In this document: positions 1 to 64,000 of the stretch, piece after piece
Layout of the letters: each line of letters starts with the position of its first letter
How positions within the stretch are numbered: the stretch's first letter is position 1
Assembly: GCA_965552055.1 (NCBI GenBank)
Contig: CBEVQO010000002.1
Location: 64,001 to 128,000, forward strand
DNA length: 64,000 nt
Direction of reading: 5' to 3'
Origin: an uncultured bacterium
GTDB taxonomy: Bacteria; Hydrothermota; UBA3073; NMUJ01; CBEVQO01
Made by a program: the position numbers and the translations under genes
The notes under the pieces: generated by a model
The model's database searches: none
Seen by the model: the letters and a program-made list of their open reading frames with translations, nothing else
What the model was told of the DNA's origin: nothing

Positions 1-176
1 TGCGAGGTCATCATCGTCATCCATGCAGGACAGGTTATGGGAGGCAATGTTGTGTGCATCCGTGCTACAATTCCATTTTCATACAGTTTTTTGAAGTTAG
101 GCAGGTCATTTATCCATTTTTCGTAATATAGCTCCGGGGGTGCACAATCAATCCCTATTACGAGCACTTTACTCAT
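1..176 (-). CDS. Alkaline phosphatase superfamily / type I phosphodiesterase family protein (5' part, runs off the window)
   Basis: Manual translation MSKVLVIGIDCAPPELYYEKWINDLPNFKKLYENG...TLPPITCPAWMTMMTS has the VIGxD and PPxTxPAW motifs; AGGAGG RBS upstream; not in the ORF track. Confidence 0.8.
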   Translation of the reverse strand, partial: MSKVLVIGIDCAPPELYYEKWINDLPNFKKLYENGIVARMHTTLPPITCPAWMTMMTS

Positions 177-325
177 TTCTCCTCCTTTTTAGTTTTTGAT
201 TTGGTCTTTAATCTGTCTGCTTCGAATCTGTCTATTTCTTCAAAGGATTTACCTTCGCTGAACCACTTTTTGAGTTGCCATTCAAAAGCTTTCTCTATTG
301 TTTTAAATTTTAAAATTTCAGCCAC
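173..325 (-). CDS. Small 50-aa hypothetical protein
   Basis: GTG start 2 nt after the stop of the upstream gene; MAEILKFKTIEKAFEWQLKKWFSEGKSFEEIDRFEADRLKTKSKTKKEEK; ATGA overlap with the next gene. Confidence 0.5.
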   Translation of the reverse strand: MAEILKFKTIEKAFEWQLKKWFSEGKSFEEIDRFEADRLKTKSKTKKEEK

Positions 326-327
326 TT

Positions 328-1662
328 TTATTTTATCTCTTTAACCCACTCAAATTCATAGACATAGGTATCAAACGAAGTTGCATATATTCTTAATTTG
401 CCCTCATTTCTACCATCTCCTATCGCTATACGCCACACTGGCCATAAAGCCGAGCCTACATCTCTTTTCACCCAATCTGAGCCTGTCCATTCAAACTCAT
501 AAACATGCCAGTCACCGCATGCAGAATATACTCTTGGCTTGCCATCTTCTTTTACTTCACCTATTGCTACACCTGCCATACCACCTTCACCTGAACCTAA
601 ATCAACTTTATTCCAGCCCGTGCCTGTACATTCGAATTCATAAACATGGTCATCCGCAGAACCTACATATATTCTTTGCTTGCCATCACCTCTGCCATCT
701 CCTATCGCTATGCCTCTTATCACATTTTCACATGTTCCAACAGTATTCTTCGTCCAGCTTGAACCTGTCCATTCGAATTCATAAAGATAACAATCCCAGC
801 CACCTGCATATACTCTTGGTTTGCCGTCTCCTTTAACCCTGCCTATTGCTACAACTACCATTTTATCTTTGCCTGAACCCACAATAGATTTAACCCATTC
901 CGTTCCTGTCCATTCAAATTCATAAATATTACTATCATGACAGGCAGCATAAACTCGTGGTTTGCCATCGCCTCTGCCATCACCTATTGCTATCATCCTC
1001 ATACCACTTCCACCATACCCTATATCATTTTTTACCCAATCAGAACCTGTGTATTCAAATTCATAGACATGTGCGTCATCGCATCCAACATAAATCCTTA
1101 ATTTGCCATCACCCCTGCCATCGCCTATTGTTACGCCTTCCATCCAGCCGTTCCCTGTGCCCACATCTTTTTGTGTCCAATTTTCTCCTGTCCATTCAAA
1201 TTCATATAAAGAATAATCTCTACTTCCAGCATAAACACAGTATTTGCCTTTTATATTTCCAACTGCGATTCCGAGCATCCTGTCCCAGCCCGCACCTATT
1301 GCCATTTGAGACCATTTACCCTGAACTATCAACCTATAACCCTGTGACCATTTTGAAAGATTGCCTTTTATATCTTTTGCCTGTGCCCTAATGTAATAAG
1401 TATCTGCCGATGAATACAGATGACTCATAGAGATTAAATGTCCTGTCAAAGTGTAATAACTCCAGTCAGATGCGAAGCCATCGCCCCAATCGACTCTTAT
1501 TGCTACTTCATCGCTGTCAGGGTCATCCGCACTCACTATGATTACAGCAGTATCACCTATTTTGATGCATGTATCACCTGAAATCGCAGGTGTATCTGGA
1601 GGCTTGTTTATAGCCCGCTTGCACCCAACTATAATGATTACTAAAATTAAGAAACGCTTCAT
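328..1662 (-). CDS. Lipoprotein with a PKD-like domain and a 7-repeat beta-propeller (FG-GAP-like)
   Basis: Lipobox IVGC; DWGDG PKD motif; 47-aa repeats GDGRGDGKxRIYxG..D..xYEFEWTG..W; GGAGG RBS. Confidence 0.8.
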   Translation of the reverse strand: MKRFLILVIIIVGCKRAINKPPDTPAISGDTCIKIGDTAVIIVSADDPDSDEVAIRVDWGDGFASDWSYYTLTGHLISMSHLYSSADTYYIRAQAKDIKGNLSKWSQGYRLIVQGKWSQMAIGAGWDRMLGIAVGNIKGKYCVYAGSRDYSLYEFEWTGENWTQKDVGTGNGWMEGVTIGDGRGDGKLRIYVGCDDAHVYEFEYTGSDWVKNDIGYGGSGMRMIAIGDGRGDGKPRVYAACHDSNIYEFEWTGTEWVKSIVGSGKDKMVVVAIGRVKGDGKPRVYAGGWDCYLYEFEWTGSSWTKNTVGTCENVIRGIAIGDGRGDGKQRIYVGSADDHVYEFECTGTGWNKVDLGSGEGGMAGVAIGEVKEDGKPRVYSACGDWHVYEFEWTGSDWVKRDVGSALWPVWRIAIGDGRNEGKLRIYATSFDTYVYEFEWVKEIK

Positions 1663-1888
1663 ACCTCCTCCTTATTCAACCAGACCACTTTTTATTTTAT
1701 ACACCTTAGAATTTTGTCAAGAAGAGATTTTATAAAGTTACAAATTCTGGCAAAAGAGATGACAAAGATGGTTATGTTTGGGTTTCTGGCAACGAAATTT
1801 AATTTTTTAGTTTTAATTAAGGATGCTTTTGTTGGACATAAGGGGTTTTCTCGTAATAAGTTACAAGTGCTTCGCGAGTATGCATGTT

Positions 1889-2317
1889 ATTAAAATTTTT
1901 AATGCGAGCGTAAGCGAGCCTATTACATAAGGGTTGTTTGTCACACCCCGAGCGGTTAGAGCGGAACTGCATTTTGAGGGATGTTTTGGACTTTTTGGCT
2001 GATGAGGTTTTGAAAGCGAAATGCAGTAAGGTGGTGATTGCGCTTTAGGTGGGAATTGGGGAATTTTAAGGGCGATGGGTACGGAAGCGGATGAAGGTTT
2101 TGTGGTGCGATACCACACTTATTACGGGCAAAGCGTTTTAAAAAGCCACATCGGTGTCAAGGCTGTGCCGAGCGGGATGCACTGCGTTTTGATAGGCGAT
2201 ATAGGACGGTTGACTTGACTTATTACGGATAAAGCGTTTCAAGTAGCCACAGCGTGTCAGGACTGTGTCCCGCGAGGGGTGTGCACATGGGAAGGTGGGG
2301 ACTGGGAGGCGGGGCTA
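1889..2317. repeat. Dispersed modular intergenic element, copy A
   Basis: Shares the CGAGCG(T)AAGCGAG, TTATTACGG..AGCCACA..GTGTCA and G-rich GGGGCTA terminal blocks with copies B-D. Confidence 0.85.
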
Positions 2318-2336
2318 AAAATTATAAAAATAGATT

Positions 2337-3824
2337 TTATTCCTTCCAGGTTTCGATTTGTGCTCTCTGTAATCTTCCCGAGTAATCTATATAAACTGTT
2401 TGAATTTCTGTGAAGATTTCGTAAACTGTCCATCCGCCTTCTCTATGTCCATTTCCTGTGTTCTTTATGCCTCCAAATGGCAAATGACACTCTGCTCCTA
2501 TCGTCGGTGCATTCACATAGGTTATCCCTGCTTCTATCAATTCGATTGCCTTCATAGCCTTCACAACATCTCTTGTATAAATGGATGAAGATAAACCATA
2601 ATTCGTCGAATTCATAACTTCTATTGCTTCTTCAAAACTTTTTACCTTTATCACGGATAACACGGGTCCAAAAATTTCTTCCTGTGCTATTCTCATATCG
2701 GGTTTTACATCTATGAAAATCGTTGGCTCATAGAAATATCCTTTATCGCATCCATTTTCGGTGTAGCGTTTGCCACCGCATACGAGTTTTGCACCTTCTT
2801 TTTTACCGAGTTCAACATAATATTCCACTTTTTTCAATTGCTTTTCACTTACAAGTGGTCCCATTTCTGTTTCGGGCTTCAATCCATCCCCTATCTTTAT
2901 CTTTTTTGCCCTTTCTACCAGCATTTCTACGAACCGGTCGTGTATTTTCTCGTGCAGGATAAGGCGTGATGTAGCGGTACAGCGCTGCCCTGTTGTACCA
3001 AATGCTCCCCATATTACTCCATCAAGGGCAAGTTCCAAATCTGCATCATCCATAACGATTTGTGCATTTTTGCCACCAAGTTCAAGGGATACCTTTTTCA
3101 ATGTTTTGCTTGATAGCTCACTTATTCTCTTACCTACTTCAACGGAACCCGTAAATGAAATGAGGTCTATTCCGGGATGACTGGCTATTGCTTCGCCTAT
3201 CACACCACCGGGTCCGTGCACAAGGTTTATAACTCCTTCTGGTACTCCTGCTTCGAGCAATATTTCCACAAGCTTTGTGGCTGTGTGAGGTGCTTCACGG
3301 GAAGGTTTGAAAACAACTGCATTTCCGCACACTATCGCAGGAAGTATCTTCCAGCATGGTATCGCCATCGGGAAATTCCAGGGCGTTATTATTCCGCAAA
3401 CTCCCACCGGTCGCCTGAATGTTATACAAACTTTATCTGTGAGCTCGGATGGCGTCGTAAAGCTGAACAATCTCCTTCCTTCTCCAAATGCGTAATATGC
3501 GGTGTCTATCCCTTCCTGCACATCTGCTTCTGTTTCCAGCAATATCTTACCCATTTCTCTTGTTGCTATTTTAGCGAGTTCTTTTTTTCTCTGCACGAGT
3601 AAGTCACCTACTTTTTTCATAACCTCTGCGCGCTTGGGTGCAGGTACCTGTCGCCACATCTTATACGCCTTTCTCGCAGCTTCTACTGCTTTCTCAACAT
3701 CTTCCGGAGTAGATTCAGGAAAAGTCCCTATTACATCGTCAACATTAGCAGGATTCCTTTTTTCGAAGCGCTTACCGGATACCGAATCACACCACTTACC
3801 ATTTATGAAATTTTTAAAATCCAT
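2337..3824 (-). CDS. Aldehyde dehydrogenase family protein
   Basis: ITPWNFP, FTGS, LELGGKN, GQRCT and EEIFGP motifs. Confidence 0.95.
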   Translation of the reverse strand: MDFKNFINGKWCDSVSGKRFEKRNPANVDDVIGTFPESTPEDVEKAVEAARKAYKMWRQVPAPKRAEVMKKVGDLLVQRKKELAKIATREMGKILLETEADVQEGIDTAYYAFGEGRRLFSFTTPSELTDKVCITFRRPVGVCGIITPWNFPMAIPCWKILPAIVCGNAVVFKPSREAPHTATKLVEILLEAGVPEGVINLVHGPGGVIGEAIASHPGIDLISFTGSVEVGKRISELSSKTLKKVSLELGGKNAQIVMDDADLELALDGVIWGAFGTTGQRCTATSRLILHEKIHDRFVEMLVERAKKIKIGDGLKPETEMGPLVSEKQLKKVEYYVELGKKEGAKLVCGGKRYTENGCDKGYFYEPTIFIDVKPDMRIAQEEIFGPVLSVIKVKSFEEAIEVMNSTNYGLSSSIYTRDVVKAMKAIELIEAGITYVNAPTIGAECHLPFGGIKNTGNGHREGGWTVYEIFTEIQTVYIDYSGRLQRAQIETWKE

Positions 3825-3841
3825 AACCCCTCCTGTTTAAA

Positions 3842-4573
3842 TCATTTTTCAAGTTTTTTAAGTAATCTTTTGCCTTCATTTAAACTTTTCTCATCTATTT
3901 CATCCAATGGTTTCATTTTTATCGCTTCTTTAAGAATTTTTTCTGCTTTTTCTTTTTCTTTTATTTTTAAATATGTTTTTGCAAGTTCTACTCTGTATTT
4001 TATTCTTTCTGGCTTTAATGCTATTGCTTTTTGTATGTAGAATATCGCTGAATCAAGGTAAGCCGGAGGCAATCCGCCGTAGATTATTTTCGCAAATGTT
4101 TTTAAAAAAGGAGACAAGGTAGCAACTTCTCTGTGCCACATCCCCAGAATAAACATTGCTTCGGGATAATCTGGTTTCAACTTTAAAGCAATTTGTGCAT
4201 GATGCTTTACTTCTTTAGATAATCTTACTTTGGCTTTGCCTCCCTTAAACAATGCAAGTTCACCTGAATTCCTTGCTATTTCGAAATGTAGTTCAGGAAC
4301 ATCATTTTTTATCTTTAGAGCCTCTTTTAAATAATTATCCGCAAGCTGAAAATATTTGCCACAAATTTTACCAGTGGTATCTTCTCCCAATCTATTGTAT
4401 GTTTTGCCTATGCGAAATTTTATGTCAAAATTATTATGATATAAACTATCTGCTTTGAGATAAAATTTTAATGCCCCGTGATATTTTTGAACCCGAAACA
4501 AACTATCGCCTATCTTAACATAGTGATTTATTGAAATTGTTTTCAGTATAAAAATTAAAATGGAAAATTTCAT
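3842..4573 (-). CDS. Secreted tetratricopeptide repeat protein
   Basis: Hydrophobic N-terminus; TPR-like helices (ALKLKPDY, AIALKPE). Confidence 0.75.
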   Translation of the reverse strand: MKFSILIFILKTISINHYVKIGDSLFRVQKYHGALKFYLKADSLYHNNFDIKFRIGKTYNRLGEDTTGKICGKYFQLADNYLKEALKIKNDVPELHFEIARNSGELALFKGGKAKVRLSKEVKHHAQIALKLKPDYPEAMFILGMWHREVATLSPFLKTFAKIIYGGLPPAYLDSAIFYIQKAIALKPERIKYRVELAKTYLKIKEKEKAEKILKEAIKMKPLDEIDEKSLNEGKRLLKKLEK

Positions 4574-4580
4574 TCTCCTC

Positions 4581-5621
4581 CTATTTTATTTTAATTATTT
4601 CGTAATCTTTTTTGCCAAGACCAATTTTTTCACCATACTCAATTTGTATTAAAGGTTCTGTTTTGGGATTTGCCTCTTTGAATAAATCTTTTTCTTTACA
4701 TATCATATCGTAAGACGCTTTATCGATTGCTACCGGGTCAAAACCCGCCAGTATCCCTTTGTCCTCACATAGTAATTTGCCGGATGTCCCTGCACAATCG
4801 CACAATGGTGTTATATCGATTAAAAAATTTATAAAACAAATTGGTTTTTGAAGTTTTAACACTCCGAGTGCATGTTCACATATTAACTCCTGAACCTTCC
4901 TTGTATCATCTTCCCATTTGATTCTTATTGCCCTTTGAGGACATGCGCCTATGCATTCAGCACATCCTATGCATTTTTCTTCGATTATCTTTTTGCTTTT
5001 ATAGTCAATTGCATCTGCTGGACAATGTTTTGCGCAAATACCACAGGAAATGCATTTTTCCTGGTCAATATAGGGTTTAACCTGGGAATGCATCTTTAAC
5101 TTTGCTTCTCTCGGTGTACACCCCATTCCAAGATTTTTTATGGCGCCACCGAATCCTGTGATTAAATGTCCAGTAAAGTGTGATACCACACAAACAGCAT
5201 CTGCTTCTGCTATTGCTTTTGCAATTTTTACTTTCTTAAAATTGGGTGCATCTATTTCAACTTCAACAAAATCCGTCCCGAGTAATCCATCTGCAATTAT
5301 AACAGGTGCAAAGTCAAATCCATGCTTTTTTGTGAGATTGAGATAATCTACTGCGTTCATCCTTTCACCACGATAAAGTGCAACGGTGTCTGTTAAAAAT
5401 GGTTTTAAGCCCTTTTCTTTTAATTTTTCATAAATCAATCGTATGAAAAGCGGATGCACATAAGTATAAACACCTTCTTCTCCCATGTGACATTTTATCG
5501 CACAAAGCCCACCTTTGGGGAAATTTTTAAATAAATCTGATTTTTCGATTAAATCTTCGAGTTTATCAAACATATTACGAGAAAGTGAAACTTCCATATC
5601 GATATAATAAATTTTTTTCAT
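4581..5621 (-). CDS. DUF362 family iron-sulfur protein with two 4Fe-4S motifs
   Basis: AIKCHMGE, SHFTGH, GGAIKNLGMG, DPVAID and two CxxCxxCxxxCP motifs; ATG at 5621 preferred over the TTG at 5627. Confidence 0.9.
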   Translation of the reverse strand: MKKIYYIDMEVSLSRNMFDKLEDLIEKSDLFKNFPKGGLCAIKCHMGEEGVYTYVHPLFIRLIYEKLKEKGLKPFLTDTVALYRGERMNAVDYLNLTKKHGFDFAPVIIADGLLGTDFVEVEIDAPNFKKVKIAKAIAEADAVCVVSHFTGHLITGFGGAIKNLGMGCTPREAKLKMHSQVKPYIDQEKCISCGICAKHCPADAIDYKSKKIIEEKCIGCAECIGACPQRAIRIKWEDDTRKVQELICEHALGVLKLQKPICFINFLIDITPLCDCAGTSGKLLCEDKGILAGFDPVAIDKASYDMICKEKDLFKEANPKTEPLIQIEYGEKIGLGKKDYEIIKIK

Positions 5622-5626
5622 CTGCA

Positions 5627-5653
5627 ATTATAAATAAATTGTGAGGATGTCAA
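5627..5653 (-). promoter_or_regulatory. Sigma70-type promoter TTGACA-N15-TATAAT, probably leaderless
   Basis: Perfect hexamers; -10 ends 5 nt before the ATG; no SD. Confidence 0.7.
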
Positions 5654-5695
5654 TGATTTTTAAAATTGTTTATCCCACCCACCCAGAGGTTTTTT

Positions 5696-5714
5696 CGAAG
5701 GGCTTCGCCCTCCG
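5696..5714. other. GC-rich hairpin (minus strand GAGGGC-GAA-GCCCTT) between divergent promoters
   Basis: Inverted repeat with a GAA loop visible in AT-rich DNA. Confidence 0.45.
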
Positions 5715-5775
5715 TGACCCATTTCTAAATCGTCAATATTACATAACTTTTTTTCAGCATTTTCTTAAAATTTTA

Positions 5776-5802
5776 TTGACAATTTAAGGAAGTGATTATA
5801 AA
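5776..5802 (+). promoter_or_regulatory. Promoter TTGACA-N15-TATAAA, probably leaderless
   Basis: -10 ends 6 nt before the ATG at 5809. Confidence 0.65.
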
Positions 5803-5808
5803 AAGAGT

Positions 5809-6024
5809 ATGGAAGTTACGAGAAATACCCGGGTTGATGAGCTTATTGACAGGTATCCCGATGTTATAAAGATTTTTCTTGATTTTGGACTATCAGGTAT
5901 TGCATGTGGTGATGCCTTCTGGGGGACAATTGAAGACCTTGCACGCTACAAAAATTTACCCGAAGAAAAATTACAAAAATTAATTGATGAAATTAATAAA
6001 ATGATTTCCAAAAAGGAGGGGTGA
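5809..6024 (+). CDS. DUF1858 family small protein
   Basis: T.VDELIDRYPDV..IF..FG...C....TIE pattern. Confidence 0.8.
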   Translation: MEVTRNTRVDELIDRYPDVIKIFLDFGLSGIACGDAFWGTIEDLARYKNLPEEKLQKLIDEINKMISKKEG

Positions 6025-6025
6025 T

Positions 6026-6388
6026 ATGGAAAAGAAATTTCAATTGTGGGAAATTGATTTTAAAAGTATCGGAAAATTAACTCCCGAAAAGGTAAGGGAT
6101 TTGATAATAGAATGCTTTTTTCATGCTCAAAAAGAAACTTTTAAATATACTAAGAAAAAACTTTATAAAAAAGAACCTACGGACGATGAGATAAGAAACA
6201 GCGTTATAACATTAGTCCAGATGACTTTTAAAGAAATAGGCGGTGACTTTGATAATCCTTCTCTGGATGCTTTAAAGAAAGTGGTAGAAAATCTGGCTAA
6301 AAAAGCAAAAGCATGGGGTACACCCGATGAAATAATAAATCATCATAAAAATCAAATCGAAAAATTAATAAAAATAGCAGGAGGCTAA
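6026..6388 (+). CDS. Hypothetical protein
   Basis: AAGGAGG RBS; tight operon spacing. Confidence 0.75.
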   Translation: MEKKFQLWEIDFKSIGKLTPEKVRDLIIECFFHAQKETFKYTKKKLYKKEPTDDEIRNSVITLVQMTFKEIGGDFDNPSLDALKKVVENLAKKAKAWGTPDEIINHHKNQIEKLIKIAGG

Positions 6389-6389
6389 A

Positions 6390-7751
6390 ATGATAGAAAA
6401 ATTAGAAAAACTTGTAAATGAATTTAAAGTTGATTATATGGATATAAGATTTGAGGAAGACCGTCTCATAAAAATATCTTTCAAAGGAAAGGAGCTCGAA
6501 AATCTATCTGACAGCATTACAAAGGGCTTTCATATCAGGGTCATCGCTGATGGCGGATTTGCCACCTGCACTGTAAATAATGAAAAAGAATTAAAAAGTG
6601 CTATTGAGCAAACAATTAGAGCTGCAAGATTATCTGCTAAATTCAATCCCAAAAAGGTAAAATTTAAATTACCCGAACCAGTAAAAGACGAAGTTTATCT
6701 AAAAATTAAGGACGATCCGAGAAAAATAAGTATAGATGAAAAATTTGAAATCCTGAAAAAATACAATGATTTGGTTTTAAGTTATGAAAAAATACAATCA
6801 ACTCAAATGGAATATGAAGAATGGAATAAGAAAAAATTTTTTGTAAGTTCCCATGGCACATCACTTTATTTTGAAGAAGTAATATGTGAAATATTTGGGC
6901 GTATTTTTGCGGGTGATGGCACAAAAGTTGAAGATGTGCGTGCAAGAGCAGGAGGTTCTCTTTCCTTTGATAAAATAAGGAATCGTGAAGAATTATTTGA
7001 AAACAGAACAAAAATAGCGATCGACCTTTTAAAAGCAAAAAAAGTTCCATCTGGCAGACACAGGGTATTGCTAAACCCGGACATGGTAGGTGTATTCATC
7101 CACGAAGCTTTTGGACATTTTAGCGAAGCAGACCATATAAAAGACCATCCAAAACTTCTCGAAAAATTCAAAATAGGTGAGAAAATAGCATCAGATTGCC
7201 TTACGGTGATAGATGACCCAACGATAAAAGGTATCCCCGGTTTTAAAATCTATGACGATGAAGGAGTGAAATCAAAGAAAACCTATCTCATAAAAAATGG
7301 TATATTAACAGGCAGATTACATTCTATGAGGACTGCTTATGAAATGGGAGAAGACCTGACTGGCAATGCTGTTGCGGTATCATGGCGATTTACACCCATT
7401 GTGCGTATGAGCAACATCTTTGTTAATAAAGGTGATAAAACTTTTTCAGAATTACTCGAGATTCTTGGTGATGGACTTTATATCTGTGATGCGAAAGGTG
7501 GTCAAACTATGGGCGATATGTTTTCGTTTGGAGCACAGTATGGGTTTGAAGTAAAAAATGGTAAAATTGGCAAAATGTACAAAGGAATAAATTTATCCGG
7601 AAATTTATTTACCACACTGATGAACATTGAAGCAGTTGGCAATGATTTATGCTTTGCTGAGGGCGGTGGTTGTGGTAAAGGAGGGCAATTGAATCCTCAA
7701 TCTGGTACAGGTGGCCCTCATATGATAATAAAAGAAGTAATAATAGGATAG
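6390..7751 (+). CDS. tldD: TldD family metalloprotease
   Basis: HEAFGH, YDDEG, RMSN and GCGKGGQ motifs. Confidence 0.93.
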   Translation: MIEKLEKLVNEFKVDYMDIRFEEDRLIKISFKGKELENLSDSITKGFHIRVIADGGFATCTVNNEKELKSAIEQTIRAARLSAKFNPKKVKFKLPEPVKDEVYLKIKDDPRKISIDEKFEILKKYNDLVLSYEKIQSTQMEYEEWNKKKFFVSSHGTSLYFEEVICEIFGRIFAGDGTKVEDVRARAGGSLSFDKIRNREELFENRTKIAIDLLKAKKVPSGRHRVLLNPDMVGVFIHEAFGHFSEADHIKDHPKLLEKFKIGEKIASDCLTVIDDPTIKGIPGFKIYDDEGVKSKKTYLIKNGILTGRLHSMRTAYEMGEDLTGNAVAVSWRFTPIVRMSNIFVNKGDKTFSELLEILGDGLYICDAKGGQTMGDMFSFGAQYGFEVKNGKIGKMYKGINLSGNLFTTLMNIEAVGNDLCFAEGGGCGKGGQLNPQSGTGGPHMIIKEVIIG

Positions 7752-7759
7752 GAGGAAAA

Positions 7760-9061
7760 ATGGACAAAATTTTGAAATTAGCAAAAGAATATGTTGATGA
7801 AGCCGAAGTTTATTATTTAAGGTCAAAGTCAATACCAATCGAGTTTCGTGATGAGAAAATGGAAGAGATATCAATGCACGAATATACGGAAGTCGCACTT
7901 AGGGTAATAAAAGATGGCAAACTCGGTATGAGCTATGGTTCTCCTGATGAACCTGATATCCTTGTAAAAAGTGCAGTAAAATCCGCAGAAACAGGTCCTA
8001 AAGTGAAATTTTCTTTTCCTGAGAAATCACAAATTATTGATTTTGAAAACTATGATGCGGAAATGGAAAATCCACCTGTTGAAGATTTTGCAGAAAAAAT
8101 GTTGAACAGAATAAAATGGATTAAAAAACACAATATAAAAACACCTGTTATGTGTTGGACAGGGATTGGCATTGCAGAAGTTACAATCGCAAATACAAAA
8201 GGACTAAATGTAAATTATAAAGTAAGTGCATTTACGCAATATTGGGTGATTGTATTACCTCAATCAGAGATGGGCCCTTATATAGTTGATGTTGACTACA
8301 AATTTAAAGAACTTGATGAACAAAAATTTGAAGAATTGATTAAAAAATTTGAAATCGCTCAGAAAAATGTCGATATTCCTACGAAGAAAATGAAAATTTT
8401 ATTTTCCCCCGAAGCTTTATGGACACTTGAATGGCGCATAATCGAAGCAATATCCGGTAAGAATTTAATCGAACATTTATCTCCTCTCGAAAATAAAATT
8501 GATGAAAAAATATTTGATGATAAAATAACGATTTACGAAGATCCGCATGCAAAAGGTTATTATTGGTCAAGACCTTTTGACGACGAAGGAGTACCTACTA
8601 AAAGGTTTCCCATAATCGAAAAAGGCGTTTTTAAAAATTTTATTTTTGACTTAAGAACAGCATCGGAATATGGCACAGAAAGCACGGGCAATGGCTACAA
8701 AAAAGGTCGCTGGTCAAGCGATGTGATTTCAGAACCTGTATCCCCTCACCCCTGTCATCTCGTCTGGGAACCTGGTGACCTCTCTGTAAAAGAACAAATT
8801 GAATCCATTGACGAAGGACTTATTTGTGAAGATTTGCTCGGAGCACACTCTGGAAACATTATCGCAGGACAATTCTCAATGAATGTAGGTATGGGATTTT
8901 ATGTAAAAGATGGAAAAATTCTTGGAAGAGCAGTAGATACAATGATTTCCGGAAACATCTATGATATTTTTAAAAATATACATTCTATAAGCAAAGAAAG
9001 AAACTACAGTTTAAAACCATGGATTTTATTTAATGAAATTCAGGTTGCAGGTAAAGGTTAG
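7760..9061 (+). CDS. pmbA: PmbA/TldE family protein
   Basis: FDDEG and STGNG motifs, no HExxH, directly after tldD. Confidence 0.88.
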   Translation: MDKILKLAKEYVDEAEVYYLRSKSIPIEFRDEKMEEISMHEYTEVALRVIKDGKLGMSYGSPDEPDILVKSAVKSAETGPKVKFSFPEKSQIIDFENYDAEMENPPVEDFAEKMLNRIKWIKKHNIKTPVMCWTGIGIAEVTIANTKGLNVNYKVSAFTQYWVIVLPQSEMGPYIVDVDYKFKELDEQKFEELIKKFEIAQKNVDIPTKKMKILFSPEALWTLEWRIIEAISGKNLIEHLSPLENKIDEKIFDDKITIYEDPHAKGYYWSRPFDDEGVPTKRFPIIEKGVFKNFIFDLRTASEYGTESTGNGYKKGRWSSDVISEPVSPHPCHLVWEPGDLSVKEQIESIDEGLICEDLLGAHSGNIIAGQFSMNVGMGFYVKDGKILGRAVDTMISGNIYDIFKNIHSISKERNYSLKPWILFNEIQVAGKG

Positions 9062-9063
9062 AT

Positions 9064-9984
9064 TTATTTTATCAACTCAATTAATTTTGAAAATAAGAGG
9101 GAAAGCGATAGCACATCCTGTCTATTATGCTCTATCAAAGGCACAAGTGGACCCGGATTTTTATGTCTCAAATATTCTCTGTAAAAATAAGGAACAAGAT
9201 AACTATCTACATCTTCTTCTCTATTTATCCCAAGTACACGTTTTTCTATCGTCAACAATCTACAATTTGGCAACTTGCCACGCCATACTCTTCTTGAGAA
9301 AAGCAGAAGGTCAAAATTAGCACGCCTTAAGTCATAACATAGCCCATGATAGCGTAACCTCTCGGCAATAAACGGAACATCGAATTTTTTGCCATTAAAG
9401 GTGACAAAAGCACTCTTATCTGTAATCATTTTCATAAATTCAAATAAAATACTTTTTTCTTCGTCAATATCTCTTGCGAGAAATTGTTTTACAGAAAGTG
9501 CACCATTTTCAAATCGTGCTACACCGATCAAAATAACAGGATTAAATGTGCTCAAACCCATTGTCTCAATATCAAAAAATAAAAAATCCGTCTTTTTATG
9601 AAAGCCCGAAAGAAACAAACTTAAAGGATGAGATTTTGAAAAGCGCCTCTCCACTATTCTTTGCAATTCATAAGTATTTCTTCTGTAATAAACTTCCAGA
9701 AAATCTCTCGCATAAAGACAATAATGGGGATGATTTAAAAGTTTGTCTATCGTTCGATAACCCTGTGATTTCAACATCCTCTCTGTGGAACGCCTTATCT
9801 CCCTTATCAGCTTTAAATCTGTTATAAATCTACGATGCACACGCTCAGGAGAATAATTTGCCAATTTCACATCATACCTGTTTTCTATCAAATAGCATCT
9901 ACCAAATTCGTTTTCTATCTCTATTCCTTTGAAAATATCTTCCAGTAATTTGCCCTTATATCTCTCAAGGTATTCTCTAACCAT
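9064..9984 (-). CDS. YprB-like RNase H-fold exonuclease
   Basis: FFDIETMGL, TFNGKKFDVP and HNRQDV motifs. Confidence 0.85.
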   Translation of the reverse strand: MVREYLERYKGKLLEDIFKGIEIENEFGRCYLIENRYDVKLANYSPERVHRRFITDLKLIREIRRSTERMLKSQGYRTIDKLLNHPHYCLYARDFLEVYYRRNTYELQRIVERRFSKSHPLSLFLSGFHKKTDFLFFDIETMGLSTFNPVILIGVARFENGALSVKQFLARDIDEEKSILFEFMKMITDKSAFVTFNGKKFDVPFIAERLRYHGLCYDLRRANFDLLLFSRRVWRGKLPNCRLLTIEKRVLGINREEDVDSYLVPYFYREYLRHKNPGPLVPLIEHNRQDVLSLSLLFSKLIELIK

Positions 9985-10870
9985 CTTCCAAAATCTTTTT
10001 TACAGCTTCAGTATAAGATACTTCCGATAAATCTATCCACCTCACATTTTCAAATTTTTTAAAAAATGTAATCTGATGCTTTGCATATCTTTTTGTATTC
10101 TTTTTTATTAGATTAACGGCGTCCAGTAAATTCATCTTCCCGCTCAAATATTCAATTATCTCCTTATAACCTATCGTCTGCAAAGAATTAAGATTTGGAG
10201 GATATCTTGAAAGCAAATTTTTAACTTCTTCTACAAGACCCTGATTTATCATTCTATCCACTCTTTTCTCTATTCTCCTGTAAAGCTCTCTTCTATCCAT
10301 TATCAACCCGAAATATATTGGTTCAAATTCTCTTTTTACTTTTTGTTTTTTCAACTCCGATATTCTTTTTCCTGTCGCTCTATAAATTTCCAATGCTCTT
10401 ACTATTCTCTTTTTATCATTTGGATGTAATTTTTGCGCTGTTTCAAAATCTACTTTTTTTAATTCTTCATATAAATCTTTTGTCGGCAATTTCATCAATT
10501 CTTCTCTTATTTCTTTTATTTTATCTTTCACATCGTCAGGTAACCTAAAAAAGCCTTCAAATAACGCTTTCATGTAAAGAGGAGAACCTCCAACTACAAT
10601 TTTTTCTTTGCCATTTTTCAAAATATTGCCTGCTTCTTCTGCATACATAAATGCATTATATTCTTCATCGGGATAAATTATATCTATCATATAGTGCTTC
10701 ACTGCTTCCAGTTGCTCTTTCGTGGGCTTATTTGTCCCTATATCCATATACTTATAAATCTGACGCGAATCACATGATACTATTTCGGCACCCAGTTTTT
10801 GCGCAACTTCAATGCTTATCTCGGTCTTACCAATAGCAGTTGGTCCAAGTATTACTTTTATTTTTTTCAT
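9977..10870 (-). CDS. miaA: tRNA dimethylallyltransferase
   Basis: GPTAIGKT, DSRQIY, DIGTNKP and TKRYAKHQ motifs; start moved to the ATG at 10870 (ATGA overlap with the TonB-domain gene). Confidence 0.97.
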   Translation of the reverse strand: MKKIKVILGPTAIGKTEISIEVAQKLGAEIVSCDSRQIYKYMDIGTNKPTKEQLEAVKHYMIDIIYPDEEYNAFMYAEEAGNILKNGKEKIVVGGSPLYMKALFEGFFRLPDDVKDKIKEIREELMKLPTKDLYEELKKVDFETAQKLHPNDKKRIVRALEIYRATGKRISELKKQKVKREFEPIYFGLIMDRRELYRRIEKRVDRMINQGLVEEVKNLLSRYPPNLNSLQTIGYKEIIEYLSGKMNLLDAVNLIKKNTKRYAKHQITFFKKFENVRWIDLSEVSYTEAVKKILEDG

Positions 10871-11445
10871 TTCAATTTGTAAATAAAAGTTATTGTCCCT
10901 TTCTGGATTTTTTGTGGCAAATTCGGTGGTAACTCTTCGAATTTCCATTCTCTTAAAGCATTAAGTGTTATATCATCAAAAGGTGCACCTCCTCTTTTTA
11001 ACAATTTCATTTTCACAATTTCACCCGATGGTGCAACATAAATCTCTACTTTTACACGGGCTTCTCTCTGTACTCCTTCAGGATATTTTGGTATCACTTT
11101 CTTTATAATTTTCCTTGTTATTATTTCTCCTGTTATTACAAATGGTAATTTTTCTGCCGTATCTTCAAAAACAGGTTGCAGTTTTTCTATCCCTTCTTTT
11201 GGTGTGATTTCTATTTTTTCTTTTTCTACTGGTATTTTTATCTCCTCTGCTGGGGTGCGGGCTTCAGGTAGCGTTATAAAGGGTTGCTCGGCTGATGAGG
11301 GTAGCTCGGGGGACTTTTCTTCCTTAATCAAACCAACTTCAACAAAAAATGCCTCTTTTATCTCACTTCTTATATGTATTGCCCTGAAAATAAAAAATAA
11401 ACCAGCATGAATGAGCAAAGAAATTATCAATCCCCTGATAATCAT
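10867..11445 (-). CDS. TonB family energy transducer
   Basis: N-terminal TM helix with SxxxH; C-terminal PKYP...WKF domain. Confidence 0.8.
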   Translation of the reverse strand: MIIRGLIISLLIHAGLFFIFRAIHIRSEIKEAFFVEVGLIKEEKSPELPSSAEQPFITLPEARTPAEEIKIPVEKEKIEITPKEGIEKLQPVFEDTAEKLPFVITGEIITRKIIKKVIPKYPEGVQREARVKVEIYVAPSGEIVKMKLLKRGGAPFDDITLNALREWKFEELPPNLPQKIQKGTITFIYKLK

Positions 11446-13397
11446 TTTTTAAGGAAAAGCCACTTATCGGATAAATTCGCCATCAACTCTTTTAACCTTT
11501 TGAAATCAGCATAATCCAGAGTATCAATAAAATCCGTGTTTATAAAATATTCATCCTCAAAAATCAATTTATTTTTACCTTTCTTAAATCTCGCCTCATA
11601 ACTTCCTATTTTCGTATTAATTTTTACATTTTCGGGCAGTGCTTCAATCTTATATCCTTCTGGCAGTATTATTTCTATCCTGTTTATCTCTTTTATCTTT
11701 CTTCCTATTTTAAATGGATATTTTCTCTTTTCTATTCCAACATCTCTTGCAGAGTATTTTATTCCTGGCAATTTTAACAGCATATAATCGCCCGCTATTT
11801 TTGCAACATCTTTTGCATGGTATTTCAATTTTATCCTCATTTTTTTGTTAAAGTTCTCAAAATCTGTAATTTTATAATCCAAAAGTTCGGCTCCCGGGAA
11901 TACTTCATTTATCAGATTTTCCACCCGCTTTTTAACTTCCTCCGGATATAGTTCTTTCCACTTCCTGATTTCTGTTTCCGTTTCTCCATTCAAATAAATT
12001 TCTTCAAAAATCTCAGCATCTCCTTTTTCATCTAATTTCACCTTTTTAATATCCTCTACCTTTTCTGCATTTTCATTCATCAAAGGTATTTCTACAATTT
12101 CTCCTTCATTTATCGACAGCCCTTTAGTCCCCTGATAACATGGTTTTATGTATCCAAATTTTATAACATCATCTTCGGGATTTAGGTAAACATCTCCCAG
12201 TTTTACGATTGCTGATGTAAACTGTAAAAGCGAAGGGACTTTTTCTGCTAAATCACCCTTACATTTTCTTCTACACAAAATAAGGTCCGCATCATAGCCC
12301 GCTTTTCTCAATTTATAATAAAGTAAAAACGCTTTATCAAGACCATTACCTGCTTTTTCTTTCAAAATTTCATCTACATTTTTAGGATAAACTTTGTAAT
12401 TTCTGCTACTTATATTAATGTATTTTATTTTCTTCAAAACCTCATAGTAAATATCTTTTGCTTTTCTCTTTTTTTCCTTTTTAATTTCTCCAATTCTTTC
12501 CCTGAATTTTTTTGCTAAAGTTTGCCAATCTGTTTTCAATGCAACTATTACTTTTGGTAAAATTCTCGATAATTTTGGCATGGATGGTTCTTTAAAAATA
12601 CCTTTATATTCTTTAATCTCAAAAATGTAAATTTTTTTCTCACCTTTTTCAAAGATTTTTGGCTTGCCCATTCTAAAAGTTTGATAATTTACAGGTAATT
12701 CTGTTTCGATTATCAGCCTGCTTTCTATTACTGGTTCTTTATCTCCCATTAAAATTTCGAACTCTACTGGATGCTCTTCATCTGGTTTGCCCTTTTTCAC
12801 GATACAAAAATCTGTAATCGCTCCTACTTCTGCTGCTGGCAACGCAAATTTTAAATAACTCAAATTCTGATATTGTGGAACTGAAGAATAAGCTATCATT
12901 TTCTCGATAGCATTATCCCTTATCGATATCACCCTACCATCTCTACTTACTGTGCGTGCAAATAAAACATCGGCATTTTCATTCGAAGATAAATAAGGAT
13001 ATATCACATTTGCGCTCACTTTCCCCTGTTCCGTCAAAATTTTTCTTATCACTCTTTTTCTCAAAATATAACTGCTATCACTTTTAATTTTTATGTGTGT
13101 TTCAACAAACAGGTTAACATAATTTGCATATGTATATTTTGAAACATCTTCTTTTAATGTTTTCTTCAAAACGCTATCTGTAATGTCCTCTGCTCTCTCC
13201 CACTCATCTCCTTCTCTCCTTTTACTTAAATCTATCGAAGTAACGCTATCAATTGAAATCTCAATGGTATCTCCTTCAGCCAAAAATTCAACATTTGCAC
13301 TATCAAGATACAACAATTTTCCTCTTAATTCTTCACCATTTTTGAGATACAAAATATCTCCAGCAAAAACAAAGATGAATAACAATATCTTTATCAT
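11442..13397 (-). CDS. DUF3857/transglutaminase-like protein, apparently non-catalytic
   Basis: DUF3857-like region (ARTV..DG; LPAAEVG); GNGLDKA replaces GDCxDKA. Confidence 0.75.
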   Translation of the reverse strand: MIKILLFIFVFAGDILYLKNGEELRGKLLYLDSANVEFLAEGDTIEISIDSVTSIDLSKRREGDEWERAEDITDSVLKKTLKEDVSKYTYANYVNLFVETHIKIKSDSSYILRKRVIRKILTEQGKVSANVIYPYLSSNENADVLFARTVSRDGRVISIRDNAIEKMIAYSSVPQYQNLSYLKFALPAAEVGAITDFCIVKKGKPDEEHPVEFEILMGDKEPVIESRLIIETELPVNYQTFRMGKPKIFEKGEKKIYIFEIKEYKGIFKEPSMPKLSRILPKVIVALKTDWQTLAKKFRERIGEIKKEKKRKAKDIYYEVLKKIKYINISSRNYKVYPKNVDEILKEKAGNGLDKAFLLYYKLRKAGYDADLILCRRKCKGDLAEKVPSLLQFTSAIVKLGDVYLNPEDDVIKFGYIKPCYQGTKGLSINEGEIVEIPLMNENAEKVEDIKKVKLDEKGDAEIFEEIYLNGETETEIRKWKELYPEEVKKRVENLINEVFPGAELLDYKITDFENFNKKMRIKLKYHAKDVAKIAGDYMLLKLPGIKYSARDVGIEKRKYPFKIGRKIKEINRIEIILPEGYKIEALPENVKINTKIGSYEARFKKGKNKLIFEDEYFINTDFIDTLDYADFKRLKELMANLSDKWLFLKK

Positions 13398-15415
13398 AAC
13401 TCCTCCCTGTAAACAAAAATAATGGGCTTAGAAACCCAATTCCTTATCTTTTGTATGAATTCCCTAAATGCAGGATAATCCTTAACTCCTACTCTTTGAC
13501 CTTCTCTGTAATAATAATCTTCATAAATTAAAGTATCACCCCTTAAATAAACTTTGCCATTGAATCCTGCAAAACCTATCTCTTCTTTTATCTCTTCAGG
13601 AAGATATTCAACTTTCAAATTTTTGGGAAGTAAAAGTTTAAAGCAATGTCTTATTCCCTGGGAACTCGGATACATCAATGGATATTTTCTATCTACCAGG
13701 TTTACTTCAGAAAAACTGTATCTTCTTTTTATCTCGGGAAAGCTAAAAACTCCTATCTTTCCTGTTTTTTGAATATAATTGGCAATCTTATATTTCATTC
13801 GCAATGCAAAAGGTTTATCGAGGTTCCACAGATTTTCAATTTTATAGGATATCAATTCTGCATCGGGTGACTCCGCTTTTACCATTTCTTTGAATCTCAT
13901 CTCATATTCTGCGGGCTTTACACTTTGCCAGTAATATCTCAGCCAGCATTCATAATCGCCATTGTATTTTGCATAAAAATCAACATATAGAGTATCTTTT
14001 ACCAGCTTTAAGTCATAATTATATTCTCTCAAATTCTGTTCTGGCTTTAAAACCGGTGTCAAACTTATTTTCCTTTTCTGTGCGTTTATAGCCCAAACTC
14101 CCTGATCCATATCGGCATAATGTGGATAGCGGGAATTCCTTCCAGTAGGGTCAAGAAAAATATTTCTTCCGTCCTTCAAAAATACTTCAACAATTGCATG
14201 ATTGCCCGTGAAACTCGGCATACTGACAATTGTAGTATCTTCGTCATTTGTCGTTACATAAACTGGATACGCCTCTATTCCTGCTGCTCTTAGCATCGTG
14301 GAGAATAATATCGCTTTGTCTGTGCAATCACCATAGCCATTCTTCAAAGTCTCATCCGCTCTGTGACCGGATACCCCGGAAGCTGCTGCACCCTTTATCG
14401 AAATGTATCTTATATTTCTTTGCACCCAGTGGTATAACTTCGCTATCTTTGCTTCTTCAGTTTGCAAACCATTTATCAAACTATCGACCAGATTTTTAAT
14501 TTCATCTGTTATTATCATCCTATTTTTTTGAAATTTAGAATACCAATCGAATATTTTATCCCATGTTTTGTTTATGGAAGTGCTTAATCTCGGTATAAAA
14601 ATGGCAATGGGTGGCATATTTGGTTCTTCGATGACCGGTTCGACATCACGCATACTGAACTTATAAATTTTATAACTATCTGTAAATGTGCTCTCTATCT
14701 CTACATTTTTAGCTTTTATCAGTGTAAAGTAAAGATTTTTATCTTTTGGGATTTTTATCTCAATTTGCGAGAATAACACTGGGGTAGTTCCTCCGAAAAA
14801 CCATTCGGGTGAAAATTCTTCTTTATACCATGGATTAAAGACCTCATATTCATACTTATACTCGATAATATCACCAACTTCCACTTCTGGTAGAGAAAAA
14901 GAAAGTGCTTTACTTTTGCCGTAATAAACTATTCCTCTGTAAGGTGTTATAACCTTTATATCTTCGGGCTTCAAACTTAAAATTCTGCCATCGGGCTTTA
15001 TTGTCCTTGCAAGCAAAATTTTTACCCTGCTTTCTTCTTCATCATACCATATTGTTTTTGTACCCCATTTTCTTTTCTCCTGTTTTAATATGAGACCTGA
15101 ATAATGTATTTTATAAATTCTTTTACCATCTGGCTTTAATATTGCGGTCATTTTATCTTCTAGCACAATTGCAGGTGCATTGGGATATTTTTTACGACCA
15201 TCTTTTGCGAGCCTGAGAAGATTATAAATGTTAGAATCGGCTTTTATCGCTGTTTCGTATTTTTTCGCAGTAAATTTTATGGATTTCACTTCATTACGGG
15301 TAAAGAAAGTATCATCCGTAAACAAAGTATCGTTTCGATAAAGATAATTGAATAAATCTAAGGATTTACCCGAATAGAGTTCAACCTTTATTATCAGAAT
15401 TAAAATCCACAGCAT
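13394..15415 (-). CDS. DUF3857 + transglutaminase-like domain protein
   Basis: ARTIKPDG, LPEVEVGDIIEY; triad motifs GDCTDKA, NHAI, LDPT. Confidence 0.88.
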   Translation of the reverse strand: MLWILILIIKVELYSGKSLDLFNYLYRNDTLFTDDTFFTRNEVKSIKFTAKKYETAIKADSNIYNLLRLAKDGRKKYPNAPAIVLEDKMTAILKPDGKRIYKIHYSGLILKQEKRKWGTKTIWYDEEESRVKILLARTIKPDGRILSLKPEDIKVITPYRGIVYYGKSKALSFSLPEVEVGDIIEYKYEYEVFNPWYKEEFSPEWFFGGTTPVLFSQIEIKIPKDKNLYFTLIKAKNVEIESTFTDSYKIYKFSMRDVEPVIEEPNMPPIAIFIPRLSTSINKTWDKIFDWYSKFQKNRMIITDEIKNLVDSLINGLQTEEAKIAKLYHWVQRNIRYISIKGAAASGVSGHRADETLKNGYGDCTDKAILFSTMLRAAGIEAYPVYVTTNDEDTTIVSMPSFTGNHAIVEVFLKDGRNIFLDPTGRNSRYPHYADMDQGVWAINAQKRKISLTPVLKPEQNLREYNYDLKLVKDTLYVDFYAKYNGDYECWLRYYWQSVKPAEYEMRFKEMVKAESPDAELISYKIENLWNLDKPFALRMKYKIANYIQKTGKIGVFSFPEIKRRYSFSEVNLVDRKYPLMYPSSQGIRHCFKLLLPKNLKVEYLPEEIKEEIGFAGFNGKVYLRGDTLIYEDYYYREGQRVGVKDYPAFREFIQKIRNWVSKPIIFVYREEL

Positions 15416-15421
15416 ACACTA

Positions 15422-15448
15422 ATTATAATCGATTTATCATCCTGTCAA
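15422..15448 (-). promoter_or_regulatory. Promoter TTGACA-N15-TATAAT, probably leaderless
   Basis: Perfect hexamers; 6 nt before the ATG at 15415. Confidence 0.7.
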
Positions 15449-15470
15449 GTTGTTTTCAACGGGAACCCGG

Positions 15471-15958
15471 TTAAATTACGGGTAGGAGGTTAAAAGAGCC
15501 ACAGCGGAGTCAAGACATTGCCTTAGTAACGAGGGATGTGATTAAAATTTTTAACAACTTTATTAAAATTTTTAAATTTTTTGTTAAATTTTTTAACATT
15601 GATATCAAAATTTTTAAAATTTGTGTTAAATTTTTTATCACGAGCGAAGCGAGTGCATTACCAATGGGTTGTGAGCCAACACCCCGAGCGGTAAGGGCGG
15701 GACTACACTTTGGAAGCGTTTTTGCGACTGGTTTTATTTATTGGGTTTAAAAGCGGAGAAGCGTTAGGAGTTGGGAACATGACTTATTACGGGTGGGCGT
15801 ATAAGTGCGGTTAAGGGTTTTGTGGTGATTTGAGGATTTTGATGGAGAATCTGGCTAAATTACGGGTAGTAGGTTAAAGAAGCCACATCGGTGTCAGGTC
15901 TGTGACCTGCGTAGCGAGGGGTGTGCACGAGGGCGGTGGGGACAGGGAGGCGGGGCTA
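15471..15958. repeat. Dispersed modular intergenic element, copy B
   Basis: Same blocks as A/C/D, with an internal AT-rich TTAAAATTTTT tandem tract. Confidence 0.85.
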
Positions 15959-15960
15959 AA

Positions 15961-16938
15961 TTAAATCTCCAATGTTTTATATCCTTTTTCTAAATAGTTT
16001 TTCACATAATCATCTACTCCCATTTCGAGTTCTATAAAATCTTTTTTGTATCCTGCTTTGCGTAATTTTGTAATGTCTGCCTGTGTAAAATACTGATATT
16101 TATCCCTTAAATCTTCTGGCATCTCGATATACTTTATTCTGGGTTTCTTTCCCAGTGCATTGAAAATTGATACCGCCAAAGCATTCCATTCGCGTGCTTT
16201 ACCCGTGCCCACATTGTAAATGCCAGATAATCCTCCATTTTTATAGAAAAATAGAGTAACTTCGACTGCATCTTTCACATAGATAAAATCACGCTTCTGC
16301 TCACCATGTTTATACTCTGGCTTATAGGATTTGAATAACCTTATGAACCCATATTTTTTTATCTGTTCGTATCCTTTTAAAACTACGCTACGCATTTCGC
16401 CTTTGTGATATTCGTTTGGTCCGTAAACATTGAAATATTTTAGCCCAACGATTTCCTTTAAATAACCCTTTCTGTATGCCCACAGGTCAAAGATGTGTTT
16501 TGAAAAAGCATAGGGGTTTAAAGGTCTCAATTTATATAAATTTTTTTCGTCATCGGAGAAACCTTCTTCACCTGTTCCGTAAGTAGCTGCACTTGAAGCG
16601 TATATGAATCTCACTCCATTTTTTATCGCCCATTCGCATAAAATTTTTGAATATTCGAAATTATTTTTTATGAGATAACTCATATTTCGTTCAAGGGTAG
16701 AAGTGCATGCACCAAGATGGAAGATACACTCTATTTCTTTGCCAAATTTATTTTTTAAAATTGCTTCAAGGAAATCTCCTTTTTCCATGTAATCTGCAAA
16801 TTTTAGTGGATTTAAATTTTTCCATTTATCAGATGTTGAAAGATTATCAACAACAATGATGTCGTCTATCCCTTCTTTATTGAGTCGCCATATCAATGCA
16901 CTTCCTATGAATCCTGCTCCACCTGTTACAATAATCAT
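15961..16938 (-). CDS. hldD: ADP-L-glycero-D-manno-heptose 6-epimerase
   Basis: TGGAGFIGS, YASSAATYG, YFNVYGPNEYHKG and YQYFTQAD motifs. Confidence 0.95.
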   Translation of the reverse strand: MIIVTGGAGFIGSALIWRLNKEGIDDIIVVDNLSTSDKWKNLNPLKFADYMEKGDFLEAILKNKFGKEIECIFHLGACTSTLERNMSYLIKNNFEYSKILCEWAIKNGVRFIYASSAATYGTGEEGFSDDEKNLYKLRPLNPYAFSKHIFDLWAYRKGYLKEIVGLKYFNVYGPNEYHKGEMRSVVLKGYEQIKKYGFIRLFKSYKPEYKHGEQKRDFIYVKDAVEVTLFFYKNGGLSGIYNVGTGKAREWNALAVSIFNALGKKPRIKYIEMPEDLRDKYQYFTQADITKLRKAGYKKDFIELEMGVDDYVKNYLEKGYKTLEI

Positions 16939-17483
16939 ACTTCTAACAATTTTTTGATTTCATTATAAATTCTCATATCCTGTGCCATATCCGAAAATTT
17001 CTCTGCCCATTTTATCAAATATTCTTTATCTATTTTTTCTTTCCATCTTATCATTATTTTTTCTGCATCTGCCGTGTCTTGTTTTCTACCCGCTACTACC
17101 TTAAACAATATCAAATCCTCTGGAGAAGGAAAATTTGCCTCTACTCCAAATATTTCTATTCTCTGTCTTCTATTAAATGCTTCTTTTTCAAAATCTGTTG
17201 ATGCTATTATGAAATCAATTCTCACCTCATCGTATTTTATTGCGAAGGTGCCGAAAAGTTTTGCCCTTTTTGTTTGCCTTTCCACATCAAAGGTGAATCC
17301 TTCTTTTGCGAATTTCTCTAAAATTTGTTGTATTTTATCTTTTTCAATAAAAATGCAAATATCAATGTCTTCTGTGAAGCGTGGCTCACCGAGTATGGAA
17401 GATGCAATTCCTCCTATTACAAGGTAATTTATTTTTTCATTTTCAAGGAAATTTATTATTTTTCTAAATGTTTCTTTTAGCAT
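16935..17483 (-). CDS. Nucleotidyltransferase (DUF6036/AbiEii-like)
   Basis: GGIA....GEPRFTEDID; SPEDLILFK..AGRKQD. Confidence 0.8.
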   Translation of the reverse strand: MLKETFRKIINFLENEKINYLVIGGIASSILGEPRFTEDIDICIFIEKDKIQQILEKFAKEGFTFDVERQTKRAKLFGTFAIKYDEVRIDFIIASTDFEKEAFNRRQRIEIFGVEANFPSPEDLILFKVVAGRKQDTADAEKIMIRWKEKIDKEYLIKWAEKFSDMAQDMRIYNEIKKLLEV

Positions 17484-17673
17484 TTTTCAATGTATAGATT
17501 AAGGATTTAGGTTCGTCTTCTTTTAAATTTCTTTTCATTATTTCGGGTAATTCTATTGATAGCAGATTTTGTGTCCTTCTTACTGCTTCTTTTATTGTTA
17601 AATTTTTCAGCATTTCTTCTTTTTCTTTTTTCCATAATTTAAATCTTTCTTTATCCAGCAATGTTCCTTTCAT
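17464..17673 (-). CDS. Small hypothetical protein, putative partner of the nucleotidyltransferase
   Basis: 69 aa, overlaps both neighbours. Confidence 0.55.
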   Translation of the reverse strand: MKGTLLDKERFKLWKKEKEEMLKNLTIKEAVRRTQNLLSIELPEIMKRNLKEDEPKSLIYTLKNAKRNI

Positions 17674-18155
17674 AGCCAGCCTTTTTCTTTGAAGCCTTCT
17701 TTTAATATTTTTTGTGTTTCTTTAAGTGCTTGTGGTATAACCTTTGTATCGCCGAGCACCGGCATAAAGTTTGTATCTCCTTCCCATCTTGGCACGATGT
17801 GAATATGCAGGTGGTCTCTTATCCCTGCACCCGCGCATCTCCCGATATTCACACCGATGTTAAAACCATGAGGATTTATCTTTTCTCTCAAAACTTCTAT
17901 TGATTGAGTGATGAGTTCAAAAATATCGAGTATTTCTTCCTGTGTTAAATCTTTGAATTCTGCTTTGTGTGCAATCGGTGCAATCATTACATGACCTGAA
18001 TTATAGGGATATGCATTTAATATGACAAACGCTTTTTTGCTTATTTTTACAACATATTTTTCATCTGGATTTTTGAGTGCTTCACAAAATATACATCCAG
18101 TTTTATCTGCCTTTTTGATATATTCAATCCTCCATGGTGCCCACAATTTCTCCAT
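17670..18155 (-). CDS. HIT family hydrolase
   Basis: LWAPWR, CIFC, YPYNSGH and HLHIHIVPRW motifs. Confidence 0.93.
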   Translation of the reverse strand: MEKLWAPWRIEYIKKADKTGCIFCEALKNPDEKYVVKISKKAFVILNAYPYNSGHVMIAPIAHKAEFKDLTQEEILDIFELITQSIEVLREKINPHGFNIGVNIGRCAGAGIRDHLHIHIVPRWEGDTNFMPVLGDTKVIPQALKETQKILKEGFKEKGWL

Positions 18156-18160
18156 CTAAA

Positions 18161-18187
18161 ATTTTAAATATAATATCAAAATGTCAA
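18161..18187 (-). promoter_or_regulatory. Promoter TTGACA-N15-TAAAAT, probably leaderless
   Basis: 5 nt before the ATG at 18155. Confidence 0.65.
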
Positions 18188-18193
18188 GATTAA

Positions 18194-18385
18194 TTATCCT
18201 TCGGATAGAGCTATTTGTTTTTTCTTAGGAGGTTTGCCGTATTTTTGTATTATATCTTCCATTTCTTTATCTGATACATAGGGTAGAGATTGGAGTATGA
18301 GTTTTATTTTTTCTTCCTGAATTACCTCTCGTACTGCTTCTTTTATGATATTTTTCAATTCGCTCAATTCTATTGCTACTTTCAT
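18194..18385 (-). CDS. Small antitoxin-like hypothetical protein
   Basis: ELKNIIKEAVREVI..E and PYVSDKEMEDI; own promoter at 18401-18427 and an RBS. Confidence 0.6.
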   Translation of the reverse strand: MKVAIELSELKNIIKEAVREVIQEEKIKLILQSLPYVSDKEMEDIIQKYGKPPKKKQIALSEG

Positions 18386-18492
18386 ATTCCCCCTTATACT
18401 ATTTTATCCATTATTTTTATGTGTCAATAAATTTTTCAATAGCAGGCATCCCGAACGACATCATTTTGAAATCGCTAAAAAGAATTTCATTT

Positions 18493-21113
18493 TCAATAAT
18501 TTCGCTTTGTTAATTTCTTTACATAACTTTCGTAAAGTGCTTTTATTTCTTCATCGGATAATGCACGATTGTAAATGCGTACTTCGTCAATTATACCATG
18601 AAGGTAATTCCCGTTAACAGGACATCTACCAATATTTATACCTTCTGTATTTCTTGTCCCTGAAATTACAATAGCAGTTGATGTATCAAATATTCCATTT
18701 ATGAAAAGACTAATATTAGAGGTATTAAAAACTGCCACTAAAAAGTACCAAGTACCCGTATCTGGGTGAATAGAACTGAATAACCGATTTTCTGTCCAAC
18801 CATCCCATGCTGCTACCCTAAAAGCATAATTTTCGCCAGTCACAGGATCGGTAGCTCTGTAACCAATATACCATGAGATTGGGCAATTAGTTTCTTCTCT
18901 GTCGATGCAAAAAGTGTAATCACCTGAAGATGGTAAAGTCTTAAGGTTTACCCATAATGCAATTGAATATTCTTGATTTGATATCTCAAAACTTGTAAAA
19001 CCCTCATTTACCACTTTCACATAATCATCTACTCCGTCAAAATATAGGGCGTTTCCGGATATTCCCTGTGTCCATGTTGCTCCGTATATTACTCCGTGGT
19101 TACCATGTCCTGAATAATCATAAGCAGTGTCACCCTCTCCTTCGTCGAAGGAAAGGTATAGAACGAGACCTGTTGTATCAACACCTGTTTCGTATATCAC
19201 AATTTGATGTGCGGTTGACCAGCCAGATAATGCCCCATTTTCATCTTTTGCCTGTGCTTTCACATAGTAAGTGCCTGTGGATGTGTAAGTATGGCTCATT
19301 GATATTGATTGTCCTGATGATACATAAGAGCTCCAGGAAGAAGTATCTCCATCACCCCAATCAAATCTTATTGCTACATTATCACCATCTGGGTCTGTTG
19401 CACTTGCTGTGAAAGTTACACTCTCATTTACCTGTGCACTATCTGAACCCGAAATTACAGGTGCATCAGGCGGATTATTTTGTACCTCTCCTATTGTTAC
19501 TGTGAGTGCTGTTTTCCAGTTCCATGTGTATCTTGCACCTTTTGTATCTTTTGCCTGCACCATAACTGTATATGTACCTGCATTTGTATAAGTGTGCTCC
19601 ATTGAGATACTTTGCCCTGAACTTACAAAATTACTCCATCCAGAAGTATCGCCATCGCCCCATGAAAATCTGTAACTTATTTCATCGCCATCTGGATCGG
19701 TTGTAACTGCTGAAAATGTCAAACTTTCTCCTGTATTGCCAGAAGTTGGACCACTTAATTGTGGTGGAGCAGGTGCCCTATCTCTTACACAGATAACAAA
19801 ATTCCCATTGCTGTTTTGTTCAACAAACCAGTAAACCGGTGCTTCACATTTAAATAAATCGGCAAAATAAATAATAAGGTCTCTACCATAAGTAGCGATT
19901 GAAAGTGCCTGTCCTATCGCCTTTAATACTTTTCCAACAACTTTTAACAATTTGGATGTTGATTGAGATGCATTTTCAACTTGTTGTGAAGAAATACCTT
20001 CTTTGCATATTTCATCTGCATTATCTTTTATCCATATTATTATTGTTTTATACAGCGCTGGAGAATTATCAGCTATTATTTTGAAAGTTTCTTTCACATC
20101 CACTGCCTGTTTCAAATACTCCACCGTATTTTTGAATAAATCCTGTGTTGATTGTGAAGACATAATAATGGTTACTAATTGCGTTAAATCTGGCAATGGC
20201 ACTTCTGACAGGAATATACCTGCTAAGAGATTTGCCACATGCAATACACCCTTCACAATGTTAGCTACTGCTACTTCTCCGTATATTGTTGATAAATCCC
20301 ACTTTTCAAATCCTTTTATCAATGTGAATTGTTCGAGTTGTAATGGATTTTGCAGTGCCACAGTTTGCTCTGGCACACGCTTCCAAGGTGGTAAAGCCCA
20401 TGCCCATTCTACTTTACCCGGTATTATTAATCCCGTTGTAGTATCATATCCCGATGATGTCGCTATAAATCCATAATAAATCGTTACCGAATCTTCAAAT
20501 AAAATTGTGTTTCCTGTTCCATCAACCGGATGTGGTGGTGAGAATGTTAACTTTTTCTCTCTTTTCTTTTCACTCAATACACTATAGATTATTTCAACTG
20601 CTTTGTTGTAAATTTCTGGATGCTTATCGTAATCTGATAGATTTTCTGGGTCATTTTTCAGTATTTCTTCTATCATGTCCACGAGTTCCTGGAATTCTGC
20701 TTTTTGTTGTGCTTCCTGTATAAATTGTGTTTTCACATCGTCATCTGCCAGTGCGAAGACTGGATTTAAGAGCAGTAAAGCTATTGCTGTTGAGCGAGCA
20801 TTCAGTTTGCATTTTTCCATTGAATCGGGCGTTATGTATCCCATCAATACTGGTACCGAATCTTTTGTAAATGCCACTATCAACTGATATGATGGCACTT
20901 CGTATGTATTCACTTCGAATGAGCCGTCACTTTGCACCTGTGTTTCACCTGCAGGTGTCACTACTGTGAGTTCATCTGGGCTCAGTGGTGATTCTGCTGG
21001 CAATTCTGTTTCGCCTTTTGTGTAGCCCATTTCTACTTTTTTCTTCTTGCAATTTGTCACCAGCAGTCCCCAATTATTACTGCAATGGAGAGGATTGAAA
21101 TTACACGCCTCAT
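18493..21113 (-). CDS. Lipoprotein with two PKD domains and a LamG domain; signal peptide out of frame
   Basis: Two WGDG PKD motifs; LamG motifs ALYFDG and IDEVRIYNRALS; ATG + AAGGAGG at 21113 is 1 nt out of frame with the body ORF 18493-21060. Confidence 0.8.
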
Positions 21114-21206
21114 AACCCCTCCTTTTAAAAAATTATAGTGATTATGTGAGTATGTCAAGAAATTTTCGCCAACCTTGACTGAGTGAATATTTGATTATAT
21201 TGATTG

Positions 21207-22148
21207 ATGGGCATAGATTTCATAATTACCATAGAAAATAAGTCAAACAGGACGAAATCTGAGGTTGATAAGTTTCTTGAAGGCGAATGGGAGTTGTTCA
21301 CCTGGCGTAGCAAGAAATATGCTACAATGTTACACACACCAAGGGCATTTGGTGTTGCATGGGGACAAACCTGGGATTATTTACCACGCTGGGAAAGGAT
21401 AGAATGGGAATGTTTACGCCAGGAGATATATAAAGCATGGGAGTTCTTCGGCAAGGGCAAGGTTTATGTTGGCGATGACTTATTTCGCAAAGCAATACCT
21501 GATAATGAAGATGATGAAGAATTTTCTTTACCATGCGAACTCGATAAAGAGATGTTGTTTCCACCTGATTATAGGAAATATCCAGAATTGAAGTATGTGA
21601 AGGAGAAAAAAGTCTGCACCCAATGGCTAATTCCTTATAAGAAGGTATCCAGAGAGATTTTGCGTCAGGAGAAAGAAAGAGTAAGTGATGAACTCGAATG
21701 GCTGATACATGGTTTATTTATCCCCACGCTGTCAAGGTTTATAGCAAAACATAAACTAAAAATACGCACTATAATAAGCTGGAATGATCACCACGAGCAC
21801 GAACTTTCTGCTGTTTATTCAGGTAAAAAGATTTGTATACGCATAAGATTTAGATATCACTGGTTTGAAGATGACTTATATAAATTCTTTAAAGATGTGT
21901 CCAGAGAGCTTCGTTTCCTCAATTTAGATTATGAGTATTTGTTGCTCATAATAGGTGTTAAAGAATTTGAAAATAAATCTATTTTAAGGGATTTGCGTAA
22001 GAAAAATTGTTATGTGAGCGTTTACCAAAGTGAAGACATGCTTATGCGCATGTTTAAGCCCTTACCGCCATATCCTGCAAAATTAAATTCACTCATATGC
22101 TATCCTGTAGAGTTATTTCTTAAAATTGCCAATAAGGAATCAAAATAG
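21207..22148 (+). CDS. Hypothetical protein
   Basis: About 313-aa ORF; TTGACT-N15-TATATT ends 5 nt before the ATG at 21207. Confidence 0.7.
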   Translation: MGIDFIITIENKSNRTKSEVDKFLEGEWELFTWRSKKYATMLHTPRAFGVAWGQTWDYLPRWERIEWECLRQEIYKAWEFFGKGKVYVGDDLFRKAIPDNEDDEEFSLPCELDKEMLFPPDYRKYPELKYVKEKKVCTQWLIPYKKVSREILRQEKERVSDELEWLIHGLFIPTLSRFIAKHKLKIRTIISWNDHHEHELSAVYSGKKICIRIRFRYHWFEDDLYKFFKDVSRELRFLNLDYEYLLLIIGVKEFENKSILRDLRKKNCYVSVYQSEDMLMRMFKPLPPYPAKLNSLICYPVELFLKIANKESK

Positions 22149-22150
22149 CA

Positions 22151-22482
22151 TTGCGAGCGAAGCGAGCATAATACCTGTGGGTTATAAAAGCGGAATAGTT
22201 TGTGAGCGGAACCACATTTCAGGAGTTGAAGGTATTTGGGACTTTGCTTTTATATTTTTAATAATTTGTTAAAATTTTTAAATTTTTTATTACGAGCGAA
22301 GCGAGTGCATTACATATGGGTTGTGAGTCAACACCCCGAGCGGGACACATACTTTTGGTAGAGGGTATGGGATGTTTGACTTGACTTATTACGGGTAAAA
22401 CGCTTCAAGTAGCCACAGCGTGTCGGGACTGTGTCCCGCGAGGGGTGTGCACGAGGGCGGTGGGGACAGGGAGGCGGGGCTA
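22151..22482. repeat. Dispersed modular intergenic element, copy C
   Basis: Two CGAGCGAAGCGAG blocks; terminal ~45 bp match copy B; terminal CTA is the rnhC stop codon. Confidence 0.85.
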
Positions 22483-23115
22483 TAATCTATTGAATATAGA
22501 AAAATGAACTTTTGCAACTTCTATCAATCTGCTTTTACCATATCTTTTTATAAATTCTCTGGCAGGTTCTGTAACAAGAAATGTCGCTCCCCTCTTAAAT
22601 TCTATACCATATCTCTCTATCAACTGATTGAATCTTCGTAAAAATTCTGCACGCGCTAAAATGGAAGCAGATGCTACGCAAATCTCTTCCTCTGCCTTTG
22701 GTATCTGTAAAAGTTTTATTTTCCTACCTTTCTTCATAAGCGCTCTTTTTAGCCATTTTTCATCTCCAAATTTATCCGAAATCGCAACAATATCTTCTTC
22801 TTCAACATCTATATCCTTCAAAACATTTTCGAGCGCACGAGCATGTCCCCATGCAAGTATCTTATTTATCGAACCCATCTTTAAATGCAGTTCATTATAT
22901 CTCTTCGGCGATATATATACAACGGAATATTTGCTGATCTCCTTTATCAAATTTTCAAGTTTAAAAATTTTTTTCTCCGATAATTTTTTGCAATCTTTAA
23001 CACCTGCTTCTTTTAGTTCTTTTTCCTTTTCAACTGCTATCAATACAGCTGCTATTGATAATCCACCGAAGAAATCACCTTTGCCCGATTCATCTATTCC
23101 TATTTTGATATGCAC
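22480..23115 (-). CDS. rnhC: Ribonuclease HIII (catalytic domain only)
   Basis: IGIDESGKGDFFG, GVKDCKKL, VASASILAR and AKVHF motifs. Confidence 0.88.
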   Translation of the reverse strand: MHIKIGIDESGKGDFFGGLSIAAVLIAVEKEKELKEAGVKDCKKLSEKKIFKLENLIKEISKYSVVYISPKRYNELHLKMGSINKILAWGHARALENVLKDIDVEEEDIVAISDKFGDEKWLKRALMKKGRKIKLLQIPKAEEEICVASASILARAEFLRRFNQLIERYGIEFKRGATFLVTEPAREFIKRYGKSRLIEVAKVHFSIFNRL

Positions 23116-23819
23116 CTCAAACTATCTTTTTTTGTGACCGTTACTGCACAAAATAAAATTAGAGGATTTTCCGATAATTCCGGTAATCTGTTTGTGTAAT
23201 GTACATCATACCAGCTGCCATTTACTGCGCACACATCATAAATATATAAACCTGTATCCTGTAAGCCAGATGCAAATTCCCATTCTGTTTCTTTTGTGTA
23301 ATAAAGAGTTGTATCACTATCGTGTATCATTCTCAAAATATAAAATTCAGCATAATTGCATGCGGAACACCATTTCAGAACAAAATATTGCCCGGTATAT
23401 ACTGTGTCGGGATTGCATTCCGATATCGTGAAAGTAAGCGGTAAGATGGCTGGAGATGAATTCTCACCTTTTCCCTTTATATCAACATCTGCAACATAAA
23501 GCGTTTCTTCTTCCAAACTTATATTTTGATTTAAGAAAATTCCCTCTCCTTTATATTCGAGTTCGATATTGTTTATTTTAACTTCTGCATTGTATGCATA
23601 TTCGAAACCTTCTGGGATTGAAGGTGAAGTATCACCTATGAATGGCATCTCTGCATATTTTTTATCGTCCGGATTTTTGTAATATCTTTTTGATATGAGG
23701 AAAAGAGCAATGCACTTACCTGACTCAAACTTTGCGATATATCCTGTTGCTATGTATTGTGTGCGTAAAGGATGTTCACAGAAAAGAATCAGTGGCAATA
23801 GTAGTAATATCTTCTTCAT
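23100..23819 (-). CDS. Putative lipoprotein
   Basis: MKKILLLLPLILFC signal peptide ending in Cys. Confidence 0.65.
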   Translation of the reverse strand: MKKILLLLPLILFCEHPLRTQYIATGYIAKFESGKCIALFLISKRYYKNPDDKKYAEMPFIGDTSPSIPEGFEYAYNAEVKINNIELEYKGEGIFLNQNISLEEETLYVADVDIKGKGENSSPAILPLTFTISECNPDTVYTGQYFVLKWCSACNYAEFYILRMIHDSDTTLYYTKETEWEFASGLQDTGLYIYDVCAVNGSWYDVHYTNRLPELSENPLILFCAVTVTKKDSLRCISK

Positions 23820-25132
23820 AAATTGAACTTATCTTTTATTATGTCTTTGAGGTTTGGGGATGTAAGTTCCTGCAATTCGTATCTCACATGAATTATAGGT
23901 TTATCTGTTTTTACAACTCTGTTTAAATCAATTGGTGTTGCTGCTACTATGACATCGCACGGAGTTTTGTTTATCGTTTCCTGTAATTCTTTTATTTGCT
24001 TTTCTCCGTATCCCATTGCAGGTAGCAATTTTCCTATATGCTTATATTTCTCAAAAGTTTCTTTTATTGAACCCACTGCATAGGGTCTTGGGTCTATTAA
24101 TTCCTTTGCTCCGTATTTTTGTGCAACGATAACAGCTGCTCCATAGGGCATCTCACCGTGTGTCAATGTTGGACCATCTTCCACAGCGAGAACCTTTTTA
24201 CCTTTTATTTTTTCTGCTTCTTCGACGAAGATAGGCGATGCTGCTTCTACTACTATAGCATCTGGATTTGTTTCTTTTATTGATTTTTTGACCTTTTCGA
24301 CATTTTCCTTTTCCGCTGTATCCACTTTGTTTATCACCACAACATCTGCCATCCTCAAATTTGTTTCACCAGGATGATATTTTACTTCGTGACCAGGGCG
24401 ATGTGGGTCTGCTACAACTATATGAAGGTCGGGCTTATAGAATGGGAAATCATTATTACCGCCATCCCATACGATAAAATCTGCTTCTTTTTCTGCTTCT
24501 TCAAGAATTTTTTGATAATCAACCCCTGCATATACAACATTTCCTGCTCTTATGTGAGGTTCATATTCTTCTCTTTCTTCGATTGTGCATTTATGTTTAT
24601 CGAGGTCTTCGAAAGATGCGAATCTCTGGCATATTTGCTTTCTCAGGTCTCCATAGGGCATTGGATGTCGTATTACTGCTACTTTTTTGCCGAATTCTCT
24701 TAAAATTTTTGCTACTCTTCTCGTTGTCTGGCTTTTACCGCTTCCTGTTCTCACAGCACAAACAGATATTACGGGTTTTTTGGATTTTAGCATAGTGGAT
24801 TTTGGACCCATGAGCATGTAGTCTGCACCTGATGCAAGTGCGATTGATGCCCTGTGCATAACATATTCGTGAGAAACATCACTGTAGGCAAATACAACAA
24901 GGTCAACATTGTGTTTTTTAATTAGTTCGGGCAAATCTTCTTCCGGGAATATGGGTATTCCCTTTGGATATAATTTTCCTGCGAGTTCTTTTGGATAAAC
25001 TCTACCTTCGATATCTGGTATCTGGGTAGCTGTGAAAGCTACCACTTCGTAATCTTCATTATCTCTGAAAAATACATTGAAATTATGGAAATCCCTTCCT
25101 GCTGCTCCCATTATAATCACTTTACGCCTCAT
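23816..25132 (-). CDS. P-loop protein of the cyclic 2,3-diphosphoglycerate synthetase / ArcE-like family (COG2403)
   Basis: GAAGRDFHNFN, RTGSGKS, RHPMPYG, WDGGNND and EDGPTLTHG motifs. Confidence 0.85.
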   Translation of the reverse strand: MRRKVIIMGAAGRDFHNFNVFFRDNEDYEVVAFTATQIPDIEGRVYPKELAGKLYPKGIPIFPEEDLPELIKKHNVDLVVFAYSDVSHEYVMHRASIALASGADYMLMGPKSTMLKSKKPVISVCAVRTGSGKSQTTRRVAKILREFGKKVAVIRHPMPYGDLRKQICQRFASFEDLDKHKCTIEEREEYEPHIRAGNVVYAGVDYQKILEEAEKEADFIVWDGGNNDFPFYKPDLHIVVADPHRPGHEVKYHPGETNLRMADVVVINKVDTAEKENVEKVKKSIKETNPDAIVVEAASPIFVEEAEKIKGKKVLAVEDGPTLTHGEMPYGAAVIVAQKYGAKELIDPRPYAVGSIKETFEKYKHIGKLLPAMGYGEKQIKELQETINKTPCDVIVAATPIDLNRVVKTDKPIIHVRYELQELTSPNLKDIIKDKFNL

Positions 25133-25509
25133 AACCCCTCCTTTTTATCTTCCAGATTTTTGTAAAATTCTTTTATCTCTTCCAATCTCATTTCAATTTC
25201 TTCAAACATCGGGTCTCTATCGTAATAACCTGTGATATGAAACACTTCTCTCACTTTTTCAAATAAATCAATGAGTTCTTTCCCGCCATGCTTCACAACC
25301 ATAAATCTTGTGCCCCTGTAAGTCTTCGGTAATTCCTCCTCTTTCACACCTTTTTGCAATAAAAATTCTTTTAATGCGAGATTGAAAGATAGCCATATCT
25401 TTTCACAGCCATTAATTGCCTTTTCGATAATATTTTTCTCTTTGCCTTCTTTTATCTCCTTTTCACCTATCTCAAGATATTTTTTTGCTTCTTCAAGGTA
25501 TTTACCCAT
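25129..25509 (-). CDS. PaREP1/HEPN-like protein, copy 4
   Basis: YLEEA...EKIWLS...REVFHITGYY; tandem paralogue. Confidence 0.7.
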   Translation of the reverse strand: MGKYLEEAKKYLEIGEKEIKEGKEKNIIEKAINGCEKIWLSFNLALKEFLLQKGVKEEELPKTYRGTRFMVVKHGGKELIDLFEKVREVFHITGYYDRDPMFEEIEMRLEEIKEFYKNLEDKKEGL

Positions 25510-25879
25510 ATTTCTTATCCTCCAGATTTTTGTAAAATTCTTTTATTTCTTCTAATCTCATTTCAATTTCTTTAAACATAGGACATCTATCGTAAAATCC
25601 AGTAAGATGAAATACTTCTCTCACTGCTTCGAAAAATTTCGTGAATTCTCTGTCACCATGTTTAACAAGCATATACCTTAAGCCTCGAATAGTGCCAGGC
25701 AATTCTTCCTCCTTTATACCTTTTTGCAATAAAAATTCTTTTAATGCGAGATTGAAAGATAACCATATCTTTTCACAGCCATTAACCGCTTTTTCGATAA
25801 TGTTTTTCTCTTTGCCTTCTTTTATCTCCTTTTCACCTATCTCAAGATATTTTTTTGCTTCTTCAAGGTATTTACCCAT
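25502..25879 (-). CDS. PaREP1/HEPN-like protein, copy 3
   Basis: Start set at MGKYLEEA (25879) by homology with the other copies. Confidence 0.7.
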   Translation of the reverse strand: MGKYLEEAKKYLEIGEKEIKEGKEKNIIEKAVNGCEKIWLSFNLALKEFLLQKGIKEEELPGTIRGLRYMLVKHGDREFTKFFEAVREVFHLTGFYDRCPMFKEIEMRLEEIKEFYKNLEDKKYG

Positions 25880-26249
25880 ATTTCTTATCCTCCAGATTTT
25901 CATAAAATTCTTTTATTTTTTTTAATACCACTACAATTTCTTCGAATATCGGAGTTCTCTCGTAAAAACCCGTTGTATGAAAGACATCCCTTACATCTCC
26001 GAATAACTGGATTAACTCTTCATCGCCATATTTTACAACCATAAATCTCAACCCCCTGGCAGTATTCGGTAACTGCTCCTCCTTTACTCCTTTTTGCAAT
26101 AAAAATTCTTTTAATGCAAGATTGAAAGATAACCATATCTTTTCACAGCCATTAACCGCTTTCTCAATTATGTTTTTCTCCTTGCCTTCTTTTATCTCTT
26201 TCTCACCTATCTCAAGATATTTCTTTGCTTCTTCGAGATATTTACCCAT
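25872..26249 (-). CDS. PaREP1/HEPN-like protein, copy 2
   Basis: Tandem paralogue, RDVFHTTGFY. Confidence 0.7.
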   Translation of the reverse strand: MGKYLEEAKKYLEIGEKEIKEGKEKNIIEKAVNGCEKIWLSFNLALKEFLLQKGVKEEQLPNTARGLRFMVVKYGDEELIQLFGDVRDVFHTTGFYERTPIFEEIVVVLKKIKEFYENLEDKKYG

Positions 26250-26619
26250 ATTTCTTATCCTCCAGATTTTTATAAAATTCTTTTATCTCGGATAATAGTT
26301 CTTCAATTTCTTCAAATATGGGATCTCTATCATAAAATCCCGTTATATGAAACTCTTCTCTTACTTTACGGAATAAATCGAATAACTCTTTTCCGCCATA
26401 CTTTCTGGTCATAAATCTTAATCCCCGAGTAGTCCCCGGTAATTCCTTCTCTTTCACACCCTTTTGCAATAAAAATTCTTTCAAAGCGAGATTGAAAGAT
26501 AACCATATCTTTTCACAACCATTAACCGCTTTCTCAATTATGTTTTTCTCCTTACCTTCTTTTATCTCCTTTTCACCTATCGCAAGACATCTTTTTGCTT
26601 CTTCAAGGTATTTACCCAT
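26242..26619 (-). CDS. PaREP1/HEPN-like protein, copy 1
   Basis: Tandem paralogue, REEFHITGFY; TAATG overlap with the sat stop. Confidence 0.7.
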   Translation of the reverse strand: MGKYLEEAKRCLAIGEKEIKEGKEKNIIEKAVNGCEKIWLSFNLALKEFLLQKGVKEKELPGTTRGLRFMTRKYGGKELFDLFRKVREEFHITGFYDRDPIFEEIEELLSEIKEFYKNLEDKKYG

Positions 26620-27752
26620 TATTCAACAAATGGATTATCATATTTCATTATAAATTCGGCAACTTCTGGACGGAAAATTTCTTCAGGTGGACATTTACCC
26701 TGTTGAAACATCTCCCTTATCTTCGTGCCACTAAAATAAATCCTATCATCTTTATGAGGACATGTTTTTTCATTCATTATTGATTTGCATTTTTTACAGT
26801 AGAAAAATGTAGTGAAAAATATCGGCTGTATCTCAAGGTCTGGAAAATCCTTAAATATTTCGTGAGCTGCAAATGGATGATAGAAATTTCCAACACCTGC
26901 GTGGTCTCTTCCTATCAAAATATGTGTACAGCCAAAATTTTTCCTTATTATGGCATGATGGATTGCTTCAAGGGGTCCTGCATATCTCATCTGCATCGGC
27001 AATATCCCGAGAAATACCCTATCTTCAGGATAATAATTCTTAATCAATATCTCGTATGATTTCAAAATAACATCATCTTTAAAATCTCCTTTCTTTTTTC
27101 TTCCGATAACAGGATTTATGAACAGTCCATCGAGAAAAGAAAGTGCTGTTTTCTGCAAGAATTCGTGTCCCATGTGCGGTGCATTACGCGTCTGAAAGCC
27201 CACAACTTGTTCCCAGCTCCTTTTGGAGAATTCAGAGCGAGTTTCTTCAGGAGTATAAAAATATTTCTTAAATTCACCAAGCAAATCTTTAAAATCTTCA
27301 AAAATTTTAACTTCTCCTGCAAAAATAACATCGCCATATTCTGCAAGGCGTGCAACACCTGGATGACGCACATCAACCGTTTGAAAAACACATCTCGCAA
27401 ATTCTTCTTTGTTAAACTTATATTTCTCATGCAAATGCAAAATGCCTATCTTTCTGCCCTTTTTATCGCACAATAAAATCTCACTATCAATTGAAAATTC
27501 TTTTGATTTTTCTTCTTCAACCGGTAAAATTATTGGAATGGTCCAAGGAGTACCGTCTGTTAATCTTTTTTCATGTAAAACAGATTGATATTCTTTTTCG
27601 GGTAAGAAACCGGTTAAAGGACTGTAAATCCCGCAACCTATATCAATCACATCATAAACAAAATCATCATGAATCACAAGTTTTTTGTCGGGTAACTCTT
27701 TTTCCTTACTAACTATATTTTTCACAAGTATTTTGCCATGTGGCTTTATCAT
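26619..27752 (-). CDS. sat: Sulfate adenylyltransferase
   Basis: SPLTGF, FQTRNAPHMGHE, MRYAGP and GRDHAG motifs. Confidence 0.96.
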   Translation of the reverse strand: MIKPHGKILVKNIVSKEKELPDKKLVIHDDFVYDVIDIGCGIYSPLTGFLPEKEYQSVLHEKRLTDGTPWTIPIILPVEEEKSKEFSIDSEILLCDKKGRKIGILHLHEKYKFNKEEFARCVFQTVDVRHPGVARLAEYGDVIFAGEVKIFEDFKDLLGEFKKYFYTPEETRSEFSKRSWEQVVGFQTRNAPHMGHEFLQKTALSFLDGLFINPVIGRKKKGDFKDDVILKSYEILIKNYYPEDRVFLGILPMQMRYAGPLEAIHHAIIRKNFGCTHILIGRDHAGVGNFYHPFAAHEIFKDFPDLEIQPIFFTTFFYCKKCKSIMNEKTCPHKDDRIYFSGTKIREMFQQGKCPPEEIFRPEVAEFIMKYDNPFVE

Positions 27753-28861
27753 CTCTTTATCAATTCAAAAATCAATTTCGTTGCATTCACCATATCACTT
27801 ATTTTGATAAACTCCTGATGGGTATGTACTTTTTGCATCCCAGTTCCCAGAATTACACATTTTATCCCCTTTTCATTGAAAACATTGGCATCGCTACCAC
27901 CGCCAGAAATAGCTGTATGCATATCAAAGCCAAGATGCCTCCCCGCTTCAAATACTTCTTTTACAATCTCATCATCTTCCGAAATTCTAAAGCATTTATA
28001 ATCTTTCCTTATATCAATTTCATCCCTTGCAAATTTTAATTCTCCATCGATAATTTTCGCAGATTCTTTAATAGCATCGAAGACACATTTTTTGATTTCA
28101 TTCACAACCATTTCAAGTTTATATTCTTTATGGCTTCTTGCTTCTGCTTTAATTTCGACATAATCTGGCACAATGTTTGAAGCAGTTCCTCCTTTTATAA
28201 CACCGACATTTGCTGTTGTTTCAGAATCTATTCTGCCACAGGGCATCCTTGCAATCGCTTTACTGGCTACCTGAATTGCGTTTATACCTTTCTCGGGCGA
28301 TGCACCGGCATGTGCTTTTATACCATAAATTTTTATATGGATGCGACAGGCAGAAGGTGCACCCACAACGACTTCATCAACATCACCATGGTCAAGAACA
28401 AAGCCATATTTTGACTTCAATTTTGAATAGTCAAGATTTTTCGCACCATACAAGCCTATCTCTTCTTCACGCGTAAACACAATTTCGAGTGACCTGTGTT
28501 TTAAACCATTTTCCTTTATCATCCTTATAGCCTCTATTATCTCCGCTACACCTGATTTTGCATCGGCACCCAAAATCGTCTTACCATCTGTCTTTATAAT
28601 ATCACCATTTATTTGAACATTGATATCAGGAGTATCTTCAACTGTATCAAGATGGGAATTTAGCATCACAAAATTACCTTCGCCATTAAAGCGAATTATC
28701 AAATTACGATAATTATCATAAAAAATCTCATCGGCATTTAAATCTCTAAAAATTTTCTCAATATAACGGGAAATCTCCTCTTCCTTCTTAGATGGACTTC
28801 TTATCTTCGCAAGATTTAAAAAAGTTTCTATCAATCTTTCTTTATTAACTTCAATAGACAT
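27749..28861 (-). CDS. M20 family peptidase (peptidase T-like)
   Basis: SHLDTV, LGADAKSG, EEIG, GGSDAN and VHT motifs. Confidence 0.9.
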   Translation of the reverse strand: MSIEVNKERLIETFLNLAKIRSPSKKEEEISRYIEKIFRDLNADEIFYDNYRNLIIRFNGEGNFVMLNSHLDTVEDTPDINVQINGDIIKTDGKTILGADAKSGVAEIIEAIRMIKENGLKHRSLEIVFTREEEIGLYGAKNLDYSKLKSKYGFVLDHGDVDEVVVGAPSACRIHIKIYGIKAHAGASPEKGINAIQVASKAIARMPCGRIDSETTANVGVIKGGTASNIVPDYVEIKAEARSHKEYKLEMVVNEIKKCVFDAIKESAKIIDGELKFARDEIDIRKDYKCFRISEDDEIVKEVFEAGRHLGFDMHTAISGGGSDANVFNEKGIKCVILGTGMQKVHTHQEFIKISDMVNATKLIFELIKR

Positions 28862-28878
28862 CCCTTATAATAAGCATT

Positions 28879-29955
28879 TTACGAATTTGTCAACAACTTT
28901 TTTAATATTATGGGATACAATTTCTTAACAGGTGAAATATTATGGAACAAAATAGAAACTTCTCCCCCAAATTTTTCTATTTCTTTCTTCCCTTTTCTTA
29001 TTTTTTCCCAGATATTTTCATTATTTTTTAGCATTCTGTAAATTGCACTATCCATTATGAAAAGAGGATAAACTTTCACTTTCAATTTTCTGTCAAATGC
29101 TGTACTGTAAGCCCGGAATGGTCTGCATGTGCCACATTTAAAACCAATTTTATCCCTATAACCCATCGAAAAATCATACAAGATGCCAGACTTTTCATAT
29201 TCTAATAAGTCAGAAGGATAATTGAGTAAAAGATAATGAGCCCTCGCACTCCTCACGCTTTTACGGGATAATTTCTCTATTATCTTTTTATCCCTGATTA
29301 TTTTTTTAACATTCGCTATATGTAAACCTATTTCGGAAAAGAAATAACGGGATAAAAAAATTAAAGGTCTGCAAAAAATAGAATTTGCCCTGTAATTGCT
29401 GCCATAAGGACGCTCTATACCCGACAGGAAAAAAATCTTAGTATCGGGAAAATATTTTTTATACTTCCTGTTTATCAAATAAAGTTCATAAAAATCCACA
29501 AAATTTAAAGGATAAAGTTTTTTCCTTATTAAATCGACATCGTGTGTCAAAATTATTTTCTTTTCCTTTTTCATTCCAAACTCAACTCCCTTTTGTTTTG
29601 CAACTTTTCTTAACAATTCAAACAACAAATCACAATAATAATCTGTGAGTGGTGTTAAATAAAGTCCATTTTCCTCAATATATTCGATGCCCCTCTTTGT
29701 AAAAGTCAGGAAAAATATGGCTTTTATCAAATCGAACTCTATCTTTCCTTTCTCCTTCATTTCTTCGACTTCTTCTATTTTTACAATTTTAACTTCTTTT
29801 TCACAGGGAATAAAAACATCTCCATCACAGCCATAGCCAATTGTCAAATCTTCTCCTTCTTTCAGATTATGCCATTCTTTAAATGTATCAAAAACATGTT
29901 TTGCTTTACCTTCAAAATCTTTTTCACATTTTAAATTTACTTTTATCCCACTCAT
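28879..29955 (-). CDS. Polysaccharide deacetylase-like protein
   Basis: LTHDVD, EIGLH, RAHYL, GFKCGTCRPF and LFHN motifs. Confidence 0.8.
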   Translation of the reverse strand: MSGIKVNLKCEKDFEGKAKHVFDTFKEWHNLKEGEDLTIGYGCDGDVFIPCEKEVKIVKIEEVEEMKEKGKIEFDLIKAIFFLTFTKRGIEYIEENGLYLTPLTDYYCDLLFELLRKVAKQKGVEFGMKKEKKIILTHDVDLIRKKLYPLNFVDFYELYLINRKYKKYFPDTKIFFLSGIERPYGSNYRANSIFCRPLIFLSRYFFSEIGLHIANVKKIIRDKKIIEKLSRKSVRSARAHYLLLNYPSDLLEYEKSGILYDFSMGYRDKIGFKCGTCRPFRAYSTAFDRKLKVKVYPLFIMDSAIYRMLKNNENIWEKIRKGKKEIEKFGGEVSILFHNISPVKKLYPIILKKLLTNS

Positions 29956-30917
29956 ACTCTTAAATCTTTAACCCAATCCCAGTTATCTTTGAACCATTTT
30001 ACTGTTCTTTCTATTCCTTCTTCGAGACTTATTTTGGGCTCCCATTTTAACATTTTCTTCGCTTTTGTAATATCCGCCCATGTATGCCGAATATCTGCCT
30101 TATGAAAATTTTTATAAACTATTCTCATTTTCTTACCCGTAAATTTTTCTATCAACTCTATTAAATAATTTAATTTGTGGGGATTGTCTCCTCCCAAATT
30201 TATTATATGAAAATCCGAAAGCGTTAGAGACCTTATGGTCCCTTCTGATATATCATCAACATGCGTAAAATCCCTGCTTTGTGTTCCATCACCATAAACT
30301 TCGATTTCTTTCCCTTCCATTACCTTTTTGATAAACTTAAATACACTCATATCGGGTCTTCCTGCTTCTCCATAAACTGTGAAGTATCTCAAGATTATCA
30401 CATTGATACCATAAAGATAGTGATAAGTATAAGCGAGCATCTCTGCTGCTTTCTTTGACGCTGCATAGGGAGAAATTGGCGAATTCACAGGTAAATCTTC
30501 TTTAAAAGGAAGGGGACAGCCAGCATAAAGTGAAGAAGTTGAAGCCAATATAAATTTCTTAACATTATATTTTTTGCAGAGCTCAAGTAAATTCAATGTA
30601 CCTTTTACATTTGTTGAAAAGTAAACATGTGGATTCTCGATGGAGTATCTAACACCTGCCCGTGCTGCTTCGTTTATGACAATATCAAATTCGTACTCTT
30701 TAAATATCTTCTCCAATTCTTTAAAATTCTCAATGTCTATTTTAAAAAATCTAAAATTTTTAAATTTTTTGAGATGCTCAAGACGCCATTCTTTCAATCT
30801 GACATCATAATAATCGTTAAGATTATCTATGCCGATCACATAGTGTCCCTTTTCCAATAATTTTTCTGCAACTTTCGCACCTATAAATCCTGCAGCACCT
30901 GGTAGTAAAATATTCAC
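29952..30917 (-). CDS. NAD-dependent epimerase (UDP-glucuronate 4-epimerase-like)
   Basis: GAAGFIG, AARAGVRYS, YAASK and GRPDM motifs; GTG at 30917 lies 5 nt from TTGACT-N15-TAAATT. Confidence 0.9.
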   Translation of the reverse strand: MNILLPGAAGFIGAKVAEKLLEKGHYVIGIDNLNDYYDVRLKEWRLEHLKKFKNFRFFKIDIENFKELEKIFKEYEFDIVINEAARAGVRYSIENPHVYFSTNVKGTLNLLELCKKYNVKKFILASTSSLYAGCPLPFKEDLPVNSPISPYAASKKAAEMLAYTYHYLYGINVIILRYFTVYGEAGRPDMSVFKFIKKVMEGKEIEVYGDGTQSRDFTHVDDISEGTIRSLTLSDFHIINLGGDNPHKLNYLIELIEKFTGKKMRIVYKNFHKADIRHTWADITKAKKMLKWEPKISLEEGIERTVKWFKDNWDWVKDLRV

Positions 30918-30964
30918 CAATTAATTTAAAAAATTTACAGAATAGTCAAGTCTTTTCCTTTACT

Positions 30965-32086
30965 TTATAGCAAATCAATTAAAGGTCTAATAGATAACCA
31001 TTCTGCCGATGTAATAAGATTTTTCTTTCCTTTAGCATAATCGAGAACTTCTTTAACTCTTTCACGCCACTTTTTATCACGCAGTAGATGATGGTCATAG
31101 ATTATAAGCTCGGACTTTACATTTTCTACTATCCTTTTCATATTCTTTATCGCACGATTTAAATTCGTTCTATTCATCATGTATCCAAATAAATATGTTG
31201 GCGGACCGTCAACCGTAAGGAAATCGGGATTCTCCATGATTATCCAGTCTGCATAATCTTCAATTTGGGGACCCTGCAAATCCGAGCTGTATAAAATCTT
31301 TTTACCCTTATAACTTAATGTAAATGCCACCACCCAGCCAATCCTGTCATATTCAATGCCATGAAATAAAGGCAAAGTAAATTTTATCTCGGTATCCCCA
31401 AACTTAAAAGTTTTTCCATCGCAAAAGATTATTTCAAATCTTTCCTTTTTAAACTCCTTAATCCATTGTGATTTGAGCCACTTCTCTTTTAATTTCAAAA
31501 ACCATTTTTTACCTTTTTTAAAAAGTTCCTTTCTCCTTTCTGTATAATCACCGAAATCCAAATCCTTTGACTTCAATTTTTCAACAGGGTCTTCGATTTC
31601 AATCTTTTCAGGCTCATTTAAAATTTCTTCAAAATTAAATTCATAAATCTGTGATAATTGGGAAAAAAATAATCTCGCTCTTTCCCATTGTGAATTATTT
31701 ATGAATATATTGGGATTTTTCATCAGAATTTTTTTATCCTCATAGATTATAGATGCTTCCTGTGGTTTTACATGGTGGTCATAATGGTAATGTGTGATTA
31801 TCACGATATCTGCTTTTTTGGAGAACTCTATTATCGTTTCCAATGCCTTTTTCCTGAATAATGCCCTATAACGCTCTGCCATTGGATAACCGGGTTGCAT
31901 CCCGGCGCAACCAGGGTCACACAGCACACTTACATCGGGCGTCTCTATAAAGATTGACGAGGACTTAGCACCATAAGAATCAAACCATACAGGTCTTACC
32001 TTTATTTCACCGATTTTTAAAGGCGTAAAAGTGAAAACTTTTTCTTTTATCTTTTCTGCTTCCTTATCGAGGTTGATTCCTTCCAA
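30965..32086 (-). CDS. Metallo-beta-lactamase fold hydrolase (UPF0282-like)
   Basis: THYHYDHH, PLFHG, SSDLQGP, DGPPTY and DHHLLRD motifs. Confidence 0.85.
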   Translation of the reverse strand: MEGINLDKEAEKIKEKVFTFTPLKIGEIKVRPVWFDSYGAKSSSIFIETPDVSVLCDPGCAGMQPGYPMAERYRALFRKKALETIIEFSKKADIVIITHYHYDHHVKPQEASIIYEDKKILMKNPNIFINNSQWERARLFFSQLSQIYEFNFEEILNEPEKIEIEDPVEKLKSKDLDFGDYTERRKELFKKGKKWFLKLKEKWLKSQWIKEFKKERFEIIFCDGKTFKFGDTEIKFTLPLFHGIEYDRIGWVVAFTLSYKGKKILYSSDLQGPQIEDYADWIIMENPDFLTVDGPPTYLFGYMMNRTNLNRAIKNMKRIVENVKSELIIYDHHLLRDKKWRERVKEVLDYAKGKKNLITSAEWLSIRPLIDLL

Positions 32087-32096
32087 TTTATCGTAT

Positions 32097-34814
32097 CTAT
32101 CTCATAAATGTAACTTTCTCGATGTAACGGTTATTAGATGATTCTATCGAAACGAAATAAATTCCGCTGGATAAATCTTTTAAATCTATCGTCAATATAT
32201 TTTTCCCCTGCTTTACTTTATTATATTCTGCAAATTTTACCATTCTACCTGCTATATCATATACTTTTATTTTTACTTTGTCCTTTTCCGGCAGAATTAA
32301 ATAAATTTTCGCATAATCTTTTAAAGGATTTGGAGCTATTTTAACTGAAAATTTGTATATCCCTTTGTTCCCAATCGAGAGAGGACTGCTTAATGCTCTC
32401 CATACCCTGAAACTGCTCGTCGATTTACTTACACTAACATTATTATTCCAGACAACAAGCCCATATAGTCCTGTATACGGTGCCGAGTAAGTAAATTCTT
32501 TATAATTACCTGCAGTAACCGAATCACAAAAGCCTTCAGATTCATTCCTGTTCTTTATGTAAGAAACGGAATTTGATGAAAATATGGCTATACCAAAAGA
32601 ACCTGCTCCTGAGAGACACTCGATACCAAGATAATACTGATTGCCACTATCAAGATATACATTAAAAATTTTTACAGGTTCATTATCGTTCACAACATAT
32701 TCGGAAGACCAGCCTTCTGCTTGCAAAGTGTCTTCCGCAACATCCCATTCAATGTAATAATCACCTGTGCCTTCTTTCCTATAAACACCTGGATAATAGG
32801 AAGAATAATTACCGTATCTTCCATCAACTACTATAAAATCTGTTAAGTTACCTTCATATTTAGATTCACTCACATATTTTGAAAAGCCATTATTTGCATC
32901 AACATAATCTGTGTATAATCTTAAATTAAAGTCACCACCATTTAAAGATTTAATTCCAACAACCTGCCATATATCAGCTACATCGAATTTAAAGCCATCA
33001 CAATTTATGGGTTCAACAGGACTTAATTCTGTCCAGGGGTCTGGCGGTGTCTTGCAGATTTTTGGCACTCCTTCCTGTAGCTGAATCGGGGCAAACACCC
33101 ATTGCTTTGCCCATTTGTTGTTATCATAAGATAACTCAATGAATCTATCACGATTATCTATTTCAAGCTTCAAAGTGTGCCTCCCTCCCATTATAAGCAC
33201 GGGTACATCCTCTACATAAGCATACCAGCCAGATTGTAAAGGCTCAACATAATAAGATGCTTTTAATCTGTCGTCAACATAAAGGTAGAAATAAAAAGAA
33301 TCCGGCACATCAACGGGCGATGAATCAATCACTGCGAGGTCTACATAAGTCGAATCCACACCGGTTGGCTCAGAACCTATCAGGGTATCGGATACAGTAT
33401 TGCTTCCTTTTTCTTTTGATGGCACTACAGGGTAATCCCAGCCAGATGGAGTATAAACAGATAAATCGCATGATTTTGTAAGTGCATCGCTCGATGCAAA
33501 ATAAATATCATAGCCACCATGATAGGGAACATTCCTTTTATCTGTCCAGCAAATCCTTGGATGACTATCCGCAAAAAGCAACGAAGCATTCCTGTATTCG
33601 CACACAGCAGTAGATTTATCGGTTACAAGAAGTTCTGTCTTTGTCGCCCAGAAATCATTTGAGTAAATATAGTAAACATCTCCTGTTGTGCCATCCATAT
33701 AAACACAATATACAATGGAATCAATGGAATAAACATCGGGATAACAATCATCATAATTTAAGTAATTCGCAATCGCAATGTCCGAAGTGAAGTTTACACC
33801 ACCATCAGTAGAATACGCTCCATAAACATCCCAATCAGTATCGACATAAACTTGATAAACTATAAAGAAATAATTGGAATTCGCATGACATTGAGGATAA
33901 CGCTCATCATTGGTATATTCCGATATAGATACTTCTGTCCAGGTATTGCTTCCTAATCCGTTGTTATATTTATAATGGATGTCTCGGTCAGTTGATGAAT
34001 ACCACCATTCGTAAACCACTCCGACATGTGAGTCAGAAATGCTTACATCGGGATAAGTTTCATGATTGCTGGAACTTGCCAGACCATCGTGATAATCATA
34101 CCAGCTCAATCCACCATCATCCGAATACACATAACCTATATCATAATCAGTGCCATCACCATAATAATCAAACTGGAAAGCCACATAAATATAATTATCT
34201 TTTATAGCGATCGATGGATAACCGCAATCACCATACCATGTCCATGTATCTATACCCCACAGCTCCCATTTCTCACCATCAGGGGAAACCGCAAAGCAGA
34301 AATATGGTTGCGATGTAACATAATCTATTTGAAATACTACAAAAATTGTATCACCGGAATTTATTGCAATATCTGGATTTCTTAAATCCCATTCATCCGA
34401 ATATATTATCACAAGGTGCTCCCAGTGGTCTCCACCATCTTTTGACCTCGCAACAAGCACATCATAATACCCATCTGAGTCAAGATAATCAAATGCACAG
34501 TAAAGATTTCCATCACTATCTACTGCAATTTTGGGACGTTGCTGGTTATCCTCCCAGTTATTTATTGCTCTGTTAGGTGGCCATGTATTTTTTATCCCTT
34601 TTACCATGCCTGACTTTGCACCCTTTAAAACGCCTTTTTCACGCTTTATATAATTTAATTTTTCAGCAAAATGAATTCCAAATTTCCCATTGCATATTTT
34701 ATCAACATTACTTAAATTTAAAGTTTGATTAACCTTCCTGCCTTCTGGCAAAATATTATAATTCCTTGTAGGTTTATTTGAAATCAGAAAAGATATTAAA
34801 ACCAAAGCAATCAT
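32097..34814 (-). CDS. Secreted BNR/Asp-box propeller protein with a T9SS-like C-terminal domain
   Basis: Repeated SxDGGxxW; C-terminal PNP...IYDIAGR...SGIYFV. Confidence 0.8.
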   Translation of the reverse strand: MIALVLISFLISNKPTRNYNILPEGRKVNQTLNLSNVDKICNGKFGIHFAEKLNYIKREKGVLKGAKSGMVKGIKNTWPPNRAINNWEDNQQRPKIAVDSDGNLYCAFDYLDSDGYYDVLVARSKDGGDHWEHLVIIYSDEWDLRNPDIAINSGDTIFVVFQIDYVTSQPYFCFAVSPDGEKWELWGIDTWTWYGDCGYPSIAIKDNYIYVAFQFDYYGDGTDYDIGYVYSDDGGLSWYDYHDGLASSSNHETYPDVSISDSHVGVVYEWWYSSTDRDIHYKYNNGLGSNTWTEVSISEYTNDERYPQCHANSNYFFIVYQVYVDTDWDVYGAYSTDGGVNFTSDIAIANYLNYDDCYPDVYSIDSIVYCVYMDGTTGDVYYIYSNDFWATKTELLVTDKSTAVCEYRNASLLFADSHPRICWTDKRNVPYHGGYDIYFASSDALTKSCDLSVYTPSGWDYPVVPSKEKGSNTVSDTLIGSEPTGVDSTYVDLAVIDSSPVDVPDSFYFYLYVDDRLKASYYVEPLQSGWYAYVEDVPVLIMGGRHTLKLEIDNRDRFIELSYDNNKWAKQWVFAPIQLQEGVPKICKTPPDPWTELSPVEPINCDGFKFDVADIWQVVGIKSLNGGDFNLRLYTDYVDANNGFSKYVSESKYEGNLTDFIVVDGRYGNYSSYYPGVYRKEGTGDYYIEWDVAEDTLQAEGWSSEYVVNDNEPVKIFNVYLDSGNQYYLGIECLSGAGSFGIAIFSSNSVSYIKNRNESEGFCDSVTAGNYKEFTYSAPYTGLYGLVVWNNNVSVSKSTSSFRVWRALSSPLSIGNKGIYKFSVKIAPNPLKDYAKIYLILPEKDKVKIKVYDIAGRMVKFAEYNKVKQGKNILTIDLKDLSSGIYFVSIESSNNRYIEKVTFMR

Positions 34815-37800
34815 TTTACCTTCACCACTTTTTCTTTCAGGTCAAAATCTTTTACCCTTAGCCTCACAAAATAAACCCCGGCACGCAAATCCCTCAAATC
34901 TATCTTTAACATCCTCTCCTTTACACCATCAAATTCCAACCGCTTCACAATTCTACCCGTACAATCATAAATTATCAACTTCAAATCATCTTCTTGAGGC
35001 AATTTACAATAAAGATTCAGATAAGATGTCAAAGGATTAGGTGAAAGGTTAAAAATCAAAGCATTACCTGCAAGGTCAACCCCATATTTCTTCTTTGAAC
35101 TCGTATAATAACTGTATTTATCAATATCAAAGCCGTATTTTGTAACAGAATAATCTGTAACCAATCTTATTTTTATCACACTACCCTGAACTTCATCCGA
35201 CCAGAAATTACCTTTCGCACCACTGTATCTTGCTATTTGATTATTGCTACCATCGTAAATATAAACAAAATCATAGCCCTGTTCTACATCGAAGTTTACA
35301 AAATGTACTTTCATCTTGTCTGCCCCTGTCCTCGCAATTATCCATGTGTTATCATAATAATTTGAATAGTTATGAGGCGTTGAAATTGATGTATCTACAT
35401 CCGTCCATACACCCTGTGATGCACCATCTACAGGCACAAATTTAATAGACATAGTATTACCCACACCAGAAGTATAAGCAAGACCCTTTGTGCCATCTTC
35501 ATTTTCAATACCTATCACAGTAGTGTAATCCGTTGTTATCGATTTATATGTCATCGTAATTGAATAATCGTTTCTGTTCAAAACAACTTGAAATGTTTGA
35601 AGATTATCATTTCCATAGTTTTTCACATTCTCCCATGATACCACAAAAACAGAATCATTGTATCCATATTTTATCTCACCATTTGCCGAAGGATTTAAAT
35701 CACGCCAGAATACCGCTATTAAAGCATTGGGTTCCGATGTGTTCGGGATATTACGGGGTTGATAGGAATTTGAGGTTGATGTAAAGCTTAAAAATCCATT
35801 ACTGCATACATTTATTGCATTGTAACTTCTACCGTAAAAAACAAAGTTCCATGGTAACGAAATTGTTTTTGTTTCATCATCTCCTGTCACTCCGGTTGAT
35901 GCAGATACATTCCACCACAGATAAGGGGTACTCACAATTTTATAATCTCCGACACCTGTTGTGCCACCAGGTGCTTCTCCTATTCCATGATTGTAAAAGA
36001 TTTGTTCAATTGTCGTTTTATGTGCCCCACCATATAAATTCTGGTCTGCCTGAATTATCGCCTGCCTGCCATCTATAAATTTGGCAGGATAATAAAATTC
36101 ACTCGCAAATATTATGGAATCTGCAATGTTTTTGCCAACTGCTTCTCTAATATCCCACAATGCACTGGAATAAATTTTTGAATCTTCATGCACTTCTCCA
36201 ACCCAATCGTCAGGATATCTGTAATCCTGTGAAATATCTCTTTGATATTGCTGTGCCATAACCCAATCACCGATAACCGGGTCGTTCGTTACAGATGCAG
36301 GGAAGTAATCGGAGTATGCTTCATCCATCGCACCTGACTGCCCTTCGTAAGGTAATGCATCTTCAGGATATACATGATGGGTTACTCCATGCGTATATTC
36401 ATGATATATCACATCTGCTGCCCTTGAAGTTTGCAAAAGATTTTGACCATCGCCATCACCAAGATAAATATTCTGGTCACGGGGATTATAAAATGCATTG
36501 GCATAATTTGTGCCATAATGAACCGTTACCTTTATCTGATAATCCATCCCATTAAATCCCAGAAATTTCTTGTAATAATCATGAATATAATTTATGTGAT
36601 AGAAAACATTTACTTCATCGCAATGTGTATTATTTGGCGGATAATCCCATGTCCATGTGACTTCTCCTTTTGCCCTTTTCGCAGGTGTAAACTGTATCGC
36701 AAAGGAATTTGAAGGCGCACCTGTATATGCTTTTCCTGCAGTTCCATCCTGATTTTCTATTCCTATCACTGTTGTTACATCATTTGTAATATTTTGATAC
36801 TGGAAAATAATAGTGCCATCGGATTTTAAAATTACCTGGAATGTCTGGGTATTTGAATTTGCATAGTTCTTTACTCCCTGCCATGTTACTACAAATTTCG
36901 TTGCATCGCTGTAATATGTTATTTCGCCTGTGGCTGAAGGATTTAAATCCCTCCAGAAAGGAGCAATTAGAGCATTTGGCTCATCACTATTGGGAATATC
37001 TTTCGGCTGATAAGAAGTGGATGTTGATGTAAAACTCAAAAATCCATTACTACAGATACTCACCTGATTATAATTAACACCATAAAAATTAAAGGTAAAG
37101 GGTAGCGAAAACACCTTGCTATCATCATCTCCAGTTATTCCTGTAGATGTCGATGTATAAATCCAGGAAAATGCCGGATACGAAATAGTATAATCAACAG
37201 TTGTTTGGGATTGTCCAATCGGTGTAAATTTATATGCTTTGCCATTGGCAATTGAAGAAAGGGCTTTTCCTTTTGTACCAGTTTCATTTTCTATCCCTGC
37301 GACTGTAGATACACCACCGGTTACAGATTGGTATTGAAAGACAATACTACCATCCTGATAAAGAATAACCTGAAATGTTTGTAGATCGGAATTTGCATAA
37401 TTTTTAACTCCCTGATAGGTAACAACAAATTTATCAGAATAATAACTTCCTGAATGTAAAATTTGACCCTGTGCAGATGGATTTAAATCACGCCAGAGAG
37501 GAGCAATCATAGCATTTGGCTCTTCACTATTTGGAATTGCTTTTGGCTGATATGAAGTAGAAGTTGATGTAAAACTCAAAAATCCGTTGCTACAAATTCT
37601 TACAGATGAGTATGATTTGCCGTAAAATGTGAAAGTAAAGGGCAATGTGATAGGTGCACTCACCTGGTCGTCACCGGTTATCCCTGCATCGGTCGTAACT
37701 CCTTCTGATATCCAGTTGTAAGTAACTTCTTCAACTCTATAATCTTCATTTAATGTTTCTTCACCTGTCGCAGGTACATAGTAATATACTACATCGTCAT

Positions 37801-38701
37801 AATCTTCATTATGTGCCCAGCAATAAGGACCTCGCAATGCAGATATTAAAGTATCATCAACTGCAAGATAGTAGTATCCATTTTCATCTGTGGTTGCTCT
37901 CTGTCCACCAACCCACACATATTCGTTGGGGAATGCACGCACCTCCATCGCATCACCACCTGTCAGCGGGAAAATTTTACCATAAACATATCCATAGGTG
38001 GCAAAACGCAAATCATTTAATTTTTTAACAACTTCACCTGAAATAGCATCAACATAATAAATCCAGTAGCCAAGTGGTTCTGTGCACCATATTTTTACTT
38101 TATAACATAATCTATAATCCAAACCTTCGGGCAATATCACAGGATATGCTGTGTCAACTTCAAAAGGTTTTTGCGGTGATAATTCTCTCAATGCACAGTT
38201 TATTGCATCTTCTTTTGATAAAACAGGATTAATATCAATACTTATATCGGGCTTAAAGTCGGATACCACCCAGAAAACGCTACCATCCTTTAAATGCACC
38301 TTCACAGCCCCACCTTCTACCTTTACTCCTTTATAATACTGTTCAAAATACAAATGATTTTCTTTCATTCTATCGTTTTGTGTCTTTAACTTCAATTCAT
38401 CCACTTTTATCCTGAATAAATCGTATTCTTTTTTCAAAAATCCTTTTGCTATCTGTTCGGGTGACCCCTTCTCTTTTTCCGTCATGAAATCATAAACAGA
38501 ATGGGGTAATCCTGTGTATTCGTCCCATATTATTTTTGGCTTACCTTTATATCTTGCGTAAAAATCTTTAAATGCCTTTTTACAATCTTCCCTTGGAGCT
38601 ATTTTTGGATATTCTTTCTTTTCTCCTTTAAAATGATACTCCGGCAAAAACGCAAATAGATTTAAAGGCAAAATGAATATTATCAACATTTTCTTCATCA
38701 T
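34811..38701 (-). CDS. Secreted thermolysin-like (M4/M36) metallopeptidase with FTP/PepSY propeptide, three nidogen-like repeats, a CUB-like domain and a T9SS-like C-terminal domain
   Basis: FEQYYKGVKV, YVDAISG, NAFY, HEYTH, GAMDEAYSD, EVH; 3x LP(F/W)xFxFYG...SNGFLSF...WRDL; EQGYDFV...TDYSV. Confidence 0.88.
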   Translation of the reverse strand: MMKKMLIIFILPLNLFAFLPEYHFKGEKKEYPKIAPREDCKKAFKDFYARYKGKPKIIWDEYTGLPHSVYDFMTEKEKGSPEQIAKGFLKKEYDLFRIKVDELKLKTQNDRMKENHLYFEQYYKGVKVEGGAVKVHLKDGSVFWVVSDFKPDISIDINPVLSKEDAINCALRELSPQKPFEVDTAYPVILPEGLDYRLCYKVKIWCTEPLGYWIYYVDAISGEVVKKLNDLRFATYGYVYGKIFPLTGGDAMEVRAFPNEYVWVGGQRATTDENGYYYLAVDDTLISALRGPYCWAHNEDYDDVVYYYVPATGEETLNEDYRVEEVTYNWISEGVTTDAGITGDDQVSAPITLPFTFTFYGKSYSSVRICSNGFLSFTSTSTSYQPKAIPNSEEPNAMIAPLWRDLNPSAQGQILHSGSYYSDKFVVTYQGVKNYANSDLQTFQVILYQDGSIVFQYQSVTGGVSTVAGIENETGTKGKALSSIANGKAYKFTPIGQSQTTVDYTISYPAFSWIYTSTSTGITGDDDSKVFSLPFTFNFYGVNYNQVSICSNGFLSFTSTSTSYQPKDIPNSDEPNALIAPFWRDLNPSATGEITYYSDATKFVVTWQGVKNYANSNTQTFQVILKSDGTIIFQYQNITNDVTTVIGIENQDGTAGKAYTGAPSNSFAIQFTPAKRAKGEVTWTWDYPPNNTHCDEVNVFYHINYIHDYYKKFLGFNGMDYQIKVTVHYGTNYANAFYNPRDQNIYLGDGDGQNLLQTSRAADVIYHEYTHGVTHHVYPEDALPYEGQSGAMDEAYSDYFPASVTNDPVIGDWVMAQQYQRDISQDYRYPDDWVGEVHEDSKIYSSALWDIREAVGKNIADSIIFASEFYYPAKFIDGRQAIIQADQNLYGGAHKTTIEQIFYNHGIGEAPGGTTGVGDYKIVSTPYLWWNVSASTGVTGDDETKTISLPWNFVFYGRSYNAINVCSNGFLSFTSTSNSYQPRNIPNTSEPNALIAVFWRDLNPSANGEIKYGYNDSVFVVSWENVKNYGNDNLQTFQVVLNRNDYSITMTYKSITTDYTTVIGIENEDGTKGLAYTSGVGNTMSIKFVPVDGASQGVWTDVDTSISTPHNYSNYYDNTWIIARTGADKMKVHFVNFDVEQGYDFVYIYDGSNNQIARYSGAKGNFWSDEVQGSVIKIRLVTDYSVTKYGFDIDKYSYYTSSKKKYGVDLAGNALIFNLSPNPLTSYLNLYCKLPQEDDLKLIIYDCTGRIVKRLEFDGVKERMLKIDLRDLRAGVYFVRLRVKDFDLKEKVVKVK

Positions 38702-38703
38702 TT

Positions 38704-38730
38704 ATTATAATCCAATTTATTATTTGTCAA
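38704..38730 (-). promoter_or_regulatory. Promoter TTGACA-N15-TATAAT, probably leaderless (second ATG at 38698)
   Basis: Perfect hexamers; no SD. Confidence 0.7.
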
Positions 38731-38750
38731 TATTTTTTGAGAAATTTGGT

Positions 38751-38921
38751 GTTAAAATTTTTATTACGAGCGAAGCGAGTGCTTTACATATGGGTTGATA
38801 TGTCAGCCCATTACGGAATGTGGGTTATAGCAGGAGTTGTGTTTTATCTGCTGTTTACATATTTCAGCGATAGTGGCGGGCTGACTTAATCGGGAAGGTG
38901 GGGACAGCGGAGGAGGGGCTA
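38751..38921. repeat. Dispersed modular intergenic element, copy D (short)
   Basis: CGAGCGAAGCGAGTGC.TTACATATGGGTTG block and G-rich GGGGCTA end; CTA is the nth stop codon. Confidence 0.8.
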
Positions 38922-39524
38922 AAAATTTTTTTTACAAAAATTTTTAAATCCACATTCTGAACATCTGGGGTTTCTTGGTAAACATATTTCTTTTCCAAAT
39001 CTTACTAAAACTTTGTTTATCCATCCCCAGTATTCTTTTTTTAAAATTTTTTTCAATTCTTTTTCTGTTTCTTCTGGCGTTTTTGTATTCACAATTCCTG
39101 TTCTATTCATGATTCTATGCACATGGGTATCGACTGGCAAAGCAGGTTTTCCAAATCCAAAAGCAAGCACACAGTTCGCTGTCTTGCGACCAACACCCGG
39201 CAATTTTAAAAGCTCATCAATATCCCTCGGCACCTCTCCCCCATATTCTTCTAAAATTTTTTGCGCTATCTCTTTTATCCTTTTTGCCTTCTGACGATAA
39301 AATCCAACAGGTTTTATTATCTCTTCAATCTCAGTTATATCAGCATTTACAAAATCTTCCGCTGTTTTAAACTTCTTAAAAAGTTTATCCGTTGTGGGAA
39401 AAGTTATCTCATCTTTTGTCCTATGTGATAAAATTGTGCCAATCAAAACTTTAAGAGGTTCTCTTTTTGTCAAAGTAAATCCATATTTTTCTTTCAGGAA
39501 TTCTACAAATTTTTCAATCTGCAT
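38919..39524 (-). CDS. nth: Endonuclease III
   Basis: HhH motif LPGVGRKTA, VDTHV and C-x6-C-x2-C-x5-C. Confidence 0.95.
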   Translation of the reverse strand: MQIEKFVEFLKEKYGFTLTKREPLKVLIGTILSHRTKDEITFPTTDKLFKKFKTAEDFVNADITEIEEIIKPVGFYRQKAKRIKEIAQKILEEYGGEVPRDIDELLKLPGVGRKTANCVLAFGFGKPALPVDTHVHRIMNRTGIVNTKTPEETEKELKKILKKEYWGWINKVLVRFGKEICLPRNPRCSECGFKNFCKKNF

Positions 39525-40452
39525 GAATTTCGATTACATCTTTGTCTTTTAGTTCCTCAAATCTATCAACCTTTTGACCCGGTAATCTTCCTTCGCCCCA
39601 TATTCTTGCATATTTAAAGTTGCGTGCTAAATCTTTGTGAAGAGCTTCTGCTGCATCTATCACCGTTGCACCTTTTTCAAGTATTAATGGGTCTGTATAA
39701 TCCGGTGGTTTGCCAGGTGCCTTCGTGAATACTCTTATTATCTCAAGCGCCTCAAATATCTTCTTTTTCATTTCGCTAAGCCCTTCGCCTGTTTTACCCG
39801 AAATCAAAATCAAATTTAAATCTGGATAAAATTCTTTTAAAACTTCTAACCTGTCTTTTGAAGATGGATCATCGCATTTGTTTCCACAATACAATATTTT
39901 TACATTATGTAATTTTCTCCTTTCTAACTCCTTTTTTATAACTTGCGGTTGTTCTATAACATCGTCATTACCCAAATCAAGTAATACAAGTATTAAATCA
40001 CAGGACCTGTATATATCTGTCATCCAGGGAAAATCTGCATTTATTGGTGGCATATCGAGAAATTGAAATTTTATCTCTTCAAAAGGCGTCATACCCACAT
40101 AGGGTTCCGTTGTCGTAAAAGGATAATCCGCAACTTTAACATCTGCACCCGTTAAAGTGTTAAAAAGTGTTGATTTACCACTATTTGGCATACCACACAG
40201 TCCTATCCTTCCAGCACCTTCTCTTGGAAATCTATACGAAAAGCCTCCCTTTTTCTGACGACGCTGGGCTTCTAACTGGTCCTGTAACTTTGCCATCTTT
40301 GCGCGCAACATTGCACGCAATTTATCCGTGCCTTTGTGATGCGGCATTATGGCAAGCATCTCCTTCAAATATTCTATCTTCTCTTCAAGTGAACTCGCTT
40401 CTCTAAATTTTTTCTCAACTTCAAAAAACTGTGGCGGTAAATTCGCAGGCAT
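39514..40452 (-). CDS. DRG/Obg-family GTPase with TGS domain
   Basis: MPANL, HKGT, GMPNSGKS, YPFTT, NKCD and C-terminal DKDVIEIH. Confidence 0.9.
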   Translation of the reverse strand: MPANLPPQFFEVEKKFREASSLEEKIEYLKEMLAIMPHHKGTDKLRAMLRAKMAKLQDQLEAQRRQKKGGFSYRFPREGAGRIGLCGMPNSGKSTLFNTLTGADVKVADYPFTTTEPYVGMTPFEEIKFQFLDMPPINADFPWMTDIYRSCDLILVLLDLGNDDVIEQPQVIKKELERRKLHNVKILYCGNKCDDPSSKDRLEVLKEFYPDLNLILISGKTGEGLSEMKKKIFEALEIIRVFTKAPGKPPDYTDPLILEKGATVIDAAEALHKDLARNFKYARIWGEGRLPGQKVDRFEELKDKDVIEIHAD

Positions 40453-40494
40453 TTTTAATAATTATAACAAAAATACTAATTTTGTCAACCTTTT

Positions 40495-41715
40495 TCATAA
40501 GACAGGAACAATCTGAGAACCATGGGGCATTATCAAAAATCTGGAAGAAGGATTTTTCTCTAAAATGTCATCTATCAACCTCTGCAAATCCTTTACTTTT
40601 TCCATCCTCAAAATTTTTGTGGTATTTTCATCGAGTTCAGAATAAAGATAAATTTTTGCTTTCTTGGTATATTGCACAATTTTTGCAGCTCTTTGCCATC
40701 CGACTTTGAAATTCTTCTTTATAAATTCTATCATCTCATCCGGATTTTCAAAACTTTTCATCATGTTAAAAAATTCATCGTTTCCTATTCCTTTTTCGCA
40801 ACATGCTACAAAAATTATCCTTCCTTTTTCTTTCACCACAGGCACACTCGCATCAAGGGCTTTTACCGCTTGATACAGCTCCCTATCCGAAGGAAATGGT
40901 GCACATGTTATTACGACATCTGGTTCTTCCGAAATTTTAATACATAAATTATTTTTGTAAAATTCCACTCCTGCAAAGAAAGCACAATGCAAATCACCAC
41001 AGAATACTTCGTAAATTTCATCACCGGAATATAAAACCTGAATTGAAAAAACTTTATCAAGCGGAAATAAATTTGCTCCATCCATCATATCAAGATGAAC
41101 AGGATTATTATCCAAATTCAAAATATTAGCATTTTCATCAAAACACAACTTGTGATTATGTTCTATTGTTTCATAATCAGCTAAACCCGGTAAAAAGCTC
41201 TTCCTTCCTCCCATAAATCCTGCAAAATAATGTGGCTCAACAGATGTTATTATCAGCAATTTATCAAAATGAGAAAGTCTTTTGTCAAATTTGACCTTTG
41301 TGCCTCTTTGGGTAAAGCCATACAACTCAGTTTCGCTCTCTGTATTATGATACATAATTTTATCTTTAAATTTATGATAAAACTTTCCCAAAATTTTTTG
41401 TAATTCATCGTCGGCTGGTGCTCTATGAGTTCCGCATGCTACCATCACAGTTATATCTTTGCCTTCCAGATAGCGATAAATCCTCTCCAGAACTTTCGCA
41501 GTAGGTGTTGACCTGGTATGATCATTAACAACTATCAACAGCTTTCCGGTATTTACAAAATCAAAGAAATTTTCCTTTTCCAAAGGATTTAATAACTTTT
41601 CTTCAAAATTTAAGTAATGCTTTTTTATTTCAACTTTATCAAGCACTTTCAAAACATTTTTATCCGGAATTTCTATTTTTAACTTTTGGTTTTTATATGG
41701 AAGTTTTATTTCCAT
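40495..41715 (-). CDS. Nickel-dependent lactate racemase (LarA) family protein
   Basis: NDHTRSTP, GTHR and PHYFAGFMGGRKSFLPG motifs. Confidence 0.9.
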   Translation of the reverse strand: MEIKLPYKNQKLKIEIPDKNVLKVLDKVEIKKHYLNFEEKLLNPLEKENFFDFVNTGKLLIVVNDHTRSTPTAKVLERIYRYLEGKDITVMVACGTHRAPADDELQKILGKFYHKFKDKIMYHNTESETELYGFTQRGTKVKFDKRLSHFDKLLIITSVEPHYFAGFMGGRKSFLPGLADYETIEHNHKLCFDENANILNLDNNPVHLDMMDGANLFPLDKVFSIQVLYSGDEIYEVFCGDLHCAFFAGVEFYKNNLCIKISEEPDVVITCAPFPSDRELYQAVKALDASVPVVKEKGRIIFVACCEKGIGNDEFFNMMKSFENPDEMIEFIKKNFKVGWQRAAKIVQYTKKAKIYLYSELDENTTKILRMEKVKDLQRLIDDILEKNPSSRFLIMPHGSQIVPVL

Positions 41716-42755
41716 AGGGGTAAAGTTGTTTCTTTTTCTGCTTTCAGTTGTCTTCCACTTTTTACAGAAGAAATTATTGCCTGCATCTTTGTTATCTCGC
41801 CAACCATTAGATCCCTTGAATTCTGCAACATTGTTATTGCACTTGTAAAACGCTTATTTGCTTCGTTTAATAATTTTGTTAAACTTTTTTCCATCTCCTT
41901 TAGAGAAGAACTTAATTTCTGAATACTCAATGGAGGCTGTTTTATCCTTGTAAATACCTGCAAAAGTAAAAGAATAAAAGGCAATAATAAACTATAACTC
42001 AAAATTATAACTCCGCTCTTTGAAGCCTCTTCTCTCAATTTAAGACCTTCTTTTGTGAATACACAAATTTTATAAACAGTATCCGGAATAACTGCAATAC
42101 CAAAGCCTGCTGTCATATCCGGGTCGAGATACTTTGTTATTTTTTCAACCTGTAATCTTACAGCGCTTATTATTTTTCTTACTGCCTCTCGTTTGACCAT
42201 AGGATTTTCGTTTTCGGATTCTATTTTCTCAATTTCTTTTGTTGCCACAAATTTACTGTCTATCGGAATCACTTTATCATCTCCCGGTAAAGAGAGAGCA
42301 AATTCTACTCTTCCGCCTCTTATGGGATAATCTGTTTTTATCCATTCCGATGGTAAATCCTTAAGCACTTCTCTCACTTTTTCTTCTCCTACTTCCCCCT
42401 TTTCGGTGGCATAGCGTGTTTCAAGTCGTCTAACTGCTTCAAATATTTTCTCATCCTGACGATGATGGTGCTGTAAAAATTCGCCTATGGTTGCGAGTAC
42501 TTCTTTTATTTTTGAAGTTTCGCTCTGTGCTTCCTGATTTAATCTTTGAAGATTGTCAATCGCTTCTTTTGTTCTGGAACTTTGTTCTCTCAGCTGTGTT
42601 ACACTTTCGGTAAGAGATTGAATGGCTGACTGCGATTGCTCTACATTCGATAGTTTTTCACGCAAAACCGAAATCTCCGAAATAAATTTGTTATAAATCA
42701 AAAATAAAAGAACGAGAACAACGATTATAAGAATTATGGCATAAAGCCACATCAT
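41706..42755 (-). CDS. rmuC: RmuC family protein
   Basis: N-terminal TM helix, coiled coil, KGEVGE and PIDSKF; start taken at MMWLYA. Confidence 0.82.
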   Translation of the reverse strand: MMWLYAIILIIVVLVLLFLIYNKFISEISVLREKLSNVEQSQSAIQSLTESVTQLREQSSRTKEAIDNLQRLNQEAQSETSKIKEVLATIGEFLQHHHRQDEKIFEAVRRLETRYATEKGEVGEEKVREVLKDLPSEWIKTDYPIRGGRVEFALSLPGDDKVIPIDSKFVATKEIEKIESENENPMVKREAVRKIISAVRLQVEKITKYLDPDMTAGFGIAVIPDTVYKICVFTKEGLKLREEASKSGVIILSYSLLLPFILLLLQVFTRIKQPPLSIQKLSSSLKEMEKSLTKLLNEANKRFTSAITMLQNSRDLMVGEITKMQAIISSVKSGRQLKAEKETTLPLWK

Positions 42756-42799
42756 TACAAAAATTTTTAATAATTTTCCACCTTTGTCAACCAAAAATT

Positions 42800-44776
42800 T
42801 TATAAAATTTTTAGGATATTTTTCACTTTTGTAAGTCCTTCTTTTGCTTTATCGTAATGTGGGTCAATTTCAAGTGCTTTCTCAAACGCCATCTTCGCCT
42901 CTTCATACCTGCCCATCCCAAATAATGCTTCGCCCTTCCATCTCCATGCGATTTCGGCATCCTTCTCGGGATTTAATTTAATAAATTTCTCTGCTGTTTG
43001 AAGAGCTTCTTCATATTCTCCCAGCAAACAGCATGCTTCTGCAAGACCAAGCCAGCCATCGGGCAACATGGGATTCAATTCAACAACCCTGCAAAATGCC
43101 TCTTTCATCTCTTTGTATTTCTCCATATATCTATAAGTCCAGCCAAGTTCTGCATAAATCTCCCATTTATCACCTTCATATTTTAATGCTTCTTTAAAAG
43201 ATTTCTCTGATTCTTCGTAGTTTCTTAATTCAAAGAAAACTCTTCCTTTGTAAAACCATGCTGTTGAGTGCTCTGGCTTCATTTCGGTTACTTTATCGAG
43301 TATTTCAAGTGCTTTTTCAAATTCGCCAATTTCAAATAATGCCCTTCCTTTTATAAAAAGTGCCCTTACATCTTTTTCATCATTTTTTAATATTTCGTCC
43401 GCTATTTCAATTGCGCTCCAGTATTTTTTAAGTCCGATAAACGCACTTGCTTTGAGATGAAGTGCTTCCATATTTTTCTCTTTTTCAAGAACCGCATTAC
43501 ATAATTTTATCACTGATTGGTAATCTTTTGTCTCTTTCAACATAAGTTCTGCTTCTCTGATTATTGCATCTTTGCATGCTGGGTCAATCTTCCTTGCTTT
43601 CCTAAAAGCATTTATTGCCTTTTTATTTTCACCCATCTCTTCCAGCACTTTTCCAAGATAATACCAGTAAACGGGATTTTTCTCATCGTCTTCTATAGCT
43701 TTTTCTATACAATATTTTGCTTCCTTATAATTTCCTTCTTCCATGTATTCGATTGCATCCGAGAAAATCGTTGAAGCCGAATATTCTTCTTCTGGCAATT
43801 CTATTTTCTCCTTTATTATTTTATCTGATGGATTGCCGAAATGAGCATATCCGCACCATACTATTGACCTCTTTCTATAAAATTCATTGCGAAGTTCCAG
43901 AAGTATATGTCCTATTGTTTCGCCTTCCAGCATCTTTCTGTAAAATTTTACAGCAAAATTTGCACTATCATGTGAGGGAATTTTAAAAAATGAACCTATA
44001 TAATGTCTCACACCTGCTTCAACAAATCCTTTCGCAATATCAAAAGAAGTTTCACATGCATTTGCAAATATGAGGAAAACTTTTTCTAAAGGTAAATCTT
44101 TAACATCTTCCGCTTTTAACTTCTCTCCTTTGTAAAGTTTCCAGCCATCTTTTTCCGCATGCCCTATGTAATGAATTATGTTATATTTAAATAGATTCGC
44201 TTTGATTTCCTGTTTTGATGCCGTAAATCCGCCTCGCAAATCAAGTGATTTAATTCTTTTCTTTTTCTTCAATCTGCTTAATCTGTTGATGATTTCAATT
44301 GTTTCCAATTTTGCATCTTTTTCTATATCTCTATCTTCTGTTGGATTTTTTATTATAAGCATTTTTAAGGGTGGGTAAATTTTTTCGAATTTTCTTTCTC
44401 TTTTTATTCTTATAATGCGTGCAATTTGGAATTTAAGTCCCCAGAATTCATCATCATATATGATTTCATAAGGAATTTGTAAAAGCCCCTCTTCAACTTC
44501 AAAAAGCAATTTGCTTCCTTCTCTCAATCTTTTAAAAGCGGGTTCAAATTCTTTAAACATAACTTTAAATAAAGTTTTGCCAATAGATTTTATTTCCTCT
44601 GTAAACTCATCAAAATCTTTGCCCGGTATTACAATATTACATTTTTCATAAAATTTTTCGCAAATTTCCTTTATATTTTCTATTTTTATTTTTTTCTCGG
44701 TAATTCCTGCGTATCGGTGGATTTTAGGTCGCACAAGTATATAATCGTCGATTTTAAAAAGATGAATTTCTTTCAC
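42800..44776 (-). CDS. CHAT (caspase-like) protease with C-terminal TPR repeats
   Basis: LLQIPYE, IIHYIGHA (catalytic His), FANACET (catalytic Cys), W..Y.HFGNP; multiple TPRs. Confidence 0.9.
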   Translation of the reverse strand: MKEIHLFKIDDYILVRPKIHRYAGITEKKIKIENIKEICEKFYEKCNIVIPGKDFDEFTEEIKSIGKTLFKVMFKEFEPAFKRLREGSKLLFEVEEGLLQIPYEIIYDDEFWGLKFQIARIIRIKRERKFEKIYPPLKMLIIKNPTEDRDIEKDAKLETIEIINRLSRLKKKKRIKSLDLRGGFTASKQEIKANLFKYNIIHYIGHAEKDGWKLYKGEKLKAEDVKDLPLEKVFLIFANACETSFDIAKGFVEAGVRHYIGSFFKIPSHDSANFAVKFYRKMLEGETIGHILLELRNEFYRKRSIVWCGYAHFGNPSDKIIKEKIELPEEEYSASTIFSDAIEYMEEGNYKEAKYCIEKAIEDDEKNPVYWYYLGKVLEEMGENKKAINAFRKARKIDPACKDAIIREAELMLKETKDYQSVIKLCNAVLEKEKNMEALHLKASAFIGLKKYWSAIEIADEILKNDEKDVRALFIKGRALFEIGEFEKALEILDKVTEMKPEHSTAWFYKGRVFFELRNYEESEKSFKEALKYEGDKWEIYAELGWTYRYMEKYKEMKEAFCRVVELNPMLPDGWLGLAEACCLLGEYEEALQTAEKFIKLNPEKDAEIAWRWKGEALFGMGRYEEAKMAFEKALEIDPHYDKAKEGLTKVKNILKIL

Positions 44777-44782
44777 AAATTT

Positions 44783-44809
44783 ATTATAATTTGCATTTTA
44801 TATTGTCAA
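44783..44809 (-). promoter_or_regulatory. Promoter TTGACA-N15-TATAAT, probably leaderless
   Basis: 6 nt before the GTG at 44776. Confidence 0.7.
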
Positions 44810-45108
44810 GAATTCTTCCAGTGAGGATGTGAGAGTCCCATTGTGAAAAATGTTTCAACGATATTTGCGATAAAATGCGAAAATTTGTGGGGAAATTTTA
44901 ATTTGCCTTCCAGTAAGAATTCAACAGTTTCGTGAATCAATATCCCTAACTTCTCAAACACCGAGCATTTTTGAAAAATGTAAATCTTATCATAAATCCA
45001 TGCACCCGTTTCCTTTTTCAATTTTATAACCTCTCCCTTTTCATCATGCAAAATAAGATTCACATCAGTAAGAACAATTTTTAAAGGAAAGTTTATTTTC
45101 TTTTTCAT
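44806..45108 (-). CDS. Hypothetical protein with an HExxE...H motif
   Basis: LIHETVE...SHFIA; ATGA overlap. Confidence 0.6.
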   Translation of the reverse strand: MKKKINFPLKIVLTDVNLILHDEKGEVIKLKKETGAWIYDKIYIFQKCSVFEKLGILIHETVEFLLEGKLKFPHKFSHFIANIVETFFTMGLSHPHWKNS

Positions 45109-45485
45109 TCTCGTTGAAATTTGCCATTTTTATTTATTTCTATAAGAATTTTTTCAATTAGTTTATCAACTTCTTTAAGGCGAGACTCCTTTATTTCGAG
45201 ATCATAAGGAAATCCTTCAATCCATTCTTTTAATTCATAAAGAACATCTAAAATTTGCCCATCCGCTTTTTCTTCACAATAACCAAAGATAACTTCTTTT
45301 GCTTTTTCCCACCCGTTAATAAGTACTTTCCTAAACACTCTAAGCAGGAAATCTTTTTGTTCGTCTATACTTAATGTTATATTACCTTTCTTTATATCCT
45401 CAAATATTTTGCGTAGCTTTTCACAAAATTCAGATTCATCGCGAATGCGAAAAATCTCTTTGCAAATTTCCTTCCACTCTCTCAT
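45105..45485 (-). CDS. Hypothetical helical protein
   Basis: Start at MREWK follows an AAGGAGG RBS. Confidence 0.65.
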   Translation of the reverse strand: MREWKEICKEIFRIRDESEFCEKLRKIFEDIKKGNITLSIDEQKDFLLRVFRKVLINGWEKAKEVIFGYCEEKADGQILDVLYELKEWIEGFPYDLEIKESRLKEVDKLIEKILIEINKNGKFQRE

Positions 45486-45525
45486 AGCTCCCTCCTTTTT
45501 CATAACATTATTACATCTCATTACT

Positions 45526-47730
45526 TCACATTTTATTTTTAAGAATATTTAACCTTTGGTAGAATTTTCGATTATCTTTTAAATCGTCATAAGTTGAAAT
45601 AATCAACACTTTCCTTTCAAGGCGGGTACTTTCATCTATTTCTGAAAGTTTCCTTATCACAAAACCTGCTTTTTTATATTTTTCTTCTTTCTCTTTCTGA
45701 TGCCTTAAATATTTCTCATCTTCCATTCCATAGTGCTCCCATAGTATTTCTTTATCTTTGGATATTAATTTAAAATCGGGACATACTCCAATGTCGAGAT
45801 ACGCGGATAAAGGTTCATATTGATATTCTATCTCTGCTTTGCGCAAGAGATTAGCAATTAAGCATTCCTGCCAACTTCTTACTTTTTCTCCATTCAAAGT
45901 AATAATTCTCAAATTTTCGGGTAGCAATCTCACATCTATAGGATTATCAAACAAATATGTTTTTCTTTTTAATAGCTCGGAAGCACTTACATTGAGTAAA
46001 TTTGCAATGTGGTCTTCTACTATTATATAAAGCCGCCTCTGAGCACGAGTTACAGCGGTATACATCATCTCTCTCGATTTAAAATGCTTTAAACCTTTGG
46101 GAATAACCAATAACACATTTTCAAATTCACTTCCCTGACTCTTATGTATAGTTATGGCGTAAGCATAATCTAAATTTTCTCCTAACTGATTTAAATAAGC
46201 AAATTTCTTTGGAGGAAAGAAAAATTTAACTTTTCCATTTCTTAACACATATCCCATCATTCCGTTAAATACTTCTATTTTATAATCATTTTTAGTTTGA
46301 ATCACTTTGTCTCCCATATAAAACTGTTTTTGTAACACAATATCTGCTTTCTTTGCAAATCTGGATTCTTGGCGTAAAAAGAGACTTAAATTATAGGAGC
46401 CATTTTCACCTTTAATTCTAGTTGGGGTTAGAATCTGTAATTTATCCTCATATACTAAAAATTTATAAAAACCCTTTGCATCTACAGAAAAATCGTTTTC
46501 CCTGAGTAATTCCTCAATTGCTTTTTCCACCTCCTTTCGTATATTATTTTTAACAACTTTTACAGTTATGACTTCTTTCTCATCGGTTCTTATTGAAAAC
46601 TTATCCGCGTTATCTTCTGAAATTTTATTACTGAATAATTCATTTAATATTTGTTCTTTTATTGCATAAGGTGTATCTGTGAGAAATATTTTAGAGAACT
46701 CAACTATCTTTTTACATTCAGTACGAAGAATTTTTTCTAATTTTACAATACAATCCTTGTGGTTTTTCTGGAGATATTGATAAAGGTCATAGAAAGGCTT
46801 GCCAGCATCTACAGGCGGAAGTTGATTCACATCCCCTATCATTATAAAATACTGTAAATTGTTTTTATTGATAAGGGTAAGTAGCATCCCTAAAGTTTGA
46901 GTATCTACCATAGATGCTTCGTCTATAATTATGGCATCAAGCTTCTTTTTGCGTGATTCTTCTGGAACTTCTTTCAAAATAAAATATTCAAAGTCATAAA
47001 AATTGCGTAACTCAGTTGATATAAATCTGTGTATGGTTTTGACTTCAAGGATTCCTTTCAACTTTTCCATCGTTCTCATGGCTGCTTTTCCAGTAGGAGT
47101 TAATACTTTTATTTCTTTTAATCCATTTTTTAACATTGCTTTTACAAGTGCTTTTATTACATGTGTTTTTCCACTTCCAGCAGGGCCTGTTAAAATACCC
47201 ACTCTCTTTCTAAGAAGAGATTTAACCGCATTTATTTGCTCTTTTAATATTTCCTCGTATTCTTCTTGGATTAAATTTACGAATGCGTTTTCTTTCAAAT
47301 CTTCTTTGATTTCGTCCTCTGTTACATCAGCTTCAGGTTGTGGCAAGCTATTCAAATATTCGATTATTTCCCCTATTCTTTTTTCAAATCTTTTTACCTC
47401 TTTTAAAGTATAAACCCAAATTTCATCTCCATTTACTTTTACTTTATCTATTTCTACTTTTTCCTGAATGAAATTTTCGTATTCCTTTATTTTGTTTATA
47501 AACTCCTTCTGATTTATATCATAAATATCTTCTCTGTTTCTTCTTTTGAAATACTCCATAATTTCTAAATCTGTTAAAGATGTATGCCCTTCTTTTAAAG
47601 CTTGCTTTAATAAAGTAATCAACAATGCTCTTATTCTCTCCTTGTTTACACTATCAAATTTTTTGTTAAGTTCTTCAAAGCGCCTCTTTTCACCAAAATC
47701 AATTTCCTCAAAAGTTACAGGTTCTAATAA
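45526..47730 (-). CDS. RecD-like SF1B helicase with a C-terminal PD-(D/E)xK-like nuclease (3' part of a split gene)
   Basis: GPAGSGKT, DEASM, GDVNQLPPV, YAITIHKSQGSE, YTAVTRA; VRSWQE..IAN...YEP...PDF...WEHYGM; homology extends upstream of the TTG at 47625 to LEPVTFEEID. Confidence 0.85.
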   Translation of the reverse strand, partial: LLEPVTFEEIDFGEKRRFEELNKKFDSVNKERIRALLITLLKQALKEGHTSLTDLEIMEYFKRRNREDIYDINQKEFINKIKEYENFIQEKVEIDKVKVNGDEIWVYTLKEVKRFEKRIGEIIEYLNSLPQPEADVTEDEIKEDLKENAFVNLIQEEYEEILKEQINAVKSLLRKRVGILTGPAGSGKTHVIKALVKAMLKNGLKEIKVLTPTGKAAMRTMEKLKGILEVKTIHRFISTELRNFYDFEYFILKEVPEESRKKKLDAIIIDEASMVDTQTLGMLLTLINKNNLQYFIMIGDVNQLPPVDAGKPFYDLYQYLQKNHKDCIVKLEKILRTECKKIVEFSKIFLTDTPYAIKEQILNELFSNKISEDNADKFSIRTDEKEVITVKVVKNNIRKEVEKAIEELLRENDFSVDAKGFYKFLVYEDKLQILTPTRIKGENGSYNLSLFLRQESRFAKKADIVLQKQFYMGDKVIQTKNDYKIEVFNGMMGYVLRNGKVKFFFPPKKFAYLNQLGENLDYAYAITIHKSQGSEFENVLLVIPKGLKHFKSREMMYTAVTRAQRRLYIIVEDHIANLLNVSASELLKRKTYLFDNPIDVRLLPENLRIITLNGEKVRSWQECLIANLLRKAEIEYQYEPLSAYLDIGVCPDFKLISKDKEILWEHYGMEDEKYLRHQKEKEEKYKKAGFVIRKLSEIDESTRLERKVLIISTYDDLKDNRKFYQRLNILKNKM

Positions 47731-48260
47731 TCTCTTCCTTTTTCTTTGAAATATAAATATAATTCCTGATAAGGTATTACAAAAATAGGATTTTCAAAAT
47801 CAACTTTTAAATCAAAAGATACATTAATCTTGTTTTTCTTACTGTCACTACTTATATTTGAAATTTCTTTTATTTTTAGACATGCTGCTATTATTTTATC
47901 CTCTGCTATTGGATTTTCTCTAATGTGTACCAGAGCATATCCCCCTTTCACTAACTCGAGCATTTCCGTTATCTCATCTTCCTTTCCTTTAGTTACTCCA
48001 TAAAACGCTCCCCAGAGTCTTCCAGTGCTGAAAAGTTCTTTTTCAATACCACAAGGTGGATTTTGAATTTCTTCTATTTTCTTTCCCGCACAATTCTCGC
48101 ATTTTTCTGTTCTTTTCTTATTTGCCCAATCCCAACCGTATTTTGTTGATTTTACCCAGTTAAAAGATTCGCAATAGACATTTTCCTTGGGATTACGGCA
48201 TATTCTCCCGTTCCAACCCATATCGTGCCATGCTACCATTACAGCAAGATGTTTAAACAT
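47724..48260 (-). pseudogene. N-terminal fragment of the RecD-like helicase (internal deletion plus frameshift, or an evolved split)
   Basis: WHDMGWNGRICRNP..N.YCESF matches the N-terminus of 51747-54593; stop follows PYQE..YFKEKGRDY. Confidence 0.7.
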
Positions 48261-48278
48261 AACCCCCCCCTTTCTTTA

Positions 48279-48941
48279 TTAAAGTTTTTCTAATAAAATA
48301 TCAAAGCGCGCAATTATACTTTTTTCTTTTCTAATTTTAATGGTATAAACTTTTTTCTCAAAAAGTAAAGTTACAGGTTCTTTTGTCAATGTAGCGATTA
48401 GATTTCCATTTGCAAATAATAATGCTTCTGCATCTTCTATTGGTTTATTTTCTTCTTTGTCCTTTATTTCAATTAACTTCAGATTTATTTTATCATCTTT
48501 TGTCTGTACATCGAGTGTAACTTTTATCTTTTCTGTTTCGCTCTCAATTTTCCATGCGTTTGGCAGTTTTTTACCGCTCCGGGTAGTGATAAATGCTCTT
48601 TCTTCTATATGGGTGCTTCCGTATAACTGGCGTGTTGCTATCTGAAACAGCTTTATGGATAACAAAAGATGCAGGACAGTTGAACACATTTCTTTTTTCT
48701 TCTCTCTTTCCAGATATTTCTTTAAACTTTTCATTTCCATCACTTTGCGAAAACATGCATCACATTCTGTAAGATGCTTCTCAAACACTTCACGCAACTC
48801 ATCCGGCAGAGTGCCATCAACATATCCTGCTATCCAGTGTTCGTCATACTCTTTACAATCGGGTATGGGCTCCGTTTTTCTCATCTCTCTCAATGCCCTT
48901 AAGAGCCATTCAATATCATCGTTGTCAAAATCAGGACACAT
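48279..48941 (-). CDS. zf-HC2 (ZAS-type) anti-sigma factor
   Basis: C....IAGYVDGTL......FEKHLTECDAC; directly downstream of a sigma-like gene. Confidence 0.85.
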   Translation of the reverse strand: MCPDFDNDDIEWLLRALREMRKTEPIPDCKEYDEHWIAGYVDGTLPDELREVFEKHLTECDACFRKVMEMKSLKKYLEREKKKEMCSTVLHLLLSIKLFQIATRQLYGSTHIEERAFITTRSGKKLPNAWKIESETEKIKVTLDVQTKDDKINLKLIEIKDKEENKPIEDAEALLFANGNLIATLTKEPVTLLFEKKVYTIKIRKEKSIIARFDILLEKL

Positions 48942-49833
48942 TTTCCCTCCTTTTTATATTTTTGAATTTCTTTTCAATCTCCTTTCTTACTCTGTGAATA
49001 ATCTGGTCAACATAATTACGATTTATTCCTAAAAACTCTGCTATTTGTTCATAGCAGGGTCTCCTTGCACTCTCCGGGACAGCTTTCCCCTCCTTTAAAT
49101 ACTTTATTATCTGCCATTCTATTTTTGCATCCATTAAAACGAGTTCATCGGTTATTTCATCAATCCTTTTCTTTGTCAATTTCATTATGGTTAAAACTTC
49201 TCTCCTATCTTCAAGTATATTGAATTCAGGCCATAACCACAATTTAAAGACGATTCTTTTAAGAGGGGGAAGTTTCTCTATTTCTTTTCTTATTTCCCTG
49301 CAAGTCATTTCCGTTATAATTTTATTTTCTTCGGTTAGATAGCCAATCAGTCCTTTTGGAGGCTTTGTTTTAGCTCTGGTAAACTTCTTTTCTAACTCTT
49401 GCTCTCTTTTGCTTTTCTTCTCCGGAGACAATCTTTCTTCAATCTCTTCTAAATTTTTTTCATCCATTTTAATTTCGCGTAATTTTCTTATAAGAATGCG
49501 TGGAAGCCAATTTATAAAAATTCCTGTTATCCATGTTGTGAATTTAGCTTTTGTTCTGTGATTTGGATCGTATCGTTTTATTATTTCAAGATTTGACAAT
49601 AAATAATTATAAAGGAAATCTCTGCAAATATCTTCTTTTTCATCAGAATCTAACTCCTCGAGTATCTGGAATCCCATCTCTTCTTTTCCTCTGAGTTTAC
49701 TCAAAATAATGCGTTCAATAAGTCCCTTTAAAACAGAGATATACTTGTCGAGCGCAAAAATTGCTTTTTTGCAGGCATCTAAATCACAATTATGACACTT
49801 TTCTAATTGCTCTCGTGAAACTAACTCATTCAT
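48931..49833 (-). CDS. ECF-like sigma-70 family factor
   Basis: Region 2 RYDP...KFTTWI; region 4 IEKLPP..R.VF.L and YEQIAEFLGINRNYVDQIIHRVRKEI. Confidence 0.75.
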   Translation of the reverse strand: MNELVSREQLEKCHNCDLDACKKAIFALDKYISVLKGLIERIILSKLRGKEEMGFQILEELDSDEKEDICRDFLYNYLLSNLEIIKRYDPNHRTKAKFTTWITGIFINWLPRILIRKLREIKMDEKNLEEIEERLSPEKKSKREQELEKKFTRAKTKPPKGLIGYLTEENKIITEMTCREIRKEIEKLPPLKRIVFKLWLWPEFNILEDRREVLTIMKLTKKRIDEITDELVLMDAKIEWQIIKYLKEGKAVPESARRPCYEQIAEFLGINRNYVDQIIHRVRKEIEKKFKNIKRRENVS

Positions 49834-49850
49834 GGTTCCCCCTTCACCTT

Positions 49851-49877
49851 ATTTTACATCAAATACAGCGTTGTCAA
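49851..49877 (-). promoter_or_regulatory. Promoter TTGACA-N15-TAAAAT for the second sigma module
   Basis: Hexamers upstream of a GAAGGGGG SD. Confidence 0.65.
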
Positions 49878-49969
49878 TATCATTTTTTATTAGTTTAGAG
49901 AAAGATGCACGCAAACTATTCAAATAAACATTTATTGTATCTTCGAGTTTGTTTATAGTGTTATCAATG

Positions 49970-50179
49970 TCAATAAGTGCATCTCTCATCTCTTTGAATT
50001 TTTCCTTTATCTGCTGAATTTCCACATCCCGTTTTATATATTGGAGAAAGATAGAAAGTCGATGGAGATACTAGCATAACATTCTTTTCGTAGGCGTATG
50101 CAGGCTTAATAGGTATAACTTTTCGCCACCCGACTATTTTTATCCTGTCACAGCAATTAAATTGTTGATTCTTACCCAT
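49970..50179 (-). CDS. Small hypothetical protein
   Basis: AAGGAGGGG RBS before the ATG. Confidence 0.45.
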   Translation of the reverse strand: MGKNQQFNCCDRIKIVGWRKVIPIKPAYAYEKNVMLVSPSTFYLSPIYKTGCGNSADKGKIQRDERCTY

Positions 50180-50203
50180 CTCCCCTCCTTTTGATTTGCA
50201 TCT

Positions 50204-50596
50204 TCAATTAAAATCATCTACTTCGTCCTTTGTGTTTAACTTTACAAAATCTTTTAATTCTTTCTCTTCTGCTTCTTCCAGTAAAACATAACAATTTCTG
50301 TTCTTGACTTTTTTAAATTCTAACAATGCAATTTCGGCAACATCAAAGAATTTCTGGAGCCCGCTGTAAATCCTCTCTGCCTCTTCTTTTATCCTTTGAG
50401 GAACTCTCTCTGGATAGGCACACATTATTCGCACCATTTGATTTAAATCCTGCAAAAATTTTACAGGAATAACCAGAACATCATATCTCACAAATTCTCT
50501 TTTTTCATTTAACATTATTAAAATATGATAACCCAGCAATTTACTCAATATCTTCATTGTATTTTTAAATGAACCTCCACTTTTTTCAATCCACAT
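50204..50596 (-). CDS. Hypothetical protein
   Basis: GGAGGT RBS; overlaps the ClpX-like gene. Confidence 0.65.
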   Translation of the reverse strand: MWIEKSGGSFKNTMKILSKLLGYHILIMLNEKREFVRYDVLVIPVKFLQDLNQMVRIMCAYPERVPQRIKEEAERIYSGLQKFFDVAEIALLEFKKVKNRNCYVLLEEAEEKELKDFVKLNTKDEVDDFN

Positions 50597-51716
50597 ATCT
50601 ACCTCCCCTTTTAGATTTGATTTTTACATTTAATTCGCCATTTTTTACATCGACAATTATTTTGCCTTCTTTTTGCTGACCGAATATTTCAAATGACATT
50701 TCTTCGAGATGACGCATTATAACGCTTTCTATCGCTCTTGCCCCTGTCTGACGCCTTACAGCTTCTTCTACAATGAAATCTTCTGCACGGGGAGTAATAC
50801 GAATCTCAAATCCTTCTTCCTGAAATTCGTTTTTCACCTCCTTCAGTTTCAAATGCAATATTTCTTTTAATGTCTTTTTATCAAGTGGCTCAAAAACAAT
50901 AATTCTCTGAAAGCGGGCAATGAGTTCTGGCAGAAATCCATAAGATTGAAACTTTGTTACATCTTCGGCGGTATACTGGTCTATTTCGTATGCTATTTTA
51001 TTTTCCACACTTTTTATTTCTTTTAAGAAACCTATTTCCTTTTTAACACTGTGGGTTAAAAATCCGCTAAATGCTCCTATTGCGAAAAATAAGATATTTG
51101 AAGTATCGATGTGACCTTCGAGTGACAAATCGTCTCTTCCGTAACTTACTTTAGAGCCTTCAACGAGTTTTAGTAATTCGCGCTGAACCCCGTATCCTGA
51201 TACATCCTTTGTCGTACCAGCACCGGCAAATCTAATATTGCTGTGACAACCCGCTATCTTGTCAAATTCATCTATCGCAACTACTCCGAATTTCGCAAGA
51301 AGCACATTGCCATGTGCAGCCTCTATCAATTTGTAAGGTATATTTAACACACTTTCGCCAACATAACCAGTTTCGGAATATTTCGTGATATCAATTATCA
51401 CATAAGGTAGTTTTAAAATTTTACCGAATAACAGTTCTATTATATAGGTCTTGCCGCATCCAGTTGGTCCCATCAATAAATAATTTGTCTTTGGTGGTAG
51501 ATTTTTCTTTTCTCCGCTTAATATTTTCTTTACTCTTTTGAAATGGCGATATGCAGCTACGCACATAGCTTTGCGAGCACGCTCCTGACCTCTGTAGCCA
51601 AGTTCCTCCAGCTTTTGATAAAGCTCCTGAGGAGTATAAAGCGGAGCAGACAGGAGTTTATTTATCGCAGCCTCATTTGCCTCAATATGTTCTCTATATC
51701 GATAAAATGGCTTCAT
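50586..51716 (-). CDS. ClpX-like AAA+ ATPase lacking the N-terminal zinc-binding domain
   Basis: GPTGCGKT, ETGYVGE, IDEFDK, DVSGYGVQRELLK, IGF loop, PELIARF and TGARA motifs. Confidence 0.88.
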   Translation of the reverse strand: MKPFYRYREHIEANEAAINKLLSAPLYTPQELYQKLEELGYRGQERARKAMCVAAYRHFKRVKKILSGEKKNLPPKTNYLLMGPTGCGKTYIIELLFGKILKLPYVIIDITKYSETGYVGESVLNIPYKLIEAAHGNVLLAKFGVVAIDEFDKIAGCHSNIRFAGAGTTKDVSGYGVQRELLKLVEGSKVSYGRDDLSLEGHIDTSNILFFAIGAFSGFLTHSVKKEIGFLKEIKSVENKIAYEIDQYTAEDVTKFQSYGFLPELIARFQRIIVFEPLDKKTLKEILHLKLKEVKNEFQEEGFEIRITPRAEDFIVEEAVRRQTGARAIESVIMRHLEEMSFEIFGQQKEGKIIVDVKNGELNVKIKSKRGGRYVD

Positions 51717-51746
51717 TTCACCTCCCCTTATATTATTACCTATTTC

Positions 51747-54593
51747 TCAAGTTTTCTTACATAACTTTTCTAAATTTCCAAACAAATTTGTTTTCCTTTC
51801 TTTGATGGAAGAATGATGTATCTCCAGTAGTTTTGAAATATCTTCTTCTGTGATCAAATAAACACGATTGCGTGCCCTTGTTACGGCAGTATAAAGCATC
51901 TCACGGGTTAAAAAACTTTTGCTTAATCCTTTTGGAATTACAACTATCACATTGTCAAAATCACTACCCTGACTCTTATGGATGGTAATCGCATAAGCGT
52001 AATCAAGTTGTGAGAATTCATTTCTCTTATATTTAACCTCCCGATTTAAACAATGAAAATATATTTTCCGCTTTTTCACATAGATTTCTTTATCTTTCAC
52101 ATAGCCTATCATACCATTGAAAACCCATTTATCATAATTATTTACATTTTGGATAACCTTATCCTTTATTTTTTCTCTACACCAGAAATCATTCACATAC
52201 ATTTCGTCCTTCAATTCATCTGGTATAAATTTTGATTCACTCCTTATAAAATGATTTATCAATAAAGATGAAATTCTTCCTTTTTGACGGGTAGGTGTCA
52301 AAATTTCGAGTGCATCTTTTATGACCTCAAATTCAAAGAAATCGCCTTCACCATACTCTTCCATTATAACTTCTATTGCTTTTTCGATTTCTCCTTTTAT
52401 ATCTCCTTTCCCTATATGTTTAACAGTAACAACGGGTTTTCCTTCCTCATTTTTCAAACTATAAATCTCACCTTTAATTTCGTCACCGATTTTTATCCGT
52501 TCTTTACTTTGCATCATTTCTCTGAGAACTTTAATTTTCTCTCTTTCGGGTACACTTTCGAGGAAAAGTTTTGAGAATTCGGTTATTTTCTTTTGATTTG
52601 CTCTATAAATTTTACTCAATTCAACTATTTTGCCTTTTCCTGTATTTTTAAAGAAATTGTAAATATCATGAAATGGCTTGCCTGCCTCTACCGGGGGCAA
52701 TTGATTTACATCTCCCACAAATATAATGTGTTCCAGTGTATGCTTTTTTATTATCCTGAATAAATCTGCAAGCAATGATGTGCCAACCATTGATGCCTCA
52801 TCAATTATGAGTGCATGTATAGACAATTTTTTATCTTCTGGTATTCTCCTTTTTAAAACATAATAATCAAAATCAAAAAATTCTTTCATCTCTTGGGCAA
52901 TCAATCTATGAATTGTTGTTGCTTTTTCTCCTCCTATTTCTTTATTTATTTTTACAGTTGCTTTACCTGTTGGAGCCACGATTCTAACTTTTGCAAGTCC
53001 ATTTATCTGCAATGTATTTACTATTGCCCCAATTGTATGTGTCTTACCGCTCCCAGCAGGTCCAGTCAAAATACTAACATTAGAACTCAATACCTCTCTT
53101 ACTGCTGATATTTGCTCCAAATCAAATTTATCATCTTCGGGATACCTGTAGCCGATAGTGCCTTTTTTGAGTAATTCCTTTATCATTTCTTCTATTAGTT
53201 TTTCATCTTCTTTTACATCCTTCAAAGTAAAAATAATATCTTCTTCTCTTCTCTCAATTTCTACCTTTTCTCTGATGTAATCTTCGTATTGAGTAATCTT
53301 TTCAATAAAAGTATCAATGTCCATCGAAAGTTTTTCTCCTTTTTCCTTTAAATCGTTTAATGTAATAGAGGTATTGCCTTTTTTGAGTTCCTCTTTTAAA
53401 ATCTTTATGAGTAAAGCCCTTATTCTTTCTTTTGAGTAAGGAGAATAAAATCTTTTTCTGTATTTTTGCTCCCAGTTGTCTATCTCATCAAATGTTATAG
53501 GATGAATATCTTCTTTTGGATTGTAAATCATTTCTTCGCACAATAAATAAGGATTATTCTTTTCAACGAGATTTTTAATGTTTATAAAATTCTTTCTGAT
53601 TTGTTTCTTTATCTCTACCAGTTGTGATGGTAAAATTTCGTAATAAATTGCATAATCGTATAAGAATTTATGGAAATTATCGTTTTTGTGTATGATTTTT
53701 TCAAGTTCTTTTCTCATTTCTTCTTCACCTTCTTCTCCTTTTTCTTCCCATTTTGTAATGAATTGGGAGTATATTTCTCCAAAAGGCTCTTTGCCTTCCT
53801 TCAGCACATACATAACCGCTGGTAAGCCCGGATAAATAAATTTTCTGCCCTCAAGTTCCTCCAGTGCCATCTGAATCCGTGCAGGAAATTCTTCAAGCCT
53901 TAAAGCATCTTTTCTGAAATCCATATCTTCAATATATGCTTTTAGTTTCCCATCATCGTATTGTAAGATTTTCTCCAATTTTTTCAACGCCTCTTTAAGT
54001 ATAACACATGAAATTTCTGTTACAACGAAGTTTGCCATATTGCTAAAATATAACTTCCATTCGGGTCTAATATCAAGAACAAGGTCATCGGGAAAATCCT
54101 TGCCATATTCTTCAAAGTATTCTATCATCTCCTGATACGGAAGGATAAAAATTATATCTTCGGGCTTGAACTCAAAATCTATGAGTAACCCCTTTTTATC
54201 TTCTTTTAATTTTATATCGGAAGCTTTTGCACATCCTACTATTATTCTATTTTCGGAAAGTGGATTTTCACGGCAATAAAAGAATAAATAAGTACCTTTA
54301 CCCATCCTGCTTAAAAATTGATAAGTTTCTTCTTTTCTTAATCCTTTTATTCCGAAAAATTTACTGCTTCCTTTAAATTCACTGAAGAGTCCTATTTCCC
54401 ATACACAAGCTTCCCAGTTTAATGGAGGTTTTTTATCGGCAAATTCACCGCATCTTAATCTATCTCTGCTATATTTTCCGCGTCTTATATGCGAAAATGA
54501 TTCGCAATATTTATTCGCTAGCGGATTCCTGCAAATCCGCCCATTCCAGCCACTATCATGCCAGCATATAAGTATGGTAAGACATTTCATCAT
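51747..54593 (-). CDS. RecD-like SF1B helicase with an N-terminal WHD/Cys domain, no C-terminal nuclease
   Basis: WHDSGWNGRICRNP..N.YC; GPAGSGKT, DEASM and YAITIHKSQGSD; start reset to the ATG at 54593 after GGAGG. Confidence 0.88.
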   Translation of the reverse strand: MMKCLTILICWHDSGWNGRICRNPLANKYCESFSHIRRGKYSRDRLRCGEFADKKPPLNWEACVWEIGLFSEFKGSSKFFGIKGLRKEETYQFLSRMGKGTYLFFYCRENPLSENRIIVGCAKASDIKLKEDKKGLLIDFEFKPEDIIFILPYQEMIEYFEEYGKDFPDDLVLDIRPEWKLYFSNMANFVVTEISCVILKEALKKLEKILQYDDGKLKAYIEDMDFRKDALRLEEFPARIQMALEELEGRKFIYPGLPAVMYVLKEGKEPFGEIYSQFITKWEEKGEEGEEEMRKELEKIIHKNDNFHKFLYDYAIYYEILPSQLVEIKKQIRKNFINIKNLVEKNNPYLLCEEMIYNPKEDIHPITFDEIDNWEQKYRKRFYSPYSKERIRALLIKILKEELKKGNTSITLNDLKEKGEKLSMDIDTFIEKITQYEDYIREKVEIERREEDIIFTLKDVKEDEKLIEEMIKELLKKGTIGYRYPEDDKFDLEQISAVREVLSSNVSILTGPAGSGKTHTIGAIVNTLQINGLAKVRIVAPTGKATVKINKEIGGEKATTIHRLIAQEMKEFFDFDYYVLKRRIPEDKKLSIHALIIDEASMVGTSLLADLFRIIKKHTLEHIIFVGDVNQLPPVEAGKPFHDIYNFFKNTGKGKIVELSKIYRANQKKITEFSKLFLESVPEREKIKVLREMMQSKERIKIGDEIKGEIYSLKNEEGKPVVTVKHIGKGDIKGEIEKAIEVIMEEYGEGDFFEFEVIKDALEILTPTRQKGRISSLLINHFIRSESKFIPDELKDEMYVNDFWCREKIKDKVIQNVNNYDKWVFNGMIGYVKDKEIYVKKRKIYFHCLNREVKYKRNEFSQLDYAYAITIHKSQGSDFDNVIVVIPKGLSKSFLTREMLYTAVTRARNRVYLITEEDISKLLEIHHSSIKERKTNLFGNLEKLCKKT

Positions 54594-54624
54594 AGCGGCA
54601 CCTCCATTACTATCTTCTCTCCTT

Positions 54625-55323
54625 TCAAATATCCAAAAATTTTGTCGTTCGTTTGACAGCGTTTTCAATCTCTCTCATATCCTGTGCTGTTAGCGGAGGA
54701 GAATATATACCCCTTACCACCCACAATCCCGATTTTCTTATTTCCCATTTCGGAGAATGTAACCCAAGCCAGTTAGAGGAAGGTTTACATAGCGAACAAT
54801 TTGCCAAAGTACCTATGAGCTTGTTTTCTATCTCTTTCCTGTTGCTTTCATTATCCCATAAAATAAACCTGAAACTGAATTGAGTGCGCAATATTTGGGT
54901 TATTTTTTCTTCTATTTCTTTCTCTTTTTCAATATCTCTCAAGTGACCGAATCTCTCTCGATTTTTTCTTGGAGTAAAATCAATTTCCCATACTTCGAGA
55001 TATGGGTCGTTTTCTCGATTCAACAATGCCCTGCCTAAATTTTTTCTAAAGATACTTCTATCGGAAGGTTTCGGTTTATTTCTATTCCATTCTGTTCTCC
55101 TATTTATAAGAAAATGGTCAGCGATGCGTGATTTAAAATTTTCTTTCTTATGTGTGCCAACACGAACAATCCTCATCTTTTCGCCACCATGTCCCCATTT
55201 CTCTCCTTCTTCATAGAAAAAATAAATTCCACTATCGGGTAGTGTAACAATATCAAAAGGATACTTTATTACAGGTAGTGTCTCCAGAATTTCATGTAAC
55301 CATTTACATTTTTCTTCTATCAT
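54625..55323 (-). CDS. GIY-YIG-like nuclease
   Basis: GIYFFY...RVGTH...SRIADH...SIFRK...E..LI pattern. Confidence 0.6.
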   Translation of the reverse strand: MIEEKCKWLHEILETLPVIKYPFDIVTLPDSGIYFFYEEGEKWGHGGEKMRIVRVGTHKKENFKSRIADHFLINRRTEWNRNKPKPSDRSIFRKNLGRALLNRENDPYLEVWEIDFTPRKNRERFGHLRDIEKEKEIEEKITQILRTQFSFRFILWDNESNRKEIENKLIGTLANCSLCKPSSNWLGLHSPKWEIRKSGLWVVRGIYSPPLTAQDMREIENAVKRTTKFLDI

Positions 55324-55347
55324 CGTTCCTCCTTATTATTAAATCTT

Positions 55348-55554
55348 TTATTCCTGTTCGACTTTGGGTTCCCAATTTCCGCACACTTCGTTATCTCTCC
55401 TTTTATCCTGCCAGTATCCGCACCAGCCCTCTGCAGATGTTTCGCCCTCTTCACAGGTAACTTCAATATACCCTGTCGCAGGATTGTAGTAACTGCCACT
55501 AAAATATTTGCAAGTAGCACAACATCTTATATCTGGTCTGATTGAATAACGCAT
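55348..55554 (-). CDS. Small Cys-rich, putatively metal-binding protein
   Basis: CCATC..C..C..C; AAGGAGGGG RBS; TAATG overlap. Confidence 0.7.
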   Translation of the reverse strand: MRYSIRPDIRCCATCKYFSGSYYNPATGYIEVTCEEGETSAEGWCGYWQDKRRDNEVCGNWEPKVEQE

Positions 55555-56330
55555 TACCCCTCCTTTTTTATTTTTACAAGTTTTTCACCTATTTCCTTTA
55601 TCCCCAATTTTTCAAAATATTTAATGATTTCGCTCGGTGTCAGGGGTGCTATCTGCCATATTAAACTATCAAGATGCAACATTGTTATTCTTTTATCGTT
55701 TTTCCTGATTTCAGTTAAAATCTCTGTCCATACTTGCCTTATTTCTTCATCCGATTGTATGCCAAATAACTCTTTGGTAAATTTTCTGACCCTTGAATCA
55801 ACCGGAATGGGAATCGGTGTAAAATCAAAATTGTGCTCACCTTTTATTAACAGTGCGATACCGAGGCATTTCATCGCAAAACAAATTGTTTTCGCAGATT
55901 TATTCTGCCCCATTATAAAAGCAAGTTTATTCCATATATTCAGGAAATCTGTTGCAATACTTTGTGGAGTGCTTTCCCATATTTCTCTTGCAAGTTCACT
56001 TCTAAAATATTTTTCAAGGCGATTTAATTTTGCTGTTCTCATTCTTTCATTTTCGTAGAATCTTGCAAGATAAAGATGAAGTTCTTTTAATGTGGAAGGT
56101 GCAGGTAGATTCTGGAGTTTCTGTCTTATCACGGGCCAGTATGCTATTTCTGCTTTGCCTTTTAGCTGATAATCATTCAGTCCCACAGCGAGCATAAGAT
56201 TTGCGAATGCACCGAATTTGTATCTGTCAGCAAATATGTGAAGATGCTTCCACTCGGGCTCATTATGTACAATGCTGTCCCATGCATTATAAGGTATTTG
56301 ACCCAATATTTTGGCAATTTCTCCTTTCAT
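55554..56330 (-). CDS. N-glycosylase/DNA lyase (archaeal AGOG-like)
   Basis: YQLKGKAE..YW, KTICFAMK, IPIPVDSRV and HLDSLIW motifs. Confidence 0.82.
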   Translation of the reverse strand: MKGEIAKILGQIPYNAWDSIVHNEPEWKHLHIFADRYKFGAFANLMLAVGLNDYQLKGKAEIAYWPVIRQKLQNLPAPSTLKELHLYLARFYENERMRTAKLNRLEKYFRSELAREIWESTPQSIATDFLNIWNKLAFIMGQNKSAKTICFAMKCLGIALLIKGEHNFDFTPIPIPVDSRVRKFTKELFGIQSDEEIRQVWTEILTEIRKNDKRITMLHLDSLIWQIAPLTPSEIIKYFEKLGIKEIGEKLVKIKKEG

Positions 56331-56342
56331 TTCACCCCTCTT

Positions 56343-59300
56343 TTATTTAAATTTTATTTCTTTTACTTTTTTATCCGATACATCGTAAAACTCAATCACT
56401 TCTAATCGAGGGAATTTTTCTTTTGTTATTTTACTCACATCGCAATCTTCATCAACTTTTAATCTTTTTATATTTTTAGGTAATTTTTCGGGGTCAATTG
56501 AACTAATTTTTATCGGCCAAACTCTCCTCATATCAACTTCTTCTACTTCATCAAGTTTACTTAAATCAATATCATGCGCACCTATTCTTTTAACACTTCG
56601 AGGTATAACATCGTAGGTTAACTTCTTTAAAGGTGTTTTCCTAACATCAAGTTCTTCAAGTTCTTCCATTCCGCTCAAATCTATTTCTCTCAAATTTTCA
56701 CATCTATAAGCATCTATCCTTTTCACTCTCTTTGGTAACTTTCTGTAATCAAGAGAGGTTATGGAAGTCCAGCTTACATCAAGTTCTTCAATCTCTTCAA
56801 GTTCACTCAAATCTATATCACCTGCTCCTATTTTCTTTACACTACGCGGTATAACATAATAGGTCAACTTCTTTAAAGGGGTTTCCCTTACATCAAGCAC
56901 TTCAAGTCCTTCCACCCCGCTCAAATCTATTTCTCTCAAATTTTCGCACCGCCAAGCATCTATCCTTTTCACTCTCTTTGGTAACTTCCTGTAATCAAGA
57001 GAAGTTATGGAAGTCCATCTTACATCAAGCTCTTCAAGTTCTTCCATTCCACTCAAATTCATTTCTCTCAGATTTTTGCATCCGGAAGCATTTATCCGCC
57101 TCACTCTCTTTGGTAACTTTCTGTAATCAAGAGAGGTTATGGAAGTCCTGCTTACATCAAGTTCTTCAATCTCTTCGAGTTCACTTAAATCTATATCACC
57201 TGCTCCTATTTTCTTCACACTGCGGGGTATAACATCATAGGTCAACTTCTTTAAAGATGTTTCCCTAACATCAAGCTCTTCGATTCCTTCAATCCTGCTC
57301 AAATCTATTTCTTTCAGATTTTCGCACTCATAGACATCTATCCTTTTCACTCTCTTTGGCAATTTCCTGTAATCAAGAGAGGTTACGGAAGTCCTGCTTA
57401 TATTAAGTTCCGCAAGTCCTTCCATTCCACTCAAATCTATTTCTCTTAGATTTTGGCAGTAAGAAGCATCTATCCTTTTTACTTTCTCTGGTAACTTTCT
57501 GTAATCAAGAGAGGTTATGGAAGTCCAGCTTACGTCAAGTTCTTCAAGTTCTTCAAGTTCACTCAAATCTATATCACCTGCTCCTATTTTCTTTACACTG
57601 CGGGGTATAACATCATAGGTCAACTTCTTTAAAGGTGTTTCCTTCACATCAAGTTTTTCAAGCCCTTCAATTCCACTCAAATCTATTTCTCTCAAATTTT
57701 TACACTTGGAGGCATATATCATTTTCACTCTCTTTGGCAATTTATTAAGAGAAGTTATGGAAGTCCTGCTTACATCAAGTTCTTCAAGCCCTTCCATCCT
57801 ACTCAAATCTATTTTTATCAGATTTTCGCACCGACGAGCATCTATCCTTTTAACTTTCTTTGGTAATTTCTTGTAATTAAGAGAAGTTATGGAAGTCCTA
57901 CTCACATCAAGTACTTCAAGTTCTTCCATTCTGCTCAAATCTATTCCTTTCAAATTTTCGCAGTCGGAAGCATTTATCATTTTCACTCTTTTCGGTAACT
58001 TCCTGTAATCAAGAGAGGTTATGGGAGTCTCATTTACATAAAGTTCTTCAAGTTCTTCCATTCCGCTCAAATCTATTTCTCTCAAATTTTCGCATTCAGG
58101 GGCATGCATCATTTTCACTCTCTTTGGTAACTTCCTGTAATCAAGAGAGGTTATGGGAGTCCAGCTTACATCAAGCACTTCAAGTTCTTCAAGTTCACTC
58201 AAATCTATATCACCTGCTCCTATTATCTTCACACTTCGAGGTATAACATCATAGGTCAGCTTCTTTAAATGTGTTTCCCTCACATCAAGCACTTCAAGTC
58301 CTTCAATTCCACTCAAATCTATTTCTCTCAGATTTTTGCAGTAAGAAGCATCTATCATTTTCACTCTCTTTGGTAACTTTCTGTAATCAAGAGAGGTTAT
58401 GGAAGTCACGCTTACATCAAGTTCATCAAGTTCTTCGAGCTTTTCAATTCCACTCAAATCTATTTCTCTGAGATTTTCGCACCACGAAGCATCTATCTTT
58501 TTCACTCTTTTTGGTAATTTCTTGTAATCAAGAGAGGTTATGGAAGTCCTGCTTACATCAAGTTCTTCAATCTCTTCAAGTTCACTTAAATCTATATCAC
58601 CTGCTCCTATTTTCTTCACACTGCGAGGTATAACATCATAGGTCAACTTCTTTAAAGGTGTTTCCCTCACATCAAGTTCTTCAAGCCCTTCAATTCCGCT
58701 CAAATCTATTTCTTTCAAATTTTCGCAGTCGGAAGCATTTATCTTTTTCACTCTTTTTGGTAATTTCCGGTAATCAAGAGAGGTTATGGAAGTCCCGCTT
58801 ACATTAAGTGTTTCAAGTTCTTTCATTCCACTCAAATCTATTTCTCTGAGATTTTTGCATCCAGAAGCATCTATCCATTTCACTCTCTTTGGTAATTTCT
58901 TAAGAGAGGTTATGGAAGTCCTACTCACATTAAGCACTTCGAGTTCTTCCACCCCGCTCAAATCTATTTCTTTCAAATTTTCGCAGTCGGAAGCATTTAT
59001 CTTTTTCACTCTTTTTGGTAATTTCCGGTAATCAAGAGAGGTTATGGAAGTCCCGCTTACATTAAGTGTTTCAAGTTCTTTCATTCCACTCAAATCTATT
59101 TCTCTGAGATTTTTGCATCCAGAAGCATCTATCCATTTCACTCTCTTTGGTAATTTCTTAAGAGAGGTTATGGAAGTCCTACTCACATTAAGCACTTCGA
59201 GTTCTTCCATTCCGCTCAAATCTATTTCTTTCAAATTTTCGCACCACGAAGCATCTATCTTTTTCACTCTCTTTGGTGACTTTCTGTAATCAAGAGAGGT

Positions 59301-59702
59301 TATGGAAGTCCCGCTTACATTAAGTTCTTCAAGTTCTTCAAATTCACTCAAATCTATTTCACCTGCTCTTATTCTCTTCACACTTCGAGGTATGACATCA
59401 CAGGTCAACTTCTTTAAAGGTGTTTCTCTCACATCAAGTTCTTCAAGTTCTTCCATTCCGCTCAAATCTATTTCTCTCAAATTTTCGCATCCATAAGCAT
59501 CTATCTTTTTCACTCTCTTTGGTAACTTTCTGTAATCAAGAGAGGTTATAGAAGTCTCGCTCACATCAAGTTCCTTAATTTCTTCGAGTTTATGCAGGTC
59601 ATCGCTTTCATACACTTCTGCATCTTCTATACGCAATTCTCTAATGAATTCATCCCATACCACTTTGACTCCCCACTTTTTCAAAAATTCTTCCATTTTC
59701 AT
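56343..59702 (-). CDS. Large cytoplasmic leucine-rich repeat protein
   Basis: Dozens of alternating LxxLDVSxTSITSL / VxxIDAxxCxNLxEIDL repeats; no signal peptide. Confidence 0.93.
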   Translation of the reverse strand: MKMEEFLKKWGVKVVWDEFIRELRIEDAEVYESDDLHKLEEIKELDVSETSITSLDYRKLPKRVKKIDAYGCENLREIDLSGMEELEELDVRETPLKKLTCDVIPRSVKRIRAGEIDLSEFEELEELNVSGTSITSLDYRKSPKRVKKIDASWCENLKEIDLSGMEELEVLNVSRTSITSLKKLPKRVKWIDASGCKNLREIDLSGMKELETLNVSGTSITSLDYRKLPKRVKKINASDCENLKEIDLSGVEELEVLNVSRTSITSLKKLPKRVKWIDASGCKNLREIDLSGMKELETLNVSGTSITSLDYRKLPKRVKKINASDCENLKEIDLSGIEGLEELDVRETPLKKLTYDVIPRSVKKIGAGDIDLSELEEIEELDVSRTSITSLDYKKLPKRVKKIDASWCENLREIDLSGIEKLEELDELDVSVTSITSLDYRKLPKRVKMIDASYCKNLREIDLSGIEGLEVLDVRETHLKKLTYDVIPRSVKIIGAGDIDLSELEELEVLDVSWTPITSLDYRKLPKRVKMMHAPECENLREIDLSGMEELEELYVNETPITSLDYRKLPKRVKMINASDCENLKGIDLSRMEELEVLDVSRTSITSLNYKKLPKKVKRIDARRCENLIKIDLSRMEGLEELDVSRTSITSLNKLPKRVKMIYASKCKNLREIDLSGIEGLEKLDVKETPLKKLTYDVIPRSVKKIGAGDIDLSELEELEELDVSWTSITSLDYRKLPEKVKRIDASYCQNLREIDLSGMEGLAELNISRTSVTSLDYRKLPKRVKRIDVYECENLKEIDLSRIEGIEELDVRETSLKKLTYDVIPRSVKKIGAGDIDLSELEEIEELDVSRTSITSLDYRKLPKRVRRINASGCKNLREMNLSGMEELEELDVRWTSITSLDYRKLPKRVKRIDAWRCENLREIDLSGVEGLEVLDVRETPLKKLTYYVIPRSVKKIGAGDIDLSELEEIEELDVSWTSITSLDYRKLPKRVKRIDAYRCENLREIDLSGMEELEELDVRKTPLKKLTYDVIPRSVKRIGAHDIDLSKLDEVEEVDMRRVWPIKISSIDPEKLPKNIKRLKVDEDCDVSKITKEKFPRLEVIEFYDVSDKKVKEIKFK
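58696..59243. repeat. Near-perfect 258-bp tandem duplication inside the LRR gene
   Basis: Units begin at 58696 and 58954; shadow ORFs at 58786 and 59044 are near-identical. Confidence 0.9.
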
Positions 59703-59715
59703 TTTACCCCTCCCA

Positions 59716-60402
59716 TTATAATGTTGTGAGGTCTAATTTTATTTTCAGTAAAATTTCTTTTTCTTTTCTTATGATGCATAGGAAACTCTTTTTCTCAATT
59801 GGGAAAGTTACCTCTTTTTCACCCACCGCTATGAGATTGGCATCTTCATACACCTCAAACACAAAATCTTTAATTTCTTCTTCCTTCTCTTTATCCTTAA
59901 CCTTTTCCACTATTAATTTTATTTTGCCATCTAAATTTACAAATTTTAAAGTTGCATCTACTTTTTTTGAAGTTACTTCATATATGCTTTCCCTAAGCGT
60001 TGCTGTCCTGTGCTTGTGAGGTCCTCCTCGCAGTGCACGACGCCTTGCCTTCATTCTAACCTTTGCGGAAATGTTCCATAGATTAACAATGTTTAAAAAA
60101 TATGCTCCACGGCGTGTTATTAAAAAGGCAATCACAGGTAGTTTCGCAAGATTCTTTATCCTTTCTTTTTCTTCAGCCGATAATTTCATTTCTTCATCCC
60201 AGCAAAAATCTATAACCCTCTGTAAACAATAATCGCAAACCTCAAGATGACTGATGAATTGCAGATGTTGATAAAGAGGAAGTTTTCCTTTTAAAAATTT
60301 CACAATATAATCATCATCGTATTTATCACATTTTCTGGATAATGCCCTTTCTCTGTAAACAGAAGATAGCCATTGGAGTGCCTTTTCGAACTCGTCCTTC
60401 AT
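59716..60402 (-). CDS. zf-HC2 (ZAS-type) anti-sigma factor, paralogue of 48279-48941
   Basis: C...IVKFLKGKL.....FISHLEVCDYC; shared C-terminal motifs KDKE, NLIA and IRKEK. Confidence 0.8.
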   Translation of the reverse strand: MKDEFEKALQWLSSVYRERALSRKCDKYDDDYIVKFLKGKLPLYQHLQFISHLEVCDYCLQRVIDFCWDEEMKLSAEEKERIKNLAKLPVIAFLITRRGAYFLNIVNLWNISAKVRMKARRRALRGGPHKHRTATLRESIYEVTSKKVDATLKFVNLDGKIKLIVEKVKDKEKEEEIKDFVFEVYEDANLIAVGEKEVTFPIEKKSFLCIIRKEKEILLKIKLDLTTL

Positions 60403-61079
60403 CCTATCTCCTTTTCAACTTCTTTCCATAATTTCTCCAATTCTTTTTTGATGTCGGTGAGAATCCTGCTCACATAATTTGGAGTTTTGTTGACTATGCG
60501 GGATATCCGGCGGGGAGGGAGACCCTCCCCTTCTAAATAACTTTGAATCCATACCCTCGCTATGAACTTCTTTGCGCCACGAAGCTTCTGCAGGTAGGCG
60601 TCAACTTTTGTTCGAAAGAGTTTCAGTTTCTTTTCAAATCTTTTTTCTTCCTCTTCCTGTATTATCTCACCTTCAAGGTCATCCGTTACTTTTGAAGAGA
60701 TTAAAGATTCTACATCACTATCTTCGTCTTTTGCTAAATCAGTAAATGGTATTATCTGTGGTTCTTTCTTTTCTTTACGAAGCTGGTTCATAAGCCAGTA
60801 TTTGAAGCATTTATTACTCCATGCGAGAAATGAGCCTTTTTCTGGATTGAATTTTTTAATTTGTTTTCCCATAATGAGATAATAGTACAAGAATCTACAA
60901 ACGAATTCTTCGATTTTTGTGGAAGAAAAGTAAATGTTCTTTGAGATAAGCAATCGCTTGCATCTTTTCCAGAACAGCTCTATTACTTTTTCGATATCAC
61001 CAAACATTTTGGCACAAGATTCATCTTTACACCTATAACATTCCATTGCGTATTTTTTGATTATAATGTCTTTCACCAA
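60399..61079 (-). CDS. ECF-like sigma-70 family factor, paralogue of 48931-49833
   Basis: KKFNPEKGSFLAW (region 2); RISRIVNKTPNYVSRILTDIKKEL (region 4 HTH). Confidence 0.7.
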   Translation of the reverse strand: MVKDIIIKKYAMECYRCKDESCAKMFGDIEKVIELFWKRCKRLLISKNIYFSSTKIEEFVCRFLYYYLIMGKQIKKFNPEKGSFLAWSNKCFKYWLMNQLRKEKKEPQIIPFTDLAKDEDSDVESLISSKVTDDLEGEIIQEEEEKRFEKKLKLFRTKVDAYLQKLRGAKKFIARVWIQSYLEGEGLPPRRISRIVNKTPNYVSRILTDIKKELEKLWKEVEKEIG

Positions 61080-62264
61080 TCATTTTATACCCGCTGTGGA
61101 TATGTCAAGCAATTTTTCGTCTATCTCGAATCCAAGATGATTTCTCATTCTGTATTTTTTGATGACATTTTCGCCCCTCTTTAACCCATAAAGGTCTGCC
61201 AGTGTCCATCTTTCTTTATATTTGAGGAATTTTATTTTGTCTTCGCATCCCCAGTATTCGAGCAATTTTTTCGCTTCATCCTGAGTATGGGGACGCAATT
61301 CAATAGCTGCAAATGTCCTGCCTGCTCTCATAAATGCAGGGTCTATCTCCCTTTCGATATTGGTGGTTATTATGATGCGTGAAGGTATCTGCACTATTCC
61401 GCCTGTCAGTGAAAGGAGGTCACCTGTAACATCAATCCCTGTTTCTTTGCGTGGCTTTACAAATTTATCGAGGTCATCGAGCAAAATTATCATACCATCT
61501 GCTACTTCTTCAAGGAAAGATAAAGATTTCAAAACAGGTTCCTGACGCACCACGAGCAATTCGTTTTTGCCTGCGAATCTGCAAACATGATGCGCAAACC
61601 AGCTTTTGCCAGTGCCACATTCACCAAACAGGAAAAGAACAATCTCATTCGAATTAAGATAATCCTCTATAAACTGCTTTACATCACCATATTTTTCTTT
61701 AATGACAGGATATTTGAGATTCAGCTCTTCTGGTTCATCACAATGCACATATTGTTTGAACCATAATGATTTGGGCTCTCCGAAATCTCGCTCTACAACC
61801 ATAATTTTCACATTTATTCTTATGTATTTGGGTTTGACTTTATCCTTAACTTTGTATTTTTTTAGCCATTTTTCAATTTTCTTTCCAAAGATTTCTTCTG
61901 CTTCTTTACTGCAGAAAAATGCAAAGATATCAACAATTGCTACTTTGTTTTCCGCAACTTCCATTCTGAAGAAACAATTAGCAAATCCTTTAAGAGAAGG
62001 AAATGTCACCATAACATCGTAACCTCGACCTTTATTTACTATTATTTCCCTTTCTTTATCCAGTTTCTTCATCTCCTCATCGAATTCTTTAAAGAATTTC
62101 TCTTCGGAACATGATACCATCATTGAGATTCTTCTCGTAAATAAGTTCTTGTTTGCGTCAAGGAGTTTCAACAGCTTTATCACTCTGTACTGTCTTAAAA
62201 AGCTATTTACAGGCTCAATATCGTCTATATCTAAATTTATCTGAAATTTATCTTTTAGAGTCAT
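61080..62264 (-). CDS. AAA+ ATPase
   Basis: GECGTGKS, LLDDLD, ITTN and IDPAFMRAGR motifs. Confidence 0.88.
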   Translation of the reverse strand: MTLKDKFQINLDIDDIEPVNSFLRQYRVIKLLKLLDANKNLFTRRISMMVSCSEEKFFKEFDEEMKKLDKEREIIVNKGRGYDVMVTFPSLKGFANCFFRMEVAENKVAIVDIFAFFCSKEAEEIFGKKIEKWLKKYKVKDKVKPKYIRINVKIMVVERDFGEPKSLWFKQYVHCDEPEELNLKYPVIKEKYGDVKQFIEDYLNSNEIVLFLFGECGTGKSWFAHHVCRFAGKNELLVVRQEPVLKSLSFLEEVADGMIILLDDLDKFVKPRKETGIDVTGDLLSLTGGIVQIPSRIIITTNIEREIDPAFMRAGRTFAAIELRPHTQDEAKKLLEYWGCEDKIKFLKYKERWTLADLYGLKRGENVIKKYRMRNHLGFEIDEKLLDISTAGIK

Positions 62265-62285
62265 AACCCCTCCTTTTAACTTAAA

Positions 62286-62864
62286 TCACACAATATTTAA
62301 CCTTAACAAATAGTAATAATCTCCTATTATGCTTAAGCATAAAGCAAATGTATTGATATCATCGGTATCCTTTCCGAACAACTTTGACATAAGTTTAGAA
62401 ATTTCTCTATAATTATATATTTTCTTACCGCGCTTGAAATTATAAATTTCATTCAATTTAACATGTGTAAAAATTGTTTTCTTTGTTAGGATATTCATTA
62501 CAGTTTTAGTTATCCCTGAATGAGTGATTTCAAAATGATATAATTCGTTTTTCTTTTCATCGATATAATAATCGGTAGCGGCTTTTGCAGGCCAGATGAT
62601 AATTGTATTCGTTATCGTTTTTATGATATTTATTCTGGAAACAATGTATTTGAATATCCTTCTTGATAAAATCAATTGGGAGAAACTTCTTACAGGGAGT
62701 ATCCATACGATGACACCTTCTATATTTCCCGAGATTTTATTCTTTTTAAGATAAATTTTGTAATCTTTTTTCATCAGCGGTAGAATCAGAAAATAAAGTA
62801 TTCTTATGAGAACTGTCTCCACAGCTTTAAACAAGTTTGCCATTATAATGTTTTTTAACTTCAT
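62286..62864 (-). CDS. Hypothetical protein
   Basis: AAGGAGGGTG RBS; 192-aa ORF. Confidence 0.65.
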   Translation of the reverse strand: MKLKNIIMANLFKAVETVLIRILYFLILPLMKKDYKIYLKKNKISGNIEGVIVWILPVRSFSQLILSRRIFKYIVSRINIIKTITNTIIIWPAKAATDYYIDEKKNELYHFEITHSGITKTVMNILTKKTIFTHVKLNEIYNFKRGKKIYNYREISKLMSKLFGKDTDDINTFALCLSIIGDYYYLLRLNIV

Positions 62865-62879
62865 TTCACCCTCCTTTTA

Positions 62880-62906
62880 TTGCCCGCCCCGATGGGGCAA
62901 GATTTA
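62880..62906. repeat. Short intergenic hairpin repeat, copy 1 (TTGCCC-GCCCCGATG-GGGCAA)
   Basis: Related to the two copies further right. Confidence 0.65.
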
Positions 62907-62917
62907 AATTCTATAAC

Positions 62918-63142
62918 TTATGCACTTTTCTTATTGATTTTTGCTGCAATAGAAGCGAGCATCGCTATTATCACACCAGGTAAGGAAAATAAGAGCATCC
63001 AGAGTGCTTTACCATAATCGTACACAGCATCGGCTACTCCTTTTCCTCCGTAGGGAATATGTACTGCCTCCGAATAAAATGCAATAGAAATTATAAGACA
63101 AATAGCGAACCATATCCAACCAATGACACTTAATGCTCTCAT
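62918..63142 (-). CDS. Small membrane protein with two TM helices
   Basis: Two hydrophobic segments; AAGGAGGGGG RBS. Confidence 0.7.
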   Translation of the reverse strand: MRALSVIGWIWFAICLIISIAFYSEAVHIPYGGKGVADAVYDYGKALWMLLFSLPGVIIAMLASIAAKINKKSA

Positions 63143-63169
63143 CTCCCCCTCCTTCTTATTATTTTAACG

Positions 63170-63193
63170 CCCCATCGGAGCAGGCAAAATTTA
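63170..63193. repeat. Short intergenic repeat, copy 2 (CCCCATCGGAGCAGGCAAAATTTA)
   Basis: Identical to 63755-63778. Confidence 0.85.
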
Positions 63194-63742
63194 TCGTAAA
63201 CATTCAAATGAACTCAAAACTTTTTTAATAAGTTTTTCCATCTCACCGCCTACCGCCTGATGAAGATAATCTGTATTAATCGTCCACCAGACATTATATA
63301 TTGCAAAAGGTTCAAAATGCAGATAATAAAATCGTGAATATAAACCAAAAGGATGCAATGTCACCACTAAATGCCATTTCCTATCTTTACTGTCATAAAT
63401 ATAAGAGCGACCTTGAATTATCCAGCCTTCTATTTTATCGCCAATGCATGCTGCTGCAAGATATTCGGATATAGACTTTTCATCCCATCTTTGTGGTGAT
63501 GGAAATGAAATTATTCCAATGCATAATCCATACCTGACAGGTGTTTCATAGTCGCCTACTTTAGCACTATAAACAGTGCCATACGCACCCATGTCAACAG
63601 TGCGTTCTGTTTTTACATAAAAGTCAGGAACCTTTACTTTGAATAAGCCACTCGGATGACGATACCATTTCATATCCACACAGAATGCTCCACTTCCGTC
63701 TACAATAAAAATCATAAACAATACTATTTTTAAATACTTCAT
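63191..63742 (-). CDS. Secreted hypothetical protein
   Basis: Start at MKYLKIVLF after AAGGAGGGGG; signal-peptide-like N-terminus. Confidence 0.7.
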   Translation of the reverse strand: MKYLKIVLFMIFIVDGSGAFCVDMKWYRHPSGLFKVKVPDFYVKTERTVDMGAYGTVYSAKVGDYETPVRYGLCIGIISFPSPQRWDEKSISEYLAAACIGDKIEGWIIQGRSYIYDSKDRKWHLVVTLHPFGLYSRFYYLHFEPFAIYNVWWTINTDYLHQAVGGEMEKLIKKVLSSFECLR

Positions 63743-63754
63743 AACCCCCTCCTT

Positions 63755-63778
63755 CCCCATCGGAGCAGGCAAAATTTA
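63755..63778. repeat. Short intergenic repeat, copy 3
   Basis: Identical to 63170-63193. Confidence 0.85.
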
Positions 63779-64000
63779 CTTTCGATTTTCAAAGAGCTCT
63801 CTCAATTATTTATTACTTCTTTCATGTATTTTCTTACACAAATTTTTTAATGAGTTCATCTTTGTATGCATCTGTCATTTCTTCTCGCTCTCTTGCTCTC
63901 ATTTTTTCATTATATTCTTTAACTGCTTCTTTTATCCTTCTGCGTAAGTTCTCCGGACTCGAAGCATAACCCAGTATTTTATTGAACTGAGAAAGAATAT
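63776..64000 (-). pseudogene. Possible disrupted 3' end of a gene entering from the right edge
   Basis: Protein-like text switches frame near 63895 and has an in-frame TAA before the TAA at 63776 inside the repeat. Confidence 0.3.

Follow-up and report, generated by a model that had tools for sequence, protein, structure and literature searches.

Candidate CHAT protease-gated transcription switch in a putative mosaic accessory island of an uncultured bacterium

Introduction

Does a 19-kb run of co-oriented genes that joins two sigma/anti-sigma pairs to helicases, a nuclease-like gene, a DNA glycosylase, a ClpX-like ATPase, an LRR protein and a CHAT protease encode one antiphage system, or does it hold a smaller conserved unit? 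The run lies in a 64,000-nucleotide stretch of contig C2 (the window) of an uncultured, probably vent-dwelling bacterium, and an initial annotation had proposed a single system. To our knowledge, substrates have been assigned to only a minority of CHAT proteins. CHAT-gated release of a sigma factor has been shown for Craspase (PMC10028731) and proposed for DdvA (PMC11506125). We propose, with moderate confidence, that the locus is a mosaic accessory island, of which the conserved core is a protease-gated transcription switch of sigma factor, anti-sigma factor and CHAT protease, and the DNA-acting genes are exchangeable cargo.

Results and Discussion

Gene content and promoters

All ORFs listed by the initial annotation were found on the minus strand and in the same sequence (Table 1). 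The families recognized are CHAT (PF12770) with TPRs, AAA_30/UvrD_C_2 helicases, zf-HC2 in anti-sigma2, AGOG, LRR and ClpX-like. The same-strand run continues for ~8 kb past the annotated region, to 70336 in window numbering (C2:134336), and this extension carries two AAA_5 + DUF2201 pairs.

Table 1. Features of the island, with positions in the window; core and cargo refer to the proposed mosaic organization.
Feature	Position	Strand	Remarks
CHAT-TPR protease, core gene, 658 aa, His206/Cys241	42800..44776	-	PF12770 E 1.7e-16 + TPRs
Housekeeping-type promoter-like site TTGACA-N15-TATAAT	44783..44809	-	GTG start codon 6 nt past the site, probably leaderless
100-aa ORF, HExxE motif, cargo	44806..45108	-	weak IrrE/M78-like lead
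Helical ORF, 126-138 aa, cargo, no assigned function	45105..45521	-	
Helicase B C-terminal piece: SF1B/RecD-like helicase + predicted nuclease, PDC-S68-like	45526..47625	-	PDLC05065 E 3e-105
Helicase B N-terminal Cys/His (WHD motif) piece, 178 aa	47724..48260	-	PDC-S68 positions 1-76
Anti-sigma2, core gene: zf-HC2 helices and C-terminal beta-sandwich joined by a low-confidence linker that holds Arg121	48279..48941	-	PF13490 E 1.2e-7
Sigma2, core gene, divergent ECF-like factor, 300 aa	48931..49833	-	TIGR02937 E 6e-11
Promoter-like site TTGACA-N15-TAAAAT ahead of sigma2	49851..49877	-	
69-aa ORF with ribosome-binding site, no assigned function	49970..50179	-	
130-aa ORF, no assigned function	50204..50596	-	
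ClpX-like ATPase, cargo: IGF loop kept, without N-terminal zinc domain	50586..51716	-	
Helicase A, cargo, 948 aa, PDC-S68-like, without the family's C-terminal nuclease	51747..54593	-	
PDC-M57B-like protein, cargo, without usual small partner	54625..55323	-	
Cys-rich ORF, 68 aa	55348..55554	-	
AGOG-family N-glycosylase/DNA lyase, cargo	55554..56330	-	PF09171 E 1.8e-24
LRR-only protein, 1119 aa	56343..59702	-	
Anti-sigma1, duplicate core gene: HxxxCxxC zinc site, linker Arg125, beta-sandwich	59716..60402	-	
Sigma1, divergent ECF-like factor; GTG start, probably leaderless	60399..61076	-	TIGR02937 E 2.4e-8
Promoter-like site TTGACA-N15-TAAAAT within 3' end of AAA gene	61082..61108	-	
AAA ATPase, phage-family match	61080..62264	-	phrog_14322 E 5e-27

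Sites of the TTGACA-N15-TATAAT type number 284 genome-wide, and 116 of them have a start codon 5-7 nt downstream. A scan with a 17-bp spacer stayed at chance level because the genome favours a 15-bp spacer. A promoter-like site does lie ahead of sigma2, as claimed (Table 1). The AAA ATPase stands first in the annotated run but probably does not belong to it: sigma1 has a promoter-like site of its own, located within the terminal part of the AAA gene, so that the AAA gene more likely closes the upstream run and is no part of the switch. The paralogy claimed between the two sigmas, the two anti-sigmas and the two helicases holds, at ~25% (over 110 aa), 29% and 42%, respectively, and, judging from the sequences, is old.

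A recurrent sigma, zf-HC2 anti-sigma and CHAT trio

A search anchored on CHAT covered 78 loci. Sigma and zf-HC2 anti-sigma genes adjoin the protease in 14 of the 18 loci closest to the focal CHAT domain, against 1/60 of the others; the cut at 18 was chosen after the data had been seen, and the 14 loci represent ~7 independent lineages. Thirteen of these 14 are ordered sigma, anti-sigma, CHAT, and when the locus whose CHAT was a query row (L245) is left out, the trio is found in 13/17 of the best loci. In a phylogeny built from 57 CHAT domains, all 14 share one 20-row clade (SH-aLRT 90) with the focal protein. The recurrence of the trio across several phyla makes it likely that the protease switches genes on via cleavage of the inhibitor. 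In the host phylum, sigma + zf-HC2 were found in 1/41 CHAT-anchored regions, most CHAT genes there being unlinked to sigma pairs.

On the sigma side, sigma1 and sigma2 are sisters (94/91) and join three CHAT-adjacent sigmas at 80/88, although it should be mentioned that the focal sigmas and the focal CHAT sit on long branches and that the tree tool warns of false joins. One locus reached from the sigma anchor (G206) likewise consists of sigma, anti-sigma and an N-terminal CHAT. The TIGR02937 scores of the two focal sigmas, 42.2 and 33.8 bits, are just below and below the cut-off of 42.9, and sigma2 found no match besides itself among 1.84 billion representatives. The CASP-sigma profile NF041236 gave the locus sigma 17.7 bits, far below its cut-off of 100.

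Compared with its 14 trio relatives, the focal locus has the same three-gene set, but its CHAT gene is parted from the anti-sigma gene by cargo (3,502 bp from anti-sigma2, whereas in most relatives CHAT follows within ~0-300 bp), and two sigma pairs lie near. The initial annotation had cautioned that the CHAT gene, having its own promoter, might stand outside the island. A promoter-like site of its own is indeed there, but it does not rule out membership. The further alternative of a genomic core gene unlinked to the sigma pairs was rejected, CHAT being found in 3/250 by direct query and 59/272 by Pfam. Since the closest relatives adjoin sigma + zf-HC2 and the anti-sigmas keep the linker Arg described below, the focal CHAT gene, separate promoter notwithstanding, is likely part of one unit with the sigma pairs. 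The proposed independence of this link from CRISPR is also borne out: CRISPR-like arrays lie on contigs C1 and C6, with one doubtful repeat on C4 and none on C2, and all 8 RAMP matches in the genome are on C1.

The protease and its candidate substrates

In the focal, caspase-like protease the CHAT domain is N-terminal and the TPR array C-terminal. Its His/Cys dyad aligns with that of the SAVED-CHAT-like chain 8tl0 and is invariant in 15 relatives. The protein has no membrane helix (maximum hydropathy 1.04), whereas 11/14 trio relatives have one, so sensing would be cytosolic. The two anti-sigmas have no membrane helix either (maximum hydropathy 1.37 and 1.45), and both retain the zinc site with its ligands intact, the linker Arg and the C-terminal beta-sandwich, as in the trio family. 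In the model of anti-sigma2, pLDDT is <50 at residues 96-126, the linker, and 82-92 at residues 131-210; the linker is thus predicted to be disordered. Across 16 aligned anti-sigmas, Arg is the only near-invariant residue of the linker, falling in one column in 15/16, with that of anti-sigma2 two columns off. On the strength of this alignment, Arg121 of anti-sigma2 and Arg125 of anti-sigma1 are candidate cut sites; the family's upstream Pro is missing from both proteins. A Foldseek search with the anti-sigma2 model returned nothing at E<=0.001, its weaker rows being Ig-like and FnIII folds, and in the search for a Csx30-type inhibitor the anti-sigma profile matched zinc anti-sigma chains only, weakly.

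Putative cargo genes

The gene annotated as helicase B plus nuclease reads as two ORFs in different frames, of which the C-terminal piece holds both the helicase and the predicted nuclease. By tblastn against full-length homologues, the pair lacks ~195-210 residues from the middle of the family; the N-terminal piece matches residues 26-192 of helicase A at 37%. Helicase A itself stops where the family's C-terminal nuclease starts. In the PADLOC check suggested with the initial annotation, both helicases matched PDC-S68 models (E 2e-100 and 3e-105), yet neither is the single ORF of 1100-1270 aa, a range estimated from model lengths and homologues, that runs from WHD domain to C-terminal nuclease. 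A single-protein scan of a genome-contig collection with helicase A gave nothing, and plasmid searches gave one partial match for the helicase and none for the nuclease.

The sole match of the nuclease-like protein is PADLOC PDC-M57B (E 1e-64). Its earlier GIY-YIG label found no Pfam or PDB sequence match; by eye, we take it to carry a GIY-YIG-like motif. The PDC-M57A model PDLC04712 found nothing in the genome, with a control positive in 1/14, and the AGOG protein was rejected as PDC-M57A, having no PADLOC match. The ClpX-like ATPase scores 229 bits against an NCBIfam cut-off of 359, its match beginning at profile position 55. It belongs to a widespread subfamily, and a canonical-looking ClpX paralogue is encoded on C6; the idea of a ClpX private to this locus was discarded, since orthologues stand alone. 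The LRR protein comprises 24 repeat units without a signal or membrane helix, and its variation is concentrated at strand positions, the binding face. For the 100-aa HExxE ORF, the IrrE/M78-like lead ranks 14 (score 0.90, PF06114 in 39% of members), and a Pfam search gave no match.

Could the island simply be decaying, with a trio broken by insertions, a CHAT protein stripped of membrane sensor and partners, and cargo that is in large part relic? The split helicase B and truncated helicase A would fit, as would the PDC-M57B-like gene without its partner, the lack of a protease adjoining the anti-sigma1 pair and the shifted motif of anti-sigma2. We nevertheless regard decay as improbable: nothing is lost from the dyad, the zinc ligands, the ribosome-binding sites or the tight overlaps between genes, and the repetitive 3.4-kb LRR gene is in frame. 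Moreover, the one homologue found in a word search with anti-sigma2, 93% identical and from another sample, is full length, and near-identical contigs of one public sequencing run span 28/30 bins of the island. In that comparison, read coverage over the helicase B break was thin, and joints within the LRR gene, which may be misplaced repeats, were left aside.

One system or a mosaic

The initial annotation joined the switch, helicases, glycosylase, nuclease, ClpX-like ATPase, LRR and AAA proteins in one system. In its most explicit form, all 19 kb would act together: the LRR protein would sense, the anti-sigmas would be destroyed by CHAT and a private ClpX, and the helicase, nuclease and glycosylase effectors would attack DNA. 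The shared orientation, the intergenic distances of -11 to 31 nt between sigma1 and the 69-aa ORF, the helicase behind each sigma pair and the precedent for a protease-then-Clp route in CalpL/T/S speak for it. However, co-occurrence was zero from all five anchors: helicase, glycosylase, nuclease and LRR genes were found in 0/78 CHAT-anchored loci, where the ClpX-like and AAA genes did not accompany the switch either, and the switch in 0/80 helicase, 0/9 ClpX-like, 0/2 nuclease and 0/2 LRR loci, counts in which many flanks are short and the compared genomes all come from outside the host's family. In other places the helicases, the ClpX-like ATPase and the PDC-M57B-like nuclease are found in loci that have no trio, two of the cargo types match PADLOC candidate families found on their own, and both helicases are incomplete. 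The 19-kb gene set is not one conserved system, and that it acts as a single antiphage system is highly improbable. Given these limits of the comparison, an integrated system confined to the host's lineage is conceivable.

A working switch that answers a non-defence stress (misfolded protein, heat or envelope damage), its cargo having gathered at an insertion hotspot behind strong promoters, is unlikely though more plausible. Downstream of the trio relatives inspected lie envelope, secreted or housekeeping genes rather than defence genes, so a defence output rests on association; the absence of the island's DNA-acting genes from the CHAT loci points the same way. The cargo is also preceded by housekeeping-type promoters, and the sigmas may therefore not control it. 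On the other side, the PADLOC candidate families sit in runs headed by both sigma pairs, the LRR protein varies at binding-face positions and the sigmas are unusually divergent. Furthermore, a second sigma/beta-sandwich/TPR-CHAT locus in the same genome is followed by four dynamin-like genes, and three of these match LeoA/LeoBC.

Comparison with known systems

In type III-E Craspase, Csx29 cleaves Csx30 and frees CASP-sigma (PMC10028731). The focal trio shares with Craspase a cytosolic CHAT + TPR protease with a His/Cys dyad, an ECF-like sigma, a soluble two-domain inhibitor whose C-terminal domain could dock on the protease, and probable further degradation after the cut. It differs in having CHAT N-terminal to TPR, the reverse order, an inhibitor of the zf-HC2 rather than Csx30 type, and no Cas7-11 or array nearby. 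The Craspase cut sites given in PMC11506125 are not Arg; separases cleave after Arg, according to the same source.

DdvA/DdvS of Myxococcus xanthus, which governs a defence island, likewise has an N-terminal zinc-binding anti-sigma domain, an ECF sigma, TPR, CHAT and defence genes beside it (PMC11506125). In DdvA the anti-sigma is joined through a membrane helix to a periplasmic TPR-CHAT in one protein, whereas the focal anti-sigma and protease are separate soluble proteins. In CalpL-CalpT-CalpS a protease also cuts an anti-sigma, the cleaved CalpT exposes a degron, cellular proteases finish the degradation and the sigma is released; its protease, however, is a SAVED-Lon gated by cA4 from type III CRISPR (10.1101/2024.05.08.593097), while the focal one is CHAT-TPR; a SAVED search of the whole genome gave no match, and neither did its controls. 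The strong HMM matches of both helicases and the nuclease-like gene are to PDC-S68 and PDC-M57, which 10.1101/2024.01.29.577857 presents as candidate families; here neither helicase is full length, and PDC-M57A was not found in the genome. No description of the sigma/zf-HC2/CHAT trio or of PDC-S68 was found in a literature search of openly readable papers. What is new is the combination: a soluble trio, two sigma pairs at the head of defence cargo, and a surface-diversified LRR protein.

Proposed mechanism and implications

The observations are which genes are present and how they are ordered, that dyad and zinc ligands are intact, that membrane helices are lacking, that the trio recurs and that the linker Arg is conserved; from these we infer the following steps for the switch of the mosaic island. 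The island's housekeeping-type promoter ahead of CHAT-TPR would supply the protease before need. The dyad would be aligned once a cytosolic ligand, in all likelihood invader-derived, had bound either the TPR array or, in trans, the LRR protein. The protease would then dock on the C-terminal beta-sandwich of an anti-sigma and cut after Arg121 (anti-sigma2) or Arg125 (anti-sigma1). The leftover zinc-finger fragment would be cleared by a Clp protease, a task for which the ClpX of the host would be enough and the ClpX-like ATPase of the island optional, and the freed sigmas would transcribe a regulon that probably includes the island cargo. As to its history, the sigma/anti-sigma pair may have been duplicated long ago, and helicase B with two ORFs may have come between anti-sigma2 and CHAT.

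We advance only tentatively, as a doubtful extension, that this is a cytosolic immune switch independent of CRISPR and nucleotide messengers, in which CHAT-TPR, with or without the LRR protein, detects an invader protein and cuts two anti-sigmas at Arg, and the sigmas induce a swappable payload. The 19-kb gene set should not enter catalogues as one system. The trio family, for its part, names a candidate substrate and a residue at which it may be cut, and as its soluble components are small and come from a probable thermophile, the mechanism is testable in the tube. If true, the immune-switch reading would mean pattern recognition wired directly into transcription via a caspase, and should an invader protein prove to be the trigger, bacterial immunity would gain a sensor-to-transcription route.

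Gene order and transcription units

ORF inspection of the window recovered every gene listed in the initial annotation, all on the minus strand, and family scans back the CHAT and TPR domains, two RecD-like helicases, two ECF-like sigma factors, zf-HC2, AGOG, LRR, the ClpX-like ATPase and the AAA ATPase. The pairwise paralogy proposed there holds and is old (helicases 42%, anti-sigmas 29%, sigmas about 25%). The stretch is covered in 28 of 30 bins by one hydrothermal-vent sequencing run, and homologue names suggest a WOR-3 bacterium as the probable host.

Over the whole genome (G000), TTGACA-N15-TAnWAT is the preferred promoter form, with 284 sites of spacer 15 versus 45 of spacer 17. A start codon lies 5-7 nt downstream of 116 of the 284, and start codons so close behind many such sites suggest leaderless transcripts. 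Sites of this type are present upstream of sigma1 (within the end of the AAA gene), sigma2 and CHAT, and the intergenic gaps from sigma1 through the 69-aa ORF are -11 to 31 nt. On sequence grounds, four transcription units are likely: the upstream genes, which include two AAA_5 + DUF2201 pairs and finish with the AAA gene (unit 1), sigma1 through the 69-aa ORF (unit 2), sigma2 through the 100-aa ORF (unit 3) and CHAT alone (unit 4).

In the upstream extension of the island, no integrase was recognised among the listed ORFs and no tRNA was found nearby. A GC-rich 18-nt intergenic element occurs there three times, one copy inverted; it is absent elsewhere in the genome at two mismatches and may mark cassette junctions. 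An RmuC-family gene flanks the island at its other end; the antiphage system Shield reportedly has an RmuC domain.

Coordinates of features in and related to the focal island (window positions unless stated)
Feature	Coordinates	Strand	Remarks
RmuC-family gene	41706-42794		flanks island
100-aa ORF	44806..45108		end of unit 3
Anti-sigma2	48279..48941	-	candidate Arg121
69-aa ORF	49970..50179		end of unit 2
LRR gene	56343-59702	-	near-identical DNA repeats
Anti-sigma1	59716..60402	-	candidate Arg125
Upstream extension	62286-64000 and L331 (C2:126286-134336)		two diverged AAA_5 + DUF2201 metallopeptidase/VWA pairs, orphan ORFs
18-nt element	62880, 63187, 63772		GC-rich
Second module, L113	G000:C2:342741-356001		sigma, 143-aa beta-sandwich protein without zinc finger, TPR-CHAT (765 aa), two small ORFs, M48 peptidase, DUF1232, four dynamin-like genes (three matching LeoA/LeoBC)
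Soluble trio, L030	G031, 4896-12688		anti-sigma of 562 aa with extra domains

A recurrent CHAT, sigma and anti-sigma trio

The CHAT gene, which the initial annotation suspected might lie outside the island, is accessory rather than core (a direct query found it in 3 of 250 genomes, Pfam in 59 of 272) and probably goes with the sigma pairs. A CHAT alignment of four rows, scanned genome-wide, gave 78 loci. Sigma and zf-HC2 genes adjoin CHAT in 14 of the 18 best loci versus 1 of the 60 others, a cut set once the list had been seen; without L245, which duplicates a query row, the count is 13 of 17. The upstream flank of L242 is nearly missing. Independently of that cut, a tree built from the first 50 loci and seven others, with G004 dropped and a long-branch warning, groups every one of the 14 trio loci with the focal protein and five others in a 20-row clade (SH-aLRT 90). 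Its members come from Nitrospirota, Thermodesulfobacteriota, Omnitrophota, Myxococcota and further bacteria, in about seven independent lineages. Across the phylum, 41 regions were anchored on CHAT; one has sigma and zf-HC2 by profile and one more has a sigma with a small non-zinc partner, so that CHAT in general is not sigma-linked. Judged by gene neighbourhood, the focal CHAT subfamily is linked to sigma pairs, unlike CHAT in general.

In the sigma tree, sigma1 and sigma2 are sisters and cluster with three CHAT-adjacent sigmas, with moderate support and long branches; the CHAT-adjacent sigmas of genomes G025 and G004 fall outside this group. The trio was found in one of 20 sigma-anchored regions (G206), the remainder being mostly ordinary ECF pairs.

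His206 and Cys241 are invariant across 15 aligned CHAT domains and align with chain 8tl0. A membrane helix follows CHAT in 11 of 14 trio relatives, one being cut by a contig end and two being soluble. In the focal protein, CHAT leads straight into TPR with no membrane helix between them, and so its signal would be cytosolic. A 3.5-kb gap separates the focal protease from anti-sigma2, and the island has one such protease to two sigma pairs.

Several related arrangements were seen. The same genome holds a second locus, L113, in which sigma, beta-sandwich and TPR-CHAT genes are followed by Leo-like dynamins; an N-terminal KRFEILK motif, common to both small proteins flanking its CHAT gene, is a possible cut or docking site. 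Behind the soluble TPR-CHAT trio of L030 come a DUF1232-like ORF, DUF445 and EcsC-like small proteins. L250 offers another soluble sensor variant: its CHAT, a Myxococcales member of the focal subfamily, carries a fused P-loop NTPase-like region and lies opposite a sigma + zf-HC2 pair. Several genomes of the phylum have a conserved cluster (L144-L153, L159, L176, L179, L180) in which secreted TPR-CHAT genes, two or three in number, stand together with small partners that they share; no sigma factor lies near it.

Cargo genes of the island

The initial annotation had joined the helicases, AGOG, nuclease and LRR to the trio in one circuit. Neighbourhood checks from CHAT, helicase, ClpX-like, nuclease and LRR anchors did not find this association elsewhere: helicase, AGOG, nuclease, LRR, AAA and small ORFs occur in 0 of the 78 CHAT loci, and a distant Clp ATPase in one. 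A single integrated 19-kb system, to which the shared strand might point, is thus quite improbable.

Both helicases match the PADLOC candidate defence family PDC-S68. Their best homologues, Methanotorris and Methanocaldococcus proteins among them, are 1101-1246 aa long. Helicase A ends where the homologues' C-terminal nuclease starts; helicase B keeps this nuclease, but a frame change splits the gene and about 200 middle residues are missing. An island in decay could leave genes in such a state, a reading we consider unlikely. A metagenome scan over one sixty-fourth of the collection gave 542 relatives, and the full N-terminal motif is present in 10 of the best 80; no sigma, zf-HC2 or CHAT profile match was found at these 80 loci, many of them short, and three have a bare zinc motif without profile match. 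Several helicase relatives lie among genes that we take to be BREX or type I restriction. Helicase A was not found in the 40 relatives searched, none of the genomes compared belonging to the host's own family.

The nuclease-like gene matches PDC-M57B, and the PDC-M57A model has zero matches in the genome. Two PDC-M57B-like orthologues were found in 200 genomes, each with a 132-138-aa partner, one amid restriction-modification-like genes. Matches to PADLOC candidate families would fit a defence output; that the proposed protease-gated switch described below serves a non-defence stress is rather unlikely.

Of the repeats in the LRR protein, 17 are type-A units; their framework hardly varies, and four strand positions show 1.6-2.7 bits of variation. 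Near-identical repeats at the DNA level, with amino-acid change focused on four positions per unit, are as expected of repeat shuffling with diversifying selection. Variable strand positions of this kind generally face the ligand in LRR proteins, and the pattern would fit a receptor role. Two weak relatives were found in 200 genomes, with the trio missing beside both.

ClpX-like orthologues occur in nine of 271 genomes of the phylum. Within flanks of 2-20 kb their neighbours are unrelated and mostly housekeeping, and neither a sigma pair nor a CHAT domain nor a helicase is among them; the two small TPR proteins nearby match the TPR part only. The ClpX-like protein belongs to a widespread subfamily (P0026-P0144) whose members measure about 370-430 aa and apparently lack the zinc domain; a canonical ClpX is also encoded in the genome.

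Candidate cut site and proposed switch

Conservation across 16 anti-sigmas of the family is highest at the zinc ligands, at a few positions of the beta-sandwich and at a single Arg, which usually stands within Pro-x-x-hydrophobic-Arg-Gly/Ser about 100 residues before the C-terminus. The Arg occupies the same column in 15 of the 16, with that of anti-sigma2 two columns off. In the anti-sigma2 model (mean pLDDT 72, pTM 0.47), it falls within the low-confidence linker 96-126, which joins the zinc helices to a confident beta-sandwich with weak Ig-like structural matches at best. Cleavage after Arg is a property of separases and not of craspases (PMC11506125), so the linker Arg is a hypothetical cut site.

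The focal locus would work similarly to the Craspase, DdvA and CalpL circuits, yet it belongs to none of them; the CRISPR arrays and RAMP genes of the genome lie on contigs other than C2, apart from the island. The literature searched, papers without their supplements, does not describe a split soluble trio of this kind. In PMC8195603, caspase genes are named alongside an ECF sigma and a TPR protein, in another setting (EACC2).

We propose, with an even chance of being right, that the locus is a protease-gated switch, every step of which beyond gene content is inferred. A ligand would activate CHAT-TPR, which would cut the anti-sigmas, and the anti-sigma fragment would be cleared by Clp proteolysis. 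The sigmas would then switch on genes, with the island cargo probably among them.
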